A DNA stretch of 64,000 bases from assembly GCA_043228905.1 (NCBI GenBank), contig JBHGNT010000004.1, positions 12,462,001 to 12,526,000 on the forward strand, in the 5' to 3' direction. Origin of the DNA: Azolla caroliniana (lineage: Eukaryota > Plantae > Polypodiophyta). Below, one piece after another: positions 1 to 64,000 of this stretch (within the stretch, counting starts at the first letter, position 1; the number at the start of each line of letters is the position of its first letter). The position numbers were made by a program, and so were the translations under genes. Under the pieces are notes generated by a model. The model worked only from the letters and a program-made list of their open reading frames with translations, searched no databases and was not told where the DNA came from.

Positions 1-269
1 AAGAATTGACGATGTTTTTTTTTATTTTTGCCCAATACTTTCATATCTCTTGTTGCGTCCTGATAGTTTCATCCCTATCTTGATGATCATTAAGGGGCAA
101 TTCTAAACACCCTCCTTCCCCTTCCATTTGGCTTGACGGGTTTAAACCCTAATTTTCTCGAAAAAAAGACACATATTAAAGATGGCTATGGACAACCATA
201 GTACACAAAAATATTCCACAATACACAAGATTATACAAAACAATACACAAGATAATCAATAGATAAAAT

Positions 270-1095
270 AGTTATTCAAATCCAAGACCGAACAGTGGCA
301 GTAATCCAGGGCCGAATAGTGGCCACAACTGACTGTAGAATGGCGGCAGTGGAGGAGTGACGGCAACAGAGAGTAGAATGGCTTCAATGGAGAAGGAGTG
401 AACTCCTTCGGATTGAAAAGTGGCAGCAATACACGACCAAACAATAGCGCCAACTGAGTGTAGAATGATGGCAATGGATGAGTGAACTCCGTCAAATCGA
501 AAAGTGGCAGCAATCCAAGACCGAACAGTAGCAGCAACTGAGTGTAGAATGATGGCAATGAGGAGTGAACTCCGTCAGATCGAACAGTGGCAGATGAAGC
601 TTGGAACGCACAGTGATGACAACTGAGAGTAGAATGGCGTTAGTGGAAAAGGAGTTAACTCTGTCGGAACAAAAAGTGGCAACAATATACGACCGAACAG
701 TAGCGGCAACTAATTGTAGAATGATGGCAATGGATGAGTGAACTCCGTCAAATCGAAAAGTGGCAGCAATCCAGGACCGAATAGTAGCAGCAACTCAGTG
801 TAGAATGATGGGAGTGGAGGAGTGAACTCCATCAGATCGAACAGTGGCAGATGATGCTTGGAACGCACAGTGATGACAACTGAGAGTAGAATGGCGTTAG
901 TGGAAAAGGAGTTAACTCCGTCGGATCGAAAAGTGGCAACAATATACAACCTTGATAGTAGCGGCAACTGAGTGTAGAGTGGAGGCAATGGAGTGAACTT
1001 GGTAGATGATGCTTGGACTAAACAGTGGTGGCAACTGAGTGTAGAATGGCGGCAATGGAGGAGTGGACTCAACAGGGTTTAGCAACAGTGGTAGT
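270..1095. repeat. Tandem array of ~84-87 bp monomers with a ~257 bp three-monomer higher-order period
   Basis: The unit caactgagtgtagaat...gaactccgtc...aaaagtggcagcaat recurs. The variant gatgacaactgagagtagaatggcgttagtgg occurs at 615 and 872 (offset 257). Minus-strand ORFs 256-558 and 710-1072 repeat a 28-aa Pro/Leu-rich unit. Confidence 0.85.
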
Positions 1096-1382
1096 AATCT
1101 AAGCCAGAATACTCAACTAGAGTTGGCCCACGTGATGTGGCAAAGGATCCTACATAATGGACCTAAAGCTTACAACAAGATGTAAGCCAATGACACCCAT
1201 AAAATCAGAAATCAAGCATATAATCATAATATTTTGGACTAATGAGAGTAGGGTTTCACCCAATAAGAAGGATTTATGCAGGAAACATGTTGGAAGGAGT
1301 CAATACGAGGAGCATCCCATTCATCTTCTTGATCTACCTCAAGTATTTACATTTATCTCAACATTTGTTTTGACTTTTGAGC

Positions 1383-2012
1383 TTAGTTAGTTAGCTTATT
1401 AGCTACCTCCGAATATGACCATACCCAAATAGCTAATTACCTACCTCAGAATATGACCATAGTTAACTAGCTACCAGTAATAGCTAATTAGCTCCCTAAG
1501 AATATCATTGCCAGAATAGCTAATTAGCTACTATTCATAGCTATTTAGCTACCATATTAGCCAATTATATGCCTATAAAAATAGCTAATTAGCTGCTTAT
1601 GACTATAGCTAATTAGCTACCAGAATTGCTAATCCCCTACTAGAATAGCTATTGTACTAAACTATGGTAGTAGTTAATTAACTACTGCATTAAACTATGG
1701 TAGTAGCTAATTAGCTACTGCATTAAACTTTGGTAGTAGCTAATTAGCAACCACTTAGCTAATTATCTACTCATCTAAAGTATGGTCATAGCTAATTAGC
1801 TACCATACTAAACTATGGTAGTAGCTAATTAGCTAGTCACCTAAAGTATGGTAGTAGCTAATTAGCTACCAGTTAGCTAATTAGCGACGCAACTAAAGTA
1901 TGGTACTAGCTAATTAGCAACTATAACTAAAGTATGGTAGTAGCTAATTAGTTCCCACTTCACTATGGTAGTAGCTAATTAGCTACTCATCTAAAGTATG
2001 GTAGAAGATAAT
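1383..2012. repeat. Palindromic satellite (core TAGCTAATTAGCTA; 33 bp and 19 bp units, 52 bp composite), left part of array 1
   Basis: Direct reading, e.g. ctactgcattaaactatggtagtagctaattag with period 33 at 1682/1715. Confidence 0.95.
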
Positions 2013-2440
2013 TGTCATGAAAACATACATCTTGGCCTTACAAGGATTCGAACCAAAGACGTCTTGGTCTATATGTTAAACCTTTAACCATTATAATAAC
2101 ATATATGATGTATAGTTATAAGAAATGTATTATTAGTTATTACAAGATATTTAGAGTATTCTAGAACATTCTAGGATATTCCATGATTATATTAAATATC
2201 ATAAATATCTAAAATAATCTAGAACATTCTAGAATACTCCATAAGGACCTATAAATAGGTGTCTATTCAATCATCACAACTCATTCGGTTCAACACCAGT
2301 TTGTAGCCCCTTAGCCTACTCTTTGTAATCCTTGCTCTCTTATAATATAAACTCTCTTTCTATTTTTAGTGTTCTTTCTCTTTCTTTCTCTCTCTCTATT
2401 GTCATCTTATGTTTCTCTCTCCTATTCTCAAGTCACGACA
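2013..2440 (+). repeat. 5' LTR of chromovirus (428 bp)
   Basis: TG...CA ends, aligns with 6393-6825, TATAAAT at 2250. Confidence 0.95.
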
Positions 2441-2442
2441 GT

Positions 2443-2453
2443 TTGAACCGAAT
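2443..2453 (+). promoter_or_regulatory. Non-tRNA primer binding site TTGAACCGAAT (self-priming type)
   Basis: Exact reverse complement of ATTCGGTTCAA at 2283-2293, which lies 33 nt after the LTR TATA box. No TGG-type tRNA PBS follows the LTR. Confidence 0.8.
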
Positions 2454-2533
2454 ATCTCTCTTTTCTTCTTCTCCAACTTCTTCTTCTTATCTTAACCTTA
2501 TTCAAGAGAATCTTGCAATTTTCTCTCGCAACT

Positions 2534-5500
2534 ATGGAGTCCGTTAGCAAGCAAGAATATATGTGTGTTCTCTCTGAGCTCGACATGCTAACAACCAAAC
2601 TCGTGGCACTAGAGCATGAAAATCAAAGATTGTTGGGAGACCTACAACAAGTAAGTGCTGAGAAAGTACAACAATATGAAGATTTATCTCTACGGGTGCA
2701 TGAATTGGAGACTACTCTATTGGAACGACAAGCGGCGGAAGTTCAAACCTCGCCAAAGGAACCAATTAGATGATGTGTTAAACGAGTAAGTCAATGACTA
2801 GTAGTCCCTGTCATAAAAATACATTTGATGTCTTGAGCCAATTAGATAATGTGTTAAACGAGTAAGTCCTAGGCATTTGGACAACCCTAGGCATGTAACG
2901 TCCGTTCGTAGTTGTGGTTCCATTTCATCCGGTCAAGTTAGTTGAGTTTTCTCTGCACAAGTTGAGCTTAACACATCTAGGTGCCATCGAGTCCCAGCTT
3001 CTGCCCTCTTAGACTCTGGAGCCAACTCTTGTTTCATGGATCGTGAGTTTGTTGTAATGCATAATATTCAGTTGCATAAGCTCCCAAGCCCAATGTCTAT
3101 CGGAGTAATTGATGAACGCCCCATAGCATCAGGTGATATAGTTGAGGAGTCTGAACCAATTTGTGTAGTCCTAGGCAATTTGGTTAGTGTCATCTCATTC
3201 AACATCATTAATAGTCCAGAGCACTCCCTAGTTCTTGGTCTTCCATGGTTTGAGCTACATAACCCAACTATTGATTGGAGAAAAAGAACCATTGAAGAGG
3301 TCACAATACAGTCTAAGTCTCTTAAACATCCAACAAAGGATATGACATTCTAAAAGATTTCGACAATCTCTATACATCAATTACGTGAGGAAGGACGGAA
3401 GGAAGATATGTTGGTGTTCGTAGTTTTAGCAACTCCCACATCGAGCTCATAAGAATCGGAGATCTCCTGCCGGTGCACCCATATTTTTCGTTAAGAAGAA
3501 AGATGGTTCGCTTCATCTGGTCGTGGATTATCGAGGATTGAATAAAGTAACTATTCGAAACCGATATGACATTCCAAAAGATTTCGACAATCTCTATACA
3601 TCAGTTATGTGAGGAAGGACGGAAGGAAGACATGTTGGTGTTCATAGTTTTAGCAACTCCCACATCGAGCTCACAAGAATCGGAGATCTCTTGCCAGTGC
3701 TCCCATATTTTTCCATTAAGAAGAAAGATGGTTTGCTTCGTTTGGTCGTGGATTATCGAGGATTGAATAAAGTAACTATTCGAAACCGATATGCTCTACC
3801 ATTGATTTCGAGCCTTCTAGAACACCTCAGTGGAGCTAAGTATTTCACAAAGTTAGATCTTCGAGGTGCTTACAATCTTGTTCGAATTCATGCTGGGGAT
3901 GAATGGAAGACTGCTTTCCGTACTCGCTATGGCCATTTTGAGTATATAGTGATGCCATTTGGTCTCACGAATGCACCAACAGTTTTCCAACATATGGCGC
4001 ATGTTCCTCGATATTTTCATCATAATTTACCTGGATGATATCTTGATCTACTCAAGAACTCAAGATGATCATGATATACATGTTCGACAAGCTTTACAAC
4101 GGTTGTGTGAATATGGCCTCTATGCAAAATTCGAGAAGTGTAGTTTCAACCAGCGTCAAGTGGAATTTTTGGGGTACATAGTCTCTTCACATGGCATCTC
4201 TATGGATCCAGCAAAGGTTCAAACAGTTTTGGATTGGCAAACACCACAATCTGTGCGAGATGTACAATGTTTTTTAGGGTTTGCAAACTTTTATCGCAAG
4301 TTCATCAAAGATTATTCAAAGATTGTATTGCCCCTCACTCAACTGACATAGAAGAATCGACCATTTGTGTGGTGTATAAATGCAAACTCTGCATTTGAAG
4401 GATTAAAGCAAGCATTTACATCCGCACCAATTTTTATGCATGTTGATCCATTGAAGTGCTTTATACTCGAAGTTGATGCATCCGACTTCGCACTAGGAAG
4501 CCTATTATCCCAGATTAGCAATGATGGCCAACTGCACCCTATGGCTTTTCATTCACGGGAATTCGAAGTTGCAGAAATCAACTATGAGATTCACGACAAA
4601 GAGCTTCTTGCCATTGTGGATTCTTTTCAACAATGGCGTCATTTTTTGGAGGTTTTGTCTCAACAAATCATTGTCTATAATGATCACAAAAATCTAACAT
4701 ACTTCCAAAGTGCTCGAGGCTTGAGTCGTCGACAAGCTCGTTGGGCACAGTTCTTAACTCGTTTGGATTTCGCAATTTTATATCTCCCTGAGATTCAACA
4801 AGAAAAAGTAGATGCTTTATCTCAGCATTCGTATATGGAACTTCAACCAGGAGAGGCCGCATATGAAAGTCAGAAGCAAATCCTCTTGAGTCCTGACTGT
4901 CTACGACTAATGGCATTTCATGCTATAGACACACCCGGGGATTCAAGTCTTCTGGACCATTCGGGAGCATATTGAGACTGATGACATCGCCCAAGATATT
5001 CTGAACCATATTATCCCAGATCGTGCTTCTTGTTCACAATCTCAAAATCCTCGTCAAGACTACAACCAGTTCAATTGGCATGATGGTTTACTTTTTCAAC
5101 AAAATCTCTTATATGTGCCAGATGGTCCTTCTCGACCCCAAGTCTTGCAACAATGTCATGACACACCAATGGCTGGACATTTCGGCATCCACGAGACTTT
5201 GGCGTTAATTTCTCGAAGGTATTGGTGGCCACGATTTTGCCATTTTGTTACGGATTATGTTCGTAGTTGTGATACATGTCGTCGATCCAAAAAACCTCGA
5301 CATCATCCATATGGCTTATTACAACCAATGCCTATTCTTGAGAGTCCATGGAAATCTATTTCATTGGACTTCATTACGGATCTACCACCTTCCAAGGGTT
5401 TTGATTCTATTCTCACAGTAGTAGATCGTTTTACCACGATGGCACATTTTCTTCCCTGCACAAAGGCCATTACGAGCCAAGAGACAGCCGAGTTACTCAT

Positions 5501-6345
5501 GCGAGAGGTGTTTCGGCATCATGGTCTTCTTGATGATATTATCCGTGATCGGGGTCTCCAGTTCATCTCAAAATTTTGGCGGCACATTTTCAAACTCTTA
5601 CATACTTCTTGCAAACTCTCTTCTGGCTACCATCCAGAAACTAATGGGAAAAGTGAGCGAACCAATCAAACAGTAGAACAACATCTTCGTTGTTTTGTCA
5701 ACTATCAACTCAAAACATTCTTCTACTGGATATTCCCCATTTTTTGCAAACATTGGGTACCATCTTCGTTGAACTATGCTTGAACATCCCGAACTCCCGA
5801 CAAACCCGACTCCAAGAAGTTCAAGATATGCTTTTGAATCATTTATGTGATGCTCAAAACACTCAAAAGAAGGTTGCCGACCGTCATTGATGTGATTCAT
5901 CTACTACGTTTCAAGTGGGAGATCGAGTATGGCTTTTACAAGGTCGCATTAAAACAACCCGAGCTTGCTGCAAATTGGATTATCAACATTTTGGCCCATA
6001 TGTGATATATGGTAAGATCAATGATGTGGCATTTCGTGTTGATCTTCCCCGTCATATGCATCTTCACCCGGTCTTCCATGTTTCAGTTTTGGAGCCGTAC
6101 ACAACCAACTCTATTCCAAGCCGTCTTACATCTCCCCCCACCTCCAGTCGAAGTTTCAGATGGCTCCGAATATAAGGTTGTTGCCATTCTTGACTCCAAG
6201 ATCGTTCGCAACAAATTGTATTATTTGGTTGATTGGTTAGGATATACACCTAATGATCGAACATGGGAACCTTCGAGAATCTTGTTAATGCCTCCGAAAT
6301 GGTTCCTGCGTTTCACAACAAATATCCCCATTAGCCAAGTCCGAA
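2534..6345 (+). pseudogene. gag remnant and pol (protease, RT, RNase H, integrase, chromodomain)
   Basis: ALLDSGANSCFMD (~3003), [22 protein letters not shown] (RT), EVDASDFALG...YEIHDKELLA (RNase H), HDTPMAGHFG/PWKSISLDFIT (integrase), YKVVAILDSKIVRNKLYYLVDWLGYTPNDRTWEP (chromodomain, ~6170-6270). Many frameshifts. Confidence 0.92.
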
Positions 6346-6392
6346 ATCTTGTCTTCCGACTCGTGGAACTCGTCGTCGAAAAAGAGGGATAT

Positions 6393-6825
6393 TGTCATGG
6401 AGACATACATCTTGACTTTACAAGGATTCGAACCAAGGACATCTTGCTCTATAATTTAGACCTTTAACCATTATAATAACATATATGATGTATAGTTATA
6501 ATAAATGTATTATTAGTTATTACAAGATGTTTGGAGTATTCTAGAACATTCTAGGATATATTCCATTATTATATTAAATATCATAAATATCTAAAATATA
6601 AATACTCCATAAGGACCTATAAATAGGTGTCTATTCATTCATCACAACTCATTCGGTTCAACACCAGTTTGTAGCCCCTTAGCCTTCTCTTTGTAATCCT
6701 TGCTCTCCTATAATATAAACTCTCTTTCCATTTCTAGTGTTCTCTCTCTCTCTCTCTCTCTCTCTCTCCTTCTCTACCTTCTATTGTCATCTTATGTTTC
6801 TCTCTCCTATTCTCAAGTCACGACA
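6393..6825 (+). repeat. 3' LTR of chromovirus (433 bp)
   Basis: Homologous to 2013-2440 and preceded by the PPT. Confidence 0.95.
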
Positions 6826-7757
6826 CTAATTAGCTAAGTGGCAGCTAATTAGCTATTCTACTAAACTATGGTAGTAACTAATTAGCTTAGTGGTAGCTAA
6901 TTAGCTATTGTACTAAACTATGGTAGTAGCTAATTAGCTACCATTTAGCTACTTAGCTACTATATTAAACAATGGTAGTAGCTAACTAGGTACCACTTAG
7001 CTAAACTATTGTAGTAGCTAATTAGCTACTGTACTAAACTATGGTAGTAGCTAATTAGCTACCAGTTAGCTAATTAGCTACTCAGCTAAAGTATGGTAGT
7101 AGCTAACTAGTAGCTAATTAGGTATTGTACTAAACTATGGTAGTAGCTAATTAGCTACCACTTAGCTAATTACCTACTGCATTAAACTATGGTAGTAGCT
7201 AGTTAGCTACCACTTAGCTAATTAGCTACCATTTAGCTAATTAGCTATTGTACTAAACTATGGTAGTAGCTAATTATCTACCAGTTAGCTAATTAGTGAC
7301 TTAGCTAAAGTATGGTACTAGCTAATTGGCCACTATAACTATAGTGTGGTAGTAGCTAATTAGCTACTGTACTAAACTATGGTAGTAGCTATTTAGCTAC
7401 CACTCAACTAAAGTATGGTAGTAGCTAATTAGCTACCACTTAAGTAATTAGTTACCACTTAGCTAGTTGGCTACTCAGCTAAAGTATGGTAGTAGCTAAC
7501 TGGTAGCTAATTAGCTATTGTACTAAACTATGGTAGTAGCGAATTAGCTACTATACTATAGTAGTAGCTAATTAGCTACCACTTAGCTTATTAGCTATTG
7601 TACTAAACTATGGTAGTAGCTAATTAGGTACCACTTACCTAATTAACTATTGTACTAAACTATGGTAGTAGCTAATTAGCTACCACTTAGCTAATTAGCT
7701 ACTGTACTAAACTATGGTAGTAGCTAATTAGCTACCACTTAGCGATAAAGCTAATAG
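6826..7757. repeat. Palindromic TAGCTAATTAGCTA satellite, right part of array 1
   Basis: The same units as 1383-2012 resume immediately after the LTR and TSD. Confidence 0.95.
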
Positions 7758-10700
7758 GTATGTCTATTTTATTACGAAGGTCAATTTATTTATTAGGTTC
7801 AAGTGAATGCATCCAAATATCAAAGTTCAACTATGAACATTCGGGTCTCTTAAGCCACAGTTTGTGAGACGCATGAAGGATCGATACACATGTTGTTGCA
7901 ATTACCATGTACAAATGGGTTTTCTCAAGGACTCTGTTAATCTACAACATCACGAGAGCGCCTCCCGAACTAATGCAGTTTGCACTTGTGAGTGCCCAAT
8001 TTGTCAATCAAGCCCGCATGAACACTGTAAATCATCTAAGCATGTTATCTCTTCCATGAGTTGTCTTTTATATTCAGTATTGTGTTCGAGAAAAACTAAG
8101 GCCATCTTCCACAGTCATAAATGTGTCATGGGTTTGAGCATGTTATCTCTTCCATGAGTTGTCTTTTAGATTCAGTATTGTGTCCGAGAGAAACTGAGGC
8201 CATCTTGCACAGTCATAAAATTAATGTGTCATGGGTTTATGTCAAGATTGTGGCCCTAGTAGATTTAGATGGTGTCCAAATGAATTGAGTAGTGAAATAT
8301 TAAGCTCCGTCATGTTATTTGAGCCAATTGACACCAATTTCGAAGGAAAGGTGTGTAAAAGAAAATATCTAGTTAGGAAATCGCTTTAAAAACGCCTCCC
8401 TATTTGTAGTATCTTTAGGAAAGTTCATTAAACACAACTTCATTTAACCATGGTAAGCTCATCAGTTTAAGACTTGCATATCTGATTTTCCAAATGATGT
8501 AGTAGTCTCAGTAGTAGATTTCGCAGAGAAATATACTTTCAAGTAGCAAAATGAAATTCAATATATGCATTGGTGTTCAGTGCAGGTAACCATTTTTGTG
8601 CACATAACATATTTTCGAGTTTCAGGTGATGTTAAAAAAGTAATTCATTTTTTTTATTTCTGATGATAAGAAGCATGATACCTTGTTCGCCCAACATTGT
8701 TTTAACTTACATTGGCAATGGTTATTAGCTAAACGTTTGGAGCTTACTCAAGATTGGGTCTGGTTTGAACGATAAGGAAACAGTTAATGGAGAAACAAAA
8801 AAGAATGTTCACTTCACACGTTAAGGACGTGGAGATACTCTGAGTGATGTCTTAAATGTTGGGGATAATTTCGGTGTAAATGTAGAAGAAGACAATTCAG
8901 AGGGTGTTGATTTGTACATATTGAAGTGCATGGTTAGTAAACAGTGTGCAACGCAGAATATATTAGATGCTTGGGGAAATGTTGTATCTACTGAGACATT
9001 CTACATCAAAGGTATTTTTTATGCAAGACTAGATTATTACGATTATGTGTATAGGCTATTAGAAGACAAACCAGTGGCGTACATGTACTCTCATTTGGTC
9101 AGGTGCATCAATGTCCCAATGTTGCAATAAAATAGCTGCTCAGGTTTATACACAGTTAGTGATAATGTGTATGAATGTATTTACAATAGTATGCTATGGA
9201 ATTTGTAGCTACAAGTAGCAATTACCAATTTTCTTGTAAAACAAACAAAGCACATGTATTGCAAATAAACAGTTTAATGGACCTATTTGGGCGTTTGTTT
9301 TTTTATATACAGTATACTTTTTGTGCTTCTTTCTCAATAAAATCGTGTGTCTTTTTTATATACAGTCTTCTTTTTGATATACAGTTTAATAATATCGTTT
9401 AGGGTTCTTCTTTCTGAGATATAGATTTACTGAAGTGAACCATGTACAAGTTAAAATAGTTTGCATAATTTTAAGAAAAAACACTATCATGAAATCAACA
9501 ATCTTGAACATACTCTTAAAATTACACAGTAGATAAGTTATTGAAAACAAGCAATTTAATTCTTCATTGATTAATCTGTCATCAATTTACATATTTATAA
9601 CATCCCATTGCAAATGTCTTCAAATCGCCTATAAACAACTAAGATCTTGCTAGTTAGTGGAACTTCTCTACATATATGATTTGCTTACCGAGCTCGGTAT
9701 GGAGTCCACAACCATGTAGCTAATTGGCAGCTCAATGTTTACACCAAGTAGTGTTCAGGCATTTCATTGGGTAGAATGAGATAGAATCTGCAAATGTTGA
9801 AGTAATGCCGGAAATGTTCTGTATCCAGAATCAACGTACTGACGGCATTATAATTAAGCCAAGTGGCCCAAAAATTAGAAAGTCTTTTGAATCTTGCAAC
9901 ATCCTTCTGGTCACAATTCTCTCGTGTCCACTGACCCTTGAAATGTTGTCACCACTTCGGGAAGAATCTTTCTACACACTTCCACACATCTGTACGTGGT
10001 TTTTCACTCCAAATAAACAAATCAAAGTATTGCACAACCCAGTCTAGAAATTGATTTGCGTCCCTCCTTGGTGTCATATATCTCACACTCATAAGGACTT
10101 TATCAAGCTCCAAGATCAAGGCTCTTCTATCAACTTGTAATGGTTTAGGTTTCCATTCATGTATCTGAGCCTCTGTTACACAAATTACTGGTAGCACACG
10201 ATCAATTTCAATCAACTCAAGTTCTCTTGGCACAATTGGTGTTCTTTTCCTCTTCAAACCCCTGGTCGATTGTGTTGGGCTTGGCTTCACATTCTGGTGC
10301 TCTTGTGTTGTCGACTTAGTCATTGGCTCGGTGCATGTAGATATTGATCTGGTTGATATCAGCCCACTGGTATCACATTCTGCATCTACATGCAAAATCA
10401 GATCATCTGTGCAACATGCTTGATCAACTTGTGTGACCAAGATCATTTGTGTCAGTTGCTACATCTACTTTCAAGATGTGGCCCTCTAAACACGTAGCAA
10501 CATCAACAGTTTCCAAATTGCCATCGGCCTTAGGAGCAATAGATTCAATCCCTTTAGACTCTGCAACATCAGAAAACACCAACATATTCACACACAAAAT
10601 AACTAACAGTCTCACAAAACAATATAATGAACATGAAAGATTTTCCATCATCGAACAACATGAACATAATTATCTTGGAGAAACATCATAGAGTTGCATT

Positions 10701-11367
10701 ACATAATGTGGATCAAGCAACAACCAATCTGAGGTTTTACTTGTCCAAATAGATCATAGTAAAACTTCATAAAACCCTAGGAAAGTTGCTAACAATCATA
10801 TCCCACTAATAAGTAGTTCGCTCAAATTCAAGAGCCCATTGACTGAGTAACTGGTCTTGTCCCTGATCGTGGCCCCTTCTTTAGCCTTTTTCTAGTTGGT
10901 TGCCCATTTAGCCTTGCTCCTTTGACCTTTGACCCATTGCGCAAATGTGTCCTCCTCCGACAACCTTTCCATCACCTCAGCAACGGCTTGCACGTGAACC
11001 GTGTCTTGCGCTAGGTTTTCCAATACAATGAGATCTGTTTGGACATTATCAGTAGTTGGGCTTAGTGGGGTGGAATCAAGGTTTGGGAATCCAAAGAAAT
11101 GTTGCATCAAGTGTTCAAAAACACTATTGTTGTGAACCTTAGATTTACATGTGGTTTCCAATATTTTATGGCCTTTCACATCGTTGCCTAATTCAGTACC
11201 ATCTTCCAAAAGAATAGGGTGGATGGAGCTGATCTGAAGGAGATGTGATGGTAGGACTCTTACTTTCAGCCACGTTGGCAACTATCTCCTCATCGGTTGC
11301 AACGTCATCAACACCAGACTCCTCATGCGCCCTCCTTAATCCACAAGATTCTACAACAACATTGGCT

Positions 11368-12717
11368 CTAATTAGCTACATCTTAGGTAACTAGTTATTC
11401 TTCTTAGACTATAACAATAGCTCATTAGATACCACTGAGCTAATTAGCTACTTCACTTAGGTATGGTACTAACTAATTAGCTACCACTCAACTAATTAGC
11501 TAGTCTTTGTCAATATGGTAGCAACTAATTAGCTACTCTACTAAAGTATGATAGTAGCTAATTAGCTACCAGTTAGCTAATTAGCTACTCAACTAAAGTA
11601 TGGTACTAGCTAATTAGTCACTATAACTAAATTATGGTAGTAGCTAATTAGCTACCACTTCGCTAATTAGCTATTGTACTAAAGTATGGTACTAGCTAAT
11701 TAGCCACTATAACTAAAGTATGGTTGTAGCTAATTAGCTACCACTTAGCTAATTAACTACTTTACTAAACTATGGTATTAGCTCATTAGCTACCACTTAG
11801 TTAATTAGTTACTCAACTAAAGTATAGTAGTAGCTAATTAGCTACTCAGCTAAAGTATGGTAGTAGTACTTAGCTACCATTTAACTAATTAGCTACTATA
11901 CTAAAGTATGGTACTAGCTAATTAGCTATTATAACTAAAGTATTGTAGTAGCTAATTAGCTACCACTTAGCTAATTAGCTACCACTTAGCTAATTAGCTA
12001 ATGTACTAAACTATGGTAGTAGCTAATTAGCTTCCACTTAGGTAATTAGCTACTCAGTTGAAGTATGGTAGTAGCTAATTAGCTACTATACTAAACTATG
12101 GTAGTAGCTAATTACCTACCACTTAGCTAATTAGCTACTCAGCTAAAGTACGGTAGTAGCTAATTACTGTACTAAACTATGGTAGTACCTAATTAGCTAC
12201 CACTTAGATAATTAGGTACTGAGCTAAAGTATGGTAGTAACTAATGAGCTACCACTTAGCTAATTAGTTACTCAACTAAACTATGGTAGTAGATAATTAG
12301 CTACTATATTCAACTATGGTAGTAGCTAATTAATTATCACTTAGCTACTTAGTTACTCAACTAAACTATGGTAGTAGCTAATTAGCTACCACTTAGCTAA
12401 TTAGCTATTGTACTAAACTATGGTAGTAGCCAATTGGCTACCACTTAGCTAATTAGCTACTTAGCTAAAGTATGGTAGTAGCTAATTGGCTACCACTTAG
12501 CTAATTAGCAACTCAACTAAAGTATGGTAGTAGCTAATTGGCTACCACTTAGCTAATTAGCTACTCAGCTAAAGTATGGTAGTAGCTAATTAGCTACCAC
12601 TTAGCTAATTAACTACATGTTAGCTAGTTAGCTACTACACTATAACCATAATAGCTAAATAGTTTCCACACTTTATACGACTTAGCTAATTAACAAAGAT
12701 GGAACTAATTAGCTACA
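11368..12717. repeat. Palindromic TAGCTAATTAGCTA satellite, array 2 (fills intron 11351-12742 of the minus-strand gene)
   Basis: 52 bp period visible (gctaattggc at 12481 and 12533); same units as array 1. Confidence 0.95.
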
Positions 12718-15700
12718 CTATGGTCACAAGCAACAATTTTACCTGTTAGTTTTCTCCACTTATCTGGGAGAGTTGTACTACAATCCCCCAAACAGAATGC
12801 AGCAATGTGACAGGCATATTGAAAACAAATGATATGGTATATGTGCTGGCATGGTTGTAGGTGAACCAACAGAGTAGCAGATTTGTCCTCTACACATAAT
12901 CCAGAAGTGATGCAACGTGCTTGAACAGTGAATATATCGTTTCGTGGTTCTCCTTCATTTGGTAAGGGCGCAAGAATGTTCAGGTTCAATTCTTGTTTGC
13001 TCCTTACCATCCCCTCCGCAAAATGTAGTTGCTTCTTAAGGCAGCTAACTACCTGTTCTTGACGAGAGTATTGTTCCGTCAATGTAGCCGAGAAATTTAC
13101 CGATTAATTATTCCTTCATGAGGAAGATACAACAACAAGAAACAAGAATCATTAAGTTACTTGTAGCTTGTCCAAATTGTAATCAACGACAATATTTACA
13201 CCTACAATGTCCAAGTTCATTGATAGAACCTGGATCTCTGTCTGCAGTTGAATTTTCCGCTGGGGATCCAACGACCCCTCAATTTCAAGCTCATTTTGAG
13301 CAACCTGTTCTAGATAATGCCTCAGTAGCACATTTTCATGTACAAGTTATTTATAACATATTACATACTAGCAAAACAATAGGTACCCGAATCTTTTTTC
13401 TGATTGTTGTAACTGCCAAAGTGACTTTGCTCTCCATCACAGCCGCCAATGTTGCTTTCTCTAAATCAGTCTTAAAAAAATCCAATGTCTCACAAGCTTC
13501 ATGGACATTTTTTAGTATATAGCTAATCAATGTCTCACCTATATAATCGACATTGGCTTTCATTGTGTGTTGGTGTGGCATATACTTGCGGGTTTGTTGG
13601 GAGTCGACAGTTGCATCATCAACTGTCATGCTCCAAAATCTTGCCATTTTTTGTTGCAAGCTCCCCTATCGATGGCTCACCATACATTTCCCAAGCTAGC
13701 CTGTACATTTCAGGGTCACGAGATTCCTTCGTTGTTTTGCAATACTTGTATGAAAAAGTTCTGGCAAATGAAACAGACAACTCGTTGTTGATCGGGATCT
13801 CTTGATGTACTTTCTGGTGCAGTCTCATGCAGTCGTCGTACAAGTCCGATCGTTCATGCTTGAGCTTGACCTTGCCTTTCACTATAGGCACTTTATATGC
13901 TAACATCCAGTTTACATCACTAATCAATCTATCTGTTAGAACAGTAGGGTCAATACCCTTGAGCGACAAACCATATATGTTGTGAAAGTCCTCCTTTCTC
14001 TCGCAAAATTTTGCGAAGTTCAGCACTCTAGGATAGGGAGGAACGAGCCAACTGAAATAGAAAATGAGTAATCAGAATTGGTGCAAAAACTGTATTTTTA
14101 ATGTGAATTTGGTGCAAAATTACAACACTTTGAGACAGTAATCTGAAATTTTTAATCTGTCTTTTTCAACATGTATCAGAAATTAACCACTTAAAAAATC
14201 AGAAACCCTAATCAGAATTTGTCATGAGAATTGGTGCAAAATTACAACACATTGCGACAGTAATCAGAAATTCGTAAATAGAAATTTGTAACCAAAAACT
14301 TGTAATCTGAAATTTGTAATCAAAAACCCTGTTGAGAGACAAGCTCAACATCGGCCGGATCGGCTGAAGAAGCCGAGGACCGGATCGATTGGGACCGATC
14401 GGTTAGGCTGAGTGCGTAAACCGGTACGCAGACCGGTGCGTAGGTAGGGCCGGATCGGTGCGGAAATCGGGAGGCCGTTAAGAAAGATATTCCGTGAGGA
14501 ATATATTTGGGAGTTAGTGTAGGAGCTCTCAACGAGCATTGAAGTACTGTCAGTACTTCTGTCAGTCCTTCTAGGACTTGTATAAAAGTGTTCATTGAAC
14601 ACGTCTTATGTACAAACTTGAGTATTATTATTGAATATAGTTTTTGTGTCTACTCTCTCTGTCTCTCCCACGTATACCGTGTAAGCCCAAGCTCTCCATT
14701 GAACCTGAGTTTCCTTCCTTCTGTTCGGTCTTCATACTTGCTTCCGCACGTTACTTTTACATGGTATCAGAGCGCGAGGGTTGAGAACCTCTCTGCAGCC
14801 GACACAGCTTGACGAAGAAGAACAAGAAGAATGATGGATAGAGGCATGGCGAGCTCGCTTCCAACAGAGAAGCTCGACAGAACCAACTACGTGTCTTGGT
14901 CCTACAAGATGCACTAGTACTTGCTCGGGCACGACTATTGGAGTTATGTCGAAGGAGCTAATGACGCGGCACCCGAATCGACACACAGAGACTTCCCGTT
15001 GTGGGAGCAATCGGCGAGCAGGGTATTATACTGCTTCGCGTCGTGTGTGGGCGAACATCTATTGAGCTATGTTTGGGATGCAAAGACGCCGAAGGGTGCG
15101 TGGGAAAATCTGAAGAAGATTTTCGCTGCGAGCACCACAACCAGGAAGCTTCAGCTCCGGACATACCGACAAGGGAAATCGGCAGCGATCACACTACGCC
15201 GAAGACTCCGGGAGAGCCAGAGAAGGGTCTGCCTTCGTGTCGAGACATGAAGCAAACTCAATGAAACGAACCACCCTGAGATCGGACGAGGTGTGGTACG
15301 TAGACTCCGGCGCGTCAAACCACATGACGAGCCATAAGGAGTGGTTCTCGTACCTTGAAAAACCGATACAACCTGGAGTAGTCGCAACTGGAGACGACAG
15401 TTCGCATCCGATCGTGAATGTCGGAGAAGTTTCCCTTAGCCACGTCGTGCTGCACGTTCCGACAATCACGAAGAACTTGGTCTCGGTCGGACAGATCGTC
15501 GACCAAGGGATGGAGGTTCGGTTTACACACCTCGGGTGCTTCATTGAGGAAGAAGGTCGTGTGATTGCGCAAGGGCGCAGAGACGGGAGGATGTTCATCC
15601 TCGACTCCACTGACGGCGGCATCACAATGTTCGCAAAGGGACAAAAAGCCGAGTCGGACATCGACTTGTGGCACAAGCGGATAGGCCACGTCAACTACCA

Positions 15701-18124
15701 GCGGCTTCAAGATCTGCAATCGAAACAGGTAGTGTTCGGATTGCCCAAGTTTAGTGGCCGAAAGGCACAAATTTGTGAAGCCTGCCAGCTCAGGAAGCAA
15801 CACCGACTTCCTTTCCCCAACGAGCGAAACCGGAGCCGGAACAAGCTCGACCTTATACACTCCGATGTGTGGGGGCTGGCACAAAACGTTAGTCTTGGCG
15901 TGAGCCGATATTTCGTCTCCTTCATCGACGACCACACGCGACACACGTGGATCTACCTCATTGATAGGAAGAGCGAAGTCTTCGACTGTTTCCAGGACCT
16001 CAAAGGGTTCGTGGAAACGGAAACGGGACGAAAGATCAAGTGCTTGCGGTCGAATGGCGGGAAAGAGTACTTTTCTGGTCAATTCAACGGTTATCTAAAA
16101 CAAATGGGAATTCGGCACGAATTCAGTTGTAGATACACGCCAGAGCAGAACGGTGTGGCCGAGAGAAAGAATCGGTCAGTTGTGGAAGCGGCACAGGCAA
16201 TGCTGGAGGAGAAGAGATTGCCCAAGTTCTACTGGGCCGAGGCGGTAAGGACCGCGGTATACATCCAGAACCGGATCGAAGACAAAGTGTCGGCGCACGA
16301 GCTGTATTTCGGAACGAAGCCTAACTTGCGACACTTGAGGGTGTTCTGTAGCATTGCGTATGTGCATATACCGAAGGAGAAAAGGAGGAAGCTGGACGCA
16401 AAGGCCGAGAAATGCATCTTGGTCGGTTACTCGGACGAGCAGAAGGGTTGTAAGTGCTATAACCCTCGCACCAAACAAGCGCGTGTTAGCTGCGACGTTG
16501 TGTTTGACGAGTCCGCGTCCTAGTACCAGCCCCCGACTCCAAACCCCGACTCCAATCCGAGTTCTGATGATGAGGTCAGCAAGGCCGAGCTGCCTCCGGA
16601 TGAGCCTGAAATCGAGACCCGCGAAGAGAGTCCGATTTCGCTTCGTTTAAGTGGACCGATTGGACGACTGAGTCGGTACGACCAGTCCGATGAAGAGCCG
16701 GCAAGTAGTGGAGACTCGGCTGTGCATTCCCCGCGCAGGAAGCCGAGGAGACGGCTTACGCGCAAAGAGGAAGGGAAGAAGAAGGTGTCGGATTCCAGCA
16801 CGGATAGGAACGAGTCAGACCGACGCGAGTCCGACTCCGAGGGAACCGGTGACGGGTGTTTAAAGGTGAAGTCCGCGTCGACCGAGAAGGCCTCGACATC
16901 GGCTAATGCGAGGTTACGCCGATCTACCCGCCAGAAGAATCCTGTTTTGCAGTTCGGATACAACGAGTACATGGCGCATCATTATGCGTACATGACCCGT
17001 GTAGCGGAAGTGGTGAGCCGGAGAGCTACGCAGAAGCGGCTGAAGACGCGAATTGGCGTGCCGCGATGGAGGAAGAGATGTACGCATTGGCGGAGAACGA
17101 GACCTGGGACCTGGTTGACGCACCAACAGGGGTAAAACCGATCAGGTTTAGGTGGGTGTACAAGGTCAAGTACAACACCGATGGCTCGGTTAACCGGTAC
17201 AAGGCTCAGCTAGTGGCAAAGGGCTACGCGTAGAAACACGGCATCGACTATGATGAAACGTTTGCGTTGGTCGCGAAAATGACGACCGTCCGTGTTTTGC
17301 TCGAAGTAGCCGCGGCCAAGGGGTGGCACTTACATCAGATGGATGTAAAGAATGCGTTCCTGCACGGTGACCGTGAGGAACAGGCGTACATGGTACAACC
17401 CCCAGGATTTCACTCCGGAACGAACTCCTCGGCAGTATGCCGACTGAAGAAGTCCCTTTACGGACTGAAGCAAGCCCCGTGTGCCTGGAATGCGAAGATC
17501 ACGCAACAACTGCGTCGGATGGGCTTCGTCACGACAAAATCGGACTCTTCCCTGTTCATCCGGAAAGGTCGACTCGGACCGGTTAGTATTTTACTGTATG
17601 TTGATGACTTGGTCATCACCGACACCGACCTAGGTGAAATCGACCGCATGAAGCTTCAGCTTGCGGCATCGTTCGACATGAAGGATCTGGGGGACCTTCA
17701 TTACTTCCTCGGGATCGAAGTGATCCGTACCCCCGAAGGCATATTGATCAGCCAACGTCATTACGTGCTGGGTATGCTCTTTAAATTCGGGATGGTAGAC
17801 TGTAAGTCCGTCTCGACTCCTCTGGACAGAACCGTCAAGCTTCGTCCCGATACGGGAAAGGCATGCGACCCAACGAGGTTCCGACAAATTGTCGGAAGCC
17901 TCATATACTTGACAATCACCCGACCCAACCTCAGTTATCCGGTCGGGGTGATCAGTCAGTTCATGGCGCGACCTACCGAGGAGCACCTTCAGTGTGCGCG
18001 ACGCATACTTCGGTATGTCAACGACACTAAGGACCGGGGACTAGTATATCTGTTGGGTGATAGGTCCCTCCGGATGGGAAGGGAGAAGATCAGTGCTGAT
18101 GAACAAACTACAGAGAGCCGACTA

Positions 18125-18370
18125 CGGAGAGCCGGATGGTGCAGACCCGGTATGAACCGGATGAGGAGTACCCGACTATGGAGAGCCGGATGGTGCAGAC
18201 CCGGTATGAACCGGATGAGAAGTACCCGGCTACGGAGGGCCAGATGGTGAAGACCCGGTATGAACCGGATGAGGAGTACCCGGCTACGGAGAGCCGGATG
18301 GTGAAGACCCGGTATGATCCGGATGAGGAGTACCCGGCTACGGAGAGCCGGATGGTACAAACCCGGTGAG
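18125..18370 (+). repeat. 54 bp tandem repeat in U3 of family B LTRs (also ~22960-23205 and ~37480-37640)
   Basis: Unit ggagagccggatggtgcagacccggtatgaaccggatgaggagtacccggctac; 18-aa periodicity in the ORF track. Confidence 0.92.
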
Positions 18371-18535
18371 AACCGGATGAAGAGACATATTCATAAATAT
18401 GTTTCTGAGAGTCCATCGAGGCTATATTTGTAAATAGTTGAAAAGTCATATTAGTATAAATATGACTTAGGGCAAACTTTTAATAGGAGGTTGTTATTCT
18501 TGTTGGTGCAAGAATAGAGTGAGTGCGTAACAGTG

Positions 18536-18576
<41 letters not shown>

Positions 18577-18878
18577 GTTGTCGCCTATGTTGTAACCGCC
18601 GCCTGAGGCGAAGATCTGTGAGCATGAGGTCGTTCTCTCAGTGAACTCACTGTTGTATATTCTTACATAGTGACAGTTTGCAGCCTGTGGGCTGCCGTGG
18701 TTTTTCCCCCCTTGTTTGGGGTTTTTCATGTTAAACATCCTGCGTACTCGTCTCTTCTTTGTGTCGCGTTTTATTTCCTGTTTTTTGTGCATCATTCTAA
18801 GCTCGGTTGTGGCCGAGCGTTGCGCATAAGCAGCGTTGAGTTACCGTCAAGTGGTATCAGAGCAAAACAACATAGAAA

Positions 18879-21800
18879 ATGGACGAATCGTTTGGCAGCA
18901 TGTTCAAGCTCACCGGCTCCAACTATTCAGTGTGGAAGTCGAAGATGAGGGACATGCTCGTGGTTAAAGACCTCTGGTTGCCGGTTCAGTTCGGGGACAA
19001 GAGACCGGACAAAATCGACGCCGCGATATGGGAGGTGATGCACATGAAGACAACAGCGTACATACGGTGCTTCAGTGACATGAGCCTATACAACAACTTC
19101 AATGAAGAGAGCAAGGCTCATGAGCTCTGGGAGAAGATCGGCATAATGTTCCAAAACAAAAATGCTATTAATCAGGTTTCGGTATTCCGGAAGCTAGTAA
19201 GACTCCGGTACCAAGATGGCTCCATCATGGCGGAGCACATGAATGGCTTCCAGGGGCTGATACACCAGGCAACTTCATTGGAAGTACCTCTCGCCGACGA
19301 GGTACTAGCACTACTCCTGTTCGGCTCCCTCCCGGATAGCTGGGAGGCGTTGGTTGTCACTTTGGGCAACGCCGGGTCGGGAGGAAAACGGGTATCCCTA
19401 GCAAGAGTAAAGTCGAGCTTGCTAGATGAGGAGGCAGGTCGGAAACATAAAGACACGAGCTCCGACTCCAAAGCGCTCCTTACCAAATCGGAACACGGAA
19501 GACATAGAAACCGTAGTCCCCAGAACCAGGAGAAGTCGGGGACACGGTCAAAGTCAAGGGGGAGGCCCACTTGCTTCTATTGCGGCAAGCCGGGACACTT
19601 CCAAAAGAACTGTCGGCATTCCCGAAAAGATAAGGAGACCGACGGTACCGATTCGAAGCGGACCCCGGACCGGAACGGTAAAGACCGGAGGGGACCGGAC
19701 CGGAAGGGAACGACGGCAATCGCGGCAAGTGAAGAAGAGTTGATGCTCATCACCGAGGAGAGTGAGATAAACCTTGCCGGCGACGAGATGACCTGGGTGG
19801 TAGACTCCGGAGTGTCGTTCCACCTCACCCCGGACCGGAAATGCTTCTCATCCTACTCAGCCGGTGATCACGGCTGTGTCCGGATGGGGAATGAAGGTAC
19901 ATGCCGAATTGTCGGCATAGGAGACGTGTGGTTGTTGACACCAACTGGATGCAAGTTGCTGCTGGGGAAGTCCGACACGTTCCGGACGTTCGAGTGAAAC
20001 TGATATCAGCCGGTCGGCTAGATGATGATGGCTACATGGGTAGCATCCGGAACGGTGTCATGAAGTTCAGCAAAGGGAGCCTGATTGTGGCTCGGGCCCG
20101 GAAGGTAAACACACTGTACCTGATGAATGCCCGGTTATGTCCGGAAGAAGTGAACGTGGCATCCGACACTGCCGGTGAGCTGTGGCACAAGAGACTGTGT
20201 CATATGAGCGAGAAGGCGATGAAGAGGCTTGCAGACGACAACCTCATTCCAGTGAAGAACGTGCACTTACAGAAGTGCACTGATTGTCTGGCCGGTAAGC
20301 AGAGCCGGACCTCCTTCCGACCAAGGCCATCGATGAGACGTAATGCACCACTGGAGTTGGTGCATACGGATGTGTGTCAAGTAGACGCGAAGTCACATGC
20401 CGGAGCGCAATACTTTGTGACGTTCATAGATGACCACAACCGGAAGTTGTGGGCCACACCGTTGAAGACGAAGGATCAGGTGTTATCCGTCTTCAAAGAG
20501 CTCCACGCGAGAGTGGAAAGAGAAACCGGCCAGAAGTTGAAGGCTGTTCGAGCAGATAACGGAGGAGAGTACCGGGGGCAGTTCGAGGAGTACTGCCGCT
20601 CGAAGGGAATCCGGCTCGAATTTACCATGCCGAAGACGCCGGAACTAAACGGACTGGCCGAGAGGATGAACCGGACCATAATGGAGAGGGTCTGGAGTAT
20701 GCTAGCGCATGCAAAACTACCCAAGAAGTTTTGGGCTGAGGCACTGTCGACGGCGACATACGTGATAAATAGATCACCCTCAGTACCCTTGGACGGAGAC
20801 ACGCCACAGAGAGTGTGGACCGGTAAGGAAGTATCCTACCGGCATCTGAAGGTGTTCGGGTGTCTTGCGTACGTGCATGTAGCCAAGGACCGGAGAGGAA
20901 AGTTAGATCCAAAGACCTGGCCATGCATATTCCTCGGTTACGGTGACGATGAGTTCGGCTACCGAGTGTGGGACCTGGTCGACAAGAAGGTATTCCGGAG
21001 TCGAGATATTATCTTCATGGAGAACAAGACGCTCGCCGACTGGGAGTCGGAGAAGAAGATAATGAACTCTGAGCCGACCTGTAAGGATCGACTCTACGAT
21101 GAGCAGACCCAACCGGAAAGAGACCGGTTAGCACTCGAGGGACCAGCCGGTTACGGTGAGGATACCGAACAGGGTGAAGGAGAAGTAGAGGAAGCTGAAA
21201 CCGGAACCGACCAAGACCCCGAATCAGGTTCAGATGAAGAGCAGATGGATGAGCCGGTCACCGAAGCCCAGAGACGGAGATATCCTCTCAGAGAGAGAAG
21301 GGCCCCCCGGAGATTTGCGGATGCAGAGCATGTTCTGTTGACCGATGAAGGGGAACCGGAAAGCTTCGAAGAAGTGAAGGAAGACACGCACAGCCGAAAA
21401 TGGTTATGTGCCATGCAGGATGAGATGGATTCCCTGCATGAGAACCATTCGTACGAATTGGTGGAGTTTCCGAAAGGAAAGCGGGCACTCCGAAACAAGT
21501 GGGTGTACAAGTTGAAACCGGGAGATGACGGCAACCCCCCGAGATACAAAGCCAGGATCGTGGTGAAGGGGTTCCAGCAGAAGAAGGGCGTGGACTTCGA
21601 CGAGATATTTGCCCCGGTAGTAAAGATGACCTCCATCCGGACGGTGCTTAGTATAGCGGCAAGCATGGACCTCGAGGTAGAGCAGCTAGACGTGAAGACG
21701 GCATTCCTTCACGGCGACCTCGAAGAGGAGATCTACATGCAGCAACCGGAAGGATTCGTGGAGAAAGGGAAGGAGCACCTGTTATGCCGGTTGAAGAAGA

Positions 21801-22924
21801 GCCTCTACGAGTTGAAGCAGGCCCCCCGGCAATGGTACCGAAAGTTCGACTCCTTCATGACCGATCATGGGTACCACAAGACGCAGGCCGATCACCGCGT
21901 GTTTGTGAAGAAGTTTGAAGGTGGTGACTTCCTGATAATCCTTCTGTACGTGGACGACATGTTGATCGTCGGACGGGACCAAGTCAAAATACGGATGCTG
22001 AAGAAGGCTCTCAACTGGACCTTCTCAATGAAAGACTTGGGTCCGGCAAGACAGATGCTGGGGATGCACATCATTCGGGACTGGTCAACGAAGCAATTAT
22101 GGCTGTCACAGGAGAAGTACGTGACAAAGGTGCCTCTCTGGTTCAACATGTCGGATGCGAAACCGGTCGGATCGACACTTCTAGCAAACTGCAGGTTATC
22201 TGGTAAGCAAAGCCCGAAGACGAAAGGAGAGAAGGCGGATATGATGAAGATTCCATATGCCTCTGCTGTCGGGAGCTTAATGTACGCAATGGTGTGTACC
22301 CGACCGGATATAGGATACGCAGTGGGAGTGGTGAGCCGGTTTATGAGCAATCCCGGCAAGGAGCACTGGAACGCGGTCAAATGGATACTCCAGTATTTGT
22401 AGGGCACTTCAAATATGTGTCTCCGATTCGGCTCCGGAAAACCTCAACTTGATGGTTTCACCGATTCGGACATGTCAGCTGATGTGGATACTAGCTGGTC
22501 TACATCCGGGTATGTAATGACATATGCAGGGGGAGCTGTTTCGTGGCAGTCGAGGCTGCAGAAGACGGTTGCATTGTCAACCACGGAGGCGGAGTACATG
22601 GCAACGGTGGAAGCCGGCAAGGAAATATTATGGATAAAGGACTTCATCGGAGAGCTCGGTATCCGGCAAGAGGAATACCGACTCTATTGCGACAGTCAAA
22701 GTGCCATCCACCTTGCTAAGAATGCGGCCTACCATTCCCGGACGAAGCATATCCAACGGAGGTATCACTGGATCCGGGAAAGAGTAGATGACCAGGAGTT
22801 CGCACTGACGAAGATTCACACAGCTGAGAACGGGTCAGATATGCTGACCAAAGTGCTGACACCCGACAAGCTGGACGCATGCCGGAAGAGGATCGGACTG
22901 GTAAGACACCCCATGCCGGAGTGA
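18879..22924 (+). pseudogene. copia gag-pol polyprotein (one frameshift near 19960, one stop at 22400)
   Basis: CFYCGKPGHFQKNC zinc knuckle, WVVDSG protease, HTDVC/ADNGGEY/PELNGLAER integrase, QLDVKTAFLHG/LYVDDM RT, TDSDM...STTEAEY...HSRTKHI RNase H. Confidence 0.95.
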
Positions 22925-25900
22925 AGGGGGAGTTTGTTGGGGGACAGGTTCCTCCGGAACGGAGAGCCGGATGGTGCAGACCCGGTATGAATCGGATGAG
23001 GAGTACCCGGCTACGGAGAGCCGAATGGTGCAGACCCGGTATGGACCGGATGAGGAGTACCCGGCTACAGAGAGCCGGATGGTGCAGACCCAGTATGAAC
23101 CGGATGAGGAGTACTCGGCTACAGAGAGCCGGATGGTGCAGACCCGGTATGAACCGGATGAGGAGTACCCGGCTACGGAGAGCTGGATGGTACAGACCCG
23201 GTGAGAACCGAATGAAGAGACATATTCATAAATATGTTTCTGAGAGTCCATCGAGGCTATATTTGTAAATAGCCGAAAAGTCATATTAGTATAAATATGA
23301 CTTAGGGCAAACTTTTAATAGGAGGTTGTCATTCTTGTTGGTGCAAGAATAGAGTGAGTGCGTAACAGTGTACAGAGAGAGAGAGAGAGAGAGAGAAAGA
23401 GGTCGTCGCCTCTGTTGTAACCGCCGCCTGAGGTGAAGATCTGTGAGCACGAGGTCGTTGCCTCAGTGAACTCACTGTTGTATATTCTTACATAGTGAAA
23501 GTTTGCAGCATGTGGGCTGCCGTGGTTTTTCCCCCCTAGTTTGGGGTTTTCCACGCTAAACATCCTGCGTACTCGTCTCTTCTTTGTGTCGCGTTTTATT
23601 TCCCATTTTCTGTGCATCATTCTAAGCTCGGTTGTGGCCGAGCGTTGCACATAAGGAGCGTTGAGTACCCGTCAATATCGGACCGGTCCAATCGCAGAGT
23701 TAGTCGGCTACACCGATGTTGATTGGGCTGGCAACGCCGCCGATCGCCGATCCACGTCTGGATACGCGTTCTCCCTCGGGAGTGCCGCGATCGCGTGGAG
23801 CAGTAAGAAGCAACCGACAGTTGCACTATCGAGCACCGAAGCTGAGTACCGAGGAGCGGCTGTTGCGACATGCGAAGCCATATGGTTGAAGCGGCTACTT
23901 ACGGACCTGTAAGAGGAGGTGTCAGATCCGACGACGATCTACTGCGATAACCTCAGCAGCATCCAGCTCGCGAAAAACCCCGTTTTCCATGCACGGACCA
24001 AGCACATTGAGATGCATTACCATTTCGTCCGTGAGTGTGTCCTTTCCGGTGAAGTCGAACTTCAGTACGTTCCGACGGATCGGCAGACTGCCAACATCTT
24101 CACCAAGCCTCTTGGTCTGGACAAGTTGCGGCAATTCTCTGGTGTGCTCGAATTGCGTCACCTCGACGTGCCAAACTTGAGGGGGAGAACAGTCCCGAAC
24201 GACCAAGCAAAGCAGCAGGAAAGGAGCGGAGGCCGCGACACCGAGTCGGTTGACTCGGTTGTTGACTCGGTTGTCGAGTTCGACTTCGGATCGGCTGAAG
24301 AAGACGAGGGTGGACCCGCGGAAAAGTTCGGAAGTGGACAGAAGGGGAGCAGCCGAAGGAGAGAGCCGAAGCCAACCACGCATGGGGAAGATGACGCCAT
24401 CGAGGGCGAGAAGACCGAAGACGAGTTGGAGACAGCCAACTCGAATGAGAGCGAAAACCGATCGGAGGTAGCCGAGTCGGTTCGGATGTTTGATTCAGGT
24501 ATGCTGAATCAACCGAGGCCCAAGCGGAAGAAAAGGAAGTAGGAGAAGCGTCAACACTGCAACAACAGAAGAGCTGATAAGGGCCGCATGAGCAGACAAG
24601 CCGACCGGAAGGGTCGAAGCGCGAAGAGTCGAACAGGTTGAGGAGCGCGAGCAAGGCGTGAAGCCTGGAGGAACCGGAGCTGTGAGCCCGAGGATCCCGA
24701 AGAGCCTCGAGTTGAGCTTGAGGGGGAGTGTTGAGAGACAAGCTCAACATCGGCCGGATCAGCTGAAGAAGCCGAGGACCAGATCGGTTGGGACCGATCG
24801 GTTAGGTCAAGTGCGTAAACCAGTACGCAGACCGGTGCGTAGGTAGGGCCGGATCGGTGCGGAAATCGGGAGGCCGTTAAGAAAGATATTCCGTGAGGAA
24901 TATATTTGGGAGTTAGTGTAGGAGCTCTCAATGAGCATTGAAATACTGTCAGTACTTCTATCGGTCCTTCTAGGACTTGTATAAAAGTGTTCATTGAACA
25001 CACGTATGTATAGAGTGTGGTGAATAGAGATTGTTTTTGTTGAATATAGTTCTTGTGTTTTCTCTCTCTCACTCTCTCTGTCTCTCCCGCGTATACTGCG
25101 TAAGCTCAAGCTCTCCATTAAACCTGAGTTTTCTTCCTTCTGTTCGGTCTTCATACTTGCTTCCGCACATTACTTTTACAAACCCTAAACCACTTAAGGG
25201 AAACACAAAACCTAATCATCACTAAAGGCAGAAATAAATCGTACTATGAAGTTCTGTCAATTAGAAACACACCTACTGCTACACCCCGATCTTCGAGACA
25301 TCCTTGTTTGGGACTCCAATGATTTCTCCCTATTCGATTTTTGGGAAAGATGAACATGCACCAAAGTTACAAACAGTTATCAGAAAGGAAAACAAAAAGT
25401 TTTTTTAATATGTAACTGATACATACCTGGACGAGGATCGACTTGGTCGTGTGTTGTAGCTCTAAAAGTGCAATGTTGATCTCAGAGTTTTTGTGTTGTT
25501 GTGGGAGCTTCATCTGCGTTCATGCTCAAAGTACTCCATCTGTTTGGAGTTCAAACTCAAACTCAAGATTATCAGGAATTTGATGACATTCAAGTCAACC
25601 TTAGGTGATGGCACTATTCCCATGTTCCACTACGTCAGAAACCAAAGTTCAAATATTTGAGTATTCTCATAAATAAAATGACATGTATTTAACTAATAAA
25701 ACATAACATTTCGTAAACCATCCTTATGATTTTCCCACAAAAAACTATCTAAACAAATAGCTAATTAGATGTGGCCATTTTAGTAGCTAATTGGCTATAA
25801 TAGTGTTTCCACTTCCATGCTTTTACCCATGTACATTATAGTTCTACATCCTAAAATGCATATAAGACATTTGAACATTTTACATCCTAAAATACTTATA

Positions 25901-26460
25901 ATATGGATGTAGACATTTACTTATTCTATAAATTAGTCTGTGTGTATCACGATGTTCTACTTCAAATTGTAATTATTTATGAATATGCCTTCATAGATTG
26001 AGGAATTGTCTACTATTATCACACTAACGATAGGTTTCTCCCTTCTTTTCTCTCTTCTTCATCATCATCATTTTCTTCTATCTTCTATGATTATCACACT
26101 CAGAGTCAGGACTGGTTTCTGTCTTCTTTTTCTGTCTTCTTCTTCTTCTTCTTCTTCTTCTTCGTCGTCGTCGTCATCTCTTTTGTTCTTCTTTCTTCCT
26201 TCTTCTTGATTCTTTTGCACTAAAATCATTTTTTTCTTTTGCTTTTTGTTGGGGTTTTACTTACATTTTTTTATAAATACGTATTATACCTGTTTTTTCA
26301 AACGTACATTAAATACCTTATTGGACAAATGTACATGAAATTTAACTAAACAACATTGAGGTATAGTAGGTACTATACAAATTATGAGGTACTATACGTA
26401 TTTAAACGTTAAATACGGGTACGTAAACAAGCATGGTGCATAGCCATAGTTGCTTTCTCA

Positions 26461-26959
26461 TGTTCTAGAACTCGGCCAGGGAATGATTCCCTGATATATA
26501 TATATATATATATATATAAGCCACCTTGTGTAGCTTTTCTGTAAAAAACTCTCCTAACTAGAACAAAGTGTTGCCGGACCGAGCTCTACTGATTTCCGTT
26601 TTCCGATTGTCTATTTTCTGTTTTTTGTTGTCATTGTAGTGTGAGGCCTTCCTTTCGTGATGGTAGCCCGTGTGCTCCCGATCAGAGGCTGACTAGCATC
26701 TGTGCAGGTGAGTGTTGGGAGCTCGAAGCTCCGTTGTTGGCCGCATCTGGTTATAATCTTTTTGTTTTCTTTGTTAATCATTCGTATTTGCTGAGTCTCA
26801 CCTTGTGTTTGGGCACTTCTACGTTGTTTCTATTCGTCTTGTGTTCGTAGTGTCCCGATCCTGTATTTTTATCTCTGTTCTATTTCTTGTTTGGGTGTGC
26901 ATATCCGAGGGTGAGTGCCCGTGAGCTCTTCGATGCTATCTGGTTACCGGTCCAGAACA
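26461..26959 (+). mobile_element. LTR-like sequence of an unassigned family
   Basis: Inverted termini TGTTCT...AGAACA, an (AT)n/TATA tract and a T-rich U5-like part. No TSD or canonical PBS seen. Confidence 0.5.
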
Positions 26960-27134
26960 TTATACGTCTTTGAGCCCGTGCACTTGTTGGGCAGCTTCCA
27001 GGACGGATATGTGTCCAGAAGTTGTTCCGGCGAAGTTATCTAGGATCCGATTCAGACAACCTTTCTTCACTCATCAGCTCCTTGGTCTGCGATCCCGGTG
27101 GTTCCGCCCCATTTCAACACGAACCCTCAGAATA

Positions 27135-30100
27135 CCGCCACACCGGTCCAATAAGCATCTGTGTAGCCGACTAACTGCTCGGCAGTGCCGATCGGATACA
27201 ACAATCCCATATCCTTAGTGCTGTTGACATGCCTAAGTGATTGTTGGGCGCACTAAAGTTGCTCGATGGTCGGACGCGCCATGAACTGACTAATCAAGCC
27301 GACTGGATAGTTGAGGTCTGTCCGGGTGATGGTCAAGTAGATAAGAATTCTGACTATATGTCGAAACCGTTTTGGGTTGCATGCCATTCCGGAGTCAGGG
27401 CAAAGCTTCAGATTTCTGTCCAAAGGAGTTGAGACGGCTTTGCACTCCATCATTCCAAACTTGAAGAGCATACTCAGCATATACTATTGTTGGCTTATCA
27501 GTATGCCTTCGAGGGTGTGGATTACTTCGATCCAGAGGAAGTAATGTCTGGTGCCATTACTAGTCTTTTCGGGTTCTGTTCTGGTTCTCCCCCTCAAGTG
27601 TGGCATGTTTATATGCTTTGTTTGAGCATGGAACACAAGGTTCTTGGCCAACTGCATGCTACTTATGTTGTTGTAGTAGATTGGGATTGGAGTCGGTACT
27701 TCAATCCAAAGGTCTTGCAACGGCCATTGAAGCCTGATAGCTGGCAACGATAGCGCCCTAATATGCAGTCTCCCTACTCGACAGAGCCATTGTCAGCTGC
27801 TTTTTGCTACTCCACGCGACAACCACGCTACTCAGTGAGAGCATAAAAGAGGATGTTGTCCATCGATCCGAAGCATCATCGATCGAGTCGACATCTGTAT
27901 AACCGATTAACTTTTTGGTTATACCGTGTTGGTATAACAGTTCCCGATTCCTAGTGCCGCTCACATATCACAATAGTCAATGCACGCACTGAAGGTGCTC
28001 GACGGTCGGCTTCTGTATAAATTGACCGATCTCTCCGACCGGAGAGCTGATGTCAGGTCGGGAGATTGTTAAGTAGATAAGGCTTTTGATAATTTTTCTG
28101 AACCGTTTCTCATTGCAGGCCGGTCCAGAGTCGGGACAAAGCTTCATGTTCTAGTCCAAGGGTGTGGAGACTGGTCGGCAATCGTTCATGCCAAACTTGT
28201 ACAACATATTCAGGACATAATGTCGTTGTGAGAGCAATATGTTGTCGGGGGTATGGATCACTTGGATCTTGAGGAAGTAATGAAGTTCCCGGAGGTCCTT
28301 CATATCGAATGCATTCGACAACTGGGACTTCACTCGGTTGATTTCAGCAAGATTGGGTCTAGTGATGACCAGATCATCTACATATAGTAAGATACATACC
28401 GAACCTTCTGGACCTTTCCAGATGAACAACGAAGAGTCAGACTTCGAGGCCACAAACCCCATCTTACACAACTGGTGCGTGATTTTCGAATTCCAAGCTC
28501 GGGGGGTGTTAGAGCGATGGTCTAACGTAAGCATATGATCAGGATAAAAGATATGTTAGGAAACAGGTCCCTCCGAATGGGAAATGAGAAGAACAGTCCT
28601 GATGATCAAACTCGGCCGAGGCCGATAAGCCGAGGCCGAAACCGGATGTGGTGTACCCGGCTACGGAAGACCCGGTGAGAATCGGATGACGAGACCCACC
28701 TACAGAAGACCTGGAGAGAACCGGATGAAGAAGACCCAACTACGGAAGACCTGGAGAGAACCGGATGAAGAGTACCCAGCTACGGAAGACCCGGTGAGAA
28801 CCGGATGACGAGTACCCGGCAAGCGCCGGATGATGCAGGCCCGGTGAGGAGTGCTCACCGGATGAAGGGACATATTCGTAAATATGTTTTCTGAGAGTCC
28901 ATCGCGGCTATATTTTGTAAATTGCCGAAAAGTCATATTAGTATAACTATGACTTAGGGCAAACTTATTGTAGTGGTTGTTGTCATTCTTGTTTGCGCAA
29001 GATTAGAGCGCGTAACAATGTACAGAGAGAGTGAGAGGGAGGGAGAGGTCGTTGCCTCTGTTGTAACCGCCGCCTGTGGCGAAGATAGCAAGCTCGAGGT
29101 CGTGGCCTCGGTGCTTTTCTATTTGTACATTCTGATATAGTGATAGTTTGCGGTCTGCGGGCTGCCGTGGTTTTTCCCAAGTTTGGGTTTTCCACGTAAA
29201 ACATCATGTGTACTCTTCTCTCCTTTGTGTCATGCATTCATTCCCGTTTTCTGTGTATGATTCTAAGCTCGGTTGTGGCACGACCGAGTCTCCACTACTT
29301 GCCGTCTCTTGAATAGGTTGGTCATTTCGGCTCAACCTTTCAGTTGCCCCACTTAGCCGAAATGAGATCGGACTCTCTCTCAGAGGTCTGGTTTCATCAC
29401 CGTGCGGAGGCATTTCGGCCTTGCTGACTTCTTCCTCAGAGTTCGGAATGGAGTCGTGAGGTATTGGAGGTGAAGGTAGGTACCACAAAATGGATTCATG
29501 AAACACAACATCTTGACTTACGCGTACTTCCTTTGTTTGGGGGTTATAAGATTTATACATACCCCTTTTGCTCGTCTAGATAGCCGACTAAGATGCACTT
29601 TTTGGCTTTGGCATCCAACTTCCTCCTCTTTTCCTTCGGCACATGAACATATGCAATGCTACCGAAGATCCTCAAGTGTGCCAAGTTCAACTTCTTCCCG
29701 AAATACAATTCATCTGGCGACACTCCGCCATTAGCAGAAGTCCGATTTTGCAGGTAGAAAGCCGTCCTCACGGCTTCAACCCAATAGAATTTCGGCATAT
29801 GCTTCTCTTCAAGAATTGCCCTGGCCGCTTCTTCAATCGTCCGATTCTTCCGCTCGGCCACGCCGTTCTGATGCGGCGTGTATCTACGTGAGAATTTGCG
29901 TCGAATTCCCTCCTGTACATAATTTGTGAATTGGTCGGAGAAGTACTCCTTCCCGCGATTGGACCGTAGGCATTTCATCTTACGCCCCGTTTCCCTTTCC
30001 GCAAGGCTCTTCACCTTCAGGAAACATGCGAAGACTTCGTTCTTCTTCTCAATCATGCATGCCCACGTGTGCCGAGGGAAGTTATCAATGAAGGTTACAA

Positions 30101-32229
30101 AGTAACGGCTTCCACCGAGACTAATGTTCTATGCCGAACCCCACACATCCGAATGGATCAAATCCAACGGACTTCGACTACAATTACGCTCATTGGGGAA
30201 TGGACGTCGGTGATGTTTTCCCATCTGACAGGCTTCGCAGACTTGGCCATTCCGGCCATGAAATTTCGGAAACCCGAAAACAATGTTCTTCGTCTGCATT
30301 TCACGAAGCCGTGGGAAATTTACATCGCCGAACCGCTTGTGCCACAGGTCGATATCCGATTCAAGTTTTTGTCCTTTCGTGTACAACACAATTCCGGCTT
30401 GATCAGTGTCGAGGATAAACATCCTCCCTTCACGGCACTCTTGCGTGATTACTGTGCCTTCCTCTTCTATGAAGCAGCCGAGATGCGTGAATTGAACCTG
30501 CATTCCCTAGTCGATGATGTGACCGACTGACACCAGGTTCTTTGTTATTGTCAGGACGGGCAACACGTTCATGAGTTTCCCTTTCTGTCCGATATGGCTG
30601 AGGGGAACTTCACCGACATGTTCGATGGTATGTAGAGTGTCGTCCCCCCGTTTTGACCACTCCTTCCGATTCCGGTTTCTCCAAGTACGAGAACCATTGC
30701 TCGTGACTTGTCATATGATTTGACACTCTAGAATCAACATACCACACCTCGCTTGATTTCGAGGTGTTCACGGCCATAGAATTGGCCTTATGCTTCATTA
30801 CGAAGGCTGGGTCTGATTTGTTTTCGGCTCGTTCAGAGCCTTCGGCGTAGTGCGATCTTTGACGCCTCTCTGCATCTCTTCAACTCGATCTGGCTTTGTT
30901 CGGATCGGCTCTCTTTTTCCTACACTCGCTCTCCTTGTAGCCTTTCTTGCCACAGTACCAGCATTTCGATGCGGCCTTCTCTTGCCGGCTTCCGGCATTG
31001 CCATGACTCCCCCTACTTGTGGAGGGTCCAGAACTGCTATCGGCATTTCGATTATGCCGCCTGTTCTGCTCTTGTCAGTCGCCCCCTTTGCGCGTCGATC
31101 TGCCTTGTCCACCATGACCACGTGGCCTATTTTCCTCCGTGTACAACATCTTGCCATTGGCGTGTGTACTCGTCGGCGCACCTGCGTGGTTTTCCTCTAC
31201 GAGCAACATCGATTGAAGCTAGAAAAACGAAGGTGTATTCTCCCTCGTGCAAACCGTCATTCGGAAAGCTCCAAACCTGGACACTAGCCCACCAAGACAA
31301 ACCCGCACCATTTCATCCTCCTCGACGTTCACGTTGACGGAGGCGAGAGAGTCGCAGGTTTCCTTGATTTGGGCCGTATAATCGGCCACAGACAGATCAT
31401 TCTGTCAAACATTGCTGAGCTCCTGTCTGAGCTGCAGCTTCTTGGTCGTTGTGCTTGCAACGAAAAGCTTTTTGAGATTTTCCCACGCATCGTTTGGCGT
31501 CTTAGCATGCCGAATATAGTTGAATACCTGGTTGCTCACATAGGATGCAAAGCAGTAGAGAACTCTGCTTGCCGCTTGTTCCCAAGCCGAAAAATCTCTA
31601 TGTGTCGAATCGGGTGCTACATCATTAGCTCCTTCGACATAACTCTAGTAGTTGTGACCAAGCAGGTACTGGTGCATCTTTTATGACCAAGATGCGTAGT
31701 TGCTCCTGTCGAGGTTCTCAGTCGGTAGCGAGCTTCCCATACCTCTGTCCATATTGTTCAACTATGTTTTGTCGCAAGCTTTTCTTGTTGGCTATAGAGG
31801 ACTTCAACCCTCGCGCTTTGATACCATGTAGAAGAATACATGTGCGGAAGCGTATGCGAAACACAGAGTACACAGTTCGGAGAACTCAAAATACACAGAG
31901 ATGGAAATGGAGAGGGAGAGACAGAGAGAGAACAGACAACTCAGTTCTATTTCAAAATAATGACGCTCTACTATGAACTTCGTGCTCAGTGGGCACCTTT
32001 TATACAAGCCCTGACTATCGGGCTGACACAAGTATTGACAGTACTTGACTGCTCATAAATGAGCCTACTACACTAACTCCCAAAATTATTCCTTACAAGG
32101 AATATCTTTCCAACAGCCTCGTGGTTTACGCACCGCTACGGCCTATTGTGCGCATGGTTCTACACACCCAGTTTACGCACTGGGTTACGCACCCGATTAC
32201 GCACCGAATGTTGAGCTTGTCTCTCAATA
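27135..32229 (-). mobile_element. Ty1/copia family A copy 2; 5' LTR 31827-32229, rearranged and 3'-truncated
   Basis: The LTR end matches the family A start (tgttgagagacaagctcaac on -). PBS gctttgatacca is at 31815-31826. gag, protease (WYVDS), integrase, RT (LYVDDL) and RNase H fragments follow. Part of RT is deleted and an RT piece is repeated at 27140-27550. Confidence 0.9.
28554..29280 (+). mobile_element. Truncated family B LTR
   Basis: Starts tgttaggaaacaggtccctcc and matches B LTRs through ttctaagctcggttgtggc, but lacks the last ~35 bp. It sits at a deletion in the host copia. Confidence 0.88.
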
Positions 32230-32234
32230 GAGAT

Positions 32235-33240
32235 TTACTATAACGTATGTAACCCATTCGTAAATAGTTCTTGAGTTTCTTAGATACCTCATCCTCTTCA
32301 TATCGACTTAAGTGTTAAGGAGGTATACTTATTGGTGCAACGTGAGGTACAATATCTATAGGATGGTCTATATTACGTTTAGGAGGTAACCCATGTGCTA
32401 GTTCACTCGGAAAAACATCACGACAATTATTTAAGATTTCATCGAGTTGTTGTTGTTCAAAATATGATAATTGACTCAAGCCATTATCAAAATTGAAAAC
32501 GTGAATGTCCGGATCAAGTATACAATAAAATAAAGTAGAACAAGACAACTCAGATATTGATGGAGAGGAAACAATTCAAAGAGATTGTTTTTTAACACAT
32601 TGAATAAAATGAGTACAATCGTTCAATACAAAAGTAATTGAATGATGACCCCAATCAATAGATAAAGAAGAGTTTTTATTAAAAAACCAGGGATAACCCA
32701 GTAACACAAAGATTCATTACATGGAAGTCTACTTCCTCTATATAAGTATCAATAGAAATTCCTAATGAATGAATCGCCCCGTTGATGTATTGTACTCTCC
32801 CATCAGCCAAGTGCACCTTATAGGTGTGATCACTTACGTTGGGTTGGACTCCCCATATCTGAAACAAACGATCATTGACAAAATTGTGTGAGCTTCCCGA
32901 ATCAAGTAAAAATTGTACGAGAGATCCATTGATATGCCCGTTTGCACGTAGTAAATCATTGGGTCCCAATACATAGTGAGGGAAAGAACATTGAAAAATT
33001 ATTAAATGATGTGTATAGATCTCAAGCACATTAGGAATCTGACCTTTATGATCTGGCTTTTGCTTTGTTGTCGTGCTATTTTTTATTCGAGCTTTCGACA
33101 TTGTTCTTTTGTATCACCCTTCTTTTTGGAGAATACGCAAAAAGGATGTTGTCGCTTACACTCGCGATCCATGAATTCGTTGGGTGTCTTGCGTTTCCCA
33201 TTGAATTGTGATTGCTTAGTCCCGGACGCTTCGTTGGGTT
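32235..33240 (-). pseudogene. Ty3/gypsy protease-to-RT-start fragment
   Basis: FLLDSGSSHNFV (protease) and DVFPSELAHGLPPKRNIDHPIDIVP (linker before RT). Confidence 0.8.
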
Positions 33241-33244
33241 TTAA

Positions 33245-33866
33245 TAGGGTGATGATAGAAAGTAAAGATAAAGAAGATATATAAATCTAAAACCACAAAG
33301 ATCTATTGATCATGAAAGAAGGAAGAGAGAAAGAAGATCCAACTACAAATATCTATTCATAAGAATTCAAACAACACTACATGAATTGGAAAGAAATCAC
33401 CACAAGAAAGAGACCCTTCAACACCACCTTACTCTTCTTGCTTTATATAAAGTTCTCCTCTACTGGATAAGCTTCCCTTGCTTTCTTTTCCACGCTTATT
33501 TTAGAGTTTTCCCATCTCCTATTCTTAGTTATGACACAACGATCTTCAAATCGTCATATCTCCCTCATATGAGCTCCAACTTTAGTGATTTAAAATACTA
33601 TGATAGCTGACTTCACGAGCTTTCAAACCCATATTTGCACATTATATTTCGGTTCCAAAAGAATGAGTGATGAGCGTTTGTTTCAAACTATATTTTGGTG
33701 GCCCGCTTTTTTCTTCTTTTACTTTTCTCCACGTTTCTTGCTTTTTGTTTGACTTATCCTCAAGACCTTGGTTCGTGTTCTTCACCTCCGGATGTGAATG
33801 CTCCATACCTTATATTCTTGTAGTGTTCAATGCTTTGAATTCTGTCACATTTAGCCCTCCCCCTTG
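33245..33866 (-). mobile_element. PPT plus 3' LTR of another element (family C); related sequence at 46503-46726
   Basis: On the minus strand caagggggagggctaaa is followed by TGTGACAGA at 33849. ctttatataaag is at ~33441. 33601-33842 is repeated at 46503-46726. The left boundary is uncertain. Confidence 0.55.
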
Positions 33867-35299
33867 CTTCTTGGTGAACCATTTATGGTGAACCCTAAGC
33901 TACTAATAAAACCAAAGATTCTCCTTCGCCTTATTCATGGTTATAGACAAAGAAGGAGAGCACAAAAGAAACAAATTATGTGAGTAAAACTCCCATTAAG
34001 CGGTGTCGTGAAAATCCATCACTATGTGCGGATCGTGAGACGGAACCGTTGGCGTTCTAGACTAGAAGGATTTAGTGCAACACGTACAACACAAGCAAGT
34101 TTTAAGCATAAGACAAGTGGGAGAGACAAATCATTAGTTTATTGCAAAAGAAAATCTATTCTTTATAATTTCAGAATCGTGTTACAATGGGTTGGCTATG
34201 GAAATGAGAGATTAATTTTTCAAAGAAAGGAGCCAACAACCATGCAAGGAGTGGTCCGATATGAATACGAAAAATATTTTTTTGACAAGAAAGATCAAGT
34301 AAACAAAGCTAGGAGTTTGATATCAATATGTGAGATAATTTGTTTCTCGAATCCGAGAGGGAAGAAGAAGGAAGGAAAAAAAATTAGAGGAAAAAAATGG
34401 GACATATTTCCAACTCTTTATTGATCCTCCTCCCCAATGTTACTTTGCGTGCCAACTTTTAGTTGCATGGCCTCTACTTTTAGTTGCATGCTTCCATTTT
34501 TAGATGCATGCCTTTTACTTTTAGTTGCATGGCCTTGGCTTTTGGTTGCATGCGACTGTCCGTATAATTCGGCCAAATGACACAATCATCCATAAAGTTT
34601 AGCCCATGCGCAATCCGTACGTGCGTCGCAATCAAACCGTAAACGCCTCTACGCGCAAAAGTCCCGACTGTGGAATGTACGCATCCACGCGCGGGCGCGT
34701 CCAACCCGCACGGTGTAAGCATCCGCACACACGCGCACGTCCAAATCGTCCACACGGCCGTGCATACACGCGTATGCTCGAAAACGTCCACGCGGCCATG
34801 CATACGCCCGAAAACGTCCACGCGGCCATGCATACGAAGCATCAACATGGCCGTGCATATGCACGTACTCCCGAAGCGTCAACAGGGCCATGCATACGCG
34901 CATACTCCCAAAGCTGGCACACCACACAATATAGCCCAAGTCACCTTGCACATTCTGTGCTCCACACATTGATGGAATGAATATTTTTTGGTTTCCCTTA
35001 TCTATCCTGCGTTCCAATGTTGACCTATCTATGTGGGATATCTCACAATTTGTATTTTTTTTCCTTTTTCTCTTCAAACTTCTCATTCACATAACTTGAT
35101 ACTTATTTATCCAATTCATGCGTAGTAAAATACATCATGAAGCTCTTGAACACATCTATCTTTCCATATCAATATATTAAGCTAATCGTAAATAATTATT
35201 TTACTAGTTTTCATATCGTGTGTGAAAAACCACACGACATTCACCCCCACCAAACCTGCACATCCACCGGTATGTGCCAATTGTGGTGAGGTTCCTCTT

Positions 35300-37809
35300 T
35301 TTTAATTACTCTTCTTCAACCTCGATGTTCGAGGATACATTATCTAGAGCGTCGATCTCAAGATTTGGGGCCTCTCTTCTCTTAAAGATCTTGATCCTCT
35401 TCCCTGCTATCGGCAAAGCAAGTCAAGTTCCATCTAATTCCGCTAAAAAATAGGTTGCATTGCTTTCTATTTTCTTGACCATATACGGGCCAAACCATCG
35501 TTTTGCGAACTTTCTAGCAGTGCTATATTGATTATCGAGACTACTATCATAGACAAGAACCCAATCTCCTTCTTCAATTTTTCTTTGTCGAAGACGATGC
35601 TTTCTATCAAAATTATCCTTGTTCTTCAATCGAGCTTGGCGCAACCGTTCTATTGCCAACTCGACATCTTCGGGCCTTTGTTCTAATTGTTGAATCCTCA
35701 TGGCTAGCAAGTCTTGCCGACTGATTTCCTCTTGCCATGGCAAAGACGTCCACGAAGCAACACTTTGCTCAATAGGCATTATTGGTTTTTGTCCCAATAT
35801 GAGTTCGGCGGACATATATCCCGTAGTTGTGCTATGTGTAGTTCTATCTGCCCACAATGCATAAGGTAGTAATCGTGGCTAATTTCCCATCTTGCCATCG
35901 TAAGCCTTTGCCAGAGCTTTTACAATTGGACTATGTCCTCGTTCCACCTTCCCATTTGCATCCGGGTTGTACACCACGGTGAGCGATAATTTGACGCCTA
36001 TTCTTGAAAAGAACTCTTTAGCTTCATTTGCATCTAATTCTCCCCTATCGGCTACTATTTTGCCGACACATCCGTATCGACAAATAACATCTTCAAGGAG
36101 AAACTTACAAACTGCTGAAGTTTTATTCCTTAGCCCCAGTCCTTCTACTTGGTTGGTGAGATCCTCTCTTGCTAGCACGATATATTTCATTTGCCCCAAT
36201 CCCATTGGCATAACCACTATGTCTACCAACCACTTATAATGCATTGATAATGGATATGTTGGATGAAGTTCATCCCTATGTTGAATATTCGAGTATAATT
36301 GGCATTGCTCACATGTTTCAACATAGCTTGCTACATCTTTGTAAACACCCGACCACCAATACTTCTCCTTGAGCTTTGCAAATGTTGCCCATATACCTCG
36401 ATGACTATCAGGAAATTTAGCAATTAGTGTTTGTTGATCTTGTTTCTTGCACACCATTCGAAGTGGAGTTCCATTCTTCTTCTTCGGAAACTTCCATAAA
36501 TGTCCTTCTTTGAGGAAGAACTTGTAGGCCGTCTTCCTAATTCGGTAGAAGTCTTCCTTTTACCATGATTCATCTTTTGTAAGAGCGCTTAAGTATTTGC
36601 CAATTTCGATGAATTCACCCTCATAATCTTCTACTTTGAACACTGCTAGCACCTGAGCACAAGAAACCGTAAAGAAGTTTAGGCCAACATCCTCTTCGTC
36701 GGAGTGCAAATCTTCTTCACTCTCATACCTCGCCCTTGACAACATATCGGCCACCACATTATGCTTCCCATTTATATGCCAAATCTCAAGGTTGAGGGAC
36801 TTGATATTGGCAATCCATCGCAACATAGCAATATCTGGTGTAGCACAACCGGATATCATTCCGAGAATAGGTAGACAGTCGGTTTCGATTATGACCTCTA
36901 TTCCTATAAGGTAGTCACGGTTGGTTTTAACCACGGATACTATTCTCCATAGCTCTCTCTTTACTTGGGCATACTTCCTTTGTCTTTTGGTTAACACCTT
37001 CGCACTGAATCGGATTGCATACCGATTCTTTTCTTTGTCTTCTTGGTTTATCACCCATCCAATTCCGATTGGGCTCGTATCCACTGTCACATATATCGAG
37101 GTACCATTGGTGTAGTCGGCTTTGCGCAGTGCTGGAGCTTCCAATAATAGTTTCTTTAGCTTTCGAATCGCGTAGGTATGCTCATCTTCCCATTCAAACT
37201 TCTTCCTTTTCTTTAATAGTTCATACAATGGTTCAGTGACATGGGCATAATGTGGAATCCATATGTAATAGAATGCACATGCTCCCAAGAATTTATGCAC
37301 CTCCATTTGAGACACACATTCTTCTTTCATCTCTTGAATAGCGTTCACCTTGGATGGAGATGGCTTCCGGCCATAAGACCCACATGAGTGTCCTACTACC
37401 AATATTTTGTTGGGAGACAGGTCCCTCCGGATGGGAAGGGAGAAGAACAGTGCTCATGAACAAGCTCGGCCGAGGCTGAAACCGGATGAGGAGTACCCGC
37501 CTACGGAGAGACGGATGCTGCAGACCTGGTATGAACCGGATGAGGAGTACCTGGCTACGGAGAGCCGGATGGTGCAGACCCGGTATGAACCGGATGAGGA
37601 GTACCCGGCTACGGAGAGCCGGATGGTACAGACCCGGTGAGAACTGGATGAAGAGACATATTCGTAAATATGTTTCTAAGAGTCCATCGAGGCTATATTT
37701 GTAAATAGCTGAAAAGTCATAGTAGTATAAATATGACTTAGGGCAAACTTTTAGTAACGGGTGGTTGTTATTATTTCTTGTTTGCGTGAGATCATAGCAC
37801 ATAACAGTG

Positions 37810-37864
<55 letters not shown>

Positions 37865-40800
37865 GTTGCTGCCTCTATTGTAACCGCCGCCTGTGGCGAA
37901 GATCGTGAGCACGAGGTCGTTGCCTCCGTGAACTCACTGTTTTGTACATTCCAACATAGTGATAGTTTGCAGCTTGTGGGCTGCCGTGGTTTTTCCCTTT
38001 AATTTGGGTTTTCCACGTAAACATCCTGTGCACCTTTTCTCTCCTTTGTGTCGTGTTTTTTTTCATTTCCTGTTTTTTGTGTATGATTCTAAGCTCGGTT
38101 GTGGCCGAGCGTTGTGCATAAGGGGCCTTGAGTTCCCGACAAGTGGTATCAGACCAAAACGACACAGAAAATAGACGAATCGTTTGGCGGCATGTTCAAG
38201 CTCACCGGCTCCAACTATTCGGTATGGAAGTCGAAGATGAGGGACATGCTCGTGGTTAAAGACCTCTGGCTGCCAGTTCAGTTCGGGGACAAGATACCGG
38301 ACAAAATCGACGCCGCGATATGGGAGGTGATGCACATGAAGACAACGGCATACATACGGTGCTTCATCGACATGAGCCTGTACAACAACTTCAATGAAGA
38401 GAGCAAGGCTCATGAGCTATGGGAGAAGATCGGCATAATGTTTCAGAACAAAAATGTTGTTAATCAGGTGTCGATATTCCGGAAGCTAGTAAGACTCCGG
38501 TACCAAGATGGCTCCAGCATGGCGGAGCACATGAATGCATTCCAGGGGCTGATCCACCAGGCAACTTCATTGGAAGTACCTCTTGCCGATGAGGTACTTG
38601 CACTACTCCTGCTCGGTTCCCTCCCGGACAGCTGGGAGACGTTGGTTGTCACTTTGGGCAACGCCGGACCGGAAGGAAAGCGGTTATCCCTAGCAAGAGT
38701 AAAGTCGAGCTTGCTAGATGAGGAGGCGCGTCGGAAAGATAAAGATACGAGCTCCGACTCCAAAGCGCTCCTTACCGAATCGGAACGTGGAAGACATAGA
38801 AACCGTAGTCCCCAGAACCGGGAGAAGTCGGGGACAAGGTCAAAGTCAAGGGGGAGGCCCACTTGCTTCTATTGCGGCAAGCTGGGACACTTCCAAAAGA
38901 ACTGTCGGCATTTCCGAAAAGATAAGGAGACCGATGGTACCGATTCGAAGCAAACCCCAAACCGGAACGGTAAAGATCGGAGGGGGCCGGACCGGAAGGG
39001 AACGACGGCAATCGCGGCAAGTGAAGAAGAGTTGATGCTCATCACCGAGGAGAGTGAGATAAACCTTGCTGGCGACGAGATGACCTGGGTGGTAGACTCC
39101 GAAGCCTCGTTCCACCTTACCCCGAACCGGAAATACTTCTCATCCTACTCAGCCAATGATCACGGCTGTGTTTGGATGGGGAATGAAGGTACATGCCGAA
39201 TTGTCGGCATAGGAGACATGTGGCTGTCAACACCAACTGGATGCAAGTTGCTACCGAAGGATGTCTGACACGTTCCGGAGGTTCATCTCAACTTGATATC
39301 AGCCGGTCGGCTAGACGATGAAGGCTACACAGGTAGCATCCGAAACGGTGTCAAGAAGTTCAGCAAAGGGAGCCTAATTGTGGCTCGGACCCGGAAGGTC
39401 AACACACTGTACCTAATGAGTGCCGGTTATGTCCAGAAGAAGTGAACATGGCATCCGACACTGCCGGTGAGCTGTGGGACAAGAGGCTGTGTCATATGAG
39501 CGAGAAGGGGATGAAGAGGCTTGCAGACGACAACCTCATTCCAGTGAAGAACGTGCACTTGGAGAAGTGCACTGATTGTCTGGCCGATAAGCAAAACCGG
39601 ACCTCCTTCCGACCAAGGCCACCGATGAGACGTAATGCACCACTGGAGTTGGTGCATACGGATGTGTGTCAAGTAAACACGAAGTCACATTCCGGAGCGC
39701 AGTACTATTGTAACCACAGTGTACAGAGAGAGAGAGAGAAAGAGGTCGTTGCCTCTATTGTAACCGCCGCCTGTGGCGAAGATCGTGAGCACGAGGTCGT
39801 TGCCTCCGTGAACTCATTGTTTTGTACATTCCAACATAGTGATAGTTTGCAGCCTGTGGGCTGTCGTGGTTTTTCCCTTTAATTTGGGTTTTCCACGTAA
39901 ACATCCTGTGCACCTTTTCTCTCCTTTGTGTCGTGTTTTTTTTCGTTTCCTGTTTTCTGTGTATGATTCTAAGCTCGGTTGTGGCCGAGCGTTGTGCATA
40001 AGGGGCCTTGAGTTCCCGACATATTTCTGGTTGACCAAATGCAGACTTCTCTCCCGAAAGCGTGAGATTCGCATCCTCAAGCTTTTGCAAGACCTTCTCG
40101 TTATCCTTTATATGATCGATGTCGAATCTTCAGCAACCATCGTCATCTTTCGATTCATCTTTCTCTTCCACCAAGCATCCTTTGATTGGAATGTCATCTA
40201 AGAAGGGCATTGTGATATCAGGGATACAATCCCTCAACACTTTGTTCATGGCATTCACCATGTGGGCTACGGAATTTGTCACACCTTCGGGTAAGGTGCC
40301 CATCCTTACCAACCCGATCAACGTCCTCATTGTCGTTATGTCTCTACTATCGACAGCCAATTGAAACTGATCATTGCCCGAGTAGAGATCACCAATGGAA
40401 TAGATCGATCTTCTCGAGAAGGCTTCGGCATATTCATCCACGCTTGGACCAATTCCGGCATTTCGGATCGTCACCTTGTTGACGGGTTGGAGATCTTGTA
40501 TAAAGCGTAAGGACCCGTTCTTCTTGGGCACCATAAACCATCTATTAAAGTAGGGAGCATTGGATGGCTCAAGAATTCCCATCCTAACCTTTTCCTTTAG
40601 AAGCTCAATCAACTTTGGAATGTGAGCTCTTGGAACCGGTATCGACTTGAGGTTCCAAGGTACATGCGGCACCGTAAAAATCACCATCGGCTGTATTATC
40701 TTCGGTTCAGCACATCCGATCTCTTGTGGAGAGAAGGCAAAGGATTTCCCATGTCTCTCAAGCATTCCGCGGAACATTCTCTTCTCTTCAGGGAGAAGGA

Positions 40801-43230
40801 AATCTTCCCTTCCAACTTGTAGCCTTCCTTTCATCTCTTTGGTGAAGACATGACCTATTGCCTTTGGATCCCTTAAGCTCGGATCATTAGCAACTTCTTT
40901 CATCTTCTGCCAGCTATCTTCCGGTAGCGGAACCACAACCGGCTTGATCTTCTTATCCACCATTTTATATTTTGTGTTGACTTCATCTTCCTTCATCTTC
41001 TTAGCGTACATGTTGACGGAGTTAACCGAAATCACATTTTGATCGTGAGAGTAGCTCAAATCCACGACTTCCTCGATTTCGCCGATGGTGTCATTAAATG
41101 AGGCTTCCTCTAGAATATGAGACATGAATTCTTCTTCTTCGATTATGCTTTCTTCTTTCAGCATCTTCTTGAAGTCTTTTATCTGACGCTTGTCCTTCTT
41201 GTTGAGTAGTGTTAGTTTACATGCGCCACTAGGTGTCACACATGTTGCTCCATTATCGAACACCTTAGTCTCCATCTGGGACGATGTGATATATGGTTGT
41301 CCTAGGATGACAGGATGTGAAGCCGAGTCTTGCACGAAGAAGTGTTGATCCATCTCCACATCTCCGATTGTGACTTTAACATTGGGGCAAGCTCCGTACA
41401 AGTCTTCCATGGCCTTTGTTGTTGCTCGTATCTTCCATCCGTGGTTTGTGTTGATTGGCCATCTTCCTTTCTTGTAGAATTCGGTCGACATGAGGTTGAT
41501 CTCCGAACCATGGTCAATCAAGGCTACCACAGTCTCCTTCTTCTCTCTGATCTTCAAAGGCGTCTCTGTTGTCGCTCTTGCCCAATGAGGCCGAGAGTAA
41601 TGGTTGTCCGCCATCACTTCTTCTTCCTCCTCCTCTTCGGATCTTGCCATGGTTATAGCACTTGTTTTCACCTCTTCTTCATCCGCTTGTTGCCGTTTCC
41701 GTTTAATCAAGTCCACGATAGTATCGTGGAACTCCTTCTTAGCGATCCCAAGTAGCTCTCTCAAAGTAAGGTCAACATGACTATCTAAAACCTTCTCCTC
41801 AAGGACCTTCCGCAAATTGGTTGTTTGTTCTATGTCTGACCTTAGCTTGTAAGTCGGCGCCACTCATTCTTTTCCCTTCTTCACAGATTCTTCGACTTCC
41901 ATCCAAGAAGGTTGGCTCGATCCACTGGGCTTCATGCTTGTTTCTCCTATCTCTTTTTGTGGTGTAGGTTGGGCTTGTCCTTCTTTCCCTGCATTCCTCG
42001 TATTATGACGCTTTGATGTGCCATCTTCTTCACCGGTTCTTTTCCTCTTCTCTTCAACAAGAGCTTCATAGTTGTCACACACAACCTCCGCAAAGCTTGT
42101 GTTATCGTCGACTGGATCCAACCATCCGGTAACTCGTCGCGCATTCCAATCAACATGTTTTAGATCCTCCAAATCTATTTTTCCTTTCTTTTCACACTCG
42201 AATACCGTTGGCCAAAACCCAGCTCCCGGCTTGATCGTCTTTAGATTCTCTCTTCCGACTCATATACCGGCCGATGCGGCATAGTGCATGGCTTCCACAT
42301 GCCTCACATCTTCCTCTTCCATGATCTTTTTCAGCCCACCTCTTCCGAAGTTCCCTCGTAGTAGCTTCTGAGTCTCGCTTGAATGAATCATGTTGCCGTC
42401 CAAATAGACGACGTTCTTGTGAATCACGTCTTATAAGTTGGCCAACGATACCGCTTCAAACTTCTTGGAGAGCTCTTCGATTATGGATTCTTCCATCGCT
42501 TTCTTGTCGAAATTGTTGATCCGGCTTGCTAGGCTCGATCATCATAGGCGTCTTCCTTCTCCACGATTGTGGATTCTCCATATCAATTTCCTCTTGCCAT
42601 TGTTGACGCTTGTCAAGACGGCTACAAGCCTTCTTCACCATCGCCCAGTCCGCTACCAAGCCATTCGGTTGTGTTTCATCCTCCAAAAAGTTGCCCAATT
42701 CTCGCCGATCTTTCGCATCCATTGCCTTCAGGAATAGTACGACTTTATCTCCATCGAGAACTCGTTGATCAACACTCGGAAGTCGGTTGTACTTTTGGTC
42801 GAATTCCGCATATACTCCCGACGCACACATATTCTTCCCTTTCTTCTCGATCCACATCATGAGCGTATGTCGAGTCATCCGTGATGCGTCTTCAAGCATG
42901 TATTAAGCAAGAAGCGCCTTTTCGAACTCTGCCCAAGTTGCATGCTCGCTTTGGATCTCCATGATGCGCTGGCGGATCCGTGGTTCCACCACACGTTTGA
43001 AGCTAGAAATTTGTTTGAGATTGTTGATATCCCTTTGTTGCATCTCGTTTCGATAGGTAGCAAGAAAATCCGTGATGTTCTTGCCACCAAATCGTCCAGC
43101 TATCTCAACCGTACAATCAACAGCTTTGTCGATTAAAGCTTCTCGGTCTTTCACCTTCAGCATCTATTCCACTACGGACACCATGCCTTTTCTTAATTCC
43201 TCTCCTTGAGTTCCACTTGTTGAAGCCATC
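35300..43230 (-). pseudogene. gypsy gag and pol of family D (split by insertion 37408-40021)
   Basis: gag AGRFGGKNITDFL, protease ALIDHGSEIN, RT IQDLQPVN/GDLYSG/PFLDDI, RNase H VTVDTSPIGIG..YAQVKREL, integrase VADRGE..YNPDANGKVERGH and WFGPY. Confidence 0.92.
37408..40021 (+). mobile_element. Ty1/copia family B copy 2, internally deleted, nested in family D RT
   Basis: 5' LTR 37408-38141, PBS tggtatcaga at 38144, gag-PR-partial integrase to ~39704, partial 3' LTR 39716-40021, perfect TSD TATTT. Confidence 0.95.
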
Positions 43231-43260
43231 GTTGCACTTGATATCCTTCCTACCGCCTCT

Positions 43261-43278
43261 TTCACGTCGGGTTCACCA
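43261..43278 (-). promoter_or_regulatory. PBS complementary to the tRNA-Trp 3' end
   Basis: The + strand reads TTCACGTCGGGTTCACCA, matching the recalled plant tRNA-Trp(CCA) 3' 18 nt. It lies 8 nt from the LTR. Confidence 0.8.
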
Positions 43279-43979
43279 CTTAATTATGTTGTGAAAATCC
43301 GTCACTATGTGCGGATCCTGAGACGGAACCACTGGCGTTCTGGACTAGAAGGATTTAGTGTGACACGTACAACACAAGCAAGTTTTAAGCATAAGACAAG
43401 TGGGAGAGACAAATCATTAGTTTATTGCAAAAGAAAATCGATTCTTTATAATTTCAGAATCTTGTTATAATGGGTTGGGTATGGAAATGAGAGATTAATT
43501 TTTCAAAGAAAGGAGCCAACAACCATGCAAGGAGTGGTGCGATATAAATACGAGAGATATTTTTTTGACAAGAAAGATCAAGTAAACAAAGCTAGGAGTT
43601 TGATGTCAATATGTGAGATAATTTGTTTCTCGAAGCCGAGAGGGAAGAAGAAGGAAGTAAAAAAAACTAGAGGAAAAAAATGGGACATTTCCAGCTCTTT
43701 GTTGATCCTCCTACCAAATGTTACTTTGCATGCCCACTTTTAGTTGCCTGGCCTCTATTTTTAGTTGCATGGCCTCTACTTTTAGTTGCATGCTTACATT
43801 TTTAGATGAATGCCTTTTACTTTTAGTTGCATGCCCTTAGCTTTTGGTTGCATGGGACTATCCGTATAATTCGGCCAAATGACACAATCATCCATAAAGT
43901 TTAGCCCGTGCGCAATCCGTACGTGCGTCGCAACCAAACCGTAGACGCGTCCGCACGCAAAAGTCCCGACCGTGTAATG

Positions 43980-45575
43980 TATGCATCCACGCGCGCGCGC
44001 GTCCAACTCGCACCGTGTACACATCTGCACACACACGCACGTCCGAAATCGTCCATGCGGCCGTGCATACGCGCGTACGCCCGAAAACGTCCACACGTAC
44101 GTCTAAAAACATCCACGCGGCCATGCATACGCACGTACACCCGAAGCGCCAACACGATCGTGCATACGCGCGTACGCCCGAAGCGTCAACGAAATCGTCT
44201 ATGCGGCCGTGCATACGCACGTACGCCCGAAAACGTCCACACATACGTCCGTCCGAAAACATCCATGCGGCCATGCATACGCGCGTACACCCGAAGCGTC
44301 AACACGATCGTGCATACGCGCGTACGGCCGAAGCGTCAACGAAATCGTCTGTGCGGCGCGCGCGTGCGTCCAACTCGCACCGTGTACACATCCGCACACA
44401 CTCGCACGTCCGAAATCGTCCTTACGGTCGTGCTTACGCGCGTACGCCCAAAAACGTCCACACGTACGTCTGAAAACATCCAAGCGGCCATGCATACGCG
44501 CGTACACCCGAAGCGTCAACACGATCGTGCATACGCGCGTACGCCCGAAGCGTCAACGAAATCGTCTATGCGGCCGTGCATACGCACGTACGCCCGAAAA
44601 CGTCCACACATACGTCCGTCCGAAAACATCCATGCGGCCATGCATACGCGCGTACACCCGAAGCGTCAACACGATCGTGCATACGCGCGTACGGCCGAAG
44701 CGTCAACGAAATCGTCTGTGCGGCGCGCGCGTGCGTCCAACTCGCACCGTGTACACATCCGCACACACTCGCACGTCCGAAATCGTCCTTACGGTCGTGC
44801 TTACGCGCGTACGCCCAAAAACGTCCACACGTACGTCTGAAAACATCCAAGCGGCCATGCATACGCGCGTACACCCGAAGCGTCAACACGATCGTGCATA
44901 CGCGCGTACGCCTGAAGCGTCAACGAAATCGTCTATGCGGCCGTGCATACGCACGTACGCCCAAAAACATCCACACATACGTCCGAAAACATCCATGCGG
45001 CCATGCATACGCGCGTACACCCGAAGCGTCAACACGATCGTGCATACGCGCGTACGCCTAAAGCGTCAACGAAATCATCTATGCGGCACCGTGTACACAT
45101 CCGCACACACGCGCACGTCCGAAATCGTCCATGCGGCCGTGCATACGCGCGTACGCCCGAAAACGTCCACACGTACGTCTGAAAACATCCACGCGGCCAT
45201 GCATACGCACGTACACCCGAAGCGTCAACACGATCGTGCATACGCACGTACGCCCGAAAAGTCCATACATACGTCCGAAAACATCCATGCGGCCATGCAT
45301 ACGCGCGTACACCCGAAGCGTCAACACGATCGTGCATACGCGCGTACGCCCGAAGCGTCAACGAAATCGTCTATGCGGTCGTGCATACGCACGTACGCCC
45401 GAAAACCTCCACATGTATGTCCGAAAACATTCACGCGGTCATGCATATGCGCGTACACCCGAAGCGTCAACACGATCGTGCATACGCGCGTACGCCCGAA
45501 CCGTCAACACGATCGTGCATACGCGCGTACGCCCGAACCGTCAACACGATTGTGCATATGCTTGTACGCCCGAAG
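43980..45575. repeat. CpG-rich tandem repeat with a 367 bp higher-order unit inside the 5' LTR of family D
   Basis: Sub-units built on gtgcatacgcgcgtacgcccgaa. Identical 107-aa translations occur at 44199-44522 and 44566-44889 (offset 367). Only a short version is present in the 3' LTR (~34680-34910). Confidence 0.93.
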
Positions 45576-46959
45576 TGTGCACACCATACAGTGTAGCCCA
45601 AGTCACCTTGAACATTCTATGCTCCACACAGTAATAGAATGAATATTTTTTGGTTTCCCTTATATATCCTGCGTCCCAATGTTGACCTATTTATGTGGGA
45701 TATCTCACAGTTTGTATTTTTTTTCTTTTTCTCTTTAAACTTCTCACTCACATAACTTGATACTTATTTATCCAATTCATGCGTAGTAAAATACATTATG
45801 AAGCTCTTGAACACATCTATCTTTCCATATCAATATATTAAGCTAATCGTAAATAATTATTTTACTAGTTTTCATATCGTGTGTGAAAAACCACACGACA
45901 GCAGTATGAAAAAAATCTCACGTGCACTACAAGAAAATGTTTGGCAATAGTCAACTACATCTTTCTCCTTGCCAAATGAAAGAAAGATTGATAAATTGTG
46001 CAACAATCAAAGTGATGGTCCCTGCTTACCACCATCATTGCATCTTAGAAATAGTAACACCATATATTCTTCTTCACTAGCCTGTTCTCCATACATCATG
46101 TCTCTCTTCCTACATTTCCACCTTCTACTAAATGATGATTCCCTTAGTAGACCATTAGTTTTGAACTCCTTGACCACAAACAAAAATTGTTCATCATGCA
46201 CTTGAACTTTTTGTTCATACATCTTTGCCACACCTTCCAAACTTTGAATACATGCACCTTGTTGGGAATAGTGGAAACTCCAAATCATGACCCTCCAATC
46301 TTTTGGGTTTTTCTTCACGAGGTCAACTACAATGATGATTAGAATACTCCATGCACCGCATCTCAGTAGAAGAACAATCCGCATGCACTTCCAAGAGTAA
46401 TATTTATCCTTCATAACTTGATAATGTATACATGATAAAGTGACACACCTTGGCTCTTGATCAAATTGTTGTTGAAGAGTTGATGCCCACATAACTTTGT
46501 TATAGATAGCTGACTTCACGAGCTTTCTAACCCATATTTACACATTATATTTGGCTTCCAAACGAATGAGTTATGAGCATTCGTTTTAGACTTTTTTCTT
46601 CTTTTACTTTTCTCCACATGTGTTGCTTTTTGTTTGATTTATCCTCAAGACCTTGGTTCGTGTTCTTGACCTCCGGATGTGAATCCTCCATACCTTATAT
46701 TCTTGTAGTGTTGAATACTTTCAATTCTAAAAACACTTTCACAGGTTTGTTATGGTCCTTCGAAGTACGTTGATAGCGAAGAACTATTTCAATGGCCACT
46801 TCGAAGGATTTGGGATTCTTATTGTGCACTATCAAGTAATAGTCTGAATTGGGGATTGCATTGACAAAACATCCTTATTCCTGCATCCGACTCGTTCGAT
46901 TCGGCTCCTCTGGTTCTCATCCGGATCCTGTCCGGAGGGACCGAATTCCCAACAAAACA

Positions 46960-48218
46960 CGACCACATGCTTGGCTACATTCGAAAATCCGAGACGCCAA
47001 AGGAAGCGTGGGAGAATCTACGAAAGATTTTTGCTCCCAACACAATCGCGAGAAAACTTCAATTCCGCCAAGAGTTGAACAACATCCAACAAAGGGATAT
47101 GTCCATCACGAGCTACACCTTGAAGATCAAGGAGCTTTGCGACTCGCTCGGCTCGATAAGAGTCAATGTGGACGATGATGACATGGTGCAAATATGCCTC
47201 AGCAGCCTTGCACCACGGTTGGGCGCGATGAGGACCGCCGTATTAGCAAAGGGAGAATCCACCCTCCTTCTTCGATCTTCAATCCATGTTGTTGGTGAAA
47301 GAAAACCATGTTCGAAGGAGCAATGCCTCAGAAGGCCACATGCTTTACTCACACTCGGATGGAGGAAGAGGACGCGACCGTGCAAGAAGAGGCTGATTCA
47401 GCCAAGGACGAGGCGGACGAAGCCCGACTTATGAAAACAACTCGCAATTTCAGCATCAAGACAGAAGCCCTTGAGGAACCTTCGGAAGAAGGGGAAGCTT
47501 CCATTCCGGTCGGAGCTGACAAAACTCGGTCGAATGCAGATAATGCAAAAAAATCGTTCACCACGAAGAAGATGTGCGAGTCCGCTTCCACTAGCCGACA
47601 ACTCACAAATTATGCCACCAACTCTGACTATGACGATCGTGGCAGAATGTTCGTGATGAGAAATAAAGAAAATTCTATGTGGGCTTCTACTTCAACTAGT
47701 GCCTCCGGTCCGGAAGACGTATGGTTCGTCAACTCCAGTGCCTCGAACCATATGATGTCTCATCAAGAATGGTTCTGAGAACGTCGAGAGCCGGAACGAC
47801 CCATCTACGTCGAAACCAAAGACGACACTATGCATCCGATTCAACACATCGGCAATGTCCCATTCAGCAAAGAAGGTAACCAAAATTTTATTAAGAATGT
47901 CTTACATGTACCAACCATTACAAAGAATTTGGTCTCCGTCGCCAAATTGTTGAGCAAGGGATGCAAGTACAATTTAATCAAGGCGGTTGCTTCATCAATA
48001 AAGAGGGTTGACTAATCACTTGTGGACGAAGAGAGGGTCAAATGTTTATTCTCGACTCACACGAGATGAAATCCGCCATGTTCGCAAAGGGCACGAAAGT
48101 CGATCCTGACATAGAGTTATGGAATAAGCGGATTGACCATATCAACCTCCCAAAGCTCAAGGCAATGCAATCGAAAGGAGTCGTCATCGGGCTCCCAACA
48201 TTCAAGGAGAAAGAGATT
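46960..48218 (+). pseudogene. copia (family A-like) gag-protease-pre-integrase fragment
   Basis: TPKEAWENLRKIF..RKLQFRQELN, VWFVNSSASNHM, VLHVPTITKNLVSV, LWNKRIDH. Confidence 0.85.
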
Positions 48219-49700
48219 TGTTAGCTGGCAAGACCAAAGGGCCGATTAGAGTCCAGAATGTGAAAGGGGTATTTAATTAGGATAGGGAGTACTAATTAAT
48301 AAATATTATGTTATTTTGAGAAGCAGGCGGATGGACCAAAATCGGTATGCCGATTCGGATCATTGCCGGTTGCTGGTTGGCACCGGTTTGTAACTCAGCC
48401 GGAGACCTATAATAGGACCCGGCAAGAATGTAATCAGGGACTGATAATTAATAGAAGCGCTGCTATTTTACATTTTGTTAGTGTCTATTTGGTTACCCTT
48501 CTTTGCTTAATATAATTAATCTTACGTGTGTGTTACGATCATTAACAGTGCCGGTTAGTAACCGGTTAAGACCCATTCGACACCAGGGTCCATCCATATC
48601 TCACCGTACCACCCTTTGGTGAAGTGTTCCATAGGGACATCCTGTGTTAGGGCTTGTCCAGCCTAAAGGATAACACAGTTTTTGGCGACCATGATTCCTG
48701 CAGTGAGCAGAGAACACCGGGGGATGGATGTCTCGACCGACTAACGACCAAGTCGCCAAACGAGGAAGAAGACTAGCCGGAAGACAACAAAGGTGGGAAG
48801 CCTTCCAGCAAGCATCCAAGGAGATCCAACAGGATCAGGATTTTCCCAGAGTGCTTTGAAGGGTCGCGGAAGAAGCACTTCGGTTCCAAATACAACAACT
48901 TTCCGATGGGGGCAGTATTATGATGAGCCCGCGAGAGGTAGAATCGCGACTACAGATGGTTTCCGAAGGCAACGGAGACTCCGAGGCATTCTCGGCCTTA
49001 GGGTTGGAATCGGATAGTGAACAAAGCGTTTAGTCGAATTACAAAAGCAGCCACGATACTCCGAACGATTCGGAGGACGATGAATCGGATGGCTCATCGA
49101 CACCACCCGTAGAGAAAGCGGAAAATCGCGCATCGACACCACCCGTGGAGAAATTGGAAAACCGCACACTAACACCACCCGTAGAGCAAGAACTAGACCA
49201 CACATCTCCAGTACAACCTCCCAAAGAGGACTCCATGCCGTACCCCTATCCGAAGTACCGTGATGACCATGATGCGGGGGCGCACGTCTATGCATTCCTA
49301 CAAACATGGGAAGCGAATCATGTATCCCAAAGGCTGACCGAACCAAAAGCCGAATGGTTAAAAATTGCCGAATTCGGCATGACATTAGAGGGACTGGCGG
49401 CCCGCTGGCACGCAAAGCACCTACCCGGAAGCTTTGTCACATTTGAGGCCTTGAAAACAAAATTCCTCCGACTATTCCATAGGCAAGTGGAACAATGCGA
49501 ACTAGTTGGTCAGTTTTACACTACCGACCACGAGGAGCAGGAGACGGTGCCCCAATTTATCATCTGATTTCAAACACTAAACAGCCAGTTTACAAGGGCA
49601 CCTCCGGAGGAGGAGCTGAAAGCGGTGTTTTTGGCCGCTCTACGGGAACCCCTCCAACGATGTGCGCGGTACTAGATTTCTAGGGCAACACAATGGATCA
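48219..49700 (+). mobile_element. gypsy-type family E copy 1: 5' LTR (48219-~48677), PBS-like TGGCGACCA (48683) and truncated gag
   Basis: TG start, cctataatagg box, end shared with 60030-60470. Retrotransposon gag-like YPYPKYRDD..FLQTWEAN..FGMTLEG.AARW..LKTKFLRLF. Confidence 0.75.
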
Positions 49701-49704
49701 AGTG

Positions 49705-52700
49705 ACGACGACATACATTCAGTGCTTCATCTACATGAACCTAGACAACAACTTTAATGAAGAAAGTAAGGCTCATGTGCTCTAGGATAAAATCAACACC
49801 ATGTTGGAGAGTAAGAATGCCATAAATCGGGTTTCGGTATTCCAGAAGTTAGTGAGACTCATGTACCAGGACAAATCCAACATGGTAGAGCACATGAGTG
49901 CATTTCAGGGGTTCATAAATAAAAAAACGTCGCTTGAAGTACCTCTAGCCGACGAGGTACTTGCATTGCTGCTGCTCAGCTCCCTCCTGGATAGTTGGGA
50001 TACACTAGTTGTCACTTTGGCCAACGCCGGGGCAGAAGGAAAGAAATTGTCCCTAGCAAGGGTGAAATCAAGCTTGCTGGATGAAGAAGCTCACCAGAAG
50101 GACCGGGAGTCCGGATCCGATCTAAGGGCCTTGGTCACGAAAAATGATGATAACTGGGGAAGAGGCCGGAATCAGAGTCCCCAAAACCGGGACAAATCAG
50201 GGACAAGGTCGAAGTCAAGGGGGAGGCCCACTTGCGTTTATTGCAGAAAGCCGGGGCACTTCTAGAAGAATTGCAGACACTTTCAGAAAGCCAAAGGGGG
50301 AATTGATAGTCCGGGACCGAAGAAGTTTCCAGAGAGAAGAGGAACGTCAGCGATCGCAACAAGTGAAGAAGAACTGCTGCTAATCACCAAGGAGAGTGAG
50401 ATGCATCTTGTCAATGACGAAACGACATGGGTGGTTGACTCGAGCGCGTCGTTCCATCTGACCCCCAACCGGAAGTGCTTCTCATCGTACAGAGCCGTGG
50501 ATCAAAGTTCTATCCGGATGGGAAATGAAGGTGCATGCCGAATCGTCGGCATAGGAGATGTGTGGTTGATGACATCAACCGGGTGCAAGTTGCTACTAAA
50601 AGGTGTCTGATACATTCCGGAGGTTCGGTTGAACCTGTTATTGGCCGGTTGGCTTGATCATGAAGGCTACACCGGTATCATCCGGAATGGAGTCATGAAG
50701 TTTTGCAAAGGAAGCCTGATCGTGGCCTGAGCCCAAAAGATGAACACACTATACCTAATGCATGCCTGGATTTGCCGGAAAGAAGTGAACGTGGCATCCG
50801 ACAATGTCGGTGAGTTGTGGCACAAAAGGTTGTGCCACATGAGCCAAAAAGGGATGCGTAAACATGCTAAAGTTAACCTCATTCCAGAGGTTAAAGACGT
50901 GTATCTTGAGAAGTGCACCGATTGCTTGGCCGGCAAGTAGAACAAAACCTCTTTCTGGACGAAACCACCGATGAGACGGAATGAACCGCTGGAACTTGTA
51001 CATACCGATGTATGCCAAGTGGACACCAAGTCATATGCCGGATCGCAGTACTTCGTGACGTTCATAGATGACCACATCCGGAAGTTGTGGGTCTCTCCGT
51101 TGAAGAAGAAGGATCAGGTATTACTCGTCTTCAAGGACTTGGAACCGAGAGTGGAAAGTGAAACCGATCCGAAGATAAAGGCGATTCGAGAGCACAACGA
51201 AGGAGAATACCGGGTTTAGTTCAAGGAGCACTGACAATCTAAGGGAATCCGACTCGAATTCACCGTGCGGAAGACACCAGAACTGAATGGGTTGGTTGAG
51301 AGAATGAACCGGACAGTAATGGACAGAGTTTGGAGCATGGTAGCACATGCAAAGTTACCGAAGATGTTTTGGGCTGAGGCATTGATGACAATGACCTTTA
51401 TAATAAACAGATCACCCTCAACACCCTTGGAAGGAGACAAACCACAAAGAGTATGGACCGGTAAAGAAGTGTCTTACCGGCATTTGAAGGTATTCGGTTG
51501 TCTTGCTTATGTGCATGTTGCAAAGGCTAAGAGGGAAAAGTTGGATCCAAAGTCCAGGCCATGCATATTCCTTGGATATGGCGATGATGAGTTTGGATAC
51601 CTAATGTTGGACTTGGTCGACAAGAAGGTGTTCTGGAGTCGAGACATATTTTTCATGGAAGACAAGTCTATTGCCGATTGGGAGTCGAAGAAGAAGATTG
51701 CGGACTCTCGATTGACTAACGAGACCCATCTGGTTGGAAGCAAGATAACACTTGAAGAACTGGCTGGAGTCAGACAAGAGATCGAACCGATCGAAGAAGA
51801 AGATGTTTTGGACACCGGAACCGGTGAAGACCCTGAATCAAATTCGGAATAAGAACAACCGCAGGAATCGGTAGTTGAAGTCCAAGGATGGAGATATTCT
51901 CTCAGAGAGTGAAGAGCCCCCCGGAGATTTCCGAATGCAGAGGGGGAGACGGAAAGCTTCGAAGAAGGAAAGAAAGACACCCATAGCCGCAAGTGGTTGA
52001 GTGCCATGCAAGACAAGATGGATTCCCTGCATGAGAACCACACATATGAACTGAAGGAGTTGCCGAAAGGAAAGAGGGCACTCCGGAACAAGTGCCTGTA
52101 CAAGCTGAAACCAGGAGACGCTTGAAATCTACCGAGGTACAAGGGTCGGATCGTTGTGGAGGGTTTTCACCAGAAGAAAGGAGTGGATTTCTACGAGATC
52201 TTCGCCCCGGTAGTAAAGACAACATCCATCCGGACGGTGTTGAGCATGGAGGTGGAGAAACTGGACGTCATGACGACATTCCCACATGGCAACCTCGAAA
52301 AAGAGATCTACATGCAGCAACCGGAAGGATTTGAGAAGAAAGGGAAGGAGCATCTGGTGTGCCGATTGAAGAACAACTTATACGGTCAGAAGCAACCTCC
52401 CTGGCAATGGTACCAGAAGTTCAACTCCTTCATGATCGACCAAGGGTACCACAAGACCCAAGCCGACTGATACTCCTATGGTATGTAGATAATATGTTGA
52501 TCATCGGACCGAACCAGACCAAAATCAGAAATCTGAAGAAGGCTTTGAACCGAACCGTTTGAATGAAAGATTTGGGTCCGGTTAGACAAATACTGGGGAT
52601 GCATATAATCCGGTACCGGTCGAAGAAATTGCTATGGCTGTCATAGGAGAAGTATGTGACAAAGGTGCTTAAACAGTTCAACATGTCGGATGTGAAGCCA

Positions 52701-54024
52701 ATCGGGTCGACACTTCCGGCAAACTGCAAGTTGTCCGGAAAGCAAAGCCCGAAGACAAAGGCAGAGAAGTCGGATATGCCTCTACCATCGGAAGCTTGAT
52801 GTACGCGATGGTGTGCACCCGACCAGATATCGGATACATAATCGGAGTGGTCAGCCGGTTCATGAGCAATCCGGGAAGAGAACACTCGAACACGGTCAAG
52901 TGGATACTCCGGTATGTGCCTCCAATTCGGCACCAATTCGGCACCTCGAGTATGTGCCTCCAATTCGGCTCAGGTAAACCCCAACTTGAAGGCTTTACGG
53001 ATTAGGATATGTCGGCCGATGCGGATAGGAGCCAGTCCACATCCGGATACATCATGACATATGTAGTGGGAGCCATATCATGGTTGTCGAGGCTACAGAT
53101 ATCTGTTGCATTGTCAACAATGAAAGCGAAGTACATGGCAGTTGTGGAAGCCGGCAAGGAAGTAATCTGGATGAAGGACTTCATCGAAGAGCTAAGGATC
53201 CGATAGGAGGAATACCGGCTCTACTGTGATAGCCAAAGTGCCATCCACCTTCCTAAGAACGCAGCCTACCATTCCCGGACCAAGCACATCCAAAGAAAAT
53301 ATCACTGGCTCCGGGAGAAGGTAGAAGATCAAGACTTCACGCTGACGAAGATCCACACTGAGGAGAACGGGTCAGATATGCTAAACCAAGGTGCTGTCAG
53401 CCGATAAACTCGACACATGCCGTAGACGGATCGGACTAACGAGAAATCCCATGCCGGAGTGAACGGGGAGTTTGTTTGGAATTCGGTCCCTCCAGATGAG
53501 ATCCGGAAGAGCAAGATCGGATGAGACAAAGGAAGGAACCGGACCGGATGCAACAACCAGACCGGACTAAAAGGTATCCGGACGGATCTGGTGTGAACCG
53601 AATCTAGGGACATATTAGTAAATATGTTTCTAGTGTGCCTGTGAAGGCTATATTTGTAAATAGTACTAAAATCATATAAGTATAAATATGACTTAGGGCA
53701 ATCACTTTAAATGTTGTTGTTAGTTGTATAATTGTTGTACAAAGAGAGACACAAAGAGAGAGAGAGAGACAGAGAGAGAGAGAGAAGAGAAGCTGAACCA
53801 ATTTCTGTTGTAACCGCTGAATGGCAAAGACATAGAGCTCGAGGTCGTTGCCTCTGAGTTTCTTGTTGTACCTCCTTTCTCATGTAGTGATAGTTGGAGT
53901 CTGTGGGCTCCCGTGCTTTTTTCCCTTGTTAGGATTTCCACGTAAACATCCTGCTTCGTCTCTTCTATTGTTTGAGTCTCAATTGTGGCTGAGCGCTATT
54001 CCGCACAGGGAGGACAACTTGACA
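49705..54024 (+). mobile_element. Ty1/copia family B-related copy 3, 5'-truncated and heavily decayed; 3' LTR from 53473
   Basis: Collinear with 19050-22924, with many stops. PPT gaacggggag at 53461-53470. The LTR shares tataaatatgacttagggc and the (GA)n tract. The right end is approximate. Confidence 0.88.
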
Positions 54025-54029
54025 CCACC

Positions 54030-55546
54030 AAAATCCGAACTTGGGGGCGGGTCATCTAACAAGACTCCTGATACAACTGGTTCAGCAAAGGCCGATTGAC
54101 CAATAAAGCCAATTGAAAGATTTGAACCACTCATTTCAGCACCGAGGAGATCTAGACGAGCTCGAGGGCAATAGAATTCTATCAACCGGGCCTCGACTAC
54201 GTCAACTACACCAATGCAGGTGAACCAGGCACATATGACAAAGCTATGGCCAACATTGATCCAACTATTAGACAAAGAATCTCTTTCAACGGACAAGGAG
54301 AGAGACCTTAATGGAAATATGCCCTACACTTCGAGCCTAGGAAGTATCATGTACGAAATGGTGGCGACCCGAGCCGACCTAGCATATGCCGTATGGGTGG
54401 TCAACCAGTACATGTCAAACCTAGGATGGAAGCATTGGGAGGCCGTCAAGCACATCCTTAGGTATCTGAAAGGAACCATGGATGCACAGTTGACCTTTGG
54501 TTTAACAATCTCAACCGAAGTCGAAGGCTACACTGACTCCAACTATGCTGGAAATACAGACAATTGGAAGTTGACATCAGGTTACATCTTCACCTATGGT
54601 GGTGGTGCTATACCATGGAGGTCGAAACTTGAAGAGAGTATGTCCCTATCAACCACAGAGGCCGAGTACATACCAACATCGGAGGTAGCGAAGGAAGCGA
54701 TCTGGCTACACCGTCTGTCTTCCGACTTCTCAGCTACAAGCCGAATCGACCGACCAACTCCGACCATCTATAGCGACTCACAAAGCACAATATACCTCAT
54801 TAACAATCCTGTCTATCACGCAAAGACAAAGCATATTGAGGTGCAGTATCATCACATCTAGCAGCTCATAACCGAGATGAAGCTGGAAGTCCAGAAGATT
54901 GACACCGAGGTGAACATCTCCATTTGCCTAACAAAGCCACTCCCAGATAAACACTTTGGAGCACTACGGATAAAGATGGGACTATGACAAGAGACTGAGC
55001 AGAAGAAAGCCGAACAAGAAGTAGGAGGTAAGTCGAACCGATTGAGTGACTAGCCGAACCAGGCTAGACATTGAACATATCTCTGCCGACTCGGCCACAT
55101 GCCGACTCACTTGTAAATATAAATTTAGATTAATCTTGTAATGTACGTTTACAAGGGAGATAACCCCAAACACATGTACATGTATAAAATAGTAGTCCTT
55201 TTACGGGGGAGTTTGTTGGCATAAAAGGCCGACTCCTTACACCTTGTTTCCTAGTGTGAACTCGTCCAAATAGTTAGGTCTTAGTATATAAGCAATAACC
55301 TAACGTTGTAAAGAGAGAGAGACAGAGAGAGAACGCTTGATCATCTTGTACATTGAGTCACTGAGAGAGAAAGAGAGAGAGAGAGAGAAAAAACAGATAT
55401 AAAGGGAGCTTCCATTAAAGCTTCATCTGTGTGTCTATCATCGATCTATATCTTCTTTCCTTCCTTCTATGTTGTTTGCTAAGCATAACTGTCAGGTCCT
55501 CACATACGTTTCTACGCATATCTATCGCTCAGTAGGCACCCCAACA
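54030..55546 (+). mobile_element. copia fragment (RT end and RNase H) with PPT and 3' LTR 55214-55546
   Basis: PYTSSLGSIMY..TRADLAYAV, YTDSNYAG, STTEAEY, YHAKTKHIEVQYH. PPT gggggag at 55205-55211. LTR TGTTGG...CCAACA. Confidence 0.85.
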
Positions 55547-56031
55547 ATGGTATAAGAAGTTCGACAATTTTATACAATTGGTGAGCTTCTCTAAGAGCGA
55601 TGCGGACCACTGCCTCTTCACGACAACAACTCAAAATGGGTTTGCCATCTTCCTCATCTTATACGTGGATGACATGCTACTCTCTGGTCGACATGCCGGA
55701 GAGCTTGCCGATCTCGTTCAACAATTATGGTTGAAGTTTGCAATGAAGGACCTAGGTCCTGCTCGACACATACTCGAAATGAAGATTAGTCCGCTTCGGA
55801 ATTAATGAGAATTATTTTTGTCTCAAGCCCACTACATCATATGTGTCTTAGAGCACTTCAACATGCAATTGGTCAAATCTGCTTCGACCCCGTTCCCCAT
55901 TAATCTTCAGTTGTCTTAATGATACTACTCGACATCCGGTCTAGAGGGGGAAGGTATGAAGTTAGTACCATATGGACTAGCAATCGGCTCCTTTATGTAC
56001 GCAATGATCGTCTTGCACATTGAGTTACTGA

Positions 56032-56078
<47 letters not shown>

Positions 56079-57742
56079 CAAAAATAAAGAGAGCTTCCAT
56101 TAAAGCTTTATCGGTGTGTCTATCATCGATCTATATCTTCTTGCCTTCCTTCTATGTTGTTTGTTGGGCATAAACGTCAGGTACTCACATACGTTTCCGT
56201 GCATATCTGTCGCTTAGCAGGCACCCCAACAATGGCATAAGAAGTTTGACGATTTTATACAATCTATCAGTTTCTCCGAGAGCGATGCGGACCATTGCCT
56301 CTTCACAAAAACAGCTCAAGATGGGTCTCCCATCTTTCTCATCTTATATGTGGATGACATGCTACTCTCCGGTCGACATGCCGGAGAGCTTGCCGATCAC
56401 ATTCAGCAATTACGGTTGAAGTTTGCAATGAAGGACCTAGGTCCTTCTCGACACATACTCGGAATGAAGATTAGTCAGGTTCGGAATTAACTAGAATTAT
56501 TTCTGTCTCATGACGACTACATCATATGTGTCTTAGAGCGCTTCAACATGCAATTGGTCAAATCTGTTTCGACCCCGTTCCCCATTAATCTTCGGTTGTC
56601 TTAATGATATTACTCGACATAAAGTCTAGAAGGGGAAGATATGAAGTCAGTACCGTATGGACTAGCAATCGGCTCCTTGATGTACGCAATGGTCATGACA
56701 GGGCTTGACATTGCCCACGTCGTAGGAGTCGTTAGTAGATTCATGCACAACCTAGGCTGATCGCATTGGAATGCAGTCAAACATGTATTGAGATACTTGG
56801 TGGGCACATAAGACCTGGGCATCCTCTTTAGTCCGAATAGGAACTCGGGTGTAGTCGTTTACACCGACTCAGACTTTGCCAACTGCGTAGAAACCGAAAG
56901 TCAATAACCAGATATTGTTCAAATTCGGCAATGGAGCAATTTCGTGGAAGTCGAAATTTCAGGAGTGCACGACCACTTCAACAACCGAGGTTGAGTACCA
57001 TGTTCAACGTGGCAAAAGAGGCTTGTCGGTCTGGCGTATACATTTGGACAAGCCGATCCCAATTCAGGTCCAGTTATCTACAATGACAACCAAGGTGATG
57101 TTGCTCTATCGAAAAATATGGTTCATCACAACGCCTCCAAGCATATCGACGTTAGGTATCACTTTGTTTGGGATTGTGTAACGTCAAGGAAGCTCGTCTT
57201 TCAGAATAGATATAGCATATCAGACAAGATATCAGACAAGATGACCAAGTGTCTCGATGACCAAGATATCAGACAAGATGACCAAGCTGACTGATTTTGG
57301 TCACTTCGGCACTAGATGGGCTTAAGGAGTAATCAGTCTGATCTAGTTGAAAAATAGATATAGCTTCGAACATTCGGCCTTGACAATTGAGCCGGCTTCT
57401 ACACTCGAGCCATCTGATTCGGCCTTTGTTTCTTTTGGTCATCACCAATTCCTCTATAAGCCGATCAATCATAACATTTCTTTGGATAACATGTATCCCC
57501 GGTTTTATATTACATTTCTCTCCTTAGTGTATACTCCCATTATGGGGGAGTGTCGAATACGGGTGTATAATGGCCGTATTCAAATTGTCCCTTGGACAAA
57601 CTAGGTTGAGAACAATTTTGTAAATATGTCAAAGAGAAATTGCCCTAACCTAATCAATATATAACCAGTTTTGTAACCTAGCTCATGTGGTTGTTGCCTC
57701 CATTTGTTACATTGTGTGCCTCTTTGTCTTTCTTTCTCACAC
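55547..57742 (+). mobile_element. copia fragment (RT and RNase H), PPT 57544-57550 and start of 3' LTR at 57551; contains a tandem duplication
   Basis: WYKKFD..LYVDDML..MKDLGPA, ISWKSK..STTEVEY. The segment 55338-56004 is repeated at 56005-56689. Confidence 0.82.
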
Positions 57743-57744
57743 AT

Positions 57745-59125
57745 TGTCTCCTCGATCTTTCTTTATTCTATCACCGCCTGGACTATGGCTCCAGAGATCT
57801 CGTCCACATCGATCTTCTTTGCGGTAATCTCCAGTTCTGGATATGAATCCATTGAGGTTGTGCTTCTGCAACCATTCTACATATAATAGTGTGAGCTGCT
57901 TATTGGTTGCCACACGTTCTTGTGTTGGTATTTGTACCTTTGTCTTTCCGCAGTGAAAACTGATGATGCTCTTTTTCCAATTGTGTTTTATGTGGACCGT
58001 TCGCAACCACGTACAACATAACAACAATGGGTAGCCTCTTGATGTTGTCAACTGAAGTACTACCGCAAATATCTAGAAGGAATGACCACCCATTGCGATC
58101 ACCAAATTTCTAATTAGTCCCGTTGGTCGGCCTAAACTCATGTTTGCCATTCACAACCAAAACAGTCATTGGTTCCCATTCATGAATGCCCAAATTGTGA
58201 CAGGTATGCTCCCTGATTACGTTGACGCAAGATCCACCATCAATGATTTTTGCCGGAACTTCTTTTCCCTTGATGATCATAGTCACCACCGGATTATGTT
58301 CGTCCATCAACGTGGGTCCCTCACTTGGATTCGTAAATTGTATTGAGGTTGCGAGTATTGTTTCCTTCTTCTACATAGTCATAATTGCGTCAGCAAATCG
58401 GGTTACCAACTATAAAAATTTGGCTAAAGGTATTGTAATTTGACAATTTGTGAGTTCTAGCCCTGCCAGATACTCAGTCCTTGATTCTTCCTCCGATGCG
58501 GTTTTGTCACCCGTTATTTGCTTGCTTAAGTCCTGTAATACCTGCTCCGCATTTTGATGATTTTCTTTTTCCACCCATTGTTGGGTTGTCTTCCTTACCA
58601 CTTCCTGGGCTTCCCATTCCGTGGTCTTTCCTTTTAATCATGTTGTGAGTTGTTGCACATTGACTACCTCCGCAGTCAACATGTTTACTGCCGGTTGTTT
58701 TCCTTTTGCTTTGACTGGACATTGGCCGCTGTAATGTCCTTGCAGGCAAAAATAGCAGTACAGTTTTGGTGATACACTCGGTTCTCCTTTTTCTGCTCCT
58801 ACCGATTGGGTTAAGGGAACCGTCTACGCCGGTTTAGAACATAGATTAGAACATAGAAGTGCAGAAGGCAAGTACACAAGATATAACAACAATACACTAT
58901 ATTACTCGCCCTTTAATCAATACAATCTGGTTTCCTTATATAGGTAACCGGTTCGGATACAAAACTGTGTTTACCCAAATCCATACATCCTTCCGTATCC
59001 AACACCTCATCATATATTTTTAATCTATTCTCATTACAATGTTTCTAATTACTTTATTTTCTATAATATCTTTCCGGCTTCCCGTTCATACTTTATCTGG
59101 TTCACACCCTTTCTGGACTCTGATT
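57745..59125 (-). mobile_element. gypsy gag-protease fragment with partial LTR (~58830-59125)
   Basis: IIDGGSCVNVI protease and YPLLLCCTWL. An LTR-like AT-rich block with cctatataagg on - resembles family E LTRs. Confidence 0.65.
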
Positions 59126-59199
59126 CTTTAGTTCTCCTTCTTCAGTCCTCCGATTCCATCACAACGACAATAGTCCCACCCAATCTTTTGTTGAACCTG

Positions 59200-60029
59200 A
59201 CATGAAAGAGCGGTAGGGGAGATAACGATGAGGAGAGAGGAGCTTGCAAAAGCAATGGTAGCCACTATAGACAACCTCATGAGTGCTCGTAAGAGCTTAG
59301 TAAGCCTCAACAGGGCCATCAAAACAATAGTCGGCACATTGGGCCGATGTAATGGGAAAACGTCACCAACTTTCTGGAGGCCTACGAGGCTGAAATATTG
59401 ATGGGAGATATTCCATAAAATAGACCGCTATCGGGATTCGCGCGATTAGTCACACCGAGCATCCACGCTGAGGTGCTCGAGTTGCAAGCCGACTGTCGTA
59501 ACTAATCAGAGTTGGAGGAGCGGCTCCTCGAGACATACAAGCTGAATGATTCCCTCTGAATGTTGAAGAAGAAGTTCACGGAGTGGGTCAAGTTTCCCGA
59601 AATAGAAACACAATGACGCTTCTCCAGGAGTTTGCGGAGCGATTCGCCTAGTTGTTGACACTCGACCGGACTGTGCTCAATACGAAAAAGGTCCTACTAT
59701 TTATCGAAATGGTCAACCCACGAGACTAAGAAAAGGTGGGACTACTCCTAGAGATGGATGATAGCCTCATGGCCTATTGGGCCGTGGTAAAAAGGGTTTG
59801 TTGCTGTTTCGACAAACGACGAGTATGGAATGACAAAGAGACGTTGCCCAAGCTAGCTGCTAGAGGAGAAAGAACCGTGGAAATGTCGACTCAGTCGGAA
59901 GTGGTGAGAAGAAGTGCTAACACGGGTCCAATAGCACTGGCTAATGTTGTTGGCAAACCATCTAGAGGAGTGGCATTCGAAGAGCTCACCAGGATGGTGT
60001 GTGATGTCCAGATTGCCCACGCTTGAAGG
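59200..60029 (+). pseudogene. gag fragment related to family D
   Basis: IVGTLGRCNGKNVTNFLEAY..., GLLLEMDDSLMAYWAVVKRVC..FDKRR parallels family D gag (GNFLEDE..LVADWAMVKKACSRLDKR). Confidence 0.7.
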
Positions 60030-61096
60030 TGTTGGCCAGAGGCTGGAATATGAAAGACAAGTGGGGGACGAGTCAGAAGCGGAAAGTATTAGTATTAATT
60101 AGCTATAATTAAAATAGGAACGGACGGATCTGGAAGAGTTCCAACGATCCGTAGCCAGTTGCCGGTATGACACCGTTTTGTAATCAGAATCGGATGCCTA
60201 TAAAAGGATCCGAAGAACGATGTATTCAGTGTGGGGGAATGAATATGAGTAGAATTGTCTTTGAGAGTATTGTGTACCTTCCATTCTGTGCTTATGGTTT
60301 TATCTTACGTATGACATCAATCTGTGTATGTTGTTAATCCAGAACTGACCTGGAAATAGTCGGATATAATTATAATTCTACTGAAAGCATAAACCTCGTA
60401 ACCATCCTTTGGTGAAGTCATCCGAAAGGACACCCTGTGTTAGTGGCTAGTCGGGCCCAGGATTAACACAGTTTTGGTGACCACGATTCCTATAAAGCGT
60501 AGTGAACATCGGGGCATGGATGACTAGACCGACAAACGACCCAGTCTCCGAATGCGTGAGAAGACTAATCGAGAGACTACGGAGGCGTGAGGCCTACCAG
60601 CAGGTGACCGAAGGGATCTGGCAGGACCGGTCTTTTCCCAAAACAATTCGGCAGGTCGTAGAGGAGTCACTCCGGTAGCAGAACCAATAATATACCGACG
60701 AAGGCAGTAGTCAGAATAGCTTGCGGCAGGCCAAATCGATTCTGCACACTCTCGCCACAAGCGCCAGAGAATCAAAAGCCTTTTCAAACTTTGAATCAGA
60801 ATCGGATAGCGAGCGTAGCGCGCAGTCGAATTATCGAAGCTGTCACGACATCCTGGACAATCTTGCGAACGACCCAGTCGTTGAACACGCGAGAAGACTA
60901 ATCGAGAGACTACGGAGGCGTGAGGCCTACCAAGAGGTGACCGCAGAGATCCGGCAGGACTGGTGTTTTCCCAGAATAATTCGGCGGGTTGCGTAGGAGT
61001 CACTTTGGTTGCAGAACCAACAATATACCGACGAAGGCAGTAGCCTGAGAAGCTTGCAACAGGCCGAATTGATTCTACACACTCTCGCCTCAAGAG
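60030..61096 (+). mobile_element. family E copy 2: 5' LTR 60030-60470, PBS-like TGGTGACCACG (60475), leader/gag start with a 333 bp duplication
   Basis: The LTR end and leader match 48610-48760. aacgacccagtc occurs at 60535 and 60868. Confidence 0.75.
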
Positions 61097-64000
61097 TGTA
61101 AAAACAAAGGTGTGGAAGCGTTAGCCAACCGGCTTGGCCGAATAGCAACAGAGACAGAGACAGAAAGAGAGAGATTAACACACAGAAAGTACACAAGAGA
61201 GACAGAGAAAGAGTAGAACAACTTAAATCTATTATCAACAACTCTGTAAATTCTCTGTACATACAACATGCTCAACAACACTATTTATACACGTCTTAAG
61301 AGGATTGACAGAAGTACAATGTACTTCCATGCTGACACGAGCCTCTGGCACTAACTACGAGACATTAACTACCTACTAGTCTAGGCTACTACTAGGCTTC
61401 CGGTTACTGCTGGATCCGGCTAACTGGTTCCCCAGCTCACTGACTCACTTGCTGACCAGCTCACCGGCTCACCGATCCGGCTCATCCTTCTAGATGCCGA
61501 TCTGGCTCATGCTTATTCAGCCGATCTGGATCCAGTTGAGCTTGTCGCTCAACACTCCCCCTCAAGTTCAACTTGAGGTCGGATCGTAGTGTCAGTCTCC
61601 ATGGTAGCCGGTCCTTCCACCCGGGTCCTTTTGGCGTCACTCTACCTCGCTCACGCTCCTCGTCCAGCCCAGTCCCGTTTGTTGCGGCCCTTCTGATTTT
61701 GCGCACGTCAACCTCCTCGGTCGGCTTGTCTGCTCAACATGCCCAATTCAGCTCCCTCACTGTTGTGACTTCAGCGCTTGCCGATTCGCCGATTCCTTCG
61801 TGTTGGCGTCGATTTTCTCTGCCTTCTCGTCCTCTTGGCCTTTAATTTATCCGGTTCTTCCAAATCCGTCTGTTGAACCGAATTGGTTGTCTCCGATTTG
61901 TTCTAGCTCTTGTCCAAATCGGTCGCTTGCAATTCGTCTTTCAATTCCAGGCTGCTTGTTACGACTTGTTCGGATGTGTCAACTTCCTTTGTCGACTCGG
62001 CTCCTTTCTTATTCTTGTCTCTCCCTTTGTCGGTTCTTCCCTCACCGGTGCAATCGATAGTTTCTTTGCCTTTGCCCGTTCCAATGTCTTTGCCCGTTCT
62101 CCCCCTCAAGTGTGGCACGTCGAGATGCTGAACACCAATCATTTCGATGAAGTGCTGCAACTTGTCCGACCCGAGCGGTTTGGTGAAGATATCGGCAACT
62201 TGCTGATCTGTATGAACATGCCGAAGTTTGACTTCACCGCTCAGGTCACGCTCATGCACGAAGTGGTAGTGCACTTGTATGTGCTTTGTGTGAGCATGGA
62301 ATACGGGGTTCTTGGTGAGCTACATGCTGCTTATGTTGTCGCTGTAGATCAGGATTGGGGACGGCACCTCGATCCGTAGGTCTTGCAACAATCGCCGAAG
62401 CCAAATGGCTTCAAAGGTGGCAACGATAGCGCCCCGGTATTCAGCCTCAGTGCTCGAAAGGGCCACTGTTGGCTGCTTTTTGCTGCTCCATGCAACAGCC
62501 GCGCTACCCAGGGAAAACATACAGTCGGAGGTGGATCGACGATCCGATGCATCGTCGGCCTAGTCGGTATCGGTGTAGCCGACTAGCTCTTCAGTTATAC
62601 CATGCCGGTATAACAGTCCCCGGTCCTTCGTGCCGCTCACATATCGGAAAATTTGATGCATGCATAGAAGGTGCTCCATGGTCGGCTTCTGCATATATTG
62701 GCTGATCACGCCGACCGGATAACTGATGTCGGGTTGGGTGATTGTCAAATATATAAGGCTTCCGACGATTTGTTGGAACCGCTTCTCATCGCAGGCCGGT
62801 CCGGAGTCGGGACGGAGCTTCTGGTTCCGGTCCAGGGGTGTGGAGATCGGTCGGCATTCCGTCATGCCGAGCTTGCACAACATATTCAACACATAGTGTC
62901 TTTATGAGAGCAATATGCCATCGGGGGTTCGGATCACCTCGACCCCAAGGAAATAGTGAAGGTCCCCCAGGTCCTTCATCTCAATTGCGTCCGACAGTTG
63001 GGACTTGACTCGGCTGATTTCATCGAGTCCGGGTCCGGTGATGATTAGATCATCAACATACCACAAGATGCAAACTGGACCATCTGGACCTTACTAGATG
63101 AACAATGAAGAGTCAAACTTGGAGGCCGCAAAGCCATCTTATGCAACCGGTGCGTAATCTTCGCATTCCAAGCTCAGGGGGCTTGCTTCAGGCCATAAAG
63201 TGACTTCTTCAGTCGGCATACCGTCGACTTGTTCATCTCCGATTGGAAACCGGGGGGTTAGGTCATAAAGACCTCTTCTTCAAGATTTCCTTGAAGAAAT
63301 GCATTCTTCACGTCCATCTGGAGAAGATGTCACTCCCTTGCCGTAGCAACTGCTAGCACCACAGGAACCGTCGTCATCTTCGCTACTGGAACGAAGGTCT
63401 CGTCATAAAGACCTCTTCTTCAAGATTCCGTGGGTCTGTGCGTATACCTTCACCACTAACCGAGCCTTGTACCGGTTAACCGAACCGTCGACATTGTACT
63501 TTACCTTGTACACCCACTTACATCTGATCAGTTTAGAGTGTCGGGGAGAGTCAACTAGGTCACATGTGTCGTTGGCATCAAGTGCCCACATTTCTTCCTC
63601 CATAGTGGCACGCCAAGTTGCGTCCTTTGCCGCTTCTGCGTAGCTCTCCGGCTCACGCACTTCCGCCACCTTGGTCATGTACGCATAGTGATGCGTCATG
63701 TACTCATTGTACCCGTACCGCTTTACGAGGTTCTTCTGGAGGGAAGACTGGCGTAACTTATCGTTACCCGGTTTGAGGCCCTTCTTGGTCGGTTCGGTCT
63801 TCGTTGCCGAAGGGCCGCCTTCTTCTTTTTCGGAGTCGGATCCGCTCTGATCCGACTCACCATTGCCAGTTTCTTGCTATGACATCTTCCTCTTCCCCTT
63901 TTCTTTGCGCATGAACTGTCTCCTCGGTTCCTTGCGCGGGGGGAACACGACAGAGTCTCCACTACTCACTGGTTCATCTTCCGATTGGTCTGTCTGACCC
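61097..64000 (-). mobile_element. Ty1/copia family A copy 3: 3' LTR 61097-61554, RNase H and RT, continuing past the window end
   Basis: The LTR start tgttgagcgacaagctcaac on - is preceded by the PPT at 61555-61566. [25 protein letters not shown] and YAYMTKVAEVREPESY are present. Confidence 0.93.

Follow-up and report, generated by a model that had tools for sequence, protein, structure and literature searches.

A Sola2-type transposon family of Azolla caroliniana with a convergent second gene and palindrome arrays in its introns

The window, the whole 64,000-nucleotide stretch of Azolla caroliniana DNA analysed here, raises the question of whether two spliced genes and a repeated palindrome, separated by LTR retrotransposons, belong to one DNA transposon, and of what the second gene and the repeat could do for it. 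The original prediction described a Sola2-like element occupying 1150..26459, with a spliced + strand transposase carrying DFAExY/QNEIQ motifs and, converging on it from the - strand, a spliced RING + HAD-like gene. Both genes are present and the element is real, but both of its proposed boundaries were wrong: the right end is the right TIR rather than 26459, and the sequence preceding the proposed start at 1150 is the element's own left arm, inverted relative to other copies (Table 1). The window thus holds one member of a Sola2-type cut-and-paste transposon family with many copies, and this member is dead and rearranged.

Table 1. Features of the rearranged Sola2-type copy and its insertions (window coordinates)
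Feature	Position	Strand	Remarks
Left arm, inverted in window copy	1..1165	-	Reverse-orientation match to other copies
84-bp tandem array	356-1070		Within inverted left arm
First ~46 codons of transposase exon 1	137 to 1		Within inverted left arm
Transposase exon 1, 3' part, to GT donor	1163..1342	+	92% to young-copy exon 1
Palindrome array 1, TAGCTAATTAGCTA core	1385..7745	.	19- and 33-bp spacing; in transposase intron; interrupted by first LTR insertion
LTR retrotransposon insertion 1, decayed	2013..6825	+	Missing from other copies; foreign to Sola2 family
Transposase exon 2, broken	7780..9208	+	
Accessory last exon	9595..10643	-	Linker and NIF (FCP1-like HAD) domain
Accessory exon 5	10834..11350	-	Poorly conserved linker; predicted 3' junction
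Palindrome array 2, TAGCTAATTAGCTA core	11365..12720	.	Predicted accessory intron 5
Accessory exon 4	12743..13076	-	Coiled-coil end and RING-like finger
Accessory exon 3	13161..13304	-	Predicted coiled coil; acceptor used in X1, X2 and X3 contigs
Accessory exon 2	13387..14051	-	~150-aa helical domain, then long helix; both splice sites used
Nested LTR retrotransposon insertion 2	14330..25180	+	In accessory intron; foreign to Sola2 family
Accessory exon 1b, 57 nt	25273..25329	-	Found via spliced contigs
Accessory exon 1	25427..25539	-	Basic leader with predicted start codon; X1 and X2 use its donor
Right TIR, 25 bp	25804..25828	-	Ends CCC

The window copy and its family

The inverted left arm matches, in reverse, the sequence just inside the left TIR in 7 of 10 other copies and part of it in an eighth, with a CTA microhomology at the inversion junction. 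The left TIR itself was not found in 120 kb upstream, leaving the window copy without a usable TSD, while degenerate palindrome copies lie directly inside its right TIR. The transposase gene has lost the middle of exon 1, including a weak HTH, and exon 2 has been damaged by a 98-bp duplication (8039-8219), by stops and by a deletion of ~505 bp at 8765-8768 that removes the GHGKGEHDG segment of the catalytic core. Both predicted LTR insertions were confirmed together with their TSDs. The first is flanked by ATAAT/CTAAT (one mismatch), has an LTR pair 87.7% identical and is Gypsy-type judging by eye from pol motif order; the second is flanked by AACCC/AACCC, its LTRs are 88.9% identical, and other copies run straight from 14329 to 25186 without it.

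Full copies of the family are 9.5-15 kb long and are bounded by 25-bp TIRs in which 24 of 25 bases are complementary. Both TIRs were present in 19 of the 38 copies retrieved, and the 4-bp TSDs of these 19 were exact in 15, carried one mismatch in 2 and were worse in 2; 11 metagenome loci yielded no TIR pair. The element ends read GGG...CCC, which fits the 5'-GRG ends reportedly given as a Sola2 feature in the 2009 description of Sola. A young subfamily with copies 99.7-100% identical bears witness to a recent burst that left at least 82 nearly identical copies. Old copies are enriched for C>T/G>A changes and for that reason were likely methylated, an enrichment that was counted against the anti-silencing model considered below.

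The intact transposase is 862 aa long and its frame is open in 8 of 9 young copies. Exon 1 encodes a candidate HTH_11 (E 6e-5, below the Pfam cut-off), and the young-copy motifs DFAENY (464), SDDKKHD (511), SDG (546) and GHGKGEHDG (581) agree by eye with the Sola2 alignment as available from its publication (PMC3627910). The protein matches animal-type relatives at E 1e-12 to 1e-19, the tree being made up of unlabelled animal-type matches only, and a search for PDB sequence matches to the core returned none. By these motifs the + strand protein is a Sola2-type DDD transposase, as had been proposed.

A convergent accessory gene under purifying selection

The accessory gene begins with two small exons (exons 1 and 1b) beyond those recognized originally. 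Exons 1-5 form an open frame in 8 of the 9 young copies, the NIF exon is open in all nine, and dN/dS is 0.21-0.28 for the three domain exons and 0.72 for exon 5. Thus, the gene is under purifying selection. Among the 82 transposase matches listed, 54 had a listed accessory match, which was convergent in every case and never otherwise placed. In contigs from a relative, guessed here to represent RNA, three accessory introns and the transposase array intron have been spliced out (four junctions in all, the last in one contig of run X2); none of these X-run contigs bridges the array intron of the accessory gene or its exon 5-6 junction, and no RNA data sets were listed for the exact sequence. The spliced X1 contig exits the element within accessory exon 3 and so may derive from a truncated copy.

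The first conserved part of the accessory protein is a helical N-domain of ~150 aa, which lies outside Pfam families, has 129 relatives and yields structure models with pLDDT 88.5 and 93.7. Pfam searches for PMD, Transposase_28 and DUF1985 matched 0 of 71 N-domain members at E 0.01, PF10536 and PF04195 were not among the best 25 of 63 families at E 10, and searches of sequence set G000 with these two families gave no match; family searches assigned no DNA-binding family to the domain. Atlas features of the N-domain nevertheless led to Transposase_28 clusters at 0.87-0.88 (below 0.9) with 92-113 shared features, and its spacing T..D.....GL...G followed by a later W resembles that of PMD sequences by eye. 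A count of this spacing in 18 of 70 members, against 0 in shuffles, indicates family conservation only. It is possible, as a lead and nothing firmer, that the N-domain is a remote relative of the PMD/Transposase_28/DUF1985 group. The first atlas query for the domain had instead returned dynamin stalks, which we rejected as a likely coiled-coil effect; the recognition score was low.

Beyond the coil, the RING-like finger has the eight-ligand pattern C-C-C-H-H-C-C-C and scores below the Pfam cut-off (best member E 8e-4), whereas the NIF domain (PF03031) reaches 25.6 and 31.3 bits in intact copies against a cut-off of 21.8. NIF/FCP1-like HAD phosphatases share the catalytic motif DxDx(T/V). Here the NIF domain carries ELDKV instead of DxDxT, and its relatives DLNGV/L; it is predicted to be a pseudo-phosphatase. 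PP7L, a protein that we return to below, is not known to be an active phosphatase. The order N-domain, coil, RING, NIF recurs in a gene model from Adiantum (P0144), and the joining of NIF to RING rests on this one automated model.

Divergent Sola2 loci of other plants have similar convergent genes with different arrays. Convergent genes encode NIF at two loci (L124, L131) and the RING pattern at others (L122, L171, L188-190), and an N-domain gene was recognized at L134 (hhalign 89.7%, E 1.8e-6). Membership of L140 is weak (hhalign 1.2%); the broadened N-domain profile included L139 and L140, making their scores against it circular, and L171 reached only E 0.02. Several long related loci had no recognizable accessory piece. 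These observations bear on whether the accessory gene could be a captured host fragment travelling as a passenger without a role. NIF and RING are modules that hosts commonly possess, and NIF has a changed catalytic motif, as such an origin would allow, but the low dN/dS of the domain exons, the retained splice sites and the same convergent layout in divergent elements are hard to reconcile with it. The selection signal largely refutes this explanation, which we consider scarcely credible.

Palindrome arrays and the proposed role of the accessory protein

The two arrays of a 14-bp palindrome contain 22 and 16 exact copies in the window element, and no exact copy occurs in the final 38 kb of the window. 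Elsewhere TAGCTAATTAGCTA arrays are found almost only within the element, and for 28 of 30 array loci, sequence specific to the element lies at most 1.5 kb away. Copies share TIRs and 4-bp TSDs, the two genes occur together and the repeat is tied to the element, so that what was found is one unit with common ends and not genes or a repeat occurring independently. The original prediction is supported as far as it describes a two-gene Sola2-type element that has an intronic repeat of its own.

Young copies have 19-33 and 31-47 exact motifs in their arrays, and the GT/AG ends of the accessory array intron are retained in 9 of 9. Palindromes also lie just inside both TIRs: all 9 young copies have one at position 45, and 8 of the 9 have two no further than 70 bp from the right end; binding by the transposase would fit this placement equally well.

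We regard the chances as about even that the accessory protein binds the arrays and thereby shields the element from host silencing, a reading drawn by analogy. From Sola2 biology, the transposase would pair the 25-bp TIRs and insert the element with a 4-bp duplication. The helical N-terminal domain of the accessory protein would read the palindrome, whose spacings of 19-20, 33 and 42 bp would place sites on one helical face, and the RING-like finger and predicted pseudo-phosphatase would then bring in or displace chromatin or transcription factors of the host such that both genes stay expressed. Placing the arrays in introns would provide many sites with the reading frames undisturbed, as for the targets of VANC21. 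That related loci have different repeats in the equivalent intron speaks for this reading; that a clearly repeated 10-mer was present in only 9 of 26 related introns, with mostly non-palindromic units, speaks against it.

According to a different explanation, the palindrome is the transposase's own subterminal site, amplified in introns to act as a decoy or in autoregulation; the accessory protein would then assist transposition as a cofactor, like MURB for MURA, and would not read the array. The sites near both ends and the weak HTH in transposase exon 1 agree with this, and binding between MURA and MURB is on record in the part of the literature consulted (PMC12973397). However, the at least 60 sites distant from the ends seem beyond the needs of end pairing, and the established functions of RING-like and NIF modules suggest host proteins as targets rather than strand transfer; we consider this explanation rather unlikely.

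It is also unlikely, in our estimation, that the accessory protein acts in trans on host proteins, for example by attaching ubiquitin to a silencing factor or by protecting the phosphorylated tails of Pol II, with arrays that arose neutrally as a subterminal motif expanded by slippage in introns, where it is tolerated. Array length does vary among young copies and many related introns lack an array. The failure of the N-domain to match a DNA-binding family points the same way. Yet the 14-bp core is common to two separate introns and to both subfamilies, between which spacers and unit length have been replaced, and neutral drift should not have left the core intact, although the array matches had been selected by likeness to it.

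Finally, the accessory protein might bind the arrays and repress the element as a copy-number brake. Host PMD proteins are described as required for transposon silencing (PMC5418596, in part), and convergent transcription could give rise to double-stranded RNA; against this, the gene stayed open through the recent burst, and VANC, representing the TE-encoded analogues tested so far according to the sections consulted of PMC5735166, is an anti-silencer. We consider such a brake very unlikely.

Relation to known systems and significance

The anti-silencing reading takes its model from VANDAL transposons, in which VANC21 is described as binding tandem motifs in introns (PMC5735166). From what that report presents, both systems join a DNA transposon to an accessory gene and to family-specific motifs tandemly repeated in introns or non-coding DNA. 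They differ in the transposase (MULE there, Sola2-type with a 4-bp TSD here) and in the accessory protein, which here has RING-like and NIF modules and no DUF1985 match; binding and hypomethylation have been demonstrated for VANC (PMC5735166) and would be the predicted activities here.

The original premise that Sola elements are mainly single-ORF was too strong, since the published excerpts describe Sola2 elements with Fanzor1 as second gene (PMC3627910) and Sola1-1_Ec32 of Ectocarpus with an opposite-strand ParB-methyltransferase proposed to modify the element's own DNA (PMC12477816). These resemble the present family in pairing a Sola transposase with a second gene, but the accessory gene here, with its helical domain, coil, RING-like finger and NIF, is unrelated, and those excerpts do not mention intronic palindrome arrays (PMC3627910, PMC12477816). 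Sola2 elements including Ceratodon purpureus cluster_4006 share DF(A/S)ENY..Q.EIQS.HW, SD..HD, SDG and HGK..DG, the 4-bp TSD and a length of ~11 kb (PMC12973397, PMC3627910). The first 11 bases of the 26-bp cluster_4006 TIR, GGGTGAAAGCA, are common with the family TIR; compared by its description only, that cluster has 'Sola2' as sole listed domain, with no accessory gene or array described in the portion available (PMC12973397).

PMD is reported to be structurally like the DUF1985 of VANC (bioRxiv 2024.09.27.615353). As far as the consulted accounts extend, MAIN/MAIL1/MAIL2 with PP7L likewise combine a TE-related helical domain with short DNA motifs, one of them palindromic, and MAIL3 fuses a PMD to a phosphatase domain; those proteins are from angiosperms and the phosphatase is PPP-type, whereas here a HAD/NIF domain is found in a non-seed-plant transposon and the likeness comes from spacing read by eye (bioRxiv 2024.09.27.615353, PMC5418596). 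Retand LTR retrotransposons, in the account seen, similarly have an antisense TRP28 ORF adjoining family-specific tandem arrays, and TRP28 and the accessory gene have in common the opposite strand, a Transposase_28-like lead and coiled-coil-type matches (PMC11963269). Thus, two-gene Sola elements were already known, and our literature search found neither this family nor its helical-coil-RING-NIF accessory gene in print, with TAGCTAATTAGCTA in 0 papers, while Repbase/Dfam may hold the family.

The survey data consulted count few active plant Sola clusters (9 of 3203, including Ginger; PMC12973397), and the present family is a large, young plant Sola2 family. Its N-domain, which is conserved in plants, can be modelled confidently but has no relative of solved structure. 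How bound VANC-type proteins undo silencing is a question posed in PMC5735166, and that TE-encoded PMD proteins oppose Polycomb is a hypothesis in bioRxiv 2024.09.27.615353, in the sections of each available; intact, recently mobile copies, a 14-bp candidate site and likely fused effector modules make a VANC-type mechanism directly testable here. More broadly, and as a doubtful proposal with a real chance of being right, moss and fern Sola2 elements may run their own sequence-specific anti-silencing, in which a DNA-binding N-domain without solved structural relative (possibly a non-seed-plant branch of PMD/VANC/TRP28), fused to the finger of a ubiquitin ligase and to an inactive phosphatase of Pol II tails, would co-evolve with family-specific intronic arrays. 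If this were true, such systems would date back to early land plants and extend to a second transposase superfamily.

The window copy and its family

We found in the window the two LTR insertions of the original prediction, the transposase pieces (+ strand), RING-like and NIF-like pieces (− strand; NIF, an FCP1-like HAD domain) and two palindrome arrays. The boundaries drawn for the element (1150..26459) were incorrect, since the match to other copies ends at 25828, where a 25-bp TIR ends, and positions 1-1165 are the element's own left arm, inverted. The left TIR was absent from the 120 kb upstream. Directly after the SDG motif, transposase exon 2 has lost approximately 505 bp, and because of this deletion the window copy cannot encode an active transposase. 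Two further copies carry the same deletion, and therefore core-deleted copies were likely mobilised in trans.

A DNA search returned 818 candidates, 40 of which were scored. Thirty-eight copies were fetched: 19 of the window's (old) subfamily, 10 of a younger subfamily reached via protein search, and nine accessory matches drawn from 54 that had no transposase partner among the matches listed. Both TIRs fell inside the fetched span in 19/38, and the 4-bp TSD of these two-TIR copies was exact in 15, carried one mismatch in two and was worse in two. Identity of the old copies to their own majority sequence is 93.9-97.0%, and at least half of the changes are C>T or G>A. The young ones measure 11.6-12.6 kb and agree with one another at 99.7-100% across transposase exon 2, which suggests that the family moved recently.

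Features of the window and of related loci (G000, the Azolla caroliniana assembly; C, contigs; L015-L052, family copies; L189-L192, metagenome loci)
Location	Feature	Remarks
G000:C4:12462001-12526000	Window
Window 356-1070	84-bp tandem array, left arm, upstream of transposase	Unrelated to palindrome arrays; unit 83 bp in young copies
Window 14085-14329, 25181-25215; L052:6260-6620	Telomere-like AATCAGAAACCCT repeats, accessory second intron	Longer in young copies; contain AAACCCTA, which we take to be telo-box-like
Window 18549-23673	Second LTR element nested within LTR insertion 2	Related LTRs near 29024, 37841, 39721
Window 43990-45574, 34725-34914	Separate family of arrays, TGCATACGCGCGTAC-rich units of 37/146/367 bp	Likely LTR-element DNA
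G000:C20:144751-145745; C5:6594759-6595738	Copies with the ~505-bp core deletion
G000:C6:12771952-12785873 (L015-L016)	Copy inserted in accessory gene of older family copy	TSD AGCA
L051:9826 to L052:339	255-bp near-perfect tandem duplication where both genes' 3′ ends meet	Young copy
L189:14360-16224; L190:11895-13759	B3-domain-like ORFs (by eye)	Adjoin related Sola2 element
L192:3658-4917	Intronless related transposase, then same-strand RING-bearing ORF	Pfam E 5e-5

Two convergent genes and their palindrome arrays

The element is filed as Sola2, in keeping with the Sola-type transposase originally proposed, and its transposase motifs agree by eye with the first part of a published Sola2 alignment (PMC3627910, file 10). 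In young copies the transposase has 862-863 aa in two exons and is open in 8/9. Its named relatives belong to Ceratodon, Cryptomeria, Taxus and Adiantum; the catalogued Ceratodon Sola2, 10.9 kb with a 4-bp TSD, has its first 11 TIR bases in common with this family (PMC12973397).

The accessory gene is convergent with the transposase, and the expected co-occurrence of the two genes was borne out: among the 82 transposase matches listed, at least 54 had a convergent accessory match <20 kb away, and no listed accessory match showed another geometry. The nine fetched accessory loci lacking a listed partner contained transposase sequence in seven cases and the right TIR in all nine. The satellite likewise accompanies the element. 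A 33-bp dimer of the palindrome motif had 436 exact matches in the genome (control, 0). Of the first 30 such loci, which share a single contig and overlap in part, 28 had element-specific sequence ≤1.5 kb from the array. The palindrome core is common to both introns and both subfamilies, with a spacing of 19/33 bp in the window and, in young copies, of 20 or 18/20/33/42 bp; that the arrays are neutral and the accessory protein acts in trans seems improbable. The motif is also present just inside both TIRs, and its binding by the transposase is a marginally better but still doubtful alternative.

Accessory exons 1-5 comprise 615 open codons in 8/9 young copies, and all nine have an open last exon. 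Contigs (~95% identical) from two sequencing runs of a relative (X1 and X2, one study; their RNA nature is a guess) splice out three GT-AG accessory introns, two at predicted places and a third exposing a 57-nt exon; the longest contig departs from the element within accessory exon 3. Among these contigs neither the accessory array intron nor the exon 5-6 junction had splice support. The transposase array intron was spliced out in one X2 contig, whose shorter side spans 21 bases. Comparison of one young copy with the old majority gave dN/dS values of 0.12-0.34 for transposase parts and, for the accessory gene, 0.22 (exon 2), 0.28 (RING exon), 0.21 (NIF core) and 0.72 (linker).

The accessory NIF domain scores above the Pfam cut-off and is predicted to be inactive because ELDKV occupies its catalytic motif. 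Eight candidate ligands are present in the RING-like finger, whose Pfam scores all stay below threshold. The N-domain, confidently modelled (pLDDT 93.7, predicted fold), has 129 relatives; five of nine looked up were named, all Adiantum, and the Adiantum gene model P0144 has the full order N-domain, coil, RING, NIF. Atlas features gave a weak Transposase_28 lead, and the T..D.....GL...G spacing with a later W resembles, by eye, supplementary rows of PMD, a domain of MAIN/MAIL host proteins. No Pfam PMD-group match was found in 71 N-domain members; homology to the PMD/Transposase_28 group is a lead rather than a result.

Relatives in other plants

Accessory-type pieces lay downstream on the opposite strand in 10 of 80 metagenome loci with related transposases, most of which end before a second gene could be reached; several long loci examined had no such piece. 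NIF was found downstream of Sola2 in L124 (Pfam E 8e-15) and L131 (4e-6). The RING pattern was seen in L122, in L171 and in L188-190, the last three being a single element. L134 (hhalign E 1.8e-6) and L139, which is nearly identical to it, carry the N-domain, with weak matches in L140 and L171. In a midpoint-rooted transposase tree, every accessory-bearing locus fell inside one 25-row group (98/89) and NIF-bearing loci within a 9-row group (99/94). The transposase intron was at the same place in 26/52 loci and absent in 18/52 (probe without match, 8/52). Nine of these 26 introns repeat a 10-mer at least five times (shuffles, at most four); all nine 10-mers differ, and one belongs to this Azolla family. 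L147, L154, L163, L173 and others group with Taxus and Cryptomeria matches and have an intronless transposase; these loci are short, and none showed an accessory piece.

A possible anti-silencing system

Sola2 elements and two-gene Sola elements are already known (PMC3627910; PMC12477816), as is a plant Sola2 of this size (PMC12973397). The accessory gene with arrays was not found in the literature searched, whose coverage lay outside the original Sola description, Repbase and Dfam and took in the Ceratodon sequence only partly. The layout of accessory gene and intronic arrays resembles that of VANDAL/VANC, where the accessory protein binds motifs accumulated in introns (PMC5735166). PMD is reported to resemble DUF1985, the VANC domain, and PMD proteins to use short motifs against Polycomb (bioRxiv 2024.09.27.615353); in Retand retrotransposons, antisense TRP28 (Transposase_28-like) genes are paired with arrays (PMC11963269). 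By analogy, the accessory protein would bind the palindrome arrays and counter silencing of the element; for array binding and anti-silencing together we judge the chances evenly balanced.
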